Below, piece after piece: positions 1 to 64,000 of a DNA stretch of 64,000 nucleotides (positions within the stretch are counted from its first letter, which is position 1; each line of letters begins with the position of its first letter). The notes below the pieces were generated by a model. It worked only from the letters and a program-made list of their open reading frames with translations. It was not told the origin of the DNA and searched no databases. The position numbers and the translations under genes were made by a program. Location of the stretch: contig JAKMXF010000266.1 of assembly GCA_024704765.1 (NCBI GenBank), forward strand, positions 248,001 through 312,000, written 5' to 3'. The stretch is from Oopsacas minuta (taxonomy: Eukaryota > Animalia > Porifera).

Positions 1-154
1 TGAAGAAGAACAATAATAATTGCCAAAAAATTTATTATATAAAATGCTTGAATTGTTTTCAAAATATTCAATAATCTAAAGTGTATAATTCATGTACGAT
101 TTGCTAGTAAGCCGCTGCATATTCTCAGATTTGTGAGGCGATTTGAGCTGAGAC

Positions 155-520
155 TTACTCCGGATTAATTAATTTAGTAGCGATGTCATTAATTTCTTTG
201 TGTAAAACGTGCTTTTCTGCCCTCAATTTTTGCCGAATTTTCATCAAATCATCGAGCTCATATTCGAGTGCATTCATTTCTGTCTTCATTCTGATACGAG
301 ATTCCTTGGCTGAGATGCGGTTTATGAATTTCCTCCTTTCTCTACGAATGAAATTTCTCTCTTCAACTGAGAAGCATTCATTCTCGAGCATTTTATTCAG
401 TGTTGTCGCTTTTGTATTTATCAATTTATCAATGTCGACCAGGTCGAAGAAAATCTCTGTGTCCAGGTTATTCGAGCCGTTCTTGAGGATTGTTTTAGCT
501 TTCTTGCATTTTTCATCCAT
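155..520 (-). CDS. Small bZIP transcription factor, Maf/CNC-like extended basic region
   Basis: LNKMLENECFSVEERNFIRRERRKFINRISAKESR has the N-x7-R basic motif, followed by Leu/Met heptads (LEYELDDLMKIRQKLRAEKHVL). First ATG at 520 (the ORF track uses a GTG at 550). Intronless. Confidence 0.8.
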   Translation of the reverse strand: MDEKCKKAKTILKNGSNNLDTEIFFDLVDIDKLINTKATTLNKMLENECFSVEERNFIRRERRKFINRISAKESRIRMKTEMNALEYELDDLMKIRQKLRAEKHVLHKEINDIATKLINPE

Positions 521-1260
521 ATTTTTTGGTGAAATATCAATATAATCCACTAATCAGTTCAAATTGTTTTTATATCTTGTCTAGTAGAGTAACTAACCAA
601 TCTCATGTATAGGCAGCTCGAACTAAATGTTATATTTTCATTTCCTATACTTTTATACAAGTTGTTTGTTCAGCGAACCCCACAAGACAATATTTTGCAT
701 ACATAATTAAACTAATTCAGTTTTACTGTTTACTTTATTTCTTAAGTCCGTCATCGGTTGTTTCATAAAACATTTGATGTAGAAATTGGAACATAGTGCG
801 TATTATTTGTGTCACAGTTTGATTACTATTTACTCAAAAAGAATAATATTTTCACTAGCTGTACATAATTAATATATGAAATATTTTCCTTTCGGTTGCG
901 AGATCTCACTAAGGTGATTTCCTATCATCCAAGTTTTGTTTTATTTCCACGTCATGACTCAAGGTTTTGTCAATATCAAATTTCTAAATCTCTCTGTTGG
1001 TCAATGATTATATAGAACTCCAAAATGTTTATTTAAGCTCTCGGGACATGGCCCTAGGAGATAGTTCGGTTGGTCAGTTTAAATCTTACCAACATTTAGA
1101 CTGCTAATAGAATTAGCATTAGTCAACCAGGCTAACTTTGTTTTGTAATTTTATATATTTTACCCGGCTCTATACAAGTAATTTTTATTTTACCATACGA
1201 ACAGTATATAACATTAGTGATAAATGGGAGTTTGATTCTTTAACTAAATTCTGTCTCACA

Positions 1261-2508
1261 ATGCACTATCCAGATAAGATGCAGTTTCTATTGAATACTA
1301 ATTTGCAAAAACGTTCATTGGTTGTTCTCATATTATTCACTATGTTTGGGACCATTTTATTGAATTTTGATTTTGTCCGGGATTACAATTACTATTACAA
1401 CCTAACCAAATTAAAGTACAATGGAGAAATAGAAGAGATTGATAGCTTTTCAGAATACAGTAAGAATTGGGATGGAGAGATTCTTATTATCAACAATCCT
1501 AAACAGAAAGCAATTAATTTTACAGACGAATATCGCTGGAAAATGATATCAAAAGGTCTGCATCCACTCAACATAGAACATGAACGTTTGCACGATAGAC
1601 ATGATAGAATAGAGAAATATTGTAGCACATTCAAATCTCAAAGTAATGGACTATACCGATTTAATGGATACTATTCTATGCTATTCAATGACAGATTCCA
1701 GTTGCTGCAGTGTGTTATACAGAAAGTTAGCTCTTCTACCTGGGTCAGCATATTCTTAGAATTGGGAGGATTTGATAGCCAATATTTACCGGAATCACAT
1801 CCAATATGGCAAAAAATATCACTTGTGAATAATCTGGCGGATTCTAGACTACTAGCACAGAGATTCCAGACATACACCAAGTTTCTGTTAACAAGACATC
1901 CATTCGAGAGATTATTGTCTGCTTACAAAGACAAGTTCATTCTACATAGTTATGGAGATCAATTCGCATACGATATCATAGTTAAAAATTATCTATCCAA
2001 TGTTGAGGAGGATGTTATCAGACAAATGAGAGAGAAATTAAAGAGAGGGGAGAATGATTTAAACATTAATTTGAGTAATAGCACAATCAAACAAATAGCT
2101 AGATTGAATTCAGGAGCTAGAGAATTCAACATAACTTTTCTAGAATTCCTGAATTATATTATCGCTTTTGTTAAAGTTAATGAAATACATCGATTAGATT
2201 ATCATTGGGCTCCAATCACTATAGTCTGTGATCCATGTGAAGTTAGATATGATATTATTGGTAAATTCGAAACTTTGAGTGAAGATTCAGAAGCAATTCT
2301 TGATTATGTACAACCAAACAATACACAAAATCGCGTCACATTTCCCAAACGTGATCCCAAGGTTACCAATAATCTCTGTAATGAAGCATTCATGAAAATA
2401 CCTCTAAACGTGAAGAGATCTCTCTATGAGATTTATAAAGAAGACTTCATTCTGTTTGATTATGAGTATAGAGAAGAGGATGGAGAAAGCAATACATGCT
2501 CACCTTGA
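1261..2508 (+). CDS. Golgi carbohydrate sulfotransferase (CHST/Sulfotransfer_2 family), copy A
   Basis: Type II anchor LVVLILFTMFGTILL; 5'-PSB-like QKVSSSTW; 3'-PB RHPFERLLSAY; HWAP..CDPC..YDIIGKFETL. In-frame ATG at 1261. Confidence 0.9.
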   Translation: MHYPDKMQFLLNTNLQKRSLVVLILFTMFGTILLNFDFVRDYNYYYNLTKLKYNGEIEEIDSFSEYSKNWDGEILIINNPKQKAINFTDEYRWKMISKGLHPLNIEHERLHDRHDRIEKYCSTFKSQSNGLYRFNGYYSMLFNDRFQLLQCVIQKVSSSTWVSIFLELGGFDSQYLPESHPIWQKISLVNNLADSRLLAQRFQTYTKFLLTRHPFERLLSAYKDKFILHSYGDQFAYDIIVKNYLSNVEEDVIRQMREKLKRGENDLNINLSNSTIKQIARLNSGAREFNITFLEFLNYIIAFVKVNEIHRLDYHWAPITIVCDPCEVRYDIIGKFETLSEDSEAILDYVQPNNTQNRVTFPKRDPKVTNNLCNEAFMKIPLNVKRSLYEIYKEDFILFDYEYREEDGESNTCSP

Positions 2509-3989
2509 TTTTACTCACTTTCAATATTTGCCTCTGATTTCACTTTACTATTATCCAAATTCTTATCACATATTGCCTAGTATATATGAATGAATGGCGT
2601 GTTTAGAATCACTGAATATTTATGTGCAAACACCTTTAACTATTAAATATTATAAAAACGTATATTAAACACGAATTCAGTGCATTGTTGCCAGAAGTTC
2701 ATGCCGAGTTCTTGTCATAAGTCAAAAGTCTACTCCAAAATCTATGAACTTTGTTCATGGCAACACTGCACGAAATACTAATAATATCAAAAGCAGTCTA
2801 GGCTTTCGTTATTTAGGGCTAGTTATGTTGTATCCGCGACTGATAATTTAATTTGGTTTATATATCACAAACTAAGATAGAGGATTTCTGAATGTAAATA
2901 TTAAGTATATGAATATAATTTTAATATAAATACTTGTATAATCAAGGTGAGCCTGTATTGCTTTCTCCATCCTCTTCTCTATACTCATAATCAAACAGAA
3001 TGAAGTCTTCTTTATAAATCTCATAGAGAGATCTCTTCACGTTTAGAGGTATTTTCATGAATGCTTCATTACAGAGATTATTGGTAACCTTGGGATCACG
3101 TTTGGGAAATGTGACGCGATTTTGTGTATTGTTTGGTTGTACATAATCAAGAATTGCTTCTGAATCTTCACTCAAAGTTTCGAATTTACCAATAATATCA
3201 TATCTAACTTCACATGGATCACAGACTATAGTGATTGGAGCCCAATGATAATCTAATCGATGTATTTCATTAACTTTAACAAAAGCGATAATATAATTCA
3301 GGAATTCTAGAAAAGTTATGTTGAATTCTCTAGCTCCTGAATTCAATCTAGCTATTTGTTTGATTGTGCTATTACTCAAATTAATGTTTAAATCATTCTC
3401 CCCTCTCTTTAATTTCTCTCTCATTTGTCTGATAACATCCTCCTCAACATTGGATAGATAATTTTTAACTATGATATCGTATGCGAATTGATCTCCATAA
3501 CTATGTAGAATGAACTTGTCTTTGTAAGCAGACAATAATCTCTCGAATGGATGTCTTGTTAACAGAAACTTGGTGTATGTCTGGAATCTCTGTGCTAGTA
3601 GTCTAGAATCCGTAAGATTATTCACAAGTGATATTTTTTGCCATATTGGATGTGATTCCGGTAAATATTGGCTATCAAATCCTCCCAATTCTAAGAATAT
3701 GCTGACCCAGGTAGAAGAGCTAACTTTCTGTATAACACACTGCAGCAACTGGAATCTGTCATTGAATAGCATTGAATAGTATCCATTAAATCGGTATAGT
3801 CCATTACTTTGAGATTTGAATGTGCTACAATATTTCTCTATTCTATCATGTCTATCGTGCAAACGTTCATGTTCTATGTTGAGTGGATGCAGACCTTTTG
3901 ATATCATTTTCCAGCGATATTCGTCTGTAAAATTAATTGCTTTCTGTTTAGGATTGTTGATAATAAGAATCTCTCCATCCCAATTCTTA
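1461..3989. repeat. Long inverted repeat: arms 1461-2510 and 2940-3989, spacer ~429 bp
   Basis: Arms are reverse complements from TAAGAATTGGGATGG to TGATT; about 3 nt differences found by eye (NLA/NLT codons, TCS/TGS codon). Confidence 0.95.
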
Positions 3990-4171
3990 TTATACCCCAG
4001 CCAGTTTATATTATTTTCTTGTTTTGTTTCATGATGGTTGTAATGTTTTTCAATTTTTCTTGGTTCAAAAGTGTATATTCTACCATTATTTGATAGTTTG
4101 ATTATTATACCCAAAGGGATGACTAGTACAATTATTAAAAAGAAGAATTTTTTACTAATTACTCTGTTCAT
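2942..4171 (-). CDS. Golgi carbohydrate sulfotransferase (CHST family), copy B
   Basis: Same catalytic domain as copy A; unrelated N-terminal anchor MNRVISKKFFFLIIVLVIPLGIIIKL. Confidence 0.9.
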   Translation of the reverse strand: MNRVISKKFFFLIIVLVIPLGIIIKLSNNGRIYTFEPRKIEKHYNHHETKQENNINWLGYNKNWDGEILIINNPKQKAINFTDEYRWKMISKGLHPLNIEHERLHDRHDRIEKYCSTFKSQSNGLYRFNGYYSMLFNDRFQLLQCVIQKVSSSTWVSIFLELGGFDSQYLPESHPIWQKISLVNNLTDSRLLAQRFQTYTKFLLTRHPFERLLSAYKDKFILHSYGDQFAYDIIVKNYLSNVEEDVIRQMREKLKRGENDLNINLSNSTIKQIARLNSGAREFNITFLEFLNYIIAFVKVNEIHRLDYHWAPITIVCDPCEVRYDIIGKFETLSEDSEAILDYVQPNNTQNRVTFPKRDPKVTNNLCNEAFMKIPLNVKRSLYEIYKEDFILFDYEYREEDGESNTGSP

Positions 4172-4346
4172 TTTGTCTCTATCAAATTTTCAAAGTGATT
4201 TGTATGTTGATCTCAGTAAGCTTATGACATATATGTGCCGGTGGATTCTGAAACCAATTATCTACTTTTCTTGGCCTATACTTTACAATAGAGAATTATT
4301 AGTTATCAAGTCGTTAGTTATTTCATTGCTTCCCATTGTATTCTAG

Positions 4347-4971
4347 GAGGCCTTGATGGTACAACTTGTTTCACATTTGTAGAGCGTTATGATCCAGACT
4401 TGAATGAATGGACTACAGTAGCTCCATTAATCACTGCTAGGGGTGGGGTTGGAGTTTCTACGCTGGGTAAATATATCTATGCTGCTGGTGGAAACGACGG
4501 TACTTCGTCGCTAATGACAGTGGAGAGATTCGATCCGCACTACAACAAGTGGACATCACAGCCGCCAATGTCTAAGCGTAGAGCTGGCATAGGTTTAGCT
4601 GAGTTGAATGGATGTTTATATGCAGTGGGCGGATTCGATGATGCATCACCTCTAGATTCAGTTGAACGGCAAGTAAAACTATATTTTTTTTGTAAATTTT
4701 GATGTTACAATTGCCTATTTATAGATATGATACTCGTATGGACAGGTGGGAGCCTATCCAGTCAATGAGCACAGCTAGAGGGGGAGTTGGTGTGGCGGCT
4801 TTGGGTGGATGTTTATTTGCAGTTGGCGGTCACAATGGTAAGAATTATCTCAACACTGTTGAGTGCTACTTCCCTTCAAATGATACATGGGTTGAGATCA
4901 GCCCTATGAGAACAAGCAGAGCAGGTGCTGGTGTAGTAACCTGCCCTGCTATCATTTCCCTTTTAAAATGA
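4347..4971 (+). CDS. KLHL8: Kelch-like protein 8, last two coding exons only (4347-4668, 4725-4971)
   Basis: Acceptor TTCTAG at 4341-4346, then GLDGTTCF..VERYD, RGGVGV, GGNDG.SSL..VER, RRAG.G...L.GCLY.VGGFDD.SPL..VER, GGHNG..YLNTVE, RAGAGV: the repeat-by-repeat pattern I recognise from KLHL8. BTB/BACK part not in the window. Confidence 0.8.
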
Positions 4972-5419
4972 CACATTAGTTCTCTATTGTGCTGGAATTC
5001 TACGGGATTTACTCTATGGTCTATTATCAGTTAATCACACACCTGATCTATTACGTCACATATTTGTATACATATGCTCATTCTTAAATGATTGGATTAA
5101 AGGTAATATTGTAAACATTGATTTTATTTATTTAATTTTCTCATTTGTTGTGTTTATATAATGACGTACATATATAATGTTACAATTGTAATAAAGCTGT
5201 TGTTTGTTCATTCTAATCATTAATGATTACATCTCTGCACTTGCTATATTATAGACTAAATATACCATATAATTCGTCTGTTACATGTTGTATCAAATTG
5301 CTCTTCACCGCATCTTGCCCTAAAAATAACTCTGAATATTAATTAGGTAGTTTTTGGCCTTTGTTGTGACCACTGAAATATCTTGAAAATTTGCTGATTA
5401 ATATTCCACTTGTTTATCC

Positions 5420-5470
5420 TGTCTATATTCTTGTGTTGTCTATATTCTTGTGTTGTCTATATTCTTGCGT
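5420..5470. repeat. 17-bp tandem repeat x3 (TGTCTATATTCTTGTGT)
   Basis: Read directly at 5420, 5437 and 5454 (last copy has one mismatch). Confidence 0.9.
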
Positions 5471-5673
5471 CATAAGCTCATCTTTAAAATGACCTATAAT
5501 CAAGCCATAGCAATTCCAATATCCATAGCGTTATAGGCGGTTATATAATGTGTTGATTTGTATAAATTTCATTAACCTTCTAGAAACATTTTTAGTTTTT
5601 CACTTAATCCAGCATTTCAAAAGCTAACAACTTTTAGTACTTCAAATACAATCAGAGTTTCACTCTTTAAGCA

Positions 5674-6747
5674 ATGACTAATGCAGTATTTGATACCATC
5701 CGATATCCAATGCAGCTCAACAGTGAGGGATATTGTGGCAACGCCATTATTTTCGTAATGTACGAATTTACAGAAACAAAGAGACGCGAAGGAGCTTTGC
5801 TTGAGTGTCGAAATCTTGAGGAATTTACAAGGAAATTGTTCTTGAAGCCATGTGTATTTATGAACGCAACGGAAGGAGAAATCCAAATGGCGCTAAATTT
5901 CATCGCAAACCCACCAGAAATTCGTCCCTCCTTCATTCCTGAAAATATCTGGCAAGCCCGTATACTACCCAACCACAAGGCTATCTTGGTAGCGATTGTC
6001 TCACACGGCAACACGAATAGCTTCCTTACGGCTGATGAGAAGCTTTTTCCCGATAACAAAATCGATTTATACTTGAATGAAACGTATTGTCCTCTAATGA
6101 GAGGCAAGCCGAAAATCATTTTCTTTAATAAATGTAGAACGGAAGCAGAAGATGTATACGAAACTATTTCCACACAGCCAAATACTACATCTCCAGTGTT
6201 TGATTCAAACGGTATGAGAGAACATGAAAATAACTTCAACGATTCTTCTACATTCAATGATTTCATCCATATATACAGTTGTTCGATGGGTACTTCCTCA
6301 CTACGCAGCAAAATTACTGGTTCATTAATTCTCTCTGCTCTTCCTGATGAATATGAATTATATGGCAGAGATAAGGAATTTCGTAAATTCCTTCAAATCT
6401 TTCGTACACGAATGATCATTAAAGTGAATAAAAAAGTTCAGAATGAACCTAAATTTGCAAATGTTACCCAATGCATTACGACTGAACACGATTCTCTATT
6501 AGGGGATATTTATTTCCCCCAGGCTGGACCAATGACAGGGTCCGATTGCGAGAGCCTAGAAGAAATGGAAGTTGAGCATCCAGTTGACCTAATTTGTCCT
6601 AAAGAGCTCTGGGAAATCTCCGATCCCTCCGATTATGCCATGGATAGCGAGATAATGCCTAAAAGCAACCGTTTACAATTCTTCCGGCGCATAAAAATGT
6701 ATGTGCGTCGCATCTTTAAACTGCTAGGCCCAAAAACTCGCGAATAA
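5674..6747 (+). CDS. Caspase-like protease A (peptidase C14), no prodomain
   Basis: AIIFV...KRREGA, IVSHG (catalytic His), KPKIIFFNKCR (catalytic Cys), DFIHIYSC..GTSSLR...GSLIL (p10). Intronless. Confidence 0.85.
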   Translation: MTNAVFDTIRYPMQLNSEGYCGNAIIFVMYEFTETKRREGALLECRNLEEFTRKLFLKPCVFMNATEGEIQMALNFIANPPEIRPSFIPENIWQARILPNHKAILVAIVSHGNTNSFLTADEKLFPDNKIDLYLNETYCPLMRGKPKIIFFNKCRTEAEDVYETISTQPNTTSPVFDSNGMREHENNFNDSSTFNDFIHIYSCSMGTSSLRSKITGSLILSALPDEYELYGRDKEFRKFLQIFRTRMIIKVNKKVQNEPKFANVTQCITTEHDSLLGDIYFPQAGPMTGSDCESLEEMEVEHPVDLICPKELWEISDPSDYAMDSEIMPKSNRLQFFRRIKMYVRRIFKLLGPKTRE

Positions 6748-7172
6748 ATCGGGTCTTAATCCTAGACCCAAAACCCATCCCCCCTCGAAAAATGTTCCTC
6801 CGTAGAGCCTAGTTAGTATTGTGACGTCAGAGACCTAGGCCTGGCCACCTAAGTTCGGCTTCTTTGTAATGAATCTTTAAGAGCTATTTAGTTGGTATAT
6901 TTTGTATTTTGTATTTTGCCCTTTTATATTAAATATTTATCACCGCAAGCAGTCTTTATGTAACTTTTTACAGTAATTATTAAGAGCTATATTGGGATAT
7001 TTTGGAATCTCCAAAATTCTAAAATTATACCTCTAACGCTTAAATAATTCTAGCACTAATAGGTTGCTGAATAATATTTTGTGTTAATCTTGGCATATTA
7101 CATTAACACATAGTAATAATAGAATTCTAGCTATTGATTGTCTGTGCTGCCAATACAATTACACATAGAAAT

Positions 7173-8657
7173 ATGCTACATAGAAGATTAGTGAATACAT
7201 ATGAAATAAATCGTTCTTGTCTTGATGGAACTTCTGGATTAGCCATTATATTCGCTTTTGATCATTTCGTTGAAGATTCTAAAAAGAGGCACGGTAGTGA
7301 AACTGAAATACAAAATTTGGAATCTTTTTTCGCTAAACTTAATCTTCGAGTTCATGTCTTCAGGAATCTAAAGCTTCCACAAATGAAACGAGCTCTTCAA
7401 GTTATAACTAATCCAGATAAATACAGGAAAGAAATAAAAAATATATCTCAGGAGATATGGAATGCACGATTGAGAGCTGATGACAATGTCAGCTTCGTAG
7501 CTATAACATCACATGGAGATAGCACACGTTTTGAACTGTCTGACGGTGAAAAGATGAGAGAAATTGATTTAGAGGAATATTTCTATGAAGATACATGTTC
7601 CATCTTAAAGAAACGCCCAAAATTATTTCTGTATAACAAATGTCGCAACTTTTCAGGGAGTAACGAGCATACTTCTTATGAGATTGCTAACACCATCGTG
7701 ACAGATGGATTGAGTAGACACAATAATATTGATATGTTGTCAATATACACATGTGCAGAAGGTGTGAAATCTCTTCGTTCTCAAAATTCTGGCTCTCTCG
7801 TTCTATCCGAATTACCAGGTGCATACGAAGAATATGGTAAAGAAGACCATATTTGTAAGTTCTTTACCAACTTGATGGATAGGTTAGTTAAAATAATCAG
7901 AGATAAAATGCGAGGAAATGAATCCTTCCCCGTGGATGTAACACAAACTATCAGTATGGAAAGAGATACCATGAAACGACATCTCTACTTTCTTTCTCCT
8001 ATACAAACTTCTGCTACCAAAGCATATACTTCTGATACGAATAAACCAATTGGTGTTCCTACATTATATGCATCTAGATCCCCTTCTAATACATCTACTA
8101 CTACTAGTCCATATAAGTCATATACTCCTAGTCCATCAAATGCATATCCGGCTAGCTCATACAATGCATCGGTTGCTAGTCCTTACGATACAAATACAGC
8201 TAGTCCATCTAATAGATATACTACTAGTCCATCTAATGGATCTACAGGAAGCCCATCTAATGCATCTACTAGTCCATCCAATAAATCTACTGCTAGTCCA
8301 TCTAATGCATCTACTAGTCCATCTAATAGATATACTACTAGTCCATCTAATGGATCTACAGGAAGCCCATCTAATGCATCTACTGCCAGTCCATCTAACG
8401 CATCTACTGCTAGCCCATCTAACGCATCTACTGCTAGTCCAAATGACTACTCTGCTGATAGTCCAGTAGGTCCACTCAACATGTCAAGTGTTAGTCTACC
8501 CAACATATCAACTGACAGTCCATCTCACCACTATACTAGTGATATTAAGTATGATGCATCTTCTCAACAATCCTATGAACACAGACCAGGGCCTATTCGT
8601 ACCAGCCATAATACGCATCGTTTTGCACCATACCCATCCAGAAACGATCAAATTTAA
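7173..8657 (+). CDS. Caspase-like protease B with Ser/Thr/Pro-repeat C-terminal tail
   Basis: GLAIIF, KRHGSETE, ITSHG, RPKLFLYNKCR, DMLSIYTCAEG.KSLR..SGS. First ATG at 7173. Confidence 0.85.
   Translation: MLHRRLVNTYEINRSCLDGTSGLAIIFAFDHFVEDSKKRHGSETEIQNLESFFAKLNLRVHVFRNLKLPQMKRALQVITNPDKYRKEIKNISQEIWNARLRADDNVSFVAITSHGDSTRFELSDGEKMREIDLEEYFYEDTCSILKKRPKLFLYNKCRNFSGSNEHTSYEIANTIVTDGLSRHNNIDMLSIYTCAEGVKSLRSQNSGSLVLSELPGAYEEYGKEDHICKFFTNLMDRLVKIIRDKMRGNESFPVDVTQTISMERDTMKRHLYFLSPIQTSATKAYTSDTNKPIGVPTLYASRSPSNTSTTTSPYKSYTPSPSNAYPASSYNASVASPYDTNTASPSNRYTTSPSNGSTGSPSNASTSPSNKSTASPSNASTSPSNRYTTSPSNGSTGSPSNASTASPSNASTASPSNASTASPNDYSADSPVGPLNMSSVSLPNISTDSPSHHYTSDIKYDASSQQSYEHRPGPIRTSHNTHRFAPYPSRNDQI
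8095..8470 (+). repeat. Coding tandem repeat of about 21-24 nt encoding SPSN(A/G/R/K)(S/Y)T(A/G/T)
   Basis: Repeated CTAGTCCATCTAATGCATCTACTG-like units inside caspase B. Confidence 0.9.
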
Positions 8658-9273
8658 GAAATTATTATAATAAGTGATAGCAGGTGCCCATTCACTTCCA
8701 TTCCCAACTCCTCCTTGAAAAATCCTCCTCCATAGTTAGTTAGTTAGTGCTGTGATGTCACAGATCTAAGCCTGTCTACTCAAGCGTGTTTCAATTATTC
8801 TGCGATTGTTTTTGGTAAATCTCTTTTGTATTTGTTTAAAAATGAATTATTTTTGTTATAAAGTTAAAGAAATTGAGTTGTATATATTCTCTCAAAAATA
8901 CATTTTATTATATAATGGTTGAATTATAATACCTTTGCACACTCCAATCGTGGATTGCTGGCCTAATTTTATGTCTACAAGGATTCCTTGCACAGTTTTA
9001 CAGTTGTACGTCGTACAATGGATAATGCATAATGGATTTCTAACTATTAACTGCTTCTAATTAAGAATTACAATGTAACAATAACTTCACGCTCGATTCC
9101 TGAGGAAATCTATTTTTCTTTAAGGCTTGTAATTATCTTTATTTATTAGGAGCAAAATACAATTATTAGATTAGTCAGTTTGAATTTAGCCAAATTGATG
9201 GATACAAAGCTTACAATACATAAGCTATTTACACAAGATCATATGTACTGTATCAAATAAGCTTGAGAAAATA

Positions 9274-10296
9274 TTAATGAGGCACCGGCACGCGAATAGA
9301 AATCAACTTGTAATCGTCTTTAGCCGGTGCAGTGGAGTATATTTGATAGGGCCAACTACGATATTGATCTACTTGTTCATTCTCAGAATCGAAACAAGCA
9401 AACGGTGCTGTCTCGCTTCTCTTCCTAATTGTACGTATTTGTAAAAGTCTGTCTATTGTTGCACAGCTTGGGTATTGTAGATTCTCCCCTGGATAACTAT
9501 TGCTTGTATAGGCGAATTCAGGGCTTGCACCTTTGATGAGATATTTACTATTGCAATCCTTGTTTGAACCATGTCTTGAAAGTTTCATGTGACTAGATTT
9601 TATCGGCTGTCCAAGTCTATCCCATTCTGCAGCTATCAATTCTTCAATGTCCTCACCTTGAAAATCTCCTGGTAGCAGTAATTGGAAGTTTGGAGCTGTT
9701 ATCTGCATCATAATGCTACGACCTGCTTTTGTCATTCCTAAATTAGCGCCTATATAACGAAATGTTACATTTTTACTGCCATTACAGATGGGAGGAGTTG
9801 CCCTGCATTCGCTTATACACGGTTTTTGCTCATTTACGAATTCTACTATATTTGAATGTGCAGTGATCCATCTCTTTATGTCAGAATCTGTGTAATCATC
9901 TGTCTTCCCAGCTAGAACGATGCGGGTTAACGACTTCGTGTTATTCAAATGGAAAACTTTAGGCAGGAAGTTGAAATGTTCTGGTGTTGGATGTGAGATC
10001 ACAATTGTTGTCACGTTATTAAATTTTTTCCTCAGATAAGAAGCTACCATTGATTCACTCCAGCCCAGTTTACCCGGCTTTCCCATATCAACTACAATTA
10101 CATCACCATTCGGGCAATTTATAATTGTTGAATCCCCATCTCCTAATGGTATCATTTCTATTTGGAGATCTTTTTCATGGTTATCCAACGTTTTTGATAG
10201 GTCATAAGAAGTTTGTCTTACTTCTACCGTTCTTTCAATACCGTATGTTAGCCTGAAAACAGTCAATAAGAGGATTCCAAATCTCAAAGTGTGCAT
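9274..10296 (-). CDS. Secreted ComEC/Rec2-like metallo-beta-lactamase-fold protein
   Basis: Signal peptide; LGDGDSTII.CP.G..IVVDMG, IVISHPTPEH, LLPGD, MKLSRHGS, SPEFAY.S match the ComEC MBL motif order (GQGD, DxG, HxxxDH, GD, HHGS). Intronless. Confidence 0.75.
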   Translation of the reverse strand: MHTLRFGILLLTVFRLTYGIERTVEVRQTSYDLSKTLDNHEKDLQIEMIPLGDGDSTIINCPNGDVIVVDMGKPGKLGWSESMVASYLRKKFNNVTTIVISHPTPEHFNFLPKVFHLNNTKSLTRIVLAGKTDDYTDSDIKRWITAHSNIVEFVNEQKPCISECRATPPICNGSKNVTFRYIGANLGMTKAGRSIMMQITAPNFQLLLPGDFQGEDIEELIAAEWDRLGQPIKSSHMKLSRHGSNKDCNSKYLIKGASPEFAYTSNSYPGENLQYPSCATIDRLLQIRTIRKRSETAPFACFDSENEQVDQYRSWPYQIYSTAPAKDDYKLISIRVPVPH

Positions 10297-10789
10297 TTTG
10301 TGTATTTACATGCTTACTGCTAACATCAATTTATACATTTCAGAAATTTGAGGAAGATGAACGGAAGAAATTTGGAAGGATTAAATGGTTAATAAACTTA
10401 CAGTGGAACTGTATTGTGATTCATTGAATTTCTTCCTTATTGAATGTTTTCAACCGCAAACTGTTATTTCCAGTTTATGCAATTCTATTGTGTTCCTATC
10501 TCATTTCTGACTGCCTAAATCCGGCTGTTAATTGCAGGTTTCTAAATATAATACTTTTCTTGATAATTGGGAGGATTGCTTTGGTTTCAAAACTTATTAA
10601 ATTTATCAAGAAGTCTGCTCCCCATCAATAGTGCCACCTAAAAATATTCTGTCGTCACAGATTGTAATTTTAGAATTTCTAATTTACAATAACTCAATTG
10701 AATTTTTTACGAGTTTACTAATCTATACTTTTAGGAAAGCTAGGCTGTAGTTGTTTAAATGTTTATTCTAATTACGTAGAAATCTAGAA

Positions 10790-12634
10790 ATGGCTAAGGT
10801 AGTTTGTTTGTTATTTCTTCTCTCTGCAATCTTCTCTTTCTCTCCTTCAAACTCTACCAATTCACCTTGTAATCCCTTATATATCGCTGCATTTAACATT
10901 CGGATATTCGGCGTAACCAAAGCGTCTAAGAGTGACGTCATGTCTGTTCTAGCCAACATTACCCTACGTTATGACGTTATGTTAGTACAAGAGATTCGAG
11001 ACAGTAGTATGACGGCTATATATCAACTCCTTAACCTTGTTAATTCGCGTGTAACTGATGGAGATGTGTACAACATTGAGATAAGTGAGAGAACAGGTAG
11101 AACTAGTTCTAAAGAGCAATACTGTTTCTTCTACAGAACATCTCGTGTCAGTGTAGTGAATACTCACCAGTATAATGATAGCGTTAATGACTACTTTGAG
11201 AGAGAACCATTTTCTGTTCTGTTTGAGCATAATTGTTCTATGTCTGTGTGTGAGAAGTTCTGGCTACAAGCAATACACACTAAGCCAACAGAGGCTATTT
11301 CAGAGATTAATTCTCTCTATCTATACAGTTTTCCTGCAACTAGTTCTGTATTTAACTCATCTCAAGGATTAGTGCTAGGAGATCTGAATGGAGATTGTTC
11401 TTATGTGAGTGATAGTGCTGCTCTTACACTTCAATTCGAACTGGATTCTAATTTCACTTTCCTATTTAGTAAAGGAGACATTGACACAACTCTATCTTCT
11501 ACACATTGTACTTATGATAACTTCGTTATACCCTCCAATATGGCACAGTTCATACCTACTGATTCACCCAAGATATTCGACTTTATGACATACTATGGCT
11601 TGACACAGGACTTTGCTGAAGATGTTAGTGACCATTACCCTATTGAATTGAGATTAGACCTGGAGAAATGTTCAGCTGCAACTACCATGGAGCCTACCAC
11701 TGATCCTGATCTCTTAATCAACAATTGTTCGATCTTAAGAATAGCTGCGTTTAACATTCGGATATTCGGCGTAACCAAAGCATCGAAGAGTGACGTCATG
11801 TCTGTCCTAGCCAACATTACCCTACGTTATGACGTTATGTTAGTACAAGAGATTCGAGACAGTAGTATGACGGCTATATATCAACTCCTTAACCTTGTTA
11901 ATTCGCGTGTAACTGATGGAGATGTGTACAACATTGAGATAAGTGAGAGAACAGGTAGAACTAGTTCTAAAGAGCAATACTGTTTCTTCTACAGAACATC
12001 TCGTGTCAGTGTAGTGAATACTCACCAGTATAATGATAGCGTTAATGACTACTTTGAGAGAGAACCATTTTCTGTTCTGTTTGAGCATAATTGTTCTATG
12101 TCTGTGTGTGAGAAGTTCTGGCTACAAGCAATACACACTAAGCCAACAGAGGCTATTTCAGAGATTAATTCTCTCTATCTATACAGTTTTCCTGCAACTA
12201 GTTCTGTATTTAACTCATCTCAAGGATTAGTGCTAGGAGATCTGAATGGAGATTGTTCTTATGTGAGTGATAGTGCTGCTCTTACACTTCAATTCGAACT
12301 GGATTCTAATTTCACTTTCCTATTTAATAAAGGAGACATTGACACAACTCTATCTTCTACACATTGTACTTATGATAACTTCGTTATACACAATGACCTT
12401 ATGATGTTCCTCATACCCGATTCAATTAAAGTATTCAACATTATGACGTCGTTTGGCCTCTCTCAAGACTTTGCTGCACAAGTAAGCGATCATCATCCGA
12501 TAGAACTTGAATTAGAGTTTAAATGTCAAGACAATATTCAAGTTATGAATACTACTAATAGCTTAGCTGAATTGAGTATGCTATTTACATTATTTATCTG
12601 TTTTACATTCTCTATCTTCTCAATTATTTGTTAA
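10790..12634 (+). CDS. Deoxyribonuclease I family protein with two tandem DNase I domains, signal peptide and hydrophobic C-terminus (probable GPI anchor)
   Basis: Each domain has AAFNIRIFG, VQEIRD, KEQY, REPF, IHTKP, GDLNGDC, DTT, C.YD and SDH(Y/H)P. Confidence 0.92.
   Translation: MAKVVCLLFLLSAIFSFSPSNSTNSPCNPLYIAAFNIRIFGVTKASKSDVMSVLANITLRYDVMLVQEIRDSSMTAIYQLLNLVNSRVTDGDVYNIEISERTGRTSSKEQYCFFYRTSRVSVVNTHQYNDSVNDYFEREPFSVLFEHNCSMSVCEKFWLQAIHTKPTEAISEINSLYLYSFPATSSVFNSSQGLVLGDLNGDCSYVSDSAALTLQFELDSNFTFLFSKGDIDTTLSSTHCTYDNFVIPSNMAQFIPTDSPKIFDFMTYYGLTQDFAEDVSDHYPIELRLDLEKCSAATTMEPTTDPDLLINNCSILRIAAFNIRIFGVTKASKSDVMSVLANITLRYDVMLVQEIRDSSMTAIYQLLNLVNSRVTDGDVYNIEISERTGRTSSKEQYCFFYRTSRVSVVNTHQYNDSVNDYFEREPFSVLFEHNCSMSVCEKFWLQAIHTKPTEAISEINSLYLYSFPATSSVFNSSQGLVLGDLNGDCSYVSDSAALTLQFELDSNFTFLFNKGDIDTTLSSTHCTYDNFVIHNDLMMFLIPDSIKVFNIMTSFGLSQDFAAQVSDHHPIELELEFKCQDNIQVMNTTNSLAELSMLFTLFICFTFSIFSIIC
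10886..12389 (+). repeat. Near-identical direct repeat, 10886-11531 and 11744-12389 (offset 858 bp)
   Basis: About 5 differences found in 646 bp: four synonymous at the 5' edge and one S/N change near the 3' edge. Confidence 0.95.
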
Positions 12635-13782
12635 AAATGATTTTACTAGGATGTTTAGTTTCATTTTGTAATACAGTAAAACCTTTTGGAAGTTCACATC
12701 CTGAGGCTGTTCATCTTTTAGAGTTTTACTATATATTAAACAATTAGTTTACTCTCAATAGTTCTATGAAACAAACACTCCTTTCCAAAATGTGAATTAG
12801 TAATTTGAAATAATTGAAAAGCATTGAGCAGGAATGACATACTTATCCTATTGCTCAATGCAAGATATTAATTATTATTGGAATTGTATAATTTCATATT
12901 TCCTATCTCATTTCCCAATATTTTCCTCAAAAACACAATATAAGCTTTTAACAAGTGATTTTGTCTACTACTCGAATCTTAATAACCTCCGTCAGTAGTA
13001 CAACAAAGCATTTTTGCAAAATTGATTATAAGGTATTTTTTTGGTTTAATTAGTAATTTAATCGCTTCCTATTCTATTTGTTGTTCATTTAAAATGGAAA
13101 TTAATCTCTTTATGAGATTAGCAGTAACACGATATTGTCTGTATAGTTGAGTAGGGAAGCTAGACTTAATTACCATTGTATCAAAAAGTTGATTTGAAAT
13201 TACCCTTCTCTTTTTATTGCAGATGCCTCTTTGTAAGATTTACATCGATTCTTTCTTGTTCTGAAATTTCTAGTTATGCACCTGGCCATAAGAACACCTA
13301 GAGACATTTTGGGTGGGCACGTGCTCACGTTGAAATTTGATCACGCAGATTCGCCTCACCATGGTACAAAACTATAGGTTAGGTTAAGTAGGCATAATTG
13401 AACTGTTCACTAAACTGTTCCCGGCCACTTTCATCCCAATACTAGCTTGTAGATGGGAACTTCAAAACTGCTGCCGAACTTTCCAGACAAGTCTGATAGT
13501 CGAATGAATTGACAAACTTCCACTAATAGCTTGTATTTGTTAACATCGTTTATGGCACTACTAATGACTTTAATTAATCCTTTACTAATTATTCTTTCGT
13601 ATTACTAAACCATTATTCTTTATTCAAGCTAAGTAACTGACTATGTGTATCAATCGGGCTGACATCAGTGCTTAAGAAGCTATGGTATTGCATAATATAC
13701 TGTTGTCTGTATATATATAGAAGACTGTAGTGTACAATGCATGAATTGCATCTTTACTGCATCAATATTATCACATTAAGAA

Positions 13783-16700
13783 ATGGATATGGAAATGGAT
13801 ACAATCATAGAAACTGGTGACGATCAACCAATACAAGAAAAGAGTCCAGATCATGTGAATAGTTAGTTAGTTACAGTAAAATCAAGGGTTTTCGTTACTG
13901 TTACAATTTTATAAATACTACTTCTTATAGTTGGAGATGGTGATTGTCTTATCCACATAAACTCAAGTACTGAATCATGTGATTTCAAGAATTCTTGTGA
14001 AGGTCTAATAGCAGAAGACAGTATAGAAGTTGAGAGACACAACAGACCTACAAAAATCGTCCTGTGTCAAGCAGAAAATGAAGAAAAGGGATGTCCAACA
14101 CCGATAAAAGCTCATAGACATCTTTTGAAGAATAAAGTTGGGATAACTGATGATGGTCAAAAGCGTATTGTTAAGCTAGTACGAGCATTTTACTATTTCC
14201 CAAAAGCCTTTTCTAGCTTTGCGCAGTTCGAAATAGTCCTTGCTAAATTATCTAGTAAACAGAATTTGTATACTGTATACTCGCTAAAGAATTTGGAAGG
14301 CGAACCTGTTGATGTCTCAAGGAATAAAGTAGTTGCTCTTACACCGAATATTTGGAAGTATGGGGTTAAAAACAAGCAGTTTGTGACTACAAACTTCATT
14401 AGTGATTTGATCAATGCAGATAGACCAGAATTGATAGAACTAGCTTATCTCCAGTTACCAATACTAGATGTATATCTGCCTAATCCATTCAATACAAGCG
14501 AAAAGAGAAAGTGAGTTATTGACTGTATTCGTAATAAGGAGAGTTCACACATTTTCTTTCGGATTTTATGCGTTTCAATCTAAGGCCAAACAAAATTAAT
14601 TAATACTAAGAGTACAAGACACATTTGAAATGGTCATATGTTTTTGAATTTCCTTAGTGAAATCTGTATTGAATGCAATTGAGTATTTTCACTGGGAATT
14701 GTTACATATGGATTGGATAGAGTGGCTTCTATATAGAATAATTGCGTAGCTGTAAATTTGCTCGAATTACATTATTAATTACGTAATAAATTCTCATTAT
14801 ATAAAATGTGATTTGTAGCAATTATATCAATTGATTATTTGCGAGAACTTAAATGTTACAAAATCGTGATTCGTTTGTGCTTTCTATATTTTCCATTATG
14901 TTTGCATTTATGATTATGCATATTTAGGAAACCGATTAGTCGGCATGAAGGAGTTTTGCATATGTGTGCACGAAACGGAAGCGCTCACTCGATGCGGTAT
15001 TTGTTGGAAATAACATCACCATATTTTCCACTATCCCTTCAGAGCAATTTATATTCTCGTGGCGACTCAATACTACAAGCTGCTATTGAATCTAACAGTA
15101 TTCAGGTTGTGGAGATTATTCTGAATCACATCACTAAGGCAGAGGAGGTAGTACCAGAGAAGAACAGACAACGTGGTTGTAAGTTTATAATATAAAAATA
15201 TAAAATACTGGAGGAATTTCCAGGGGTTTTAACCGCGTTTTCTTGGGGTGATTCTTCTTCGAAATTTCGTCTCAAGAAAACTCGAGCAAACCCTCTCCAT
15301 TCCATTCGTCTTCCCAAATATACTTGTATTTTCAATTTACGGGTAATACCTCTCATTTAGTCACCCGTGGGAAGCGTACAATTAGCAAAGATTCCAATAA
15401 CCAATCCATGGGTTCTAAAATCCAAATCATAAACCAGAAAAATGACTATACAGAGACATCACTTCATGTGTGTCTACGCAAGGAGAATCTTGATTGTCTT
15501 AATATGCTACTACGTAACAACGCTAATATTAGCATTGAAGACAAGTACGGTAACTCTGTAGTACACACAGCTGCATTAAGAAATAGGGATGATGCTCTGA
15601 AGGAAATGTTACATACAATGTTAGAGAAAGAGGAGGGTTTAAATGAATGGCAATCTGTATTGAAGAATTGTAATAAGAAAAGATTAATACCAGCTGCTCT
15701 AGCTACTGAGATACCTGTAGTTGAGGTAATTTATTCATACAATTAAGTATTGTGTGCGTATTTGATTTTGGTTTATTAATAGGTTCTCCTCGAAAGGGCT
15801 AATAAAGAGGGAGCGTATAACGACGAGTTGGGACGTTTACTGTTCTGGGCGGCAGGACGTAACAAGCTTGAGCTAGCTCGGTATTTGATTGGAGAAGGAG
15901 CAACTGTTAATGTTGAGAATGAAAACGGACAAACTCCTCTGAAGCTAGCTTGTGTGCGAGGTCATGTTGACTTAGCTGAGCTTATACTTGAGCACAACGA
16001 AGATCCAAATTACACAGGAGAAAACTCAAAACTCACTGCAATGAACTCAGCAGCCAGATCTGGTCACATTGACGTTGTTGAGTTACTCAGACGACATAAT
16101 GTTCATTTATGGGATCAAGGAGTTATGGAGACCAGTGCTCTGCATTCTGCTATAGCTGGCGGACAATCTCAACTCGCAGAGTAAGTCCATATTCTGTTAA
16201 TACAGTCAACTCCCGTTATATCGAAGCTCAATGGACCGCGATAATGACTTCGATAAAAGCCGAGTTCGCAATAACCGATTAAAAATATGTTGCTTTGACG
16301 GTTTGGGACTATATTTGTACAATTTCAGACTTCGATATAATGGGAATTGACTTGTATTATCAATGGTCTGTATTATTCAACTTTTGATTTATTTATGCTA
16401 CTTTAGGTTCTTGATTGAACAAGCTATGATGAACACAAATGCTCGTGACAAATGCGAAAGAACTCCTCTCTACTATGCGATAGAGGAGGGCCACCCTGAT
16501 TGTGTCAAGGTATTGTTAAGGAACCAAGCTGATCCAGAATTGGTCGTGGATGGAACTGGACAGAAAGCTGTGCATTTAGCTGTTGAGAATGATAAACGAC
16601 AGATTCTTAAAATTCTGTTGGATTTCGGTGCTCGGCCAGATGAAGCTACCCAAGAAGGAGTCACGCCCCTTCTACTTTCAATACGTAAAGATTATGCACA

Positions 16701-18816
16701 CATACTACAACTACTGTTATTATATAACATTAACATTGAGCGTGAAGATGAGGAGAACAATAATTTGATGCATTTAATAGCGATTAATAAATCCTCAAAA
16801 TGTGCAAATTTCCTTCTGAAAGAGCAAGACAACGCTAAAGCAAGACACATGATACTAAATCTTAACTATGATGATAAAACTCCAATTAACATTGCAAGAG
16901 ATAACCGTAGTCAGGAAGTGTTACAACTTTTCATACAGTATGTTCCAATTGATCTATTCGATAAGGATCCCTCCATCTTCCATGTTTTGTACAATGACAA
17001 GCAATATGATATTCTAAAGGTTGTGTTTAATCGCTTGTCTCGGCCGCTAGAAGAACGTCCTGATCTTGTAAGCTGTAACCCAAGTTTTCTAGACTCGAAT
17101 GAACAAGGTCAGAACCCATACTCTAAAACATTCAGCCATCTCTTGCCCTCGTTCATGCATAAACTGATAGATTGTCAAGATAACGAATTGAAAGAGCATC
17201 CATTGGTGAAAATTGCGGTTAAAAACAAGTTAAGGGTGTATAGAATATGGTATTTATTCACTTTTCTAGTATTCGCTGTATTCTTGGTTTCTCTAACTGT
17301 ATCGCTTATACTTTCTTCTTATGATTGTGAGACAGTCGTTCGATTCTCATTTGTCGAATTCGATCCAAATTCCAACAACTATGTGTTTGCCAACCAATTA
17401 CGAGCCATTCGTTTTGTGTGTGAGCTAATTGTCTTCGGCTACGGAATCAATTTATTCATCAACGAATTGGTGGAGTTCGTTCTCGTCTGGTCTCATCGTT
17501 ATAAAGATAAGAGTGTTCAATATAACAGGGACCGTGTTCATCAACCTCCTAAAAGATCTAAAGACCTAATAAACACTGATGAACTGATCGCTGAAAATTT
17601 ACGAGTACTAGTGAACACTTCGACTGTGCTAGACGGAGTGGATAGGAGGTTTTTCTATTTACCTGGGGCTTTCATCACCTACTTCCTAGATAATATTATC
17701 GATTTATCCGGCATCCTTTGTCTCACTCTACTCGTCATATTTCGTTATTTTAGGATTGGAAATGTTGATGTCAACCAATGGACATTTGCTGCTTTCGCCT
17801 TTATTATCTATACATTAACTCTATTCAAATACACCAAGATTATCCCATCATTGGGTTCTTATGTCGAGACTGTGCGCTATGTATTTATCCGCGACATACC
17901 TCGTTTCTTGGTCATATTAGGCATTGTAGTATTTGCTTTTATAGGTGGAATTCATCTTGCAGCACGCCAGCCCATCCCTCCGTCCGGTTTTGTGAACAAC
18001 TCTTACACCACAACTAACATACTTGGTGGTACAGATAATTGTCTTGTCAATGAGGATTTTGTTAATTTTACTCTTACTCGTTTGTTTTGGATCAATAACA
18101 TACTGACAGATACCTATGATCTTAGACGGCCCTTGTTGACTGGTTCCTTCTTTATTCTCGACTCAGGAGCTGAAGAAGTACAAAGTGATCTGTTGAATGT
18201 TAATTTTACATTCGTACTTTTGTATGCCTTGTTCGCTTTCGCAATCATTGTCGTTCTCTCCAATATTCTGATCGCTCAGCTCAGTCAAACTTACGCTGAA
18301 TTCAGCAAACAAAATGAATTCCATTACCAACTGCAGTTAGTGCTATCGATTGAGTTAGAGTCTAACATATCTTTCTTTTTGGGCAAATATTTCAGACGCT
18401 ATGCATTTGTCCGAGTAGTGAATGTCCCTTATAAAGAATGGGTAAACCTGGAAGATAACTCTGCTGGGAAAGATATAGAAAGGCGAATATCATTCATTGA
18501 GGAGAATTTACAGAAGAGTTTTAAGATTCTGTCACAAGAGAGTCATAAATCTTCTCAGAGGAAGGACACGCTAGATGCTATGGGAGAGAGATTAGGTGAT
18601 CTCGGTGGTAAAGTTGATGTAGTAAAAAGTTACCTAGAAGATCCTGTGCAACTTACACTCCCGCGTAGGAGAAGGTTTGCCGATGCTTCTCGTACTTCAA
18701 TGTCTGAATCCAGGTCTTACTCAGTTTCAGATTCCGGAAAGATGGAAGAGAGGATTAACGCATTAGACCTTAAGGTGACTCATATTGTTGAGCTTTTGGA
18801 GAAGTTAACTAATTGA
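13783..18816 (+). CDS. TRPA-like ankyrin-repeat cation channel; exons 13783-13861, 13931-14510, 14928-15178, 15361-15725, 15783-16180, 16407-18816
   Basis: Phase-compatible GT-AG junctions join the separate ORFs; many ankyrin repeats (TSLH, TPLKLAC, TPLYYA, TPLLLS), six hydrophobic helices, S6 SNILIAQLSQTY and a C-terminal coiled coil. Confidence 0.85.
16201..16356. mobile_element. TA-flanked MITE, family A (Tc1/mariner/pogo-like ends), in TRPA intron 5
   Basis: TACAGTCAACTCCCGTTATATCGAAG ... CTTCGATATAATGGGAATTGACTTGTA inverted termini. Confidence 0.8.
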
Positions 18817-19290
18817 ACCTACATTGTAATTATATTACCTTATTTGTTGTATTTTGCTCTTTTACTCTACTTTTATTTCTAGTCATATCCAGTAATGCAG
18901 GCTATATTTGATTTGTATAATTTGGCATGTTTTTATTATTTAAGCTTCTTAATATTTGAATATTTAATACGGGTTACAGCCATGATCATGAGTAAGTTCA
19001 AATTCAATTTGATTTCATGAATTCAGGATCTATTTGTCTATCCAAATTTTCTCCCATTCAGAAAGAGATTGAGCTTAAACATAATCTCGAATCAGTTAGA
19101 ACTCAAACCCATTGTTCAAATTTAATTAAAACACTTGCGAATGTATCACAGTTTGCCTTTGAAAATAAGACAATTAGTCAATTATCCTAACAACTACTAT
19201 CACGTATTGTTACATTATTGACCTTATTGTTAATTATATCAAATGTTACATCATTTCTCATAAATGCAAAGTTCTGTTATCAGAATCACA

Positions 19291-19380
19291 TGCTAACAAT
19301 CCATAATGATAACATCTCCATTCTAACAATCCATAATGATAACATCTCCATGCTAACAATCCATAATGATAACATCTCCA
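19291..19380. repeat. 30-bp minisatellite x3 (TGCTAACAATCCATAATGATAACATCTCCA)
   Basis: Three adjacent copies, one mismatch. Confidence 0.95.
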
Positions 19381-19523
19381 TTTTTGAATTTACAATTTAA
19401 TATATGGTTATAATTATCTGTTGCTCAGGTCGTTTAGACCATATAGATATGCTTAATGATCAAATAGGATAATATATTAAAACATATAAATAATTATTTG
19501 TTGATAATATTATAATTGTATTC

Positions 19524-20963
19524 ATGGAAATGAACCAAACTGATAAAAGATTGGATATTGCTGAGCCTGGTAGTGAGGCTAGGAAATTTGTCAAAGAACA
19601 TGGACGTAAAATTAAGCGTCGTTTTATCGCAGTTAGAATCTGCCTCACAATTATTCTCGTTGTTTGTATCGCTGCCATTTGGATAAGCTTGGTAAGTCCA
19701 CTTATAGTTAGTTACTTCGTAATGCCATCAACTGCTAATCTCTCCAGACCATTCTATGATCAACTTCATCAACTCTTCAATGGCAGCAATACTTCAGAAC
19801 TGATGTGTAATGACAATATGAATATTTCTAATTCAAGTTGTCCTCCTCAATACATATTTAAGTGTCCTATGTGTGTTCCAATTTGTGGGATGTGGCATCC
19901 ATTTGGAGATAGCTACTTCCAGGCTTTTAGAATCATCGCGATCAGTACGAGTATTATTGATCTTGTATTCGCAATTGTAGGTGCTTTGATATTTATTCGT
20001 GTTCCAGGCAGTTTGAAGTTCCCAAAAATCATATATTTTTTCCTGTTCGTTTCTATTATAATCCTGAGTATTTGTTTGACAATCGCAAATCTATTGGGGC
20101 CTCATACATTTTTCTGTGAACTTAGAAATGAAGATTATGATACTGTAGCTGCTTCGCCTTCTATTTGGGTTAGCATACTCGGTGCTATATCACATTATTC
20201 GTATATATCTTTCAATGTTTGTTTTCTAGTCGCTGCATTCAATCTTTTCATAATTATCTATTTCCCACACTGGCAGGTGGTTAGGTTTGACAAACCTAAG
20301 ATAATTCTAGCTTTTGTAGAATTTATAATCTGTATTTGTCTTCCAGCGATATTCCCAATAATACATCTGTCTATAACTCGTCATTATTCTTTCAGTCGAT
20401 TGCCGTTGTTGCCTTTTCCATTAGGAGATTCGTACACGCCGTTTATCATGGCTTTAGGTCCTTTGATGCTTTTCACAGGGGTAGCATTAACCTTGATAGT
20501 TCTCTCTATCTATCGTGTACAAATAATGAAGTATGTCGTATATAATAAAATGATTAGTTTTAAGAGCTATGAAATACGTCATATACTATTTGCTCTGCAA
20601 GTAGGATTCACAGTCACGTTCGTTTGTATTGCATTATCAGTCGATTTCGCGAATTTTGAAATATCTAACTTCCTTCTGTATGAATTCTGGTCTTGTACAA
20701 CTTTGAAATTCAATCCACATTTCCTCACAAACCAATCGCTTGCTCCAACAGAGTGCTCTGAATCCTATAAGGATTACATGAGTCCTATTTTAGCACTCTT
20801 TTCCAATGTTACTACAGGAATATCTGCTATTGAAATACTGGTAATATTGACTACTAAGGAGACATGGGATAGCTGGAAGAATTCATTCAAGCGTGTTTTC
20901 AAAACTTTGACTACAGTTTCGCATTACTCAGTTAGTACTGGACATGCAACATCAAGAAATTAA
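19524..20963 (+). CDS. Frizzled/Smoothened-like 7TM receptor with an extra N-terminal hydrophobic helix and no CRD
   Basis: Cys linker CPPQ..FKC.MCVPIC before TM1, LKFPKII after TM1, ECL1 Cys (FFCE), seven hydrophobic segments. Family assignment is by resemblance only. Confidence 0.6.
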   Translation: MEMNQTDKRLDIAEPGSEARKFVKEHGRKIKRRFIAVRICLTIILVVCIAAIWISLVSPLIVSYFVMPSTANLSRPFYDQLHQLFNGSNTSELMCNDNMNISNSSCPPQYIFKCPMCVPICGMWHPFGDSYFQAFRIIAISTSIIDLVFAIVGALIFIRVPGSLKFPKIIYFFLFVSIIILSICLTIANLLGPHTFFCELRNEDYDTVAASPSIWVSILGAISHYSYISFNVCFLVAAFNLFIIIYFPHWQVVRFDKPKIILAFVEFIICICLPAIFPIIHLSITRHYSFSRLPLLPFPLGDSYTPFIMALGPLMLFTGVALTLIVLSIYRVQIMKYVVYNKMISFKSYEIRHILFALQVGFTVTFVCIALSVDFANFEISNFLLYEFWSCTTLKFNPHFLTNQSLAPTECSESYKDYMSPILALFSNVTTGISAIEILVILTTKETWDSWKNSFKRVFKTLTTVSHYSVSTGHATSRN

Positions 20964-21063
20964 TAATTCATGTAATATGTAATTCATTTTATATAAATGC
21001 TCTTCTCTTGTACACAGTAATTTGCTTGGTATTTTACATATTAAATTACTATTAGTTAAATTC

Positions 21064-22392
21064 ATGGCTTCTCCTGAATCAGTTGATCCCAAGGGTAACT
21101 TCGCAGAGGTCGAAGAATCCATTAGTTCTGTATTAGACAAACCTATTCGTTTGTTGACAGAACGTAAAAAGTATTTGTTAGGGGAACTAAATCACTCGAG
21201 GGAAGAATACATTGGGGAGAGGGCTGAGCATTTCAGTATCATCGAAGAGCTTATAGCTTCTAGAGATGAACTTAAATGTATTTCTAGTCTTATGAAAGAG
21301 AATCAAGCACAGGGAGAATTAACCAAATCTATCATCAACTTAGAAGAGAAGATATCAGCACTTGAACAGGAGTTACCCCCTTCTCCAAATATACAATTCA
21401 AATATGAGTTCGCTCAATTGCAGAGAATTGAGAACTTTATCCTTAATTTTGGTGAATTAGATTTTGGCAAAACAATAACTGAAACGATTGATAATGATAA
21501 GAAACTTGATATCCCCGCAGGGCCTGTTGAGAAACCAATAGCTAATATACAGCCAAAGAAAGCCGGTCCCCCACAGAAACCAAGGGATTATTCCTTAATA
21601 AAAACCCATCAAACTAAGCTAGCCAAATTCGGGAAGGAAGAGAGTGACGTAACAGATCCTGGCTGTATATATATTGATGAGGCGAATGATCACGTGTACA
21701 TTTGTGATGGAGGTAATGGTAGAATACAAATATGGACAACAGAGGGAGAATATCTGAGAGAATTTGGGAAAGACCAATTGGTCTCACCTGTCGGTATTAT
21801 ACTATATAACGAGGCTATTTACATAACTGACTTCTTTAAAAAATCCTTATTTAAATACAATAGCGATTTTACTTATGTTAAAAAGTTCGGCCGTAAACCA
21901 ACTTATAAATTCAACTATCCTCATAGTATTGATGCAGAAGATGACGAGTTATTTATAGCTGAACCTTTCAAACATAAGATTTCAGTGTTCTCTCCTGATC
22001 TTGAGTACAAAAGGACATTAGGTGTTGGAATAATTAAGAAATGCTATGGTATCAAAGTAAGGGACGGCGTGATTAATGCATTAGAATACAATGCTAATAC
22101 AATCAAACAACTGCAGGCTAATACTGGAGACCTAATTCGCTCAATTCCGATCAACAACGACGGTATCTCCAATTTTAACTATACTTTCCTTGCTACAGAC
22201 CCTTATGGGAACTTTATTGTTACAGATATGGTAGCTGACATGCTTAAAATATTAAATCCTGATGGTGAGGTAATTTCATCAATTTATTTTGAGCGATGGA
22301 AATCTCACGAACCTAAAGCAATTGCTTTTACCTCTGATAATAAAATATTTATTGGATTCTCGGAAGGAGAAAGCAGCATACTTATCATATAG
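21064..22392 (+). CDS. Coiled-coil + NHL-repeat beta-propeller protein 1 (TRIM-NHL-like, no RING/B-box)
   Basis: ATG at 21064; helical N-terminus; repeats DPGCIYID..VYICDGGNGRIQIW, SPVGI..YITD, YPHSI..FIAEP..HKISVF. Confidence 0.85.
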   Translation: MASPESVDPKGNFAEVEESISSVLDKPIRLLTERKKYLLGELNHSREEYIGERAEHFSIIEELIASRDELKCISSLMKENQAQGELTKSIINLEEKISALEQELPPSPNIQFKYEFAQLQRIENFILNFGELDFGKTITETIDNDKKLDIPAGPVEKPIANIQPKKAGPPQKPRDYSLIKTHQTKLAKFGKEESDVTDPGCIYIDEANDHVYICDGGNGRIQIWTTEGEYLREFGKDQLVSPVGIILYNEAIYITDFFKKSLFKYNSDFTYVKKFGRKPTYKFNYPHSIDAEDDELFIAEPFKHKISVFSPDLEYKRTLGVGIIKKCYGIKVRDGVINALEYNANTIKQLQANTGDLIRSIPINNDGISNFNYTFLATDPYGNFIVTDMVADMLKILNPDGEVISSIYFERWKSHEPKAIAFTSDNKIFIGFSEGESSILII

Positions 22393-22732
22393 TTATACAT
22401 ACGGATTTCTTCCCTTTTCACTTCCAAATTAAATAACTCTTTAGCTAGTCATAAATATATCATATTACTTCATTTTCTTGTTATTATTTCAACCTAACCC
22501 CATTTGCTATTCCCTGATTGGTAATTAAAGACCTTGAACTTTATGATCTATTATTAGTAATGATTAATTTGATAATACTTTTATTGGAAATAATACTTGC
22601 TTGCATGACAATTCGACTTAAATTAATTTTGATTAGTTTCATGGTTTATCACTTCTTATAATTATAATATGTATTATAACAAATCTATTTAAATATTCTT
22701 GAATATTTTCTGAAAAAAATTCAGCCCCAAAA

Positions 22733-23767
22733 ATGATTTTAATATTTATCTTATCTGTCTTGTGTTTCCAATCTTATGGACAAGATAATTATAATAATTT
22801 CCGGTATAATGCAAATGGTCTACAGCTGTATATTAACGGTGGCTTCTTTTACATACAAATTACTCCAACATTCAGTTACATTGAAGCAAGCCAAATATGT
22901 AGAGAGTATTTTCGTTCATCTTTTCTGCGATTTGACATAGTAAACTTATTGAATCTAACGGCTGAGGTTGTTACCATTAGTTGTGAAGATGAAAATACAA
23001 GTATAAATGATTGTGCTTGGTCCAATTTGGTAGGTGAGGGCTTCGAAGTAATTAATATTACTTGTTTGGATGCTGGACTAGAGGGACGAACTATAAAACG
23101 TTTAGTTGATGGTTCTATTGCCGTTTCAACTACAATACGTGAGGATTATTATATATGGGGACATTTCTGTTATTATAATACTGATGGCTGGGATAATAGA
23201 GCTGCAACACTTGCATGTAGGAGTTTAGGCTACAATGGCGTAGCTCCAGGGAAGGAAAAGTTACTTCTAGTAAAGCCGGTAGTATTTGGGCTTGAACATA
23301 TAAATTGCATTGGTGTGAACACATTTGAAGAATGTACTTTCATTCCTGCTGATGCAAAAGGTCGTTGTGAAAGTGATAAAGTGTTCCAAGTACAATGTGA
23401 TAATGATGTAACTCCAATTCCAACTAGTCCTACTGTCATACATACTGCTACCATTTTTGGAACTACTCCACGTATATCTACCTCAATTACATATCGCACA
23501 AGTACAGTAACAGTAAAGCCTACCAATATTGCAAGTGCTTATATCAACTGGATGATCATAGGAGCTGGAATTCTAGTGATCATTATACTCCTATCGATTG
23601 GAATCATGATTGTACTTGTCCTATGTTGTTGCCACAGGATTACAAAGACAAAACCTCCACTTGAACTGACCCTTGATCACCTATATAGCCGTCCTAACCT
23701 TCCAGCTACGCTACGGACTAGATCGGAACAAGTACCACCACCCCAACAGTACTATGTTCTACCTTGA
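22733..23767 (+). CDS. Single-pass receptor with two degenerate SRCR modules, short Tyr tail, no kinase
   Basis: Signal peptide; WGHFC..GWDNRAATLACRSLGY..FGLEHINC.G..FEEC; TM; tail LYSRP, YYVLP. Confidence 0.8.
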   Translation: MILIFILSVLCFQSYGQDNYNNFRYNANGLQLYINGGFFYIQITPTFSYIEASQICREYFRSSFLRFDIVNLLNLTAEVVTISCEDENTSINDCAWSNLVGEGFEVINITCLDAGLEGRTIKRLVDGSIAVSTTIREDYYIWGHFCYYNTDGWDNRAATLACRSLGYNGVAPGKEKLLLVKPVVFGLEHINCIGVNTFEECTFIPADAKGRCESDKVFQVQCDNDVTPIPTSPTVIHTATIFGTTPRISTSITYRTSTVTVKPTNIASAYINWMIIGAGILVIIILLSIGIMIVLVLCCCHRITKTKPPLELTLDHLYSRPNLPATLRTRSEQVPPPQQYYVLP

Positions 23768-24024
23768 GTAATATCTGCTAGTTTTAGCCAACATTCATTT
23801 TTCCCCTTTTACTGGGTTTCCTTGTGTCTTGTGTTATTTTTTTAGAATTAATGTAAATTAATTATCCAAATCATAAAGATAATAATGGTTTGCATGCATT
23901 TTTATATAACAATTCATTATTGTTGATGTATTAGTAAAGTATTCTGGGTATTCAAATGCACACATTTGCAATTAGATACTATTTATGGACGTTCTGAATG
24001 TGAAAATGCATTCAAGGCAATTCA

Positions 24025-25038
24025 ATGAACGAAATGTTTCAACAGAAACTCTTCAATATTCTATTCTTCCACCATTTATTTTTCTTCAGTACTATTCTAG
24101 TACATGCCATAGAGAACAATATAACATTTCCCGTTCAGGAAAATTCGGCTCCAACTCTACAAGAAAGGAATACTTTGATAATAATAATAATCGTAGTATG
24201 TGGGTGTATTGCCTTGCTTCCTTTAATTTTTATACTGAAGTGTATCTTTATATGTTTCTTGAGGAAAAAGTATAAGCCTAGAGAAAAGCAAGGTCATGAG
24301 AATCTGTCAAACACCTATGATAGCGTCCGACCTAGAGATTCATATACTTCTGAATTCAACTACAATATTAATAGCGGTAACGTCCCCCCTAAACCATTTG
24401 AACAACCGAAAGGATATTACCCATCAGATAATCCCACTATTAATAATGACCATCCATCTCTTGATCATTCTTATGTGGGGATGCATCCAGTAACAATACA
24501 AAAATTACAACAAACAGACAACGAATACGTAGAAACTGATCAATATTCTGAAATTGAATTATCAAATCGATATGAAGAAATTTTACCCTTAAAAAAGCTT
24601 GAGAGTGTTAATGTGACGTCAACTGATGATTGTGACGTAGACTCATTCATTTCTGATACATCATCCAGAAGGGTTAATGATGTAATATCACCATCAAATC
24701 CACATGATGATTATGAAGGAATGATGCCAATAAAGAGTGTGTACGAATTAGACTCATTCACCTCTGATACAGCTTCCAGAAGGGTAAATGAAGTCATTTC
24801 GCCATCAAATCCAGATGATGATTATGAAGGGATGATGCCAATAAAAGTAAAAAATGAGTACGAATTAGACTCATTGACTTCTTATGTTGATAAGCCATAC
24901 TACGATACTCTCGGATCTCCTCTACATTATGATTACATTACTATTGCTACACCACCCTCCAACAAGCCTAGAAAATCCCCTAGCCTTCAACCAAATGATT
25001 CTTTTACCTACGATGAATTATCTCCGAGTCATCAGTGA
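24025..25038 (+). CDS. Transmembrane adaptor-like protein: about 20-aa ectodomain, Cys-rich TM end, about 20 cytoplasmic tyrosines
   Basis: Signal, TM, then YDSV, YVGM, YSEI, YEEI, YEGM x2, YDTL, YITI, YDEL. Product inferred from architecture. Confidence 0.7.
   Translation: MNEMFQQKLFNILFFHHLFFFSTILVHAIENNITFPVQENSAPTLQERNTLIIIIIVVCGCIALLPLIFILKCIFICFLRKKYKPREKQGHENLSNTYDSVRPRDSYTSEFNYNINSGNVPPKPFEQPKGYYPSDNPTINNDHPSLDHSYVGMHPVTIQKLQQTDNEYVETDQYSEIELSNRYEEILPLKKLESVNVTSTDDCDVDSFISDTSSRRVNDVISPSNPHDDYEGMMPIKSVYELDSFTSDTASRRVNEVISPSNPDDDYEGMMPIKVKNEYELDSLTSYVDKPYYDTLGSPLHYDYITIATPPSNKPRKSPSLQPNDSFTYDELSPSHQ
24638..24876 (+). repeat. Internal coding duplication of 111-117 nt (DSF.SDT.SRRVN.VISPSNP.DDYEGMMPIK), two full copies plus a partial third
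   Basis: TAGACTCATT at 24638, 24749 and 24866. Confidence 0.9.
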
Positions 25039-25403
25039 TAACACATGTATAACTTTCCATTTTGTTGTAGTATTTTCTTAGTTTCTAACAAATATTTGTT
25101 GTATATTATGTAATATAATCGTTTGTTTGTTGGTTAGATATCTGAATTCTCTATTATTTCAGTTCCTAACCAAACACTCATGCCAAACTTCGTTTATCGG
25201 GTTGACGAATTCTATCAGCTCATTCAAAATACAGATTACTTACGCGAACAGTACGACTGTATTGAAATTAAAATTATTAAACTTGAAATAAATATCTTTA
25301 CAAAACTATCTTACATAACAAATTGGGCTATATAAACACCAAGCAACGAATTTAACATGAACCCAATGTCAGATTACTATTAATGTTTGTTAATATCTTT
25401 TGT

Positions 25404-26708
25404 TTATTTCCAATCTGGTTTCGGAGTCCTGAACTCCCTGAAGCGCCCAATATGAGTATAGTATGGTTCTATCACTTCTACATACTTGCTTTCTTTGGGC
25501 CTCATTGGTACATAAGATTGTTGTTGATAATATTCCGCAGATTCAAGTAGATCTTCCATGATATAATAATGTTTATCTTGTTCAATTTGTTCCCCAATCG
25601 TGCCGTTTAGGATTGATGCCATTGGGAGGTATGATTCTTCCCCCTGCTTGCTCATTGTGCTTTGTCTACTGTCGGGTTTCTCACGCACTTCATCAACTTG
25701 ATCGTCCACATATGCCGCTAGACTATACTTCTTCCTAATACAGTATATCATAATCCCAACAACAGAACATACACCGATAATACAGCATATCAGTATAACA
25801 GCTGCTGTAAATCCTCCTGCAATAATATAGATCATGTATTCGTCTAGGAAATTTTTATTATATGAATACGTGGAATACGTTGTGTGACCACACAATTCAT
25901 GACCATTTGTTGTAGAACTACCAAAACGAGGGTTTGTACTGGTGCTTGTATTTGTACTCATGGCAATGACTGTGGTTGTTGTGACGGTTGCATTTGTTGG
26001 AATGTTTTCACACTCAACAGCTATAACACTATCATTCTCTCTACCACTACGATCGCATCTCCCATTGCTACTTCCAATACTACTATAACAATCACTGAAA
26101 TTCCCACTATCAGGACATTTAACATCTACAAGTCCGTATACCATGTTTGTAATAACTTCAATTGCTACACCGCTTGGTTTGACTCTATCATAGCCTAAAT
26201 GTTTACATACCAGATTTGCTGTATCCTCGTTCCAGTTATTGTTACCATCAAAGCAGAAATGAGCCCAAATAAGCTCTCCATCAGCGATTTCTCTCAATTG
26301 AACGATTCTACCATCTTCCAGCTGACGGATATCTCCAATATTATAGCTGATAGACTCCATACAGGTTAAGCCAATCGCGCTACCACCACTCCTGTAATGA
26401 AATGAACAATCTCTTGCATCTCTAGAAATACTATCACAATTCATATAAATTTCTCCATACTTATTCACTCCGTTATCCATTACCCTATACTGTAGCATTG
26501 CTTCATTAGAAAGGTTCCTACAAGCAACCATGCCTTCTCTATAATCGAATGAATGCATACGAACATAATACCAATCCCTCTTATCGCCCTCTCCTATGTA
26601 TATCTGTAACATTTCCTTGTTCTTTCGAAAACTGTATAATTCCTGTGCAAAACTAATGCTCAAAAGAGAGCTAATAATGAACACGATGATGTGATTTCTT
26701 ACAATCAT
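25404..26708 (-). CDS. Single-pass SRCR-like receptor, Tyr-motif tail, no kinase
   Basis: Signal; RQLEDGRIV..WAHFC..W....ANLVCKHLGY; Thr stalk; TM; YLPM, YY, YVPM, YYTHI. Confidence 0.8.
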   Translation of the reverse strand: MIVRNHIIVFIISSLLSISFAQELYSFRKNKEMLQIYIGEGDKRDWYYVRMHSFDYREGMVACRNLSNEAMLQYRVMDNGVNKYGEIYMNCDSISRDARDCSFHYRSGGSAIGLTCMESISYNIGDIRQLEDGRIVQLREIADGELIWAHFCFDGNNNWNEDTANLVCKHLGYDRVKPSGVAIEVITNMVYGLVDVKCPDSGNFSDCYSSIGSSNGRCDRSGRENDSVIAVECENIPTNATVTTTTVIAMSTNTSTSTNPRFGSSTTNGHELCGHTTYSTYSYNKNFLDEYMIYIIAGGFTAAVILICCIIGVCSVVGIMIYCIRKKYSLAAYVDDQVDEVREKPDSRQSTMSKQGEESYLPMASILNGTIGEQIEQDKHYYIMEDLLESAEYYQQQSYVPMRPKESKYVEVIEPYYTHIGRFREFRTPKPDWK

Positions 26709-27062
26709 CTCAAATTCTAAATTTATTTTGACCTTCTTGCTATCATGTTATATATTATTTGGGCTGTGGTATAGGGATTGGAAATGTATATTTTGATTAT
26801 TGTAGACTGTGGTGATTTTCTTTGAATTTCCTTAATGAATTTGGCCTCAAATTGGTGATTACCAGTGGTATGCTGAGCCAAACTTTATCAAATATTAGAT
26901 TGACAATTATTCTGTTAATTAACTATGGTTAATATTGTACACAAAAGGCAAAGTTGATACTACCACAAAATTAAATACGTATAAAATCATGCAAATAATA
27001 GAATATTTATTAATAAATACGATAGCATATTCTCCGTAAATTTGAGGAGTGACATTATGACG

Positions 27063-28331
27063 TCATGTTACTTCAATGTCGATATACAACGGTTCTATTG
27101 TGGATTGTTCTGTGTCCGTTTGCCCTGGTTTCATTTCCAAATACGTGTGTTGATATGATTGGGTTGAATCCTCTACTTCATTCAAATTGTAATACAATTT
27201 GTCTTTCTTTAACACCTGCTTAATATCTCCATTGGGGTGTGGTGCCATATTGAGATAAAGTTCGTTGTTATCACTCTCTCCATTTTCTACTTTTTCCTGT
27301 TCTTCAATTGGTTTCTCACAGTGACACATTTTATACAAGTAAATTGCTATTCCAATCAGCACTATACCTCCTATAACACAAATAAATAATACTACTGATA
27401 ATGCTATTGCTAAGAATGTAATGTTGGATGTGGTGAATGATATAATAGTAACAGATGAGTTTGTTTGGGGGTTATCGGAACTTGAGGATGTTAGTATGTT
27501 AGTTTGAGTGCTGAATGGTGTATTCATCGTAGTTTGAGTGCTGAGTGGTGTATTCATGGTAGATTGAAAATTTATTGATGCTGTTTGAGTAGAAGTTTGG
27601 ATAAAATTTTCACAAATAAGAGCTATTACATCTTCTCCCATACATCTATTAGCACTATCATCTCTAGCTTCGCTTGTACAGTTAGGAAAACTCGTTACTC
27701 CATCACAGTTTATATTTACAAGCCCATATACACCCCGCCTATTTTCTACTTTTATCCTTTCCATTCCAGCTTTAGCTCCTTCAAATCCCAAACTCTGACA
27801 GGCTAGATTGGCTACATTGTTGTCCCAAATATTTCCATCATAGCAAAAATGCGCCCAAACGAGCTTTCCATCTGCAAAATCAACCAACTGTACAATTCTT
27901 CCGTCTTCTAACTGACGAACATCTCCTACATTGTAGCCTGAGTAAGCTAAGCATGTTAAGTCTATTACCCTATCAGCATCACGAAGTCGCAATGTATTAC
28001 AATTCGCAATAGTTGGAGGGAGATTATCACAGTCGATTTCGAACTCATTAAAGTTATCATTGTAATCTATTCTGAAATATTCAACCATTGCTTCTTCATT
28101 CGATAGATTTCTACAGGCATAGTATAGTTCCCTGTAATCAATCCCTTGTTCACGAATGTTATAATAATTCCCATTACTAGTCATTCCATCTGAACTGTAG
28201 AATATCTGCAAATACTCTTGACCTCCATCAACATGCTGTCTAAAACTGTACTGTTCTTGACCGAAACATTCCAATCCATATCTTAAAATACAGAATAATA
28301 TACTGTGTATCACACAAGTTACAAAGAACAT
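27063..28331 (-). CDS. Single-pass SRCR-like receptor, no kinase; ectodomain near-identical to the RTK at 52886
   Basis: Same architecture as neighbours; tail YLNM, YYNL, YLEM, LYIDI. Confidence 0.85.
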   Translation of the reverse strand: MFFVTCVIHSILFCILRYGLECFGQEQYSFRQHVDGGQEYLQIFYSSDGMTSNGNYYNIREQGIDYRELYYACRNLSNEEAMVEYFRIDYNDNFNEFEIDCDNLPPTIANCNTLRLRDADRVIDLTCLAYSGYNVGDVRQLEDGRIVQLVDFADGKLVWAHFCYDGNIWDNNVANLACQSLGFEGAKAGMERIKVENRRGVYGLVNINCDGVTSFPNCTSEARDDSANRCMGEDVIALICENFIQTSTQTASINFQSTMNTPLSTQTTMNTPFSTQTNILTSSSSDNPQTNSSVTIISFTTSNITFLAIALSVVLFICVIGGIVLIGIAIYLYKMCHCEKPIEEQEKVENGESDNNELYLNMAPHPNGDIKQVLKKDKLYYNLNEVEDSTQSYQHTYLEMKPGQTDTEQSTIEPLYIDIEVT

Positions 28332-28595
28332 TTATTAATCAACTCAATTACCTAGAAAGCAGCAATTTGAGTTAAAAGTACACCTAACATTATTGTTTAC
28401 CATATTCATTATCTTAGGAATCAAATTACCAAGTCAAATCACTCGCAGTAGAGTTAGTTTACGAGATTTATTATAGCTCAATGTGGCGCAATAGAAACTC
28501 TAGGCAAAAGATGATTTAATAGTAGAATATGGTTAATTATTAAATGTGTATCAATACGTAAACTTTACATGACAGTAGGGCCCGTAAGTTTGCTT

Positions 28596-29819
28596 TCAAT
28601 ATAGAGTATAGTATGGCTCTTTTGCAGAATCTTTTGTGCGGGCTTGCTCACATTGTCTAGGTTTCATTTCCAAATACGTGTGTTGATATGATTGGGTTGA
28701 CTCCTCTACTTCATTCACATTGTAATACAATTTGTCTTTCTTTAACACCTGTTTAATATCTCCATTGGGGTACGACTGCATCCTGAGATATGGGTCGCAT
28801 TCCTTTCTCTCTCCTTCGTTGCTTGTTCCTTCTACAATATCTCCTATAACAGGTGTTCTACAGTATCCAGATTTACATAAGCAGATAGCTATCCCAGTTA
28901 GTAAACTTCCTATCATGAGTATTAAAAGGACGATTATTACTATACTTATCCCGGTAATTATGTAAATCATATGCTGGTTTATTTGCGTATTGTTGGTGTT
29001 ATAAGAGGTTGGAGCATTGGAACTCCATGTTGTAGAGTCAGTACTAGATGGTGAATAACTGGGTTCGTTACTTGTTGTTTGCATTTGAGCTGTAGTTACT
29101 TTGCCTTCGCATGTAATAGCTATTACACCTTGAAAGCAATCTCCATCATCAAAACGCGTGTAGTCACTTGTGCATTGTAGGAAATCAGTGGCCCCAGTGC
29201 AATCAATATCCACCAGTCCATAAACGCGTTTATATTTTTTCCCAATTGTAAACTCCGCTCCATTATGATAGCCTAACTTCTGACAAGCAAGATTAGTTGC
29301 ATTCATATCCCAACCTGGATTTCTATCTACGCAAAAATGTGCCCAAATATATTTCCCAGGATATAAGCTTTTCAGTTGTACAATACTACCATCTTCTAAC
29401 TGTAGAATATCTCCCTCATTATATTGGCTGGCATCTATACATGTCAGATTAATAATTACGTCGTTTAGAGGTACAAATTCCACAAAACAATCATCATTGT
29501 TTCTCCGAGGCAAGTCACAATAAATTGCTGCTGAGACTTGATTTTCATCTTCAAACATGTCTGTACTAATATCTTTGGTTTGGAAATCGACGAATGATTC
29601 ATTTGATAGTTCGTTACAAGCAACAATTCCTCCTCTATAATCGAATCTATGCCCACTGACATTATACCATTCTTCTATTCCCATCTTTGGTTGTGAAGGA
29701 AAGGAGATCTGTAACACATTGTTTATTTGTCTGAAAATGATTTCCTCTTGCAAACTACCCGCTTGCAATTGCAATACATAACAAACGGTTAATAATACAA
29801 TAATCGATCTTGATGGCAT
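28596..29819 (-). CDS. Single-pass SRCR-like receptor, Tyr-motif tail, no kinase
   Basis: LQLEDGSIV..WAHFC..GWD..ATNLACQKLGY..YGLVDIDC; tail YLRM, YYNV, YLEM, YYTLY. Confidence 0.8.
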   Translation of the reverse strand: MPSRSIIVLLTVCYVLQLQAGSLQEEIIFRQINNVLQISFPSQPKMGIEEWYNVSGHRFDYRGGIVACNELSNESFVDFQTKDISTDMFEDENQVSAAIYCDLPRRNNDDCFVEFVPLNDVIINLTCIDASQYNEGDILQLEDGSIVQLKSLYPGKYIWAHFCVDRNPGWDMNATNLACQKLGYHNGAEFTIGKKYKRVYGLVDIDCTGATDFLQCTSDYTRFDDGDCFQGVIAITCEGKVTTAQMQTTSNEPSYSPSSTDSTTWSSNAPTSYNTNNTQINQHMIYIITGISIVIIVLLILMIGSLLTGIAICLCKSGYCRTPVIGDIVEGTSNEGERKECDPYLRMQSYPNGDIKQVLKKDKLYYNVNEVEESTQSYQHTYLEMKPRQCEQARTKDSAKEPYYTLY

Positions 29820-30195
29820 TTTGAATAATTTTTCAAATCAACATACTACACAACTTACTATATACTCTCTGAATTTGTAAATCCTTCATTTTGTGGTTCA
29901 TTTTCTCAAGAATTTAGTGAATGTTGATGTCAACGTAAAACATATCCCTCATTGCTGAATACTATTACGTATAAGAATGTTGAATAACTCTGCAACGCAC
30001 TCACTAATATCAACTCAAGGTTTGCTTGCATTTTTATTTTCCTTTTACGTATACCCTCAATATTAAGAATTTATTTATTTATTATTTATATGTGAACTCC
30101 TACGTATGCTGGTATGATTGGAAATGCTTTGGTATCATTCACCATAGTATACACATATAGGTTTACAGAATTAGAATTTGTAATTTACCTATCAC

Positions 30196-31473
30196 ATGGC
30201 GTCCCCGATCACTCATCCATCTTCATCAAAAGAGGATGAAGAATCAGAAGATCCATTCGCTCAGGCTGAAACCCAAATACACGAAGCCTTGGATGGTCCA
30301 ATAGAACTTCTTTCTGGGAGGAAAGACAAGTTGTTAGCAGACATAAATGCATTACGTAAAGATTACAATGCAAAGAAATTGACTTGCTCAGAAAGCCTAC
30401 AAGAGTTGAAATCATCTCGAGAGGAATTACTGAACATAACCAGCTTGATGAGAGAGAACCAAGCTCAGGGGGAAATGATGAAAGCAATCAAAAACTTAGA
30501 AGCAAGAATATCCGCACTAGAAGAGGCAGCTCCCCCTTTCCCAGAGATTAATTTCACCTGTGATACAGGGGAGTTAACTGATCTTATTCCTACTCTAGGT
30601 GAGATACGATTAGCCAGTGACCCTGAGCCTACTAGCCACGCTCCTGATCAGTCTGAATCCAATATTCCCATCGATAAAAAGCCTCCTAAATCTTTCGGGG
30701 TCATTGGCAGAAAACCAGGAGAGATTGACAATCCAAATTGCATCTGTGTAGACAATGATAATGATAAGATTTATATTACAGACATGGGTAAGAGTTTGAT
30801 ACATGTCTTCTCAATACAGGGCGAGTATCTACGTGAATTTGCCAAGGGGAAAATGTCAGCACCTCATGGAATAGTATCACATAATGGTTTTGTATACGTC
30901 ACTGACTTTGAAGTGAATACCATATTCAAATTCAAACATGAGGAATATGAATTTGTGAAGAAGACGAATTCTAGGACTCCTGATGAGCGTTTGAATCGTC
31001 CTCATGGTATAGCAGCAGACAGATCAGAATTATATATAGCTGAGCCCTTCAAACACCGTGTATCTGTGTACGGAACAGATCTGACGTATAAAGGCACTCT
31101 TTTGAGTGGTGCAATAAAGAAATCATTTTCCATCCGTGTTATGAATAGACATTTATTCGTTCTGCAGGTTAGAACGAATACAATAAAAGTTCTAGACTTA
31201 CAATCAGGTGATGTAAAGAAATCTTTGGTAATTGACGAAGATGGAATTCCGTTGTTCAATGCACACTCTTTTGTATTTGATTCTAATGAGAACGTATACA
31301 TCTCAAACCATGGCTGTAATTACCTGAAGAAAATCCCCAAGCATGGTGGATTCGTCCAGATGCTACAGCTAGGAAAATGGGGTGTGTCTGACATCAGAGG
31401 AGTAGCTGTTGACAAGGAAGATAGGTTGTTCGTACTGTTTGGGAAGGGACCCTTTAGTGTGGCTGTATTATAG
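30196..31473 (+). CDS. Coiled-coil + NHL-repeat protein 2, paralog of the 21064 gene
   Basis: Both start MASP and share ELK/ELL..I.SLM.ENQAQGE..K.I.NLE and NHL repeats (NPNCI.VD..IYITD, PHGI). Confidence 0.85.
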   Translation: MASPITHPSSSKEDEESEDPFAQAETQIHEALDGPIELLSGRKDKLLADINALRKDYNAKKLTCSESLQELKSSREELLNITSLMRENQAQGEMMKAIKNLEARISALEEAAPPFPEINFTCDTGELTDLIPTLGEIRLASDPEPTSHAPDQSESNIPIDKKPPKSFGVIGRKPGEIDNPNCICVDNDNDKIYITDMGKSLIHVFSIQGEYLREFAKGKMSAPHGIVSHNGFVYVTDFEVNTIFKFKHEEYEFVKKTNSRTPDERLNRPHGIAADRSELYIAEPFKHRVSVYGTDLTYKGTLLSGAIKKSFSIRVMNRHLFVLQVRTNTIKVLDLQSGDVKKSLVIDEDGIPLFNAHSFVFDSNENVYISNHGCNYLKKIPKHGGFVQMLQLGKWGVSDIRGVAVDKEDRLFVLFGKGPFSVAVL

Positions 31474-31660
31474 AAACACAGTTCTATAAGTTATTTTTAC
31501 TTCCGTGTCGCTTATAACTTTTATTCGAAAATTATTCTATTATAGTATAAACGTATGTTAATAATTACAGACAACAGTGAAGCATCCAAAGACGTGGTCT
31601 GTGGAAACGGGAAACTTCTAGAGATAGAGGGGTAAAAAATATCGAGAATTCCTAGTCCAA

Positions 31661-31720
31661 TATAAATGAACCTCCACTAACTGGTGTCTATGGAACCCCG
31701 TTTGTGGAGGTTACATTGTA
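31661..31720. mobile_element. Short TA-flanked hairpin element upstream of BUD13 (MITE-like)
   Basis: TATAAATGAACCTCCAC ... GTGGAGGTTACATTGTA imperfect inverted ends. Confidence 0.45.
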
Positions 31721-31882
31721 TATTATTGGGCAGATACTTGTTTCACTTATACAATGGACCGCGAAATAAATCTTACTAACGGTAAACATAGCTAATATTT
31801 TTCAAGAGTGACCTAATCGCCATATTTGCATTTATGTTGTAAATTAAGAGACTCGATTGATAATTCTAATCAAATAAGCTGT

Positions 31883-33292
31883 ATGGCGTCAAAACTAGAC
31901 TATTTAAAGAAATATCTAAGTAAGAGTGATGAGAAACAACTCCATTCGCAGATTGAGAAGGGAGAAAAGATAAAAATAAAAAAATCTACTAATTTTAAAA
32001 GACGTAAAAAAGTGTCTCAAACAGGAATTATAATCCTCAATCCTGAGAAAGAAGCAACTCAAGTTAGAGATTCTCAATCAAGTGAATCCTCTGACAGTGA
32101 TGGACCTACTGTAGTAGAGTCTAAAGTTCATAGCCGTGAGGCAATGAAGAGACTATGGAATCCTATTAATACAGATACAGTGACGTTATCGAGTGTTAGG
32201 ACTCGATATGATTCAGATGAAGGGTTACCTCCTTCCAGACAGAGACATGATTCAGATAGTGACATAGAAGTTACACGTGATAAATCTAAAAGCTCTGTCA
32301 TTAACTCAGAAAGTTCTCAAAAGAATCAAATAGACTCAGATAGTGATATAGAAGTTACAAGAAAATCTACAGAGACTAGACAACACAAACAAGAGAGTAA
32401 GAGAGATAGGAAGAGTAGATGGAGTAGAGATGAGAAAATGACGTCAGATAACTTATCATGTGCTGTGTTGTTACAAGCTAATGATACAAGTTAGTTAAAA
32501 TACGAAAATAATTACCTTCCCATCGGAAATATTCGATTCCTGAAATTCCACTTTCTTTGTACCAACGAATTTTTTATTTTAAAACCGAATATTTTCAAAA
32601 ATTCTGACCTCGCTATATGTTAATCCTAGCCTAAAACTTTGGTGGGGGGGGTATGCACAGGTATATAGAGAATTGTCAGAGCTATCCAATGAACCTATTT
32701 TTGAAGCTCCAGCTCTCAATTGACCGATTTAATTTTCTTTAGATCAGACAGTATATAGAGATAAACACGGCCACAAGATTGACTTACAGAAAGAGCTAGA
32801 ATTGAAAGCAGGACTGGATAAAGCGAAATTAGAAAGAGATGCTGAATTCAAATTAATGAAGTCTGGGATTGTTCAAGCTAAACTAAAGCAAGAAAAAGTT
32901 GAAGACTTTAAGAAAGAATCGAAGAAAGGCTTAAACCGATATAAAGGTGATGAATCTATGAATGAACTTCTCAAAGCGAAACAACTAATTGATGATCCAT
33001 TGTTAAAGATGAAAAGGAAAAAAGTTAAAAGTGAGTTATTCCATATAATTCGCGTATCACATTTTTGCCCCAAATTTCATCACATTTAATCAATCTAGAA
33101 AATCGACCTAAAAAGAGATGTAAGCCTACATACCAAGAACACTTCCCTAGCAACCGTTTCAATATAAGACCTGGATACAGATGGGATGGAGTAGATAGAT
33201 CTAACGGATATGAGAAGGAGAGATTCAGAATTATTAATGATAGAAAAGCTGATAATGACGATTATTATAAACTCGGAAATGAAGATCTGTAA
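31883..33292 (+). CDS. BUD13: BUD13 homolog (RES splicing complex); exons 31883-32489, 32743-33030, 33099-33292
   Basis: N-terminal [20 protein letters not shown] repeats, TVYRDK, IDDPLL, C-terminal [21 protein letters not shown]; phase-1 junctions match. Confidence 0.9.
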
Positions 33293-33468
33293 CAGTTATA
33301 CAATATTTTGATTAAATAATTATACGGTAGACTTTGAAGAGGTTGGTGAGTATGCGATTTACACGAACACTAGCCAGTCAAATGCTTACGAATATCCATG
33401 GTGTATTATAATGTAATTAATAACTAGCGTATTTAATAGTTTTTAATATTTGTTGCTAGCCTTAATAA

Positions 33469-34260
33469 ATGGATGATCCTCGAGAAAATCATTTTTTCCA
33501 GATTAGACTAGCGGAACAGGCAGAGCGATATGAAGAGATGGTACAGATGTTCAAACAGCTGATTTTAAAGGATCCAAAGAAGCTCACCGTAGATCAGAGA
33601 AATTTACTCTCAGTTGCTTACAAAAATGTAATTGGAGTACGCCGCGCTGCTTGGAGAATTCTCTGCTCCTTAGAAGCTAGAGAAATGGACAAGATGAAAA
33701 GGGAAGCGTCGAATGAGTTAGAAGTTATCGCTGAGTACAAGATCAGTATTGAGAAGGAGCTAGACGGGATTTGTCTGGAAATACTCACTCTTCTAGATGA
33801 ATCTATAATACCTAATGACGCAGAGAGTGAAGCTAGAGTTTTCTACTACAAAATGAAAGGCGATTACTTACGCTACAAAGCTGAATACAAAAATGGAGCT
33901 GAGAAGCAAGCAATAGCAGAAGAAGCATTGACTTCTTATACATCAGCAAACGAATTGTCAGTTGATTTAGTTTCAACTAACCCAATTAAATTGGGACTAG
34001 CTCTAAACTTCTCAGTATTCTACTATGAGATTATGAATGAACCAAAAGATGCATGTAAACTTGCTAATAAAGCGTTTAACGATGCTATTTCAGATCTTAA
34101 TTCTCTCTCCGAGAATGAATATAAAGACGCAGCTCTTATAATGCAGCTTTTGAGAGATAACCTGACCTTATGGACAGCTGATCAGCCTCAAGACGAGCCA
34201 GTCGAGCCTGTAGGGCCACAAGATGATGATGATGATGATGATGAGCCTAAACCTGAGTAA
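33469..34260 (+). CDS. 14-3-3 protein, intronless, with acidic poly-Asp tail
   Basis: AEQAERYEEM, RNLLSVAYKNVIG.RR.AWR, KMKGDY.RY, PIKLGLALNFSVFYYEI, IMQLLRDNLTLW. Confidence 0.98.
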   Translation: MDDPRENHFFQIRLAEQAERYEEMVQMFKQLILKDPKKLTVDQRNLLSVAYKNVIGVRRAAWRILCSLEAREMDKMKREASNELEVIAEYKISIEKELDGICLEILTLLDESIIPNDAESEARVFYYKMKGDYLRYKAEYKNGAEKQAIAEEALTSYTSANELSVDLVSTNPIKLGLALNFSVFYYEIMNEPKDACKLANKAFNDAISDLNSLSENEYKDAALIMQLLRDNLTLWTADQPQDEPVEPVGPQDDDDDDDEPKPE

Positions 34261-34718
34261 CATATTTATGCATTACCCTTGTGTACTAACTAATCTTACC
34301 TTATATTGTCAATCTCACTTATAAGCAGTATCCTATTCGTTATACCTAATACACTACAATTAATTCTGAAATATTCTGTAATACTGTTACATAGTGTATG
34401 TCTAATATATTACAGTAAACTTAACATTAATATGAACTTCATATCATAAGCAGAGAATGTTCTATGTAAATTCATTCAATTCGGTATTTACCAAGTTCTA
34501 CACTCTCAGTACCAAATTTCGCTCGAATATATTCAGTTAATTTCGAAAAATTAAGAGCCAAATCCGAATTTCCCTCATTTTACTGCGATAAAAAACTTCC
34601 ATTTTTCATGAATTTGAGATTTGGCAGTATTTCTTGTTATTTTGGGTACAACTCTCAATACAAATACTGGAATTCTTGTTCCAAATTTAATTATTTACAA
34701 ATACATAAGTTCACATAG

Positions 34719-37700
34719 ATGCTGTTGAAACCATTCAGATACACCTGCAGACATTTATGCAGATTATCATCTACACTAACAGCAGGAGAACGTATACACG
34801 GATATACAGTTAATAAAGTTGTAGACTGTCCTGAATTGAGTTTTATCGCTACAGAATTAACCCATGTAAATACAGGAGCACGTCACTTACACATAAACCG
34901 ATCTGACAGTAACAATACGTTTGCTGTATCGTTCCGTACAACACCCATGGATAGTACAGGAGTACCGCATATCCTGGAGCATACTACGTTATGTGGTTCA
35001 GAGAGATTTCCCTGTAGAGACCCATTCTTTAAAATGCTGAATAGATCCTTGGCTACTTTCATGAATGCTTATACTTCTAGTGACAGTACAATTTACCCAT
35101 TCAGTACTCAGAATAAGAAAGATTTCAATAATCTTATGGGTGTATATATGGACTCTGTGTTCTTCCCTTTATTGAGAGAAAACGATTTTAAACAGGAAGG
35201 ATGGAGACTGGAGTATGAAAATAACCGCGATAAAGACTCAAGGATTATATTCAAGGGTGTAGTTTTTAACGAAATGAAAGGTATATTTTCTAACTGTTTA
35301 ATAACGAATAAATACGAATGCTTAACAAAACCAATATTCAATTCATTTACATTTACACAGAGAATATAAATACTATTTAGCAGTAATTTCACTGAATTTA
35401 GTATAGGGAGGTTCGATGTCAATCACTTGATCTTGTTCCATAATAGATTCAACAGCTGGTGGTGCAGGTGGTAGAGTCAGTCTGAAGCTTTTATCAATCA
35501 CCTCGTAGAAAACAGGGCTCTTGAATATAGGGATATAGCATGTTATCCTATCTTCACTACGTAGTGTAGTATGGTGTAGAGATTCGTATATATGATTGCT
35601 TTGCATTGTACCCTCATTTTGGTATTGATTATCCTTTGCATGAGTATTGACATATATACTAGTCTCTTTCTTGCGTTTTATCTGTAAAAGTTTCTTCTTT
35701 TCAGAGTATAGTCTTAATGCTACCCCCGTTACAATACATATTGTTATGTAGGATAGGAATAATAGAATTGATAGTAGAGATATAACGATTAATTGCGAGT
35801 CCAATTGTAGCTTAATAGCGCTGTCTAACGTCTCATTATAACAATGCACAGCCCTTATACATAGCGTTATGAGTGAAATAATAATGTTGTACTGTCGATA
35901 CATTATTCGTTGTTAAAGTTTATCAAAAACACTCTTATATATTTGGAAGATTCGTATTATCTCATTCTATGTTTTTACCTAAGATATCTGCTCATAGTCC
36001 TGACATGACTGATGTGTATGATTGATATATTTTCCAAGAAAACTAGATCAGAATACATTACAGTGCTGTTTATACGCTGTAATACCGTATTAGCCACATA
36101 TGCGTTATTAATATAGAATTTAATATGACCTACGTTGACAATTATTTGGATTATGTAATAGTTATTATCTTAGTTGGTATACCAATTCGTTATTGTTGTT
36201 GTTTTGATAATTGTTGATCTAACAAAATTCCATTAATTTGCTGTATACATTTTACTTCTCCCTTTGGAAACATTTCTGTTTTGCTGTTTTAAATAGAGAG
36301 TACAAGTAAAATTTTTCATATATCAAGCGTATTTTCGAAAATCTGGCTAGGATTTAGAAACGCCGAATTGACTCAGTTTGCTTGATTTCATAGCAATTTT
36401 ATCAATTTGGCTGTAGCTGGTTTAAAATTCCCGATTTATGCTGTAATAGAACTTAATTCCCTCTTAGGCGTTATGGCTGGTAGAGATGAACTGTTCATGG
36501 TAGCACAACAGAGATTCCTTCTACCTGATCACACATATGGTCATAACAGTGGAGGAGATCCTCTTGTAATACCTCAGTTAACTTGGGAATTTCTTAAACA
36601 GTTTCATGCTACTCACTACCATCCAAGTAATTCTGTATTCTATACTTATGGAGATATTCCTATTGAAGAACATTTGGAGAGAATAAATGGAGAAGTTTTG
36701 AGTAAATTCAATAAGATTGAGGTTAAAACTGAAATACCTTTGCAAGATAGGTAAATCTTAGATACCAATAGAATGTAGCCATTCCTTCACTTTCCCCTAC
36801 GATAATTTCTCGCAGTTTCATTGTTAAATTCGTGGATTTCAAGTTTTACAGCCATAAATAGCAATTTGATGAATTTATTTGGGAAAAAAATGTTCAGATA
36901 GATAGCCAGAATACTTATTCAGCATTTTTATAAGAAAATTGACTTTATGTTTTATTGTAATTCATAGATGGAGCAATGCGAGAAGAGAACTAATAAACTC
37001 TCCAACTGATCCGATGTCACCAGACCCCAATAAACAACATGTAGTAGCTGAAAACTATCTACTTGGTCCGAGTAGTGATGTACTAAACCAGCGTCTAATG
37101 GTGGTGCTATCTCATCTCCTCACGGCGGGGCCTAACTCTCCCTTCTTCAAATCTCTAATTGAGACTAACACAGGGTTAAGCTATTCACCAGGTTCTGGGC
37201 TAAATGCTAATGGCAAGCAAGCTGTATTCTCAATAGGATTGAAGGGAGTTAAGAATGAAGATGTTGAGGATGTTATTACTACCATACAGGATACGTTTGA
37301 AAAGGTAATGATTATGCAAAGTCTTAAATTGTATAAATATGGTCACAAACCTTCAAGCAACATATATTTGTTGTATTGAACTCTGCGTATATCGAAGCAA
37401 TAATCGCGGTCCCTTGAGCTTCGGTATAATGGGAGTTGACTCTAGAACTTTTAATAGAGTTTGAAAGATGGATTTGAAGAAGAGAGAATAGAAGGAATTG
37501 TCCATCAGATGGAATTATCAATAAAGAGAGATACTGAGAACTTTGGACTTGGATTATTACACTCTCTTATGCCTACATTCATGCATGGAGCTGATCTTAG
37601 GGAAATATGTGATTTCCAAAAACACATTGACTACATTAAATCATATGACGGATGGGGGTCTCTGTTGAAAGAGAATTTCTTAGACAATTCTCACAGACTA

Positions 37701-39874
37701 ACTCTTGTAATGCAGCCTAGTGATACCTATCAGAAGGATATACAGCTAGAAGAGGATAAGCTATTGAATGAGAGAGTCAGTATACTCAGTCAGGAGGAAA
37801 AGGAGAAGCTATATGAGTAGGTTATATCCGTATTAAGTAGTCTGCTTATAGGTAACTTCAGTCCATTGTGAACTGATTTAATGTAATTAAGGTATTAGCC
37901 GATTATACGGAGCGATTATCACTATTTATATGGTTCTGTTTTTGGACAAGACTTTTATCTGTTTTGAATTGTATATACAGTCAACTCCAGTTATATCGGT
38001 AATTATGCGTTCCCTTGAGCTTCGATATAACGGTAGTTGTTTGTATATTCAGGTCAGGAATCAAACTTGAGGAAGAGCAGAATAAAGAACAAGATATTTC
38101 GTATCTCCCCTGTTTAAAGGTGTCTGATATTTCAAGAGAACAGCCTTTCACTCATCTAAACCATATCACCATAGACGGTACACCTGTACAATTCTGTCCC
38201 CAGCCTACAAACGGTATAACGTATCTATCATTCCTAGCAGATGAGGATTTATACCCTGACGGTTTATACCAGTACCTCCCCTTGTTGTGTGTAGTCTTAA
38301 CCAAGATAGGAGCTGGTAACATGGACCATAGACAGAGAGCTAATGAAATAGAAAAATACATTTCCGGTCTATCATTATGTCCTATTGTTGTACCTCATCA
38401 TACTGACCCGAACACTTACGACTTTTCTACTTTATTCTCTTCTCAATGTCTGGAGAATAATCTACATCAAACTTTATCTCTGTGGCAGGATATATTCTTA
38501 TCTCCTGATTTCAGTAACCAAGAATTAATCAGATCTGTTCTGTCAGGTACAGTAGAACTCGGATAAGATACGTCTTATCCAATTTCTACTGAAATAAAAT
38601 CGTAGATTGCTACTTTATTTATTCACAGAAGCATTATCTGGTGGTGTAGGCGTCATCGGACAAAACGGTCATCTGGTAGCTATGTCAACAGCTAGATCAT
38701 CTCTTACCCCTGCCTCCAGACTGTCCGAGGAGCTGAGCGGTCTCTCCCAGTTAACATTCCTAATAAAACTCGCTAAACAGTCAGATTTACAAGAAACAAT
38801 ATCTATGCTACAAATGCTAGCTGCTAAGACCCTACATACAGTTAATTTCAAGGCAGCTTGTAATTTGAGAGAAGAGAGAGTTGATGACACGATAGAGGCT
38901 CTTACAGCATTCTTTAGTTCAATACCTGGTGATCGTACTAAAAGTGATAAAGAATTCGAGACAGAATCATTTATGACTCAGAAGAAACGAATTTATATCA
39001 AATTCCCATTTCAAGTCCATTATAATGCAAGAGCTATTCCTACTGTTCCTTATTCTAATCCTGATAATCCTATTCTAGTGCTGCTAGCTAGACTCATGAC
39101 TAATAAGGTAAATACAATTGTATAAAATGTGTAGAGAATTTGAGAATACAGTCAACTCACTTTACATTGAAGCTCGAGGGACCGCGATAATTACTTCGAT
39201 GTAACGGGAATTGATTGTATTCCTTTGAAAGCAAGACAATTATACTACTTATCAAATATTAACGATTTCAACTTTACAGTCTACATGTTGCCTAAAGATT
39301 CAAAATGAAAATCATACGGCAAACGATTTGCCAGCATTTGTCCACTTAACCAAATAAATGCATTTTGCATATTTCTAATTCAAGTTACTGCATTTCACAG
39401 TATAGATAATTGTGTTTGATCTAAATTGTTTAGGTACTACACCCAGAGATCCGTGAGAAAGGAGGTGCTTATGGTGGAGGAGCTACACAAACAGAAGGAA
39501 TCTTCCATTTCTTCTCTTACAGAGATCCGAACTTTACTGAAACACTTAAAGTATATGACAGAGCTATTGACTGGGTCATAGATGGTAATTTCACTGATCA
39601 AGACATAGCCGAAGCGAAACTAGCTATCTTCCAACAAATAGATGCACCTATATCTACTGGTAGGAAAGGATTATCATTTTTCAACTCAGGAATTACTCAT
39701 GAAATGAAACAAGTTAGAAGAGAGAGGTTCTTAGATACGACAAGAGAGCAATTGATACATGTTTGTAGGAAATATTTAAGCGGAGATATTGTGGATTCTA
39801 TTGCAGTGTTGGGACCTGAAAATACTGAAATTCCCAAAGGAGAAGATTGGGTTGTAACATCGCAAGAATTTTAG
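34719..39874 (+). CDS. PITRM1: Mitochondrial presequence protease (M16C); exons 34719-35280, 36468-36750, 36968-37304, 37458-37816, 38053-38546, 38629-39107, 39434-39874
   Basis: HILEH zinc motif, [47 protein letters not shown]; all junctions GT-AG and phase-compatible. Last exon is absent from the ORF track. Confidence 0.95.
35373..35903 (-). CDS. Small single-pass Tyr-tailed membrane protein nested antisense in PITRM1 intron 1 (35281-36467)
   Basis: 176-aa ATG ORF: signal peptide, about 16-aa ectodomain, TM, basic stop-transfer, IYVNT, IYESL, CYIPI, FYEVI, PYTKF. Confidence 0.7.
   Translation of the reverse strand: MYRQYNIIISLITLCIRAVHCYNETLDSAIKLQLDSQLIVISLLSILLFLSYITICIVTGVALRLYSEKKKLLQIKRKKETSIYVNTHAKDNQYQNEGTMQSNHIYESLHHTTLRSEDRITCYIPIFKSPVFYEVIDKSFRLTLPPAPPAVESIMEQDQVIDIEPPYTKFSEITAK
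37374..37444. mobile_element. MITE family A, degenerate copy in PITRM1 intron 3
   Basis: TATATCGAAG..TAATCGCGGTCCCTTGAGCTTCGGTATAATGGGAGTTGACTCTA. Confidence 0.7.
37976..38045. mobile_element. MITE family A copy in PITRM1 intron 4
   Basis: TACAGTCAACTCCAGTTATATCG ... CTTCGATATAACGGTAGTTGTTTGTA. Confidence 0.75.
38548..38592. mobile_element. Mini hairpin with CAGTAGAAC-type ends at the donor of PITRM1 intron 5
   Basis: TACAGTAGAACTCGGATAAG-ATACGT-CTTATCCAATTTCTACTGA. Confidence 0.55.
39147..39219. mobile_element. MITE family A copy in PITRM1 intron 6
   Basis: TACAGTCAACTC..GAAGCTCGAGGGACCGCGATAATTACTTCGATGTAACGGGAATTGATTGTA. Confidence 0.75.
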
Positions 39875-40512
39875 AAATAATTTCTGTATGAATAATTATT
39901 ATTTGGTCATGAATCAATTAGAAATACAATATCTGCTACCTGTTTCCAATTCTATAGCACTTTTGGATATATGTTTGCTCAAAAAATCGGATTAAACTTT
40001 TTTGACAGAGCAACAATTATTGTCTCGAAAGTGTTATTTTATACTAATTATGTAACGAGCCACTTGACTTGATCAGTCCACGACAACATATGAAATAATT
40101 GCAAACTCTAGACAGACAAGCAAACTAATTAAATTCTAACAGAATAGGCTAATAATTACCAGTTAATTAAACCCAATCTGAGTTATATTATATCATTTGA
40201 CATAACTATAGTTGATACAGAGCTTTTCAATTAATTATTAGTCACAGTGTGCTTTCTAGCTATTTCCTAAGGATAATCTTTCCAGCTGATACAATAGTGC
40301 AATGTACCCAAATCTAATTTCACCTTACGCAATCAAACTATAATCAAAGAATGCTTAATGAGTTTACTGATATATCTATTACAGAGCTGAACAGGTGTTT
40401 GAGTCATTATCCTATTTATAAATCGACTTTTTGTATGAAGGAAGTGCTTGCAAATAGCGGCAAATTAGTATATATTGAGTTGTGTAGAAAATATTTAGTA
40501 TTATTTGGAGAA

Positions 40513-42271
40513 ATGGGATTGATATTTGTATTTCTTATTGTTGCAAGTGAACTACGTAGTGTATATGCAAATTCTACAGTAACTATCAGCCAATACATTG
40601 CCTTAATTGCGAAATTTAAAGCTACGATAATTTCAGGTTTTGCACTAACTTTGTTGCTTGCTATCTTATTGATCGCGTTTGTTGCTATCCTGTTTGTTGT
40701 TGTTCTTAGACGAAGGAGGATTCACAAGAAAATGATTACTCAAGTCGAGGATTCACGACCATCACCACCCGAATCATGCATGCTATACAATGTTAGGTCA
40801 TGTCTTTTACCGAATAACTACCCACAATGTAGCATTACAGAGCTTGCAGTTCTGAGCGCAGTTCCTACCTCAGAACTAAATCAATCCAGTAAATCATCTC
40901 TAGCTATTTATGAGTCGCTAAATTTCTCTCGAGATTTCATTGTCCCAACTTTCGAGCAAAGAACTTTTCGTAGTATTTCTGATGAGAATGAGACAGAGCA
41001 CATATACGTAGAGGTTAATGTAGATGAAGATACACCGTGTTTCATGTACGATGATTCTAGAGCTGTATCGCCGCCAGTAGAAACTATTAAAGAGATATTT
41101 TCGTTAATGTCCGTCAGGAGGTATAGGGAAATTAGTAGAATTGATTTAGTCGAGTATACAGAGCTAGGGAGAGGTAATTTCGCCGTTGTGCATAATGGGA
41201 TCTGGAAATCAATGAAAGGTGATATCCCAGTTGCAATAAAAAGTCTCAAAATGGAGGATGAAGAATCTTGTCTTAGTTTCTTACAAGAAGCATCTATTCT
41301 AGGTCAATTCAATCATCCTAATGTTCTCAAGCTATTCGGCGTAGTTACACGGAATAATCCGTTAAAAATGGTGACAGAACTGATGAGTAGCGGTTTGTTG
41401 GAATTTTTGAAGAACATTTTGAAGAATAATATCATAACATTCGATAGATTTAGTCCATATTTCCTGCGTTTCACACTGGATATTGCTAACGGCATGGAAT
41501 ATCTGGCTAGGAAACGGTATGTACATAGAGATCTGTCTGCGAGGAATATTCTCCTCACTCAGGAATTAAATTGTAAGATTGGTGACTTTGGATTAGCAAG
41601 AATGGTTGCTAATGATAACCAATATGAGCGAAATGTTGAAGAGTACATTCCCTTTAAATGGACTCCTCCAGAAGCTATTTTTTATAAGAAATATTCTGAG
41701 AAGAGTGATGTTTGGAGCTTTGGTGTTACCCTCTTTGAAATTTGGTCAGTAGGACAAGCACCTTGGCCTCATCATAACATCCAACAAGTGAGTTTGCATT
41801 ACGAATCATTTTATAGTCAACTCCCTGTATTACGAACACAGATATATGAAATACCCGGTTATATCGAACTCAGCTTATAGGCTAGTAATCGCGGCCTCTT
41901 GAGCTTCGATATAACGGGGGAGTTGACTGTACATCATTATTATATTACTATTGTTATTATTATTATAAGTTGGGAAAATTTACATGTATTTTGTATTACA
42001 GGTTATAGGAAAGATATCTGAGGGTGTGTTACTATACCCTCCCTCTGGTTGTCCCAGAGGGGTCTACCAGCTGATGACTAAGTGCTGGCATCCAGATAAA
42101 GAATTTAGACCTTGTTTCGCTGAAATAGCTTCGATCCTCCACACAAAAGGAAAGACTCTTCTTGAACGTGGAAAAACCCCTGAAGAAATGGTAGACTTAG
42201 GTCTGGTGCCTTCTGCTTCAAAAAAATTATTTATAGACCTACAAACTGCTTACCTTAATTCTACATCATAG
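40513..42271 (+). CDS. Receptor tyrosine kinase with almost no ectodomain; exons 40513-41787, 42002-42271
   Basis: ATG 40513 opens a signal peptide, about 20 aa, then a TM; GRGNFA, VAIK, HRDLSARN, DFG, FKWTPPE, SDVWSFG. Confidence 0.85.
41812..41931. mobile_element. MITE family A copy in the RTK intron
   Basis: TATAGTCAACTCCC ... GAGCTTCGATATAACGGGGGAGTTGACTGTA. Confidence 0.75.
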
Positions 42272-42873
42272 TTAATTATTGAGAAACTGTGTATGTACAA
42301 ATATTCATATGTATGTGATTGTAACTTTGCTGACACAATCATTTCTATGCTTGTTGCCACAAAATTTCAACTCAATTCGAATAATTCCAGCTTAAAGTTT
42401 ATTTTTGTACAAAAGTCCAATAATAAATCATTTACAGTTGCTTGTTAGAAAATTTGTGTGTTGGCTTACTAGAAATATGATTTAACCTTTGGGCAACTAT
42501 GCTTCATATTGTTTTCTATGACAGAACTTTTCTTGATTGATTATGTGGAGAATATTAATTTTTGATTACAATTTTAATGATAATCAAACCGGACACAGAT
42601 AACTAATCCAATAATTACATAACACTTACAATCAAGCTTTCAATTATTTCGATAACAAAACTAAGCATACACGATTGAACACAAGCGGAAAGCTATATCA
42701 AGAAGAGTTTTGTAATGAATGTTGATTTACTCAGAATTTATTGACCTCTGAATCATCTACGTGGGATAACGTTCCATTAAACTACTGGAGCTATCGTTCC
42801 TTCATCATTAACAAAGTATAAATACTGAATTCGTAGCCACAATAATATCAATACTAATTACAATTATTGCAAT

Positions 42874-45471
42874 TTGAAATGTTTCGAAACCTTCTTCAAC
42901 CACTCTCTGTTACTTTTGATAATTTTGACTGTAACGCTTCCAACAAATGGACAAGAAGAGGGAGATTTGAGGTATGCAGAGTTTGGTCTTCAAGTAGCTA
43001 TTAATTCTGAAGAGGGAAATGGTAATTGGAGCTATATATCAAGAGTGAGCTTTGGTTTTGATGAAGCTAAATTGGCTTGTAGCATCTTATCAAGTTCTTC
43101 ACTGGTATCTTATTCAAGTAAAATATTTGATGTCGCTGAACTGGTTGAAGTTAGGTGTAGAGCTATGGACGCTAATTATGATGATTGTAGGTTAGATAGA
43201 ATAATAGATAATGAGTACATTAATGTTACATGTTTGCAACAAAGTAATGTAGCAGGAAGGATAACAGGACAGTTGGAGGACAATAGAGTGTTGATCCATG
43301 TGTTGGAAGGGACGGATTTTGTTTGGGGGCATGTGTGTATAGATGATATTAATGCAGGGTTTGATGAAATCAGTTCAGATCTGTTTTGTATTAACTTAGG
43401 ATATGATAGGGCAATTGTTGGAGAAACTATAAGCTTGGTTTTGCAATCAGAAGAGTTGACTGTTGTAGATTTTTCGAATTGTGCTGAGACAAATTCTTTT
43501 GATCAGTGTTCGTATAGTTTGAGAATGGGTGGTATGCATAATTGCAGAGATAGCAGTGTTATCGCGGTGAAATGTGGGTATACAATGTCTGGAATAACAT
43601 CAGTGTCAAATACAACTAAAATAAATCATACTAGATCAATCACAATGCCACCAGAATCTGACACTCCCAGATCTACAGTGAAAATACACGCACTCACAAC
43701 GCCAGAAGATACAATATCCATAGGAACAATTTCGCCCACGGATATTGCCGCCATTAATGTCCTGGATATTTTACGGAATATGTGGTTTATAATGGGTGCA
43801 ATCATGGTTTTACTTTTTGTCTGTTGCCTTTTTGTAACTGGGTTAGTGTGTATTTGCCTGTGTTTGAGGCGAATTAGAAAAAAGGACTGTGTCGTGAATA
43901 AACATTACCTAGCACAAACCGAGTTTACTAATGCATTTCAGACAGAAATGCCTCCTCCAAATCTTTATGATAACCAAGCGAGTATATTCACCAACAATTT
44001 AGCGTTGATTAATGAGGACACAACACACACAGTTATCTTCAAAACTCTCCGGGATAAATTTGGACAGAGACAGTGCAATGAAACTGTGTTTCAAATCCCA
44101 AAGGAATCAGATTATAATTCTCTCATATATGGGCTCGGTAACATTGTCCCAAACATGGAAGAGAGATTATCTACAAGCAATAAAGTTGTAGACAGTTGGG
44201 AAGATGACGCGTTTTCAGGCTACATCAGCCCCTGTCCTACTCGTCAATGCTTTGCTGATAAAAAATCGTCAGAATTTTGGATCCCTCATAATACTATTAG
44301 AGGTATTTTTGACCAAATGTCAAAGAGACTTTTCAGAGAGATTCTTCCTAATGAATTGTGTTGTGACAAAAAGCTGGGCGAAGGAAACTTCGGATACGTG
44401 TATAGCGGTACATGGAAGTGTCCTGGGGTTGATACTCCACCTGTTCCGGTTGCAATTAAGAGTATTAAATCTGATGAAACCGAATCAAATTTAGGTTTTA
44501 TGAAGGAAGCAGCTACTTTAGGTCAATTCGATCATCCTAACGTTCTGAAACTATTGGGGGTAGTAACACTATTTACCCCTCATATGATGGTAACTGAGTT
44601 GTTGTTTATTGGGTTGAAACAATTCTTAGAAGATACTGCTAGTTCTGGTACTGTAAACTTTAACATTTTTGGATCATTGTTCCTGAACTTTTCACTGGAT
44701 ATAGCTAATGGAATGGAGCATTTAGCCAGTAAGCTTTATGTACACAGGGATTTAGCCGCTAGGAACATTCTCTTGTCACATAATCTCTGCTGTAAGGTTG
44801 GAGATTTGGGGTTAGCACGTAGAGCAAGGGTCGAGGATGAATACTATGTATCATCTGGTGGATTAATTCCTTTCAAATGGACTTCTCCAGAGGGAATCTG
44901 CTACCATAAATACTCAGAGAAGAGTGATGTTTGGAGCTATGGAGTTACACTGTATGAGATATGGTCTGTAGGACAGGATCCATGGAAGGACTTAATACCT
45001 CAAGAGGTTAGTATTTTAGTTCTTTTCAGTATCTAATTGTTGTAGAATTTTTATATTACCATCAGCTCGCGAAATAAATCAGTTTGATTATGTAAAACAA
45101 TTTTGTACTTTTATGTTTTGAAACTTACTAGAGTTTATCTATCGAGATTATAATGTATTCTGTAGGTGATAGACAAGATAACTCAAGGATCTGTTATGCC
45201 CCCACCCTCTGGCTGTCCGAGAGCAATATACAAGTTAATGGTCGATTGCTGGAATCCTAAGAGACTATACAGGCCCTGTTTTAGTGAAATTGCTGACCTA
45301 CTTGATGATGATTCTAACCAGATTATAGTCAGAGGGAATACTCGAATGGAGAGGAGAGAGATGGGAAAACCTCCAAGCGAGGTGAGAAATTTATTGTTCT
45401 TAGATTTGCAGAATAAATATCAAGCCAAAAAGTCTAATCCTTTAACTCTACCTCAAGAAAGACGTATTTAA
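42874..45471 (+). CDS. SRCR-like receptor tyrosine kinase; exons ~42879-45006, 45166-45471; start codon out of frame by 1 nt
   Basis: Two SRCR-like modules, TM, GEGNFG, VAIK, HRDLAARN, DLG, FKWTSPE. No in-frame ATG before the signal peptide. Confidence 0.8.
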
Positions 45472-45949
45472 TTAATGTATTATAACCTACTCTCAATTGT
45501 TCATAAAAGTACTAATATATTCATATACATTAATGTTTTGATTTATGAATTACGTGACTGCTACTTGTAATTATTCCTATTACTCGGTTGAAGAACATTC
45601 AAATAACTCATTTGGCGATGGTATAACTTTTACAAACACTTAGCTAAAACAATGGATTCATGTTATTTCCAATGGTGTATTTGGTTTGAATCATAACATG
45701 AATTTGAGGACTTTGCTAAAATTGCAAAAAACACTATCTAGAATACATAGATTGAGGTTAGATTCAATGTCATCAATTTTAATGACATTAAGAATAGTTC
45801 ATCAACTCTGAAGGCATCACAACATCTATGCTATAATGTCAACTACGTAGATAATAAATTGAATTTTCTGTATTTCACAGGGAAGTTTAGAGGCAAATAA
45901 TTAATCCGTATACATTATGAAAATATTACTTTCGCCTTATCCGGAGTTC

Positions 45950-45972
45950 GTATTAACTAGGTTCCACTGTAG
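45950..45972 (-). mobile_element. Solo terminal fragment of a CAGTGGAACC-type (Tigger-like) element
   Basis: Reverse complement reads TACAGTGGAACCTAGTTAATACG; partner end not found. Confidence 0.4.
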
Positions 45973-46183
45973 TATAATTATTTAGCGGTATCCTAATTTA
46001 AATAGTCCATATATAATCGTATAATTTACAAACCACATCCTTAATTAGCATCTGTAAGGCCGTCAGGCTATATTATCCAAAACAACCATAACCTGATTAA
46101 TGATTCTGCTAATAAATTATCAGATATTCCTTTGGATTAGAAACAATCATGGTTTGACAATCTTCTTAATTAAATATACAATG

Positions 46184-46190
46184 TATAAAT
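46184..46190 (+). promoter_or_regulatory. TATA box of the 46228 gene; paralogous TATATAAAA at 48089-48097
   Basis: TATAAAT about 40 nt before ATG, inside a conserved upstream block shared by both paralogs. Confidence 0.5.
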
Positions 46191-46227
46191 GGTGCGGTAG
46201 GTGACTAAATCATATTAACTGTCAGAT

Positions 46228-46597
46228 ATGTTACAATCTTTCATCTCTATTTTCTTTGCATTACAGGTCTTAATTTATGGACATTTACCATATGTTTCAT
46301 CTATGAGAGTGAGGTACGGCGAGTTGGGTACGCAAATTACCTTAACAAATTCAGATTCTTGGTATTATATTGCGGATCATAATTTTGGACCCAATGAAGC
46401 TTTTGTGATTTGTCAAGAATTCTCAGGAACAAGTATCGTTGATTCCTACACAAGCATAAGTCTCGATGATGATGATGATCTAATCGACATGGATTGTAGT
46501 GATTCGAACTCCCTAGATAATTGCAAATTTGATATAAGAAATGATGATGACTATATAAATGTGACTTGTAGGGAAGATACTTCAACAACAACAACAC

Positions 46598-46632
<35 letters not shown>

Positions 46633-46795
46633 GCACCTACAACAACAACACTTACTACTACTACTACTACACCTATAACAACAACACCTACTGCTACTAC
46701 TACTGCACCTACAACAACAACACCTACTGCTACTACTACTGCACCTACAACAACAACACCTACTGCTACTACTACTGCACCTACAACAACAACAC

Positions 46796-46835
<40 letters not shown>

Positions 46836-47460
46836 ACCTACAACAACTATATCAAGAACAGCAAGCACTGGATCATTGCATAGTGAAACTACAGTGGATT
46901 CCAGAACTACAGACTCTTCCAGCGAATTATTACTGGATGAATCTAGCATGATAATAATAGGGAGCATAACTTCTGCTACTATATTATCCGTCATAGTTAC
47001 AGTATCAATTATAACTCTCATATGTGTTAAGAGTTTAATTCATAAAATGGGAAAGAGAGTTGAAGAACAGCCTAACTTATCTCTAGAGAAGGGAATACAT
47101 GTGAAAAAGATCTCTGAACATTATAAAAACGGTCCAGCAATTCAACGACATCAACTTCTGGTTACCACCGGAAATAATATTGCAACTAGACAGCTGTCAA
47201 ACTTTTCAGAAGGAAATGGATATTATGCTAAAATACAAGGCTATTGTGATGTATCCACCAATGGTATAACGCATGAGTACAATAGGCATTCTCGAAACAC
47301 AAATGAAACTACACAAGCGAATTTGGAAGATGATATTTATTACAATATTGATGGAGACATTGATCCTCGGGTGGACACAAATTATGATCGCTTGAACCCC
47401 AACAATATACGTCCTCAAGATGATATATATGTAACTATGAGTGATAATTTTTCTCAATAA
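46228..47460 (+). CDS. Mucin-stalk single-pass receptor 1 (one degenerate SRCR module, Thr-rich stalk, Tyr tail)
   Basis: VRYGELG.QI..W.YI..F...EA..IC...C...C..INVTC; (ACT)n and 36-nt TTTAPTTTTPTA repeats; TM; YYNI, YDRL, YVTM. Confidence 0.8.
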
Positions 47461-48130
47461 TTATACTTTGATCTTGAACTTAAGACTTGTATATCATAAA
47501 ATGCGTAATTTCTGTTGTACATAATACTTGAATGTTTGAACTATTTTGATTTACTTGTACAATTACTAGTAATTATGATTTGTAAATGTTCTGTAATAAT
47601 ATTGAAAATTTATTAATTCTTGCAAATAACTCAATTGCCAGATTTTGTAGGACACATTTGATTTGGAATACGTCATGAGTATGAATTTGAAGATTTTTCC
47701 AGGAGTTGCAAAGCACTATACGTATATTGTAATTTTCTATATTTAACAGGAAATGTTTAAAATCAATGAGTTGGTTAATTATGAATTTTTGACTATATAT
47801 CTCTTAGAAAATATAATTCATATGATGCTTACAAACTTTCTCACTAGATTTTATTCTATTGTATATTATGTAGCAATTAATATGGTCCATAATTATCCGA
47901 ATCCATTTACAAACTATATCTTTAATTAATATCTGTAAGGTGGTCACTCTATATTGTCCAAAATAGCCACCAACTTTCAGTCATTATCCTAATCAAATTG
48001 GCTGATGCTTTATGGAGAACATTGCCTTATTAGAATCTAGTCTTGAATTACTTTAATAATCTGACACTCTTCTTAATTAAATGCACCATATATAAAACGC
48101 TGGGTCACTGAATTACATCAACTGTCATCT

Positions 48131-49351
48131 ATGTTACAATCTTTCATCTCTATTTTCTTTGCATTACAAGTCATATATTCTGTACATTTATCATTTGTTT
48201 CATCTCACAGAGTGAGGTACGGCGAGTTGGGTCCGCAAATTTCCTTAACAAATTCAGATTCTTGGCATTATATTTCGGATTTTAAGTTTGGGAAAGATGA
48301 AGCTTATGTGATTTGCCGAGAACTCTCACCAACAAGTACCTTTGATTCCTTCACCAGCACGCGTTTCAGAAATGTTAAAAGGTATCTAATCAGCATAGAT
48401 TGTAGACATGCGGGCTTTACTTATACTCTAGATAGTTGCGATTGCGATTTGCAAAAAATAAGAAATCTTTCCTTTATAAATGTGACTTGTTTAGATGATA
48501 ATTTAACTACACCTATAACTACCACACCTACTATTACTATACCTACTATTCCAACTACTATACCTACAACTACTCTACCTATTATTACTACATCTACTAC
48601 TACTACTACACCTACTACTACTACTACACCTACTACCATACCTACAACTACTGCAGCACCTACTACTACTACTACACCCACTACTACAACAACACCTACA
48701 ACTACTATACCTATTACTACACCACCTCCTCCTTCTACACCTACAACAACTTTATCAAGAACAGCAAGCACTGGATCATTGCATAGTGAAACTACAGTGG
48801 ATTCCAGAAGTACAAACTCTTCCAGCGAATTATTACTGGATGGATCTAGCATCATCATAATAGGGAGCATAACTTCTGCTACTATATTATCCGTCATAGT
48901 TACAGTATCAATTATAACCTGCATATGTAGCAGGAAATTATTGAAGAAAATGGAAAGGAGAGTTGAAGACCAGCCTCACATATCTGTAGAGATGGAAAAT
49001 CATGTGAGAAGGATCTCTGAACACTACCATGAAGCTCTCACAATTCAACGACGTCAACTTCAAGTTTCTAGCGAGCATGATATTGCATCTAGACAACTGT
49101 CAAACCTATCAGAAGTAAGTGGATATTATGATAGAATACAAGGCCATTGTGATGTATCCACCAATGACATAACTCATGAAAACAATGGGATTTCCAGAAA
49201 CACAAATGAGACTACACAAGCGCGTTTGGAAGATGATATTTGTTACAATATTAATGGAGACATTGATCCAACGATGGAAACAAATTATGATAGTTTGGGA
49301 CCTAGCAATACTCCTCCTCAAGTTGTTGTATATGCTAATTTATCTCAATAA
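48131..49351 (+). CDS. Mucin-stalk single-pass receptor 2, tandem paralog of the 46228 gene
   Basis: Shared signal peptide and near-identical RTASTGSLHSETTVDSR...IIGSITSATILSVIVTVSIIT; tail YDSL, VVYANL. Confidence 0.8.
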   Translation: MLQSFISIFFALQVIYSVHLSFVSSHRVRYGELGPQISLTNSDSWHYISDFKFGKDEAYVICRELSPTSTFDSFTSTRFRNVKRYLISIDCRHAGFTYTLDSCDCDLQKIRNLSFINVTCLDDNLTTPITTTPTITIPTIPTTIPTTTLPIITTSTTTTTPTTTTTPTTIPTTTAAPTTTTTPTTTTTPTTTIPITTPPPPSTPTTTLSRTASTGSLHSETTVDSRSTNSSSELLLDGSSIIIIGSITSATILSVIVTVSIITCICSRKLLKKMERRVEDQPHISVEMENHVRRISEHYHEALTIQRRQLQVSSEHDIASRQLSNLSEVSGYYDRIQGHCDVSTNDITHENNGISRNTNETTQARLEDDICYNINGDIDPTMETNYDSLGPSNTPPQVVVYANLSQ

Positions 49352-49984
49352 TTTAAAAATACACCTTTGATTTGCAAAAGTATCTGTAATTATATTTTAA
49401 CATTGTGTGGCAAATATATATTTCTTCCTAATAACTTAAAATACTAAGAAAAATTATCACTGTAGTTTTGTACATGGTTTAGGGTTAGCAATTAGACATT
49501 CTATCAATTTCCTTGAAATTTGTTTATCCAAATCGTTTGTGGTTTATAAAGGCTATTGCAACCTAATAATTACTCTGCAATTTTAACCAATACTACATTT
49601 TGTAAACCTTTTTATTTTTGTCATCCAATATTTACCAACGTTATAACTGACAAGAAAGTTGCTGGTTAATTAGAAAACAATTGTTTCTTAAAGTGATAGA
49701 GAATAGAGCTCTATGTACCACCATCATACACAAAGGCGAAATTCAATACTCATAAACTTTTTATTGATAATTATTGTCTAGAAGTGGTTTCCAACAGACC
49801 GACACTAAATACACATCGAAACCCAAATCTAGTATACTCCCAGAATGAATTATGCAACTACTCGTAATTATATCTGTTTTAAGTTCATTTACGCATAACT
49901 TTGTAAGTCAGTATAACTATAAATTAACCTAAGAATTTGTTCACTTACAAGTATTTGCTATTTCCAAGAATAATTGCCTGACTG

Positions 49985-52425
49985 ATGTATCTTTTTGCAA
50001 TAATAATTATATTAACTTCATTATTGTATAAACATTCCATTGCCCCAGACCCCGAATTTGCTTTCCGATTTATGGATGGTTTACAAATCCATTTTAAGCA
50101 AGGACGACATCTAAAATGGTACTATATTGATGTTGAAGATTTCTCATTTCATGTAGGAGCCATTGCCTGTCGGGACTTGTATAATACTTCTTTATACTAT
50201 TATTACTCTGAGGGACAAAAAACTCAAGTGCCGGATGGGCGAGTGAATATATACTGCAGTTCTGACTCCGTTTCCATTCAAAGTTGTCAAATTCTTCCAA
50301 TCGACAAAAATGCAATCGGTCTTAGTGTAAAGACGATATGTCATGATCCTAAGTTGCATAAAAATCCTCCAATAAGGCAATTAGCCGACAATAGTGTGTA
50401 TTTATTACACGAAATCAACCCCGAATCATCTGAAAATTTGTTGATTTGGGGAAAGGTCTGTTTCAATAATGATCATACAAAATCAGTTGCTTGTACAAAC
50501 TTGCAAAATGAAGATGTGATGGCTGCTGGGAGCATACAACATAGTGGTTATGAGCAGATCACATTAATAAACTTCACATGCGGTCCAGATGTATTGAAAC
50601 TCGAGGATTGTTCATACGAAATAAACGACGAATCAGATTGTGAAGATAATGGAGAAGCTCCACTTATATGTGATAATACAACTAATAGCACAACTACTCA
50701 AATTATCAATCCTATTGTTCAAACAAATACTATAACTACCAAGGGAACTTCAACCGCAAATGGAACTTCAACCACAAATGGAACTTCAACCACAAATGGA
50801 ACTTCAAATCCTCCTACTAACAGCAATACAACAACATTATCATCCCATACAAGCACTACTATACAATCTCTACCTATCAGCATGACGGTTCTAACTGCTA
50901 TTGCTACAACACTAAGTTTATGTGTTATCCTCACGATAATAATATTTGTACTGATATTCTTTGCACTCGTGATCACGATAAGGTTAAAAAGGCCAAAGGT
51001 TAGACAACAGAATGAGCACTACCAGAGTGGCACGAACCTAGACTATGAAGTCATAGAACCAGAAGTACAACAAGAATATTCCAACGTGGAAACGATTCAC
51101 AGATCAATCAGTATAACTTCTCAAAATAGATACCAACAATTAGTTCCACAAGAAGTGATCTCTGAGTTGGAAGCTATCTATTCAGTTAGATCTCTTGAAC
51201 CACCTGAAGATGGTATATACGACGATCTTCTCCACACAAATGATCTGGTAGTTCTCACTGTTGAAGATAGAGAATATATGAACATTTCTAATGAAGAGGA
51301 ACGAAAAAATACGTATCTACCATTTTCTTGTGAACTTCCCTGTTTCATTGGTCAGAATGAGTCACAAATTTGGGAGCCAGAAGAAACATTGAAAGGTATC
51401 TACGCTCAGATGGCACACAGCCGATATAGAGAAATAAATTCAAATGAATTGACAAGAAGAGAGCTCCTAGGTGAAGGAAATTTCGGCAATGTACACTCCG
51501 GTATATGGAAATCTCATAATCGAGAAGTTCCAGTGGCAATCAAGAGTCTAAAAGTTGAAGATAAAGATTCTAGTGTTAGTTTCCTACAAGAAGCAGCTAT
51601 CCTTGGACAATTCAACCATCCAAATATCCTCAAACTATTAGGAGTAGTCACTCTAACTACACCTCTAATGATGGTAACAGAACTGATGCGAACTGGACTC
51701 AAGGAATTTCTTTACATTATAGATAATTCAGATGCTTTCCCTATGGACCAGCTTGGAGAAGTGTTCCTCCGATTTACGTTGGAAATAGCAAGTGGGATGG
51801 AGCATTTAGTTTACAAGCAACATGTTCATAGAGATTTAGCAGCTCGGAACATCCTGGTCAGTCACAACTTAACTTGCAAGATCGGTGATTTCGGATTAGC
51901 TCGCGGCGCTAGAGTCAATGATGAATATTACCTATCACAGGGCGGATTAGTTCCAGTGAAATGGACAGCTCCAGAAGCTATGATCTTTAAGAAATACTCT
52001 GAAAGGAGTGACGTGTTCAGCTATGGGGTAACTCTATACGAAATATGGTCTATAGGAGAAGTACCATGGGCAGGAATTGATAACGAAATTGTAAGTACAA
52101 AATTTTCCATTCATTATAAGTGATAATTCCCTGTTATTTATTTATTGCATTGTAGGTTATACAAAAGGTGTGTAAAGGAGAAGTGATGGATCCCCCAGGA
52201 GGATGTCCTAGAAATGTCTACAAACTGATGGTTGACTGCTGGCACCCAGCTAAAGACTACAGGCCCACTTTTAAAGATATAATCAGTCGCTTACAGAAGC
52301 GAAATCAGATATTGCATAAAGGCAAGAATAACTCTAGATTAGGAGAAGCAAATCAAACAAATCGAGCATATTCTGATTTGCAACAAGTATACACCAAGTC
52401 TAAGCAAGTATATTTTGATATTTAA
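49985..52425 (+). CDS. SRCR-like receptor tyrosine kinase; exons 49985-52090, 52156-52425
   Basis: Two SRCR-like modules, NGTSTT x3 stalk, TM, GEGNFG, HRDLAARN, DFG, VKWTAPE. Confidence 0.9.
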
Positions 52426-52885
52426 GATTCGTCTTGTCATTACTATTTGTATTCATTTTTGTTGATAAATAACTTAATGTACTTGTGATAGAATTAATCT
52501 AGTTATATGTTGTGCGTATTATAAATAATTAAATTTACAAGAATTTTGATGAAGTATACTTAGGTCATCCAATCGATCTTGTTCCTTTATAGATAACTTT
52601 ACTTAATTGAATAAATGATTTAATGCGATTACCGGAGATGGCACAATGTTTATTATAACAATAATGAAAGGAATATTGCAGAGTTCAAAAGTATTCACGA
52701 AATGATTTATTGCATTAGTATAATTCGAGAAATAATGCATTACGAAGTGTGTTTAGACTGGTTTTCTGATTTCTAGGATACGTTGAATAGTGAATATAAA
52801 TGGTATAGAGATAGGTATACTTTCTGTTTAATATATAAAGTGTTGATTTCAAGGTAATTTGGAAAAAATTGAATTAATTAAGACA

Positions 52886-55370
52886 ATGAATTTTGTAACT
52901 TGTGTGATACACAGTATATTATTCTGTATTTTAAGATATGGATTGGAATGTTTCGGTCAAGAACAGTACAGTTTTAGACAGCATGTTGATGGAGGTCAAG
53001 AGTATTTGCAGATATTCTACAGTTCAGATGGAATGACTAGTAATGGGGATTATTATAACATTCGTGAACAAGGGATTGATTACAGGGAACTATACTATGC
53101 CTGTAGAAATCTATCGAATGAAGAAGCAATGGTTGAATATTTCAGAATAGATTACAATGATAACTTTAATGAGTTCGAAATCGACTGTGATAATCTCCCT
53201 CCAACTATTGCGAATTGTAATACATTGCGACTTCGTGATGCTGATAGGGTAATAGACTTAATATGCTTAGCTTACTCAGGCTACAATGTAGGAGATGTTC
53301 GTCAGTTAGAAGACGGAAGAATTGTACAGTTGATTGATTTTGCAGATGGAAAGCTCGTTTGGGCGCATTTTTGTTATGCTGGAAATAATTGGGACAACAA
53401 TGTAGCCAATCTAGCCTGTCAGAGTTTGGGATTCGAAGGAGCTAAAGCTGGAATGGAAAGAATACAGATAGAAAATAGGCGGGGTGTATATGGGCTTGTA
53501 AATATAAACTGTGATGGAGTAACGCGTTTTCCTAACTGTACGAGCGAAGCTAGAGATGATAATGCTAATAGATGTATGGGAGAAGATGTAATAGCTCTTA
53601 TTTGTGAAAATTTTATCCAAACTTCTACTCAAATAGCATCAATAAATTTTCAATCTACCATGAATACACCACTCAGCACTCAAACTACGATGAATACACC
53701 ATTCAGCACTCAAACTAACATATTAATGTCCTCAAGTTCCAATAACCTCCAAATCAGTTCATCAAATATTCCAGAACAAACCAATACTTCTCCAATTATA
53801 ACAACAACACCAAATACTCTAAACAGGGAGACAGACAATCTAATAGCCATAATTGCTGTCGTAGCTTCAGTGGTGGTAATCATAATAATACTATTCATAG
53901 TAGTATTCTTCATTGCTCTTTATTGCATTGTTAATAAGCGTAAGAAGAAACATGTTGTTGATGGTAGAGATACAAATGGTGATGTGCATGACTATAATAT
54001 TCGGTCTACAACAAATCTCACTGAATCTGGCCACACATACAATTCTCCAGGGCAATTGTTCGGTACCTCATTTACTCAATCAGGACAGAGTGGAGGAAAT
54101 ATTTATGAAATGAGTCCGTTGGAAGATGTTCAAGAGTTGTATTATGAAACATCAAATACTGATATACAAGAGGATATCTACTCAGTGTTGATATACGATA
54201 GTGATCAAGTTGTACCAAATTTCACTGACAGACAATACCATGAAGTTCAACACAAAACTGAAGAAGACAATCTCTATTTACAACCTAATGACGAACTTCC
54301 TTGTTTTATCTATCAAAATGATCCGATTTTCTGGCAACCCGAAGAGACGGAAGGTGGAATATATTCACAAATGTCAGAGAAAAGATATCGTGAAATCAAT
54401 CCAAGTCTTCTCATAAAATATGAACAACTTGGACAGGGAAATTTTGGATTTGTCCACAGTGGAATTTGGAATTCAAAGAAAGGTAGAATTCCTGTAGCAA
54501 TAAAAACCCTAAAAATGGAAAACAAAGAAACGAGCATCACTTTTCTACAAGAAGCAGCTATTCTAGGACAGTTCAATCATCCTAATGTCCTCAAGTTATT
54601 AGGTGTAGTGACTCTATCCAATCCAATAATGATGGTAACAGAACTATTGACCAGTGGATTGCTGGAGTATTTAAATGAAGTTAGAACGTCAGGTGAAACA
54701 CAAATACATCCACTAGGCAACAATCTGGCAAGATTTACGACAGATATAGCTCTCGGAATGCAATACTTAGCGTGCAAGAAATACATCCATAGAGATCTAG
54801 CTGCAAGGAATATCCTTGTTAGCCAAAAACTATCGTGTAAAATAGGAGACTTCGGTTTAGCTCGTATGGCAAAGGATAATGACTACTACGTGTCGTCTGG
54901 GGGGTTAATTCCATTGAGATGGACAGCACCAGAAGCCATCTTCTATAAGAAGTATTCAGAAAAGAGTGACGTTTGGAGTTATGGCATTACCTTGTATGAG
55001 ATTTGGTCTATAGGTAGAATTCCTTGGGATAAATTTACTACTGAAGAGGTAGGTTTTTCTTGTATACTTTGCTCACTTTTTCACGTCGTATTTATTTTTA
55101 TTATTTTCACAGGTTGTTGACAATGTCTCACAGCTAAAACTCCAATCTCCACCTACTGGATGTCCAAGGTTCATATACGAAATAATGGTAAGTTGTTGGG
55201 ATCCTAATAAAGACTCAAGACCAAGTTTCAACGAGATTTTACTAAGAATGAATTCAAATAAAAGCAAGATGTTATCGAGAGGGAACCAAAAGGCAGAGAA
55301 ACTAAATCTAGGCTTGGATCCTATCCTGAGCAAATTTCTCTTCATTGACCTACAGAATAAGTACCAATAG
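52886..55370 (+). CDS. SRCR-like receptor tyrosine kinase; exons 52886-55048, 55113-55370
   Basis: ATG 52886; GQGNFG, VAIK, HRDLAARN, DFG, DYYVSSGGLIPLRWTAPE. Confidence 0.9.
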
Positions 55371-55832
55371 ATTTTGTTATCAGGATATTTGCTTTGTATT
55401 AAGTATTATATATCCAAATTTGTTCATTTCCCAATAGTTAATTTCATAAATCTTTAAGTGACACACCCTGAATAATATTCGTGAAAAGCTTGTAAGAGGA
55501 ATTCGCCATAGCTAATAGGTCATGTCACGTTGACCAGTATTAGTTGCCCTAATCTGTATATGAAGAATATTACTTCCATATTAAGATATTCCAAAAATGT
55601 ACAACATGATTCTCAGTAACCAATCCACCAGGTTCTTAGTTAGTTGATCCAATTACTGTGCACTAGGTACTAATCATGATTTAGTATCAAATTGCACATG
55701 TCAACTACGTAATATATGATTGTATCTTGATTGTAGAAGAGAGATATGTTTGGGAGTATATTAAGATCGAATAGTTCTTTTGAATTATTTTCTCTTCAAC
55801 TGATCCAAATTTAAAATTATTTGGGAGTAATA

Positions 55833-58561
55833 ATGCGTTGGAATAGGTTTTGGATTCGAGCACAGTTTTATATACTTTTGTTCTTTATCTTTTCATTTGT
55901 AAATGGGCAGAGTCAGTGGGATGTTCGGGAGACTGGAAATGGAGTTGAGATCTATATGAATAATAATAACTGGTACTATTTACGGCATAGTATGTTCGAT
56001 TACAAGGAAGGTGGACCTCTTTGTGATGCTCTGTCTTCATCACTAGTTGACTATGAGGAAATATCAATTGATGACTCAGAACTTGTAAAGTTGAGCTGTC
56101 CAGATAATGTTGATATGCTTTCTGAGTGCAATGGAAACATTGATAGTGGACAAGATGACATGTTGGGGATAAACTGCATGGCGAGTGATGACGTGGAAGG
56201 AAGCGTATATAGACTAGAAGATGGGAGAATCTTGTACCTTTATAAACCAGCTAAAATAAATTTCTTCGTATGGGCACACATATGTTACAAGGAGAATAAT
56301 GGTTGGGATACTAAGGCAGCTAATTTATTCTGTCAAGAACTTGGCTTTGAAAACGTGGTAGAAGACATGGAGAAAGTAAAATACAATGATAATGTAGAAG
56401 CATTTGGTTTGAAGAGTTTTCAATGCGATAGTGAGGCGACTTCTTTCAGCGATTGTACCTTCAGTGCGAAAGGGGGAAGTGGAAGATGCAAAGATGATGA
56501 AGTTATTACAATCGAATGTGAGAATCCTATAACTACAGCACAAGCAACAACTCCTACGACACAACCAACAACACAACCTACAACACAACCTACAACTCCT
56601 ACTACACAACCTACAACACAACCTACAACTCCTACTACACAACCCACAACCCCTGCAACAACACAACCAACAACTCCTACGACACAAGCGACAATACCTA
56701 CGACACAAGCGACAATACCTACAACGAAAGCACAGACAATAATTGAAGGAACTATCAATGAATCAACGATGACTACCGTAACAAATACAACACAACATAA
56801 TACAACTATACAACAAAGCCACTCAAACACTGATTTTTCATCTCAAACAATAACACCGTCATCAAATACCACCGGAAATCCGAATCCAGCAATTAATAAC
56901 CAACCCATGACAATCATTGCAATCATAATCTGTTTGTTAGTTTTTGTTCTGCTACTAATCGTCTGTTTCATTATACTCTTCTTCGTTGTTTTAAAGTATA
57001 GAAAAGGAGGATTAAGATCAAAGGAAATCAATGGTCGACACAACTTATCTTTGCTGGTCCAACCTATAAACAGTGATAGCGAGCAGTATTATAATGCATT
57101 TCCAGCTTCAGACTACATGGAACCAACTAAGATGTTTGATCAAAACTATTCTAATATAGATACAATTTTTGATGAAAGTATATACGAAGAGTTGCTTGTT
57201 GGCTATGCACACTATGTACCATCCTCTGATGAGAGGAATTACTACTCGATTGATGAAAACGAAAAAAATTCCAATGAATACCAGTGTACGACCGAAAATA
57301 CATATCAAACTTCGCTGTTCTGTGAATCTGAGTACTGGGAACCAGGCACTACAATTGAAGGAATTTATGCTCAAATGTCACACAATCATTTCCGTGAAAT
57401 TTGTAGAAGTGAATTGGTCCAGGACAAAATTTTGGGAGAAGGGAATTTCGGGTTAGTTATGAGTGGAAACTGGAATGGCAGAGGAAGTAATTTACCAGTT
57501 GCTATGAAAAGTCTTAAAAACGAAAGTGAAGGATCAGATATAAACTTTCTCCAAGAAGCTGCTATCTTGGGGCAATTTAATCATCCGAACGTTCTCAAAC
57601 TTCTGGGAGTGGTCACTATTACCAAACCCCTTACAATGGTAACGGAACTATTGCGTACTGGGCTCAAAGAATATTTAAATAACACAAGACGTTCGGGTGA
57701 AGCCAAATTTGATGTTTTCGGTGCTCTTTTCCTAAGATTCAGTAACGATATTGCAAACGGTATGCGGCATTTATCGAGTAAGAAGTTCATTCATAGAGAT
57801 CTGTCTGCCAGGAATGTTCTAATTAGCAACGGTTTGAGATGCAAAATATCAGACTTCGGTCTAGCACGTCATGCAATTGAGGAAGACGAATACTACACAT
57901 CTTCTGGTGGTCTGATTCCTCTCAAATGGACAGCTCCTGAAGCTATCTTCTACAAGAAGTATTCAGAGAAGAGTGATATTTGGAGTTACGGCATTACACT
58001 CTATGAAATATGGTCTGTAGGAGCAGTACCTTGGAAAGGAGTCAAAGCGGATGAAGTGAGTTGCAATAAACTTTTAATTATTTAATTGAGCGCAGGGGGG
58101 CTAGAAAAATGCAAGACTTATGAATAAATATTTACCGCAACCATCTAGAAGATTGTTATGATAAGCTTACGCCTCAATTTACTATGTAACAAATTTTTTT
58201 GTATTTTCAAAAACCGACTAATATTTTGAAAAAGGCCCACGAAAATACTATTCAAAACGGTAATCTATTTTCACACACTAATTATCTGCGTTTTTAGATT
58301 ATCCAAAACGTAAGCAATGGAATTATTCTCTCTCCGCCTTCTGGCTGTCCAAAGAAAGTATATGAACTGATGGTGGACTGTTGGAATCCCTCCAAAGACA
58401 TGAGACCAACTTTCACTGAGATTGCAACTAATTTTAAGGGTAATGACGATGTATTTCTTGAAAGGGGAAACAGTAGGTTAGAACAAATGGATTTCGGACA
58501 ACCTCCTGAAACCGTGAAGAACCTGTTCCAAGACCTCCAAACAAAATATATGAGTGTATAA
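55833..58561 (+). CDS. SRCR-like receptor tyrosine kinase with TTQP-repeat stalk; exons 55833-58055, 58298-58561
   Basis: ATG 55833; GEGNFG, VAMK, HRDLSARN, DFG, EYYTSSGGLIPLKWTAPE. Confidence 0.9.
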
Positions 58562-58966
58562 CTATACTCGTACTTCCCCTATAGACTACTGTTTGCATGA
58601 TTAGAATAACTATCCTGGTCTATCCCCCTTTGTACTATGTTTACCAATTACTATTACTCAATAAACTTTTGTACTGGTTAATATAGACGTAATATAGATA
58701 TTGTTTGTCTGTAATATATTATGTAGCAAATAATAATGTATGTCTTGCCCCCAATTATGAGAACTATATTAAATACGCATGCTAAGAGAATTAATTTATC
58801 AAATTTCCTGAAATTTGAATACATTTAAGTGATGTAACAGTGTTGAAGGGTCCTAGCATGGTATCAGTTAACCTGATATCTTTACTTAATTAAGCCTAAA
58901 TTCAAATTACAAGGAGAAAGTATAAATTTGATAGTAAATTATTTTAATCCAAATAATATTAAAACT

Positions 58967-61900
58967 ATGCGACTTCTGAATTTTATCTTCCTTACGCTAT
59001 TCACTATTGTCTTACATGGAAACATTGTATCCACCCAAGGTAATTGTGTTCCGCCAATAGAAGAATCTATATTATCTTCTGATGTAAGGGTTGAAGTATT
59101 AGACAGTGGTAGTGAAAGTAATCCAGGTATTATGGCAGTTATTGATGACGTAGCCTACAATTGTCTAGTACATGCAGAAGTTCCACTCTTTTACTTATAT
59201 GCAGGCATTACCATCCAATACACTATTTCTCCCGGTGGTGCAAATGGATACTTTCGGGCAGTGTATTCATGTGATGGTAGTTCAAACTGGGTTAAGTTTG
59301 ACTATAGTTCATCTTCAGAGATTGGTACTGAGGCTTTCTTGTCAACTGAGTTTCAAAGAGAAAACTGCAGTTCTTGTAGCCTCGCAGCTGGAGATTATCT
59401 ATGTGTTCCTTGCAATGCTCAATGTTTAGACCCCTCCACCTCTTTGGGATACTGTTACGGAACTGCTAGTAGTGAGTGTTGTAATTTTATCTTAAATGAA
59501 ACTTGCGCGATAACATGTCCAGAAAATTTTGAAGGTAATGCCTCTAATATATGTGTATGTGAGAATTTATGGATGGGAGCACAATGTGACCAGTGTCCAA
59601 TCCCGTGCGTGAACGGATCCTACAATGCAAACTGTACATCTTGTGATTGTATACCGGGATTCGATGGAAATCTTTGTGATAACAATATTAATGAATGTGA
59701 ACAAATGCCTTGCATGAACAACGGGACCTGTGTAGACCAAGTGAATGACTACAATTGTGCCTGTGTGAATGAGTGGATGGGAAAAGACTGTAGCGATTGT
59801 GGTCTAACCTGCAATAATGGGCAGCAAAACTCGATATGTTCTGTATGTGAGTGTGATCCCGGCTATACAGGAAGTATGTGTGAAACAGACATAAATGAAT
59901 GTATACCAGAGCCTTGCATAAACAACGGAACCTGTATAGACCAAGTGAATGACTACAACTGCACCTGTGTAAACGAATGGATGGGTAAGAACTGTAGTGA
60001 CTGTGGTCTGACCTGCATTAATGGTCAGCAAAACTCGAATTGTTCTGTATGTCTGTGTGATCCCGGTTATACAGGAAACATGTGTGAAATCGACATAAAT
60101 GAATGTGAACAATTTCCTTGCATGAACAATGGAACCTGTCAAGATCAAGTGAATGACTACAACTGCATCTGTGTGAATGAATGGATGGGAAAAAACTGTA
60201 GTGATTGTGGCCTGACATGCAATAATGGCCAGCAAAACTTGAATTGTTCCATCTGCATCTGTGATCCTGGTTACACAGGAAGCAAGTGTGAAATAGACAT
60301 AAATGAATGTATGCCAGAGCCTTGCATGAACAATGGAACCTGTCTAGATCAAATCAACGACTACAATTGTACCTGTGTTAATGAATGGATGGGTAAGAAC
60401 TGTAGTGAATGTGGTCTGACCTGCAATAATGGCCTGCAAAATTCGAATTGCTCTGTATGTGTATGTGATCCCGGGTTCACTGGAAACATGTGTGAAACGA
60501 ATATAGATGATTGTGAGCCAGAGCCTTGTATGAACAATGGAACCTGCCTAGATCAAATCAACGACTACAATTGTACCTGTGTTAATGAATGGATGGGTAA
60601 GAACTGTAGTGATTGTGGCCTGACATGCAATAATGGCCAGCAAAACTTGGATTGTTCCATCTGTATCTGTAATCCTGGTTACACAGGAAGCATGTGTGAA
60701 ATAGACATAAATGAATGTATGCCAGAGCCTTGCATGAACAATGGAACCTGTCTAGATCAAATCAACGACTACAATTGTACCTGTGTGAACGAATGGATGG
60801 GGAAAAACTGCAGTGATTGTGGTCTGACCTGTATTAATGGTCAGCAAAACTCGAATTGTTCTGTATGTCTGTGTGATCCCGGGTATACAGGAACCGCCTG
60901 CGAGATAGACATAAATGATTGTGAACCAGAGCCTTGCATGAACAATGGGACCTGTGTAGACCAAGTGAATGATTACAACTGCACCTGTGTGAATGGATGG
61001 GTAGGCAAAAACTGTAGTGAATGTGGTCTGACCTGCAATAATGGCCAGCAAAACTCGAATTGTTCTGTATGCCTGTGTGATCCCGGGTATACAGGAACTG
61101 CCTGCGAGATAGACATAAATGATTGTGAACCAGAGCCGTGCATGAACAATGGGACTTGTCAAGATCAAGTCAATGACTATAACTGTACCTGTGTAATCGA
61201 ATGGATTGGTAAAAACTGTAGTGAATGTCCGCTAAATTGCAATAACGGAACCCAATCGGAAAATTGTTCAATTTGTATCTGTGAATCCGAGTATACAGGT
61301 ACAAATTGTGAAGTATTTATTGATCCTTGCGATAGTAACCCATGCAGTAATGGTGGTGAATGCATCACGAATGGCACTACATATGAATGTCTATGTCCTC
61401 CAGGTTATATAGGAGAGAACTGTGGTGCTGGAGTGTTTGTATGCAACAGTTCAGATACTTGCAATGACGGAGCGTGTGTTGAGTTAGAGGAAGTTGATTT
61501 AATTGAAGGAGTTCCTCCATCGTACTGTGAATGTACACCTACCTACTTTGGAACATTCTGTACTGAACTAATTAACAACTGTGTCCCCGAAGCATGTCAG
61601 AATGGAGGAAGATGTGACATTGGGCCGAATTTAGAATACGGTCTAAACTTCACATGCGCTTGTAAATTACCATTTTTTGGTCCAAATTGTCAGTTATGTC
61701 CATTAGATGGTCGTTGTGAGAACAATGGAGTGATTTCATCTGACTGTTCAAGGTGCATTTGTAAATCTCCCTACGCAGGTACATATTGCAGCGAATCACA
61801 ATGCCCAGACAATCAAGTTATAGATGATAATAAATGCATGGATACATGCACAACAGAGAACTACCAACCTTCAGCTGCTAATGTGGGTATTTGCACTGCT

Positions 61901-62371
61901 TGCGGAATTGAGAATTGTGTACAGTGTGCTATAAATATGATGGTATGCATAGAGTGTAAAGGTGGATACGTTCTTGAGGCAGAGGAATGTGTACCCATAT
62001 TGCCTGGATGCGGTATTGAGAATTGTGCTCAATGTTACTCTGGCATTTGTACAGTTTGTTTCAGCAATTATTCTCTAACCTTTGAGAATAGTTGTGGACC
62101 GATTCAAGTTAATCCAATACCAATAACCAACACAGACAATACACTTGCAATTATACTAGGCACCATCGCTGGCCTAGCTTTGCTTTGCATGATTATAGCA
62201 GGCCTTCTAATAGCCGCAGGAATTGCAATAGTTTATTATAAAAAGTCAAAACTACAACTAATACGAGCAGATCCAGATCCAGATAAGGAAATGAACGGAG
62301 TAAACTTTGATAATCCTCTTTATGAAAGTAGGCTAACTGAAAGCAAGGAAAACCTCGTGGAGTCTCCTTGA
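58967..62371 (+). CDS. Single-pass multi-EGF / furin-like Cys-rich receptor with cytoplasmic FDNPLY (NPxY)
   Basis: Signal peptide; calcium-binding EGF consensus (DINEC..PC.NNG.C.DQVNDY.C.C); CxxC-rich juxtamembrane repeats; TM; NPLY at 62312-62323. Intronless. Confidence 0.88.
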   Translation: MRLLNFIFLTLFTIVLHGNIVSTQGNCVPPIEESILSSDVRVEVLDSGSESNPGIMAVIDDVAYNCLVHAEVPLFYLYAGITIQYTISPGGANGYFRAVYSCDGSSNWVKFDYSSSSEIGTEAFLSTEFQRENCSSCSLAAGDYLCVPCNAQCLDPSTSLGYCYGTASSECCNFILNETCAITCPENFEGNASNICVCENLWMGAQCDQCPIPCVNGSYNANCTSCDCIPGFDGNLCDNNINECEQMPCMNNGTCVDQVNDYNCACVNEWMGKDCSDCGLTCNNGQQNSICSVCECDPGYTGSMCETDINECIPEPCINNGTCIDQVNDYNCTCVNEWMGKNCSDCGLTCINGQQNSNCSVCLCDPGYTGNMCEIDINECEQFPCMNNGTCQDQVNDYNCICVNEWMGKNCSDCGLTCNNGQQNLNCSICICDPGYTGSKCEIDINECMPEPCMNNGTCLDQINDYNCTCVNEWMGKNCSECGLTCNNGLQNSNCSVCVCDPGFTGNMCETNIDDCEPEPCMNNGTCLDQINDYNCTCVNEWMGKNCSDCGLTCNNGQQNLDCSICICNPGYTGSMCEIDINECMPEPCMNNGTCLDQINDYNCTCVNEWMGKNCSDCGLTCINGQQNSNCSVCLCDPGYTGTACEIDINDCEPEPCMNNGTCVDQVNDYNCTCVNGWVGKNCSECGLTCNNGQQNSNCSVCLCDPGYTGTACEIDINDCEPEPCMNNGTCQDQVNDYNCTCVIEWIGKNCSECPLNCNNGTQSENCSICICESEYTGTNCEVFIDPCDSNPCSNGGECITNGTTYECLCPPGYIGENCGAGVFVCNSSDTCNDGACVELEEVDLIEGVPPSYCECTPTYFGTFCTELINNCVPEACQNGGRCDIGPNLEYGLNFTCACKLPFFGPNCQLCPLDGRCENNGVISSDCSRCICKSPYAGTYCSESQCPDNQVIDDNKCMDTCTTENYQPSAANVGICTACGIENCVQCAINMMVCIECKGGYVLEAEECVPILPGCGIENCAQCYSGICTVCFSNYSLTFENSCGPIQVNPIPITNTDNTLAIILGTIAGLALLCMIIAGLLIAAGIAIVYYKKSKLQLIRADPDPDKEMNGVNFDNPLYESRLTESKENLVESP
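59690..61321 (+). repeat. Eight coding tandem units of 204 bp (68 aa)
   Basis: Unit starts at 59690, 59894, 60098, 60302, 60506, 60710, 60914, 61118. Confidence 0.92.
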
Positions 62372-62705
62372 ATACAAAACGATAGATTGTAACGTATGTT
62401 ATGTATCCAGTTACATACTTCCCAACTTGTACCTTTATGTATAATGCTTAGATTTCTGGAATCTATATATAAACTAATTATACATTTTCATGAATTGTGT
62501 GCATATTGTAAAACGAGCCTATTGCAGAACTTTCAGCACTCACGATTACGGGCTACCTTCCTATGAATGTTATCCTCATTCCGAATTCCTTCGAGGGAAC
62601 ACTGGAATTCCCAGTGAACGGCCCAATATCCCATTTGTAATGTTAAGTCACGCCAATTTTCACTTTTATATCGAAGTTATATTGTCTAAACAGAGAGAAT
62701 ATAAT

Positions 62706-62770
62706 TACAGTAGAACTGTGATGAGACATACCACCTCGGGAAACAAAAAATAGTACGTCTCATCAGAATA
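62706..62770. mobile_element. Degenerate CAGTAGAAC-type MITE-like element
   Basis: TACAGTAGAACTGTGATGAGAC ... GTCTCATCAG; right terminus decayed. Confidence 0.4.
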
Positions 62771-63046
62771 TTTTCCAATACAATTAGTACAAAATTGAAA
62801 TTGATGATCCGTTTTTGAGAAAATACTTCTTATCCGAGTTTTACTGTACATTCCAAAACTAATCAAAATGCCATTCCTCCTATAATTGTATTTATTCCTA
62901 GTATGCTTATACAGCTTACTAACCAGGAGGTTATCAATCTTCTACTGTCCTTACTTGAATTCTTTTATTGTTTTATTCATTTAATTTACATTATTTCGCT
63001 ATTTTATTGAATTATAGCAATACTATCCTGACCAGACTATACTGTT

Positions 63047-63994
63047 ATGGCTGATACATCCACAACAACAACCGATCCAGGTATGGCGATTATATTTAGT
63101 GTCTAGAATCGTATGCTAATATACTCGACAAAGTGGTTAGAAAGTAAATACAGTGGATGCCGATTATAAGAGCACGTATTGATACCCCAAAGGGGGTTCT
63201 TATAACCTGCATCCACTGCACCTCGTCCAAGCGTGTTAATTTCCATACAAACAAAGTCCAAAATGCTACCAACCTGAACCTTTATGTAATAAATTTTGTG
63301 TTTCCGGAATATTTTTGGGAAATTAGTTTATAGAATATATTTTCAGGATATGTCCATTGTCATTTCTCAAAGTCTTTCCCGCAATTCATCCCAACGACAT
63401 TTACAATCACCTTCCGTTATATCGAACATATATAAATCGAAACGCCCGTTTATTTTGAAATAATCATCACGGTACTGTGAGCTTCGAGATAACGGGAGTT
63501 GAATCACTTGACCTTATTTATTATATATACACATTTATATCAGATACAAGTGCTACAATTGAGACTCCTCCTGATGAAGGTGAGTTGTAGCTAATTCCTG
63601 TTTCTCTCGGAAATTTGAATCCTCAAATAACTTCTATATAATTGCTGTATAAAACCGGGCGTGTAAATAGAATATTCTCGAATCAGTATTGGAATGTTAT
63701 TGACCGTTTGTTTCATTAATTTAATTCTCGTAACCATTTCCCTTGATTGAACGATTATAGTTAATAAAGTTACGTTCTCTAGCGTCAAGCACCGAATCTA
63801 AACCAGTAACTGAACCCGCTGAGAAACCAGCTGTAGAACCTGTAGCAGAACCCGTAGAACCAGCTGTAGAACCTGTAGCAGAACCCTTAGAACCAGCTGT
63901 AACTAATGAGGGAGCTCTGAAAGAGCTCGCTGCTCCTGAAGATGAAGTAAGACAGAAACCAATATCCAAGACTGTATACCTTCCCAGGAGTAAG
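63047..63994 (+). CDS. 5' part of an unidentified spliced gene; exons 63047-63080, 63544-63579, 63783-63994, continuing beyond the window
   Basis: Phase-1 GT-AG junctions join to MADTSTTTTDP-DTSATIETPPDE-ASSTESKPVTEPAEKPAVEPVAEPVEPAVEP...; donor GTAATT at 63995. Not in the ORF track on this strand. Confidence 0.65.
63149..63220. mobile_element. MITE with CAGTGGATGC termini, intronic
   Basis: TACAGTGGATGCCGATTATAAGA ... TCTTATAACCTGCATCCACTGCA. Confidence 0.7.
63402..63506. mobile_element. MITE family A degenerate copy, intronic
   Basis: TACAATCACCTTCCGTTATATCGAA ... GAGCTTCGAGATAACGGGAGTTGA. Confidence 0.65.
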
Positions 63995-64000
63995 GTAATT

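Follow-up and report, generated by a model that had tools for sequence, protein, structure and literature searches.

A tandem-SRCR receptor tyrosine kinase family with kinase-less and ectodomain-less members in a conserved locus of the glass sponge Oopsacas minuta

The window analyzed here, a 64,000-nucleotide stretch of O. minuta contig JAKMXF010000266.1, contains a clustered family of receptor tyrosine kinases (RTKs) with a tandem-SRCR ectodomain and a mucin-like stalk, so far known only from O. minuta and from assemblies that presumably belong to glass sponges. Full-length kinases lie next to members without a kinase and one member without an ectodomain, and a gene conversion tract connects a kinase gene with a kinase-less one. 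On the observed gene models, folds, family tree, orthology, motif conservation and conversion tracts we propose, with modest confidence, that the kinases would be self-sufficient receptors and their kinase-less relatives docking co-receptors.

Gene content and organization

All thirteen single-pass genes that the initial annotation had claimed are present as intact ORFs of the described types, with open reading frames in 13 out of 13 and one internal hydrophobic span per protein (hydropathy). The end assigned to the locus, 58,561, is the real end of the last gene. The genes and their neighbours are as follows (window positions; TM, transmembrane segment).

22733-23767, + strand: A22733, kinase-less; signal peptide, two SRCR-fold domains, Thr/Ser stalk, TM, 44-aa tail
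24025-25038, + strand: T24025, ectodomain of ~20 aa, TM with flanking Cys, 257-aa tail with 20 Tyr
25404-26708, - strand: A25404, kinase-less tandem-SRCR receptor (Pfam SRCR); 109-aa tail with four conserved Tyr sites
27063-28331, - strand: A27063, kinase-less tandem-SRCR mosaic; ectodomain from K52886, tail core common with A28596
28596-29819, - strand: A28596, kinase-less tandem-SRCR receptor; Tyr tail with the same four sites (Pfam SRCR, E 7e-8)
30196-39873, + strand: spacer block (Pfam) of an NHL-repeat gene (30196-31473), a BUD13-like gene (from 31826), 14-3-3 (33469-34260) and multi-exon PreP (34719-39873)
35373-35903, - strand: T35373, 176-aa tail-only membrane protein, antisense within PreP intron 1
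40513-42271, + strand: K40513, exons 40513-41787 and 42002-42271; membrane tyrosine kinase with extracellular stub of ~20 aa (Pfam kinase, E 2e-67)
42874-45471, + strand: K42874, exons 42874-45006 and 45166-45471; tandem-SRCR RTK
46228-47460, + strand: M46228, single Cys-poor SRCR-fold domain, Thr/Pro mucin stalk, TM, 142-aa Tyr tail
48131-49351, + strand: M48131, paralogue of M46228, 62% identical
49985-52425, + strand: K49985, exons 49985-52090 and 52156-52425; tandem-SRCR RTK
52886-55370, + strand: K52886, exons 52886-55048 and 55113-55370; tandem-SRCR RTK, donor of the A27063 ectodomain
55833-58561, + strand: K55833, exons 55833-58055 and 58298-58561; tandem-SRCR RTK
58928-62371, + strand: flanking single-pass gene with EGF repeats and an NPLY motif in its tail (Pfam), outside the family

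Eleven of the thirteen genes form one family, with an ectodomain of two SRCR-fold domains and with the five kinases in a single clade. The proposed matrix of ectodomain, kinase and tail types holds as described, except that T24025 and T35373 have no detectable similarity to the other eleven genes. The kinase-less and kinase blocks are separated by four genes (NHL-repeat, BUD13-like, 14-3-3 and PreP) rather than by three housekeeping genes. Tyr accounts for 6.96% of residues in the non-kinase cytoplasmic parts versus 3.52% in neighbouring genes (Fisher p 9e-8).

Both ectodomain modules are predicted by AlphaFold2 (AF2) and Foldseek to be SRCR folds, defined as a β-sheet cradling one α-helix and held by disulfides. 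The second module exceeds the Pfam SRCR gathering score in A22733, A25404, A27063, A28596, K42874, K49985, K52886 and K55833 (28-47 bits versus a cut-off of 26.1; E 6e-7 in A22733), and 12 Cys columns are invariant in the alignment. The two-domain AF2 model of K55833 (aa 22-240; pLDDT 91.8) matches tandem SRCR structures, aligning over about 230 columns with CD163, Pit54 SRCR1-2 and CD6.

Kinase genes

All five kinases contain the Pfam domain PK_Tyr_Ser-Thr (PF07714; E 1e-62 to 1e-67), and each gene has a single phase-0 intron in the C-lobe, so that a short exon 2 completes the kinase domain. The motifs VAxK, HRDL(A/S)ARN and PxxW(T)APE occur in all five, DFG in four (K42874 has DLG), and every kinase has one or two activation-loop Tyr. 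They form one clade (support 100/99) of five orthogroups, apart from demosponge and fish Eph-like kinases. K42874, K49985, K52886 and K55833 follow the RTK layout of signal peptide, extracellular domain and one TM, while K40513 has only its stub.

That every full-length receptor has all that an RTK needs fits an alternative which we consider unlikely, yet the most serious: a tandem family without cooperation, in which the kinases are homodimers, the kinase-less members endocytic scavengers or ligand sinks, and T24025 and T35373 chance neighbours. The ectodomain-less kinase argues against it, since this protein, kept in at least five assemblies, has no obvious means of sensing a ligand on its own. 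K40513 is 100% identical to annotated O. minuta protein P0108; identity to its five orthologues is 65-69%, and the short N-terminal stub is present in four, with the fifth (P0114) called without an N-terminus. There is no room for an upstream ectodomain exon, as the DNA preceding K40513 holds only the end of PreP. K40513 belongs to the SRCR-RTK clade as a derived member.

K42874 starts with TTG and has no in-frame ATG (an ATG close by, at 42879, lies in another frame). Its species-B orthologue has both ATG and DFG (kinase 86%, TM 82% identical), and K42874 may be disabled by its TTG start and DLG motif. Such features would be expected if the kinase-less, ectodomain-less and single-module genes were functionless RTK remnants, a reading to which we give hardly any credence for reasons set out below. 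In species B, K49985 corresponds to three co-orthologues, of which one is broken.

Kinase-less receptors

The tail of A22733 ends in QQYYVLP. Orthologues in three other assemblies share 46-50% identity overall, with the final ~30 tail residues almost unchanged. Because this near-invariant tail ends in a YxxΦ-type motif, an endocytic role is favoured, and A22733 is more likely an endocytic scavenger-type receptor, as a family without cooperation would also predict.

The tails of the other three genes argue in the opposite direction. The four sites (two YxxM, one YYN and a C-terminal Yxx(I/L/Y)) are retained across three paralogue groups and several species in the tail alignment, which goes beyond what an endocytic signal needs. 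Inspection for ITIM and ITAM motifs found YxxM, YxN and Yxx(I/L) sites and no clear ITIM; SH2-type readings of these motifs are pattern matches only. The A25404 orthologues P0102, P0103 and P0104 are full-length and 58-60% identical, and those of A28596 are 46% identical. In the ectodomain tree, A25404, A27063 and A28596 cluster with the K52 kinases (support 99/98). As homology between the kinase-less tails and the juxtamembrane regions of the kinases was not detected (hhalign probability 4%), the kinase-less members are not merely truncated receptors.

Mucin-stalk genes

M46228 and M48131 do have the single module described for them, and it proves to be the first, Cys-poor SRCR-fold domain. 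This domain scores 15-19 bits with the SRCR profile in the M genes, under the cut-off of 26.1. Its AF2 model in M46228 has a pLDDT of 85.8, and the 50 best PDB fold matches all include SRCR domains (TMq 0.5-0.77). The species-B orthologue of M48131 (627 aa) retains both SRCR domains. The loss of one SRCR domain and a dN/dS of 0.75-0.9 between M46228 and M48131, almost neutral relative to each other, would also suit functionless remnants.

Tail-only genes

The tail of T24025 includes a YEEI motif, two YEGM motifs and a YxxL-x7-YxxI pair, the latter only roughly conserved in species B. At 27-29% identity, positional orthologues retain Y(E/D)EI, both YEGM and YDYIT. No Pfam family scores above cut-off (the best is TMEM154, 17 bits versus 30.3), and no sequence similarity to the other 12 genes was detected. 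T35373, with conserved Tyr motifs including Y(V/E)NT and IYE(S/T)L, matches no Pfam family at all. Its host, PreP intron 1 (about 35281-36467), is ~1.19 kb long versus at most 0.33 kb for the other PreP introns, and orthologous ORFs (30-43% identical) occur in the same intron in three assemblies.

Both are real, conserved genes and not family homologues. Their assignment to the receptor system in the initial annotation finds no backing in their sequences, which are unrelated to the other eleven. This dissimilarity, together with the confinement of T35373 to a PreP intron, is what mere neighbours would show.

Conservation in related assemblies

A search of other genomes for the same matrix, as had been suggested, recovered it orthologue by orthologue and collinear in species B, and partially in four more assemblies; species B and the other comparison assemblies are presumably glass sponges. 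The orthologues of the spacer genes keep the same order. The EGF-repeat gene, the conserved boundary of the kinase array, is syntenic in species B and D. Between glass sponges, synteny extends to about half of all genes (PMC10282587). Since synteny is thus the genome-wide default, linkage of the cluster genes carries little weight, and members acting independently would be equally expected to stay together.

Orthology between species is mostly one-to-one. The kinase-less orthologues are full-length and 46-60% identical versus 67-82% for neighbouring housekeeping genes. Species B has an additional, independent kinase-less K52 derivative, and among ~25 matches with this N-terminal ectodomain in a 50%-identity representative library, about half are kinase-less, judged by length.

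Species B also has one kinase gene split into pieces and one kinase-less copy with a very short tail, which again could be taken for decay. Against decay, the O. minuta frames are all open, full-length orthologues of each kinase-less or ectodomain-less type occur in assemblies with a 14-3-3 identity of only 67-76%, and tail conservation equals or exceeds that of the ectodomains. The decay reading is already contradicted for most members and could hold only for K42874 or the M genes. Because the layout is conserved in relatives, the forms without kinase or without ectodomain are ancient and constrained rather than debris.

Gene conversion

Two conversion tracts were found by blastn, the second in a self-comparison.

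27464-28349, - strand: conversion tract 1, 887 bp, 97% identity, pairs with 52867-53753 (+ strand)
27127-27238, - strand: conversion tract 2, 112 bp, 97% identity, pairs with 28660-28771

Tract 1 starts 18 nt upstream of the ATG, reaches the middle of the stalk and stops short of the TM. Its ends are sharp, and the raw reads, genomic DNA in every run that contains the locus, back it with graph branch points at 27464 and 28325 and ~2.5x depth in between. The tract contains 15.5 non-synonymous and 7.5 synonymous changes (dN/dS 0.51), and the O. minuta A27063 ectodomain is nested in the K52 clade (support 100/99 in the ectodomain tree). This shows that the ectodomain of the kinase-less A27063 came from the kinase gene K52886; the two are nearly alike because the conversion is recent. 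We describe the two genes here for the first time as a paired-receptor-like couple. The conversion hands the ligand-binding part of a kinase gene to a kinase-less gene and spares the signalling part, which speaks against a family without cooperation. Tract 2 covers Tyr sites 2 and 3 of the A27063 and A28596 tails.

Within the window, A27063 and K52886 are the sole couple with near-identical ectodomains.

Selection and polymorphism

The ectodomains evolve faster than the kinases (dN/dS 0.35-0.77, with 1.97 in one duplicate pair, versus 0.16-0.36). The lower conservation of the ectodomains, the value of 1.97, the active gene conversion and the clustering of single-pass receptors with Tyr-motif tails would suit a polymorphic allorecognition locus, in which fusion or rejection depends on ectodomains that vary highly from one individual to another, as in Hydractinia Alr or Botryllus fuhc. 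We regard such a locus as very improbable here. The species C haplotigs L005 and L006 show 0.8-4.9 differing sites per kb in the receptor genes versus 0-15 in flanking genes, and a single 9.4-kb contig spans 24025-27156 in the O. minuta sample with no variant, each being one diploid and hence a weak test of polymorphism. The suggested self/non-self polymorphism finds no support in haplotigs that differ no more here than in flanking genes, and the largely one-to-one orthology across species likewise argues against it.

Proposed mode of action

In the reading that we favour, with self-sufficient kinases and docking co-receptors, the family would have grown by tandem duplication and given rise to ancient, stable derivatives without kinase (A22733; A25404/A27063/A28596; M46228/M48131) or without ectodomain (K40513). 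A ligand would cluster the full-length members, leading to phosphorylation of activation-loop and juxtamembrane Tyr. The kinase-less members, rather than dead copies, would see ligand via the same type of ectodomain, and upon co-clustering their conserved tail Tyr could be phosphorylated in trans by family kinases or by cytosolic Src/Syk-type kinases. The signal would then be diverted to PI3K-p85- and Grb2-like SH2 proteins. The steps that we infer are ligand binding, phosphorylation, trans pairing and the SH2 partners.

A more far-reaching version, which we think improbable, is a modular phosphotyrosine recognition system evolved in glass sponges independently of vertebrates. Kinase-less SRCR sensors, a sensor-less kinase and LAT-like docking chains from one locus would assemble on a shared ligand, with conversion keeping the ectodomains matched. 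If true, paired-receptor and adaptor logic would exist in a syncytial animal without known immune cells.

Comparison with known systems

RTKs are an animal hallmark, and the early lineages each assembled sets of their own. The two glass-sponge genome papers that we checked mention neither tyrosine kinases nor SRCR and do not discuss signalling genes; the present locus shows how an RTK family diversifies in this class of sponges. Its ectodomains diverge while the kinase halves are homogenised, and kinase or sensor has been shed repeatedly, the shed forms persisting under constraint across deeply diverged relatives. Sponge, choanoflagellate and filasterean RTK radiations, as in the Amphimedon kinome and among the organism-specific tyrosine kinase families listed in PMC8662651, are similar in being clade-restricted and tandemly expanded with non-vertebrate ectodomains. 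The O. minuta family differs in its tandem SRCR pair and in its conserved kinase-less and ectodomain-less derivatives in fixed genomic order.

The kinase domain is nearest to Eph among solved structures. An identity as Eph receptors was rejected: Pfam finds no ephrin-binding domain, FN3 repeats or SAM, the kinases fall in a separate clade, and an Eph-like score is confined to the kinase domain.

Receptors with kinase, receptors without kinase and kinase-only forms also coexist in the plant RLK/RLP/RLCK sets, with no homology to the present genes. Membrane tyrosine kinases with short ectodomains are known as STYK1/NOK and the LMTK family; K40513 resembles them as a TM-anchored kinase without a ligand-binding domain, again without homology. 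LAT, PAG/Cbp and NTAL are transmembrane adaptor proteins, to which T24025 and T35373 correspond in architecture only (tiny ectodomain, one TM and a long tail bearing multiple conserved Tyr motifs of SH2 type; juxtamembrane Cys in T24025 only). There is no sequence homology, and position alone ties both genes to the SRCR family; they may serve many kinases.

ErbB3, EphB6/EphA10 and TrkB.T1 are kinase-impaired or truncated RTK co-receptors that function as docking partners or dominant negatives. Like them, the kinase-less members are paralogues of active RTKs, unable to phosphorylate and predicted to keep ligand binding; they differ in that the kinase is absent rather than degenerate and the tail is a separate conserved module.

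In vertebrates, a basic TM residue of the receptor pairs with an acidic one in the TM of a DAP12- or FcRγ-type adaptor. None of the thirteen proteins has a charged residue (Asp, Glu, Lys or Arg) in its TM core (T24025 has one Lys near the cytoplasmic end), as would be expected of members acting independently. The vertebrate paired receptors (Siglec-5/14, Siglec-11/16, CEACAMs; PMC4042635, PMC5701461, PMC2832619) share with A27063 and K52886 the linked genes, the near-identical ectodomain, a tract ending before the TM and differing signalling parts. They combine an ITIM receptor with a DAP12-coupled partner through Ig folds and a charged TM residue, whereas O. minuta, with one such couple only, combines an RTK with a Tyr-tail receptor through SRCR folds and lacks the charge. 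With its ectodomain swap between kinase and tail-only gene, this non-bilaterian offers a parallel to the paired immune receptors of vertebrates, and K52886 and A27063 are a concrete, testable pair for asking whether co-receptor logic predates bilaterians.

Gene content and kinase gene models

The window is AT-rich (~35% G+C) and dense in long open reading frames, most of them without introns. All 13 genes listed in the initial annotation are present among the ORF calls and are named here by their start coordinates. They comprise four kinase-less SRCR genes (22733 and the A-type genes 25404, 27063, and 28596), two M-type genes (46228, 48131), two tail-only genes (24025, 35373), and five kinase genes (40513, which has no ectodomain, 42874, 49985, 52886, and 55833; orthogroups K40, K42, K49, K52, and K55, respectively). 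According to Pfam, eight ectodomains contain an SRCR domain over the curated cut-off and five proteins contain a tyrosine-kinase domain. The product of 40513 is a 100% match to P0108, a protein annotated in the hexactinellid (glass) sponge Oopsacas minuta, while the 25404 product corresponds to database protein P0101, which originates from the window itself.

The kinase ORFs represent first exons and end near position 215 of the kinase profile, which has 258 positions. Each kinase gene continues with one phase-0 GT-AG intron (64-242 nt) and a short second exon that finishes the kinase domain, with a terminal DLQxxY motif common to the kinase genes. The end coordinate proposed earlier for the locus, 58561, is the real end of the last gene. 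The catalytic signature is retained in all five kinases, except for 42874, which has DLG for DFG at about 44830. This gene also has a TTG at the position of its orthologue's ATG, with an ATG 5 nt downstream that is out of frame (42874-42881). Both the ATG start and DFG are present in the species-B orthologue, to which the 42874 kinase is 86% identical despite the TTG and DLG. Gene 42874 may thus be recently disabled or use a non-AUG start codon.

Family relations

An all-against-all BLAST of the 13 genes links eleven of them; 24025 and 35373 match no other gene. In the kinase tree, all five kinases group in a single clade (100/99), divided into five orthogroups; Eph-like kinases of demosponges and fish lie outside it, as do other O. 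minuta RTKs. By sequence, Eph is the nearest solved family. The top PDB sequence match, 9p9u (‘EGFR’, 678 aa), was rejected as a near relative: this human EGFR chain carries the kinase twice, and appears close because the scores of both copies are summed.

Kinase 40513 falls within the SRCR-RTK kinase clade despite its missing ectodomain. It has five orthologues (65-69% identity), four of which share the same signal peptide, short N-glycosylated stub and TM span, while the fifth (P0114) was called without its N-terminus. A missing upstream ectodomain exon was considered and rejected: only ~640 bp separate the end of PreP (presequence protease) from the ATG, and the starts of the orthologues agree with that of 40513. 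This gene would represent a kinase whose sensor was lost.

Ectodomain fold

Ten ectodomains could be aligned over two modules in which cysteines are conserved. For 55833, residues 22-240 gave a confident AlphaFold2 model from 29 sequences (pLDDT 91.8, pTM 0.86), which aligns over ~230 columns with the tandem SRCR structures of CD163 SRCR5-9, avian Pit54 SRCR1-2, and CD6. The first module of 46228, modelled in isolation (pLDDT 85.8), has SRCR-containing structures as all of its best 50 PDB matches (TMq 0.5-0.77), including TMPRSS2/13, factor I, CD6, CD163, MARCO, and CD5. Because the models match SRCR structures, the family ectodomain consists of two domains, first an SRCR-like one that is Cys-poor and then a canonical SRCR domain. 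The initial annotation assigned ‘one module’ to 46228 and 48131; they do have a single module, more precisely the first, Cys-poor SRCR-like domain. Since their species-B orthologue still has both domains, the domain loss is recent.

Conservation and synteny

Contigs of five ENA metagenome assemblies were reached through related proteins. Their synteny and the 67-82% identity of neighbouring housekeeping genes lead us to infer that they represent other glass sponges. For one of these assemblies, termed species B, a reconstructed stretch of 60.8 kb is collinear gene-for-gene with the window.

Table. Genes of the window and their counterparts in species B (identities relative to the corresponding window gene)
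19524 ORF (479 aa) and NHL-repeat gene 21022: found, order unchanged
22733: 50%
24025: 27-29% depending on alignment method; motifs retained
25404: 59%
27063: 38%
28596: 46%
NHL, BUD13-like, 14-3-3: found, order unchanged
PreP with 35373 in intron 1: 35373 orthologue 41%
K40 (40513): 69%
K42 (42874): cytoplasmic half ~70%, ectodomain 49%
M type (46228, 48131): single gene
K49: three copies, one broken
No window counterpart: one additional kinase-less gene
K52: two copies
K55: two copies
EGF-repeat gene: found, order unchanged

The initial annotation described the genes as a matrix of domain combinations. Because the species-B locus is collinear, all cells of this matrix are old, with the exception of the single-module class. 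Between O. minuta and species B, identity is 78-86% for kinases, 51-67% for juxtamembrane regions, 37-68% for ectodomains, and 58-73% for kinase-less tails. Judging from these sequences, the kinase-less and ectodomain-less forms are under constraint, and a reading of such genes as pseudogenes is poorly supported. Among 1.84 billion representative proteins, a profile search gave ~25 single-stretch matches carrying the N-terminal family ectodomain, roughly half of them without a kinase as judged by length. Most likely, the locus represents an RTK family with tandem SRCR domains, for which members have so far come only from O. minuta and the related assemblies above.

Several other features accompany the locus. 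Two paralogous coiled-coil and NHL-repeat genes (21022-22392 and 30196-31473, ~33% identical) flank the kinase-less block and hold the same positions in relatives (63-78% identity). A single-pass protein of 1147 aa with EGF repeats (teneurin-type EGF) and a short tail with NPLY (58928-62371) lies at the array's conserved 3' boundary, beside the kinase genes, in three assemblies. In species B, one K49-type kinase is broken up into different ORFs for the SRCR, kinase, and C-terminal parts (contig L007, 16454-18910), by either a frameshift or extra introns. A hAT-type transposase gene (ZBED1-like) lies between two K55-type genes in the kinase array of one relative (contig L003, 13392-15302). Self-comparison of the window also gave an inverted repeat (1461-2514 and 2936-3989; 1054 bp, 99.5% identity) and a direct tandem repeat (10883-11658 and 11741-12516; 780 bp, 93% identity).

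Tyrosine tails and assembly in trans

The tail of 22733, a probable endocytic receptor, is nearly invariant among four species. Four Tyr sites recur in the three A-type tails, among paralogues as well as between species: YxxM, YYN, (Q)HTYxxM, and a C-terminal Yxx(I/L/Y). The Tyr content of the tails is twice that of neighbouring proteins (p 9e-8). Being Tyr-rich with conserved motifs, the tails argue for phosphotyrosine signalling, whichever kinase acts on them. An origin as remnants of the kinases' juxtamembrane region is not supported, with no detectable homology (hhalign probability 4%).

The tail-only genes 24025 and 35373 are conserved and have an architecture like LAT/PAG, but are not related to the SRCR family. 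Gene 35373 (35373-35903) is a single-pass gene antisense in PreP intron 1 (35281-36467), which is ~1.19 kb long versus at most 0.33 kb for the remaining PreP introns; it is likewise nested there in three other assemblies.

The initial annotation proposed that sensors, kinases, and docking chains of the locus assemble in trans. DAP12-style pairing was sought, and no TM span of the locus proteins carries a charged residue; the DAP12/FcRγ pairing mode is thus absent. Between O. minuta and Aphrocallistes vastus, synteny extends to nearly half of all genes (PMC10282587), and since synteny is this common in glass sponges, the conserved layout is no proof of functional coupling. The main rival reading is that the members act independently, with the two tail-only genes as bystanders. 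In the most likely account, the kinase-less paralogues serve as conserved docking co-receptors, and we infer that trans-phosphorylation may take place within the SRCR family.

An allorecognition role is poorly supported. Hyper-polymorphism was sought in two species-C haplotigs and one O. minuta sample and was not seen: the receptor genes of the two haplotigs differ no more than flanking genes, and the O. minuta sample has zero variants over 24025-27156.

Sponges are already known for lineage-specific RTK radiations and for SRCR expansions (PMC8662651, PMC4772301). Tyrosine kinases and SRCR go unmentioned in both glass-sponge genome papers, and our literature search turned up no account of RTKs with an SRCR ectodomain, or of kinase-less partners, in sponges.

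Homogenisation and gene conversion

As synonymous sites were expected to be saturated at 50-60% protein identity, dN/dS was derived from recent duplicates in place of between-species pairs. In tandem duplicates of the relatives (K55a/K55b and K49a/K49b of species B; K55a/K55b of L003), the kinase half has a synonymous divergence 5- to 15-fold below that of the ectodomain half (0.06 versus 0.94 for species-B K55a/b), and thus the kinase halves are homogenised while the sensors diverge. dN/dS is 0.35-0.77 in ectodomains, with one pair at 1.97, and 0.16-0.36 in kinases. The pattern points to repeated homogenisation confined to the 3' halves of tandem duplicates.

Self-comparison of the window revealed an 887-bp tract of 97% identity shared by two genes:
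27464-28349, minus strand, in 27063
52867-53753, in 52886

From 18 nt upstream of the ATG, the tract extends into the stalk and stops short of the membrane span. Its two copies are supported by raw-read contigs from four runs (X1-X4), which represent genomic DNA from a single sample, as seen from flat depth, contigs across spacers, and Nextera ends. Read depth across the tract is ~2.5-fold, and the assembly graph has branch points at 27464 and 28325 with loose ends leading into the flanks of 52886. Changes within the tract are few (dN/dS 0.51). In the ectodomain tree, O. minuta 27063 groups with 52886 inside the K52 clade and not with its positional orthologue, which is why the kinase gene 52886 was the donor. 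A second tract (112 bp, 97%) is shared by 27063 and 28596 in their tail cores. Because the two tracts link its ectodomain to 52886 and its tail core to 28596, 27063 is a mosaic of a kinase-gene sensor and a kinase-less-gene tail. One docking co-receptor would thus recently have been matched to a kinase member through gene conversion. The vertebrate paired receptors Siglec-5/14 and Siglec-11/16 follow the same pattern as 27063/52886 (PMC4042635, PMC5701461).

Follow-up and report, generated by a model that had tools for sequence, protein, structure and literature searches.

A kinase-less receptor gene of the glass sponge Oopsacas minuta with an ectodomain very probably acquired by gene conversion from a receptor tyrosine kinase gene

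The window analysed here is a stretch of 64,000 nucleotides of the Oopsacas minuta genome (assembly GCA_024704765.1, contig JAKMXF010000266.1, positions 248,001 to 312,000). On its minus strand it carries a tandem trio of kinase-less receptor genes, A, B and C, and on its plus strand a receptor tyrosine kinase (RTK) gene, RTK 52886. The genes and their parts are as follows.

25404-26708, minus strand: gene A, one of the tandem trio of kinase-less SRCR receptors, with a tail of the same tyrosine-motif family
27063-28331, minus strand: gene B, an intact 422-aa kinase-less type I membrane protein (open reading frame; also a 422-aa gene in the public record)
28260-28331, minus strand: signal peptide of gene B
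27942-28259, minus strand: SRCR-like module 1 of gene B
27603-27941, minus strand: SRCR module 2 of gene B
27426-27602, minus strand: Ser/Thr stalk of gene B
27339-27425, minus strand: transmembrane segment (TM) of gene B
27066-27338, minus strand: tyrosine-motif tail of gene B, 91 aa
28596-29819, minus strand: gene C (gene 28596), a kinase-less SRCR receptor, tandem neighbour of B and donor of a patch in its tail
52886-55370, plus strand: RTK gene 52886, predicted to encode 806 aa: a pair of SRCR-type modules, then stalk and TM, and a tyrosine kinase domain that is intact
52886-55048, plus strand: exon 1 of RTK 52886, 721 codons
55049-55112, plus strand: intron of RTK 52886, 64 nt, GT-AG
55113-55370, plus strand: exon 2 of RTK 52886, 85 codons and stop, the rest of the kinase domain

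RTK 52886 has the signal peptide, single TM and catalytic domain with motifs that define an RTK. Its kinase domain scores 227.9 bits against PF07714, and the VAIK, HRDLAARN and DFG motifs can be read in the sequence; the two exons were left unjoined in all searches, and the 806-aa product is a predicted one. A Pfam profile search found no kinase domain in gene B, which is therefore not itself an RTK. Both proteins exceed the gathering cut-off of the SRCR profile PF00530 (26.1 bits) over residues 158-241, with 31.3 bits for B and 28.2 bits for RTK 52886. This region is module 2, which has six invariant cysteines (C163, C178, C209, C218, C230 and C240) and, in an AF2 model, a fold that matches SCARA1, DMBT1, CD163 and MARCO with Z of 9-10 and rmsd of 2.0-2.9 Å. 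Module 1, with four cysteines, resembles in fold the divergent SRCR domains found in TMPRSS2 and enteropeptidase (Z of 6.6-7.9), and we class it as SRCR-like only. Together the two modules align with SRCR1-2 of avian Pit54 (Z 10.4, 192 residues). Gene B is intact in its open reading frame, its signal peptide, all ten of the invariant family cysteines and its tail motifs.

The 5′ parts of B and RTK 52886 are nearly the same sequence. A repeat search of the window returned an inverted pair, 27454-28332 and 52885-53763, of 879 nt and 97% complementarity, and a base-by-base comparison gave the limits of the shared tract.

27464-28325, minus strand: converted tract, arm 1, in gene B, codon 3 to about codon 289
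52892-53753, plus strand: converted tract, arm 2, in RTK 52886, codon 3 to about codon 289
28346-28494, minus strand: upstream stretch of gene B, similar, weakly and with gaps, to about 52708-52860 upstream of RTK 52886; tentative

The two arms align without gaps over 862 nt with 20 mismatches (97.68% identity), lie 24.5 kb apart in inverted orientation and start no more than 6 nt from both start codons. The original prediction of an inverted match of about 860 bp at roughly 98%, 25 kb apart, was accurate to within a few bases. No second pair like these arms is present within the window. The tract is free of introns in both genes and encodes the signal peptide and the two SRCR-type domains, running into the Ser/Thr stalk. 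At its 5′ edge, identity holds from codon 3 on, while codon 2 is mismatched at all three bases. At its 3′ edge, identity is lost in the stalk at about codon 288-290, as had been predicted. Past this edge the similarity between B and RTK 52886 is not significant (z 0.8), whereas that between B and gene 28596 is strong (z 81); the earlier reading of the 3′ part of B as unrelated to the RTK and partly common to gene 28596 is thus sustained, also by a 112-nt tract at 97% identity described below. A gapped alignment suggested that homology continues beyond the 3′ edge into the stalk, but the sequence there is of low complexity and the z of 0.8 led us to reject this. Upstream of the genes, the weak similarity reaches a Smith-Waterman score of 43, which was attained by none of 300 shuffles and compares with at most 33 in 24 control promoter pairs; blastn found no significant match between the two upstream regions. 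It may, tentatively, date from the same copying event, as an older layer of it. A sharp tract of high identity, with an unrelated 3′ flank and a 5′ flank of only weak and gapped similarity, is a pattern by which gene conversion is recognised.

Over residues 1-287 the two ectodomains are 96% identical, and 12 amino acid changes separate B and RTK 52886 in codons 3-287. One of these lies in module 1 (N55D), seven in module 2 and three in the stalk, and T126I adjoins the last Cys of module 1. The predicted distribution of about 12 changes in about 285 residues, with one in module 1 and most in module 2, is therefore what we find. Since the ectodomains are 96% identical, B and RTK 52886 probably share a ligand or have ligands that are nearly the same. 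One replacement deserves attention in this respect. In phmmer alignments Y164-D165 of B and Y164-A165 of the RTK stand opposite D1019-D1020 of SALSA (DMBT1), in which mutation of the SRCR cation-site aspartate that aligns with residue 165 abolishes ligand binding. Because D165 or A165 aligns with this ligand-binding aspartate, the two ectodomains may not bind alike. We compared the SALSA cation- and ligand-site residues D1019, D1020, D1058, D1059, N1081 and E1086; the acidic ones are only partly present, and beyond residues 164-165 the alignment was made by eye.

In order to determine the direction of copying, we used a related sponge. Its locus L003 is collinear with the one in the window (NHL - C - B-position - A - adaptor - X22733 - NHL - Ank), and its two clusters have the same inverted arrangement, without the repeat. 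The gene at the position of B in this relative has a C-like ectodomain and B-like tail ends. In a maximum likelihood tree of ectodomains, A and C each group with the respective ortholog (96/99 for A, 99/96 for C), and the gene at the B position of the relative falls inside the C clade (99/98). B itself is paired with RTK 52886 (100/100), within a clade (95/98) made up of the relative's RTKs and their kinase-less partners, and an AU test rejects the placement of B with the clade of C and the B-position gene (p=0.0005). A conflict between the phylogenies of tract and flanks, with an unconverted positional ortholog in the relative, is again what gene conversion leaves. In its kinase half, RTK 52886 has 61-63% identity with the same RTKs of the relative and 42-48% with other types; since kinase half and ectodomain match the same RTKs, the domain combination of RTK 52886 is ancestral. 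Within the window, the shared ectodomain is nearer to the kinase-less A (43%) and C (38%) than to other RTKs (23-34%). The reverse direction, with B as donor and the RTK as the chimera, is what these values suggested, but it was rejected, as the relative's 52886-type RTKs already have this ectodomain and its B-position gene does not. For the same reason we take B as the recipient and the RTK as the donor. We consider it very probable that, by interlocus gene conversion, the RTK-type ectodomain overwrote the C-like ectodomain that B originally had. The 5′ 862 nt of RTK 52886 would have replaced it, while B kept its own TM and cytoplasmic tail. The recent domain shuffling between an RTK and a kinase-less gene that had been proposed is supported, and syntenic locus, tree and AU test now give it a direction.

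The two parts of the tract have diverged to different extents. There is one difference in the 5′ 369 nt, a near-identity, and there are 18 in the 3′ 486 nt, a divergence of about 4% (Fisher p=0.0006). Because of this unevenness, the sequence points to repeated exchange, at least twice and at different ages, and the shuffling of the original prediction does not look like a single event. The low number of changes in module 1 was real as a count, but not as a mark of selection: synonymous differences are likewise found in the 3′ part only, with a dN/dS of 0.48, and the scarcity is therefore better read as a younger, nested exchange. Overall, dN/dS between the B and RTK tracts is 0.46-0.48, not significantly below 1 (p=0.23), and gives no sign of positive selection in the tract. 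Positive selection on module 2 was accordingly rejected, the spread of changes being an effect of age. Most of the 12 replacements are at alignment columns that are variable in the family, and relaxed or neutral evolution of one copy is possible.

The tail of B has a history of its own, which includes a further tract.

27127-27238, minus strand: tail conversion tract in B, matching C at 28660-28771 over 112 nt with 3 mismatches (97%)

This patch encodes the block from GDIKQVLKK to YLEMKP, which is found in C and in the C ortholog and is absent from the relative's B-position gene. The ends of the tail (PGQ..., EPLYxDI) match that B-position gene. The tail is therefore mostly native and orthologous to the relative's gene, with only the 112-nt patch received separately from neighbour C; the prediction that B carries its neighbour's tail was right for the patch and wrong for the rest. 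A word search with the tail alone (residues 330-422) found only B and C and said nothing on the wider tail family. Four tyrosine motifs, with the tyrosines Y359, Y380, Y397 and Y416, are present, namely two YxxM (the first being YLNM), one YxN and a C-terminal YxxI/L, and they are largely kept across paralogs and across species. Both YxxM sites are kept in five of the six tails of A, B, C and their orthologs, the A ortholog being without the second, at an overall identity of only 40-61%. Among the RTKs of the family, a juxtamembrane YxxM (GIYSQM or GIYAQM) is conserved throughout, and a YxN is present in most. The idea that B supplies docking sites that the RTK is missing is therefore false.

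We conclude from these comparisons that gene B is genuine and intact, a mosaic within a tandem family of receptors with SRCR ectodomains. Signalling by the two proteins should differ, as the RTK has an active-looking kinase and B only the short tail with four motifs. We tentatively propose that B acts as a kinase-less co-receptor or substrate that diversifies or tunes the output of the RTK. Ligand would co-cluster B with the RTK or another tyrosine kinase, the tail of B would be phosphorylated in trans, and the phosphorylated tail could then draw in SH2 effectors (PI3K-p85 or Grb2 type), so that the RTK output is diversified or tuned. Against this stands the presence of YxxM and YxN in the RTKs themselves, which do not need B for docking sites. 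As a whole, a mosaic B made by conversion and serving as such a co-receptor or substrate is in our view the best explanation, and a reasonably probable one.

Alternatively, B could be a neutral by-product of frequent ectopic conversion and duplication, with no paired function and with a match to the RTK that decays or is overwritten; B would then work, if at all, like its neighbours A and C. Duplication, truncation and reshuffling are rampant in this family in both species, and a twin could therefore arise unselected. B took the patch from C as well, and two RTKs of the relative join an ectodomain of the K55821 type to a kinase half of the K52886 type, beside several truncated copies. The dN/dS of 0.48, not significantly different from 1, and the position of most replacements in variable columns also fit neutrality. 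On the other hand, the exchanges recorded in the tract number at least two and differ in age, the tract takes in all of the ligand-facing part and ends before the TM, and the reading frame, signal peptide, ten invariant cysteines and tail motifs of B are all intact. Moreover, twins with RTK ectodomains but no kinase have arisen independently in the relative, where the kinase-less P0007 adjoins the RTK P0008 with a tract of 85-100% nucleotide identity limited to the ectodomain, and where the ectodomain tree needs at least five switches between kinase-bearing and kinase-less forms. We believe that the neutral explanation is somewhat unlikely.

The same twins bear on whether B is a decoy or dominant-negative receptor, which soaks up ligand or forms unproductive dimers and so dampens the RTK, as truncated Trk isoforms and decoy receptors do. 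An identical ectodomain type without a kinase would suit this role, and the relative's twins P0002, P0003 and P0007, with tails of only about 40 aa, look decoy-like. However, the 91-aa tail of B keeps four tyrosine motifs conserved with A, C and their orthologs, of which a pure decoy needs none, and we regard this role for B as quite improbable.

A further explanation is that the arms mediate inversion of the 24.5-kb interval between them, conversion being a side-effect of that recombination. Arms that are inverted, 97.7% identical and no more than 6 nt from both start codons could do so, and since they begin at codon 3, inversion would exchange the promoters of the two genes and leave both proteins unchanged. 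The relative, however, has the same inverted cluster arrangement without any repeat, and the alternative orientation has no read support, in contigs that are shorter than the arm and cannot discriminate between the two; we judge this explanation very unlikely.

The reality of both copies was checked in Logan contigs for the source sample, built from three read sets with a different assembly program. One run under another organism label gave four short fragments of low depth only. The contigs break exactly at 27464 and 28325, and each break leads to one contig with the B flank and one with the RTK flank. In one read set, depth at the 3′ break was 69.6 for the B flank against 78.2 for the RTK flank, and at the 5′ break 86.2 against 76.9; both junctions of both copies were found at comparable depth in all three sets. 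A contig running from the tail of B into the tract (27189-27524) carries five B-specific variants and has no differences from B. The tract contig has about 1.2-3 times the depth of the flanks, and of the other letters seen in the contigs, 12 of 15 are identical to the RTK variants. Which copy each of the 20 variants belongs to is taken from the published assembly, which was built from PacBio and Illumina reads; the short-read contigs mix variants, and none spans the whole tract. Because both junctions of both copies are present at similar depth in independent contigs, a mis-join is unlikely. An artefact of assembly or phasing, in which the 5′ part of the RTK was misplaced before the tail of B or two alleles were assembled as two loci, is helped by the length of the repeat and the mixed phasing of these contigs, but is extremely unlikely in view of the junctions, the tail-to-tract contig, the depth of the tract, the PacBio reads and 20 differences that include 12-13 non-synonymous ones in an open frame.

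Pairs of receptors in which gene conversion maintains a common ectodomain on two different signalling parts are considered a hallmark of immune gene clusters in vertebrates, KIR, LILR, Siglec and CEACAM among them. SIGLEC11 and SIGLEC16 lie head-to-head about 9 kb apart and are homogenised by gene conversion (PMC5701461); B and RTK 52886 resemble them as two nearby genes in opposite orientation. Converted pairs are also known for KIR2DS4/KIR3DL2 (PMC2768862) and the CEACAM1/CEACAM3 type (PMC2832619, PMC5112662). As in the vertebrate pairs, the ectodomains are near-identical through repeated, fragmented conversion and the TM and cytoplasmic parts are unrelated. The combination of homologous ectodomains, here 96% identical, with divergent signalling parts is that of paired receptors (PMC5701461). 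Opposite ITIM and ITAM roles were not found, as the tail of B has YxxM, YxN and YxxI motifs and its last motif, EPLYIDI, has a proline at position -2 and is thus not a strict ITIM. B may act in the manner of a paired receptor without being a canonical member. The vertebrate pairs have Ig ectodomains and set an ITIM against an ITAM adaptor; the O. minuta pair has two SRCR-type modules and sets an intrinsic kinase against a YxxM/YxN docking tail. Vertebrate activating receptors pair with adaptors via a charged TM residue, which the TM of B lacks, and the host here is a glass sponge without defined immune cells, in which the converted part is intronless.

Among other systems, ErbB2/ErbB3 combine a kinase with a kinase-inactive docking co-receptor, and the tails of CD28 (YMNM) and DAP10 (YINM) carry similar sites. 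B is like ErbB3 and CD28/DAP10 as an inert partner with several YxxM tail sites for a partner kinase, one of them of the YxNM form. It differs from ErbB3, which retains an inactive kinase, in having no pseudokinase domain at all; the B/RTK pair stems from ectodomain conversion and ErbB from an old whole-gene duplication, and heteromerisation of B is assumed. With the SRCR superfamily (CD163, CD5/CD6, DMBT1/SALSA, MARCO, SCARA1/5 and Pit54) the pair shares the profile score, cysteines and fold of module 2, and it differs in the four cysteines of module 1 and the partial set of SALSA cation-site acids. SRCR modules are candidates for the recognition of microbes or molecular patterns and have expanded hugely in sponges, and we know of no vertebrate RTK with an SRCR ectodomain. 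The literature that we searched held no paper joining Porifera with paired receptors, and the genome paper of O. minuta contains no mention of SRCR or of tyrosine kinases. The locus thus offers a clean, datable case of this same process from an animal lineage that was among the earliest to branch off, with an SRCR ectodomain and an RTK as one half. It provides a concrete pair, with 20 diagnostic sites, 12 amino acid differences and four tail tyrosines, with which to ask how sponge SRCR receptors signal, whether twins tune or divert RTK output, and whether the match is kept by conversion or by selection. That glass sponges run true paired-receptor logic, in which an SRCR-RTK and a twin with a docking tail are matched by recurrent, ectodomain-limited conversion under selection, is doubtful on present comparisons. 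If they do, this tuning of microbe or self recognition would be ancient and general to animals rather than a speciality of vertebrate immunity, and its activating half would be an RTK.

A repeat search across 26-55 kb returned one inverted pair, 27454-28332 and 52885-53763 (879 nt, 97% complementary). Base-by-base comparison narrowed this to a high-identity tract that links a kinase-less gene, B, with a receptor tyrosine kinase gene, RTK 52886:

27063-28331 (-): B, an uninterrupted 422-codon ORF, which the public record likewise annotates as a gene of 422 aa
52886-55048 (+): RTK 52886 exon 1, 721 codons
between 55048 and 55113 (+): RTK 52886 intron, 64 nt, GT-AG
55113-55370 (+): RTK 52886 exon 2, 85 codons, completing the kinase domain
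27464-28325 (-) and 52892-53753 (+): high-identity tract, 862 nt, gapless, 20 mismatches, 97.68% identity

The original prediction of an inverted ~860 bp match at ~98%, with about 12 amino acid changes in ~285, was thus accurate: codons 3-287 of the two genes differ by 19 nt and 12 amino acids, and the ectodomains are 96% identical. The copies are separated by a 24.5 kb spacer, and no third copy was found within the window. On the coding strands the tract begins in each gene at codon 3, all three bases of codon 2 being different, and ends at about codon 288-290, in the Ser/Thr stalk, where identity had been noted to stop. Beyond the tract, B has no significant similarity to RTK 52886 (z 0.8) and very strong similarity to its tandem neighbour C (gene 28596; z 81). 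Both genes are intact. The tyrosine kinase of RTK 52886 is active-looking, with VAIK, HRDLAARN and DFG motifs, YY within the activation loop and 227.9 bits against Pfam PF07714.

The ectodomain family in the window comprises kinase-less genes (X22733, A (25404), B and C), RTKs (42874, 49985, 52886 and 55821), two genes with only ectodomain module 1 and a mucin stalk, and one RTK without the ectodomain. The module-1-only genes form a tandem pair (46228-47460 and 48131-49351, 83-84% nt identity). Past module 1, each encodes a long mucin stalk of Thr and Pro, then a TM and a tail rich in tyrosines; the large D1/D2 repeat families are formed by the mucin repeats of these two genes. The RTK lacking the SRCR ectodomain, at 40351-41880, has a signal-anchor-like N-terminus and a TM. 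Every RTK of the family has, directly N-terminal to the kinase domain, a conserved juxtamembrane box, LPCFIYQND...GIY(S/A)QM (54343-54366 in RTK 52886), which holds one YxN and one YxxM.

In order to establish the direction of exchange, we used a related sponge assembly (ENA ERZ25069837), whose orthologs are 51-79% identical to those of O. minuta. Its locus L003 and the window are collinear (NHL, C, B-position gene, A, adaptor, X22733, NHL, 478-aa gene, Ank); between window 22733-31473 and L003:6766-21227 the order of nine genes is perfectly conserved as a mirror image. In both species the RTK cluster is on the strand opposite to the A/B/C trio, at a distance of about 45 kb in the relative. 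A maximum likelihood tree built on 29 ectodomains paired A with its ortholog (96/99) and C with its own (99/96), and placed the relative's B-position gene in the C clade (99/98). B paired with RTK 52886 (100/100), within a clade (95/98) formed by RTKs of the relative and the kinase-less genes partnered with them. Constraining B to the clade of C and the B-position gene was 40.6 log-likelihood units worse (AU p=0.0005). Because RTK 52886 has a kinase half closest to the relative's RTKs of that same ectodomain clade (61-63% identity, versus 42-48% to other types), its combination of parts is ancestral. We also considered RTK 52886 as the recipient, as suggested by the greater likeness of its ectodomain to A and C than to other window RTKs; this was overruled by the relative's synteny, the tree and the kinase half.

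B had been described as an RTK ectodomain joined to its neighbour's tail. The ectodomain part of that description holds, but the tail is mostly B's own with a patch from C. Its start and end resemble the tail of the B-position gene in the relative (juxtamembrane part, PGQ..., EPLYxDI), while the middle block is that of C (27127-27238 versus 28660-28771; 112 nt, 3 mismatches, 97%). This block, which spans the YYN and YLEM motifs, is a second recent conversion tract, shared by the B and C cytoplasmic tails, with the C lineage as native source. Given the tree and AU placement, the tail ends and the C-type block, B is a mosaic of three sources: its 5′ part derives from the RTK, the TM and tail are native to B, and a patch comes from C.

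An exact match to the B protein is encoded on JAKMXF010000266.1 of the published O. minuta (Hexactinellida) genome (GCA_024704765.1), a SPAdes assembly of PacBio and Illumina reads (PMC10280926). Logan contigs, built from three read sets of the source sample with a different assembler, break exactly at 27464 and 28325. Each break has two continuations of similar depth, one to the B flank and one to the RTK 52886 flank. On the B side, one contig (27189-27524) has no differences, five B-specific variants included, and another covers 28296-28689; the loose ends on the RTK side are RTK 52886 upstream sequence and its stalk. Depth in the tract contigs is 1.2-3x that of the flanks. This is the pattern of a true two-copy repeat in a de Bruijn graph and therefore argues strongly against a mis-join, although the contigs bear on neither variant phase nor spacer orientation. 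Of 15 alternative letters in the tract contigs, twelve fall at sites where B and the RTK differ and match the RTK variant exactly. The three extra variants, at 27582, 27743 and 28064 (T>C, T>C, A>C), are not B/RTK differences and could be errors or allelic variants of one copy.

Differences are unevenly spread along the tract, with 1 in 369 nt for codons 3-125 and 18 in 486 nt for codons 126-287 (Fisher p=0.0006). The synonymous differences, too, lie solely in the 3′ part. The distribution indicates at least two exchanges of unequal age in preference to selection sparing module 1. Over codons 3-287, dS was 0.039, dN 0.019 and dN/dS 0.48 (NG86), with dN/dS 0.46 in the 3′ part; dN and dS did not differ significantly (Fisher p=0.23). 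The 260 nt upstream of B have a weak, gapped similarity to the RTK 52886 upstream region (score 43, reached by 0 of 300 shuffles; controls ≤33) and none such to 12 other family promoters. Blastn did not support this similarity, which is possibly a still older layer of exchange.

Similar twins occur in the relative, and the ectodomain tree requires at least five changes from kinase-bearing to kinase-less members or the reverse. Its kinase-less P0007 lies immediately upstream of RTK P0008 on the same strand (L001:10001-13603), and the two share a tract of 85-100% nt identity from about 40 nt past the ATG to the end of the SRCR domain. The P0007 TM resembles those of 49985-type RTKs, and its tail has only about 40 aa. 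P0002 and P0003 are similar twins with short tails, and a further kinase-less gene is paired with a 49985-type RTK. Two RTKs (L004:13036-15036 and L004:16092-17996) join a 55821-type ectodomain to a 52886-type kinase half, the latter at 57-60% identity versus 45-46% for true 55821-type kinases, a further reshuffle of ectodomain and kinase in this family. Truncated RTK copies at L004:8154-9626 and L004:18941-19669, one ending in the kinase N-lobe and the other in the stalk, probably represent either pseudogenes or forms that are secreted or act as decoys.

Module 2 scored 31.3 bits (B) and 28.2 bits (RTK 52886) against Pfam SRCR (cut-off 26.1), and its six cysteines are invariant among 21 family members. 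When B 1-243 was modelled with AlphaFold2 (pLDDT 84.8, pTM 0.80), residues 131-243 matched SRCR structures (Z 9-10, rmsd 2.0-2.9 Å), module 1 (residues 25-132) matched the divergent TMPRSS2 and enteropeptidase SRCR domains (Z 6.6-7.9), and both modules jointly matched avian Pit54 SRCR1-2 (Z 10.4, 192 residues). On these scores, cysteines and fold matches, the shared ectodomain consists of an SRCR-like domain followed by an SRCR domain. Replacements within the tract spare invariant positions and fall mostly in variable columns of the family. Codon 165 is D in B (27837-27839) and A in RTK 52886 (53378-53380), and aligns with D1020 of SALSA SRCR8, a cation-site aspartate whose Ala mutant lost ligand binding (PMC7043408); the D1019 position is Tyr in both. 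Residue 165 provides a lead that the two ectodomains may bind non-identically.

We infer that B and RTK 52886 would recognise the same ligand or a closely similar one. The 91-aa B tail shares tyrosine motifs with A, C and the orthologs at merely 40-61% overall identity: two YxxM (the first in B being YLNM), YxN and a C-terminal YxxI/L, the second YxxM being absent solely from the A ortholog. Since B has no catalytic activity, phosphorylation of its tail would need a tyrosine kinase, and the obvious candidate would be the RTK with the same ectodomain, once ligand clusters both. By SH2 specificities in general, YxxM and YxN pair with p85- or Grb2-type SH2 proteins, which the phosphorylated motifs of B would recruit. 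Because the RTKs themselves carry YxxM and YxN, B is dispensable for docking, and its role is therefore more cautiously worded as tuning or diversification. In the main rival explanation, the twin would have arisen neutrally in a highly recombinogenic family. A pure decoy role for B is spoken against by its conserved tail motifs.

A literature search for Porifera and paired receptors together found no paper, and these genes are not covered in the O. minuta genome paper (PMC10280926). B and RTK 52886 fall outside the canonical signalling definition of paired receptors: B lacks both a strict ITIM and the TM charge with which an ITAM adaptor would pair, and one partner is an RTK. The logic is similar to that of ErbB2/ErbB3, except that B has no pseudokinase domain. 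In genetics and architecture, the pair is like the SIGLEC11/SIGLEC16, KIR and CEACAM pairs. SIGLEC11 and SIGLEC16 lie head-to-head about 9 kb apart, and their ectodomain-coding part has been converted repeatedly, in fragments (PMC5701461). Conversion-matched vertebrate paired receptors are the closest analogues of B and RTK 52886.
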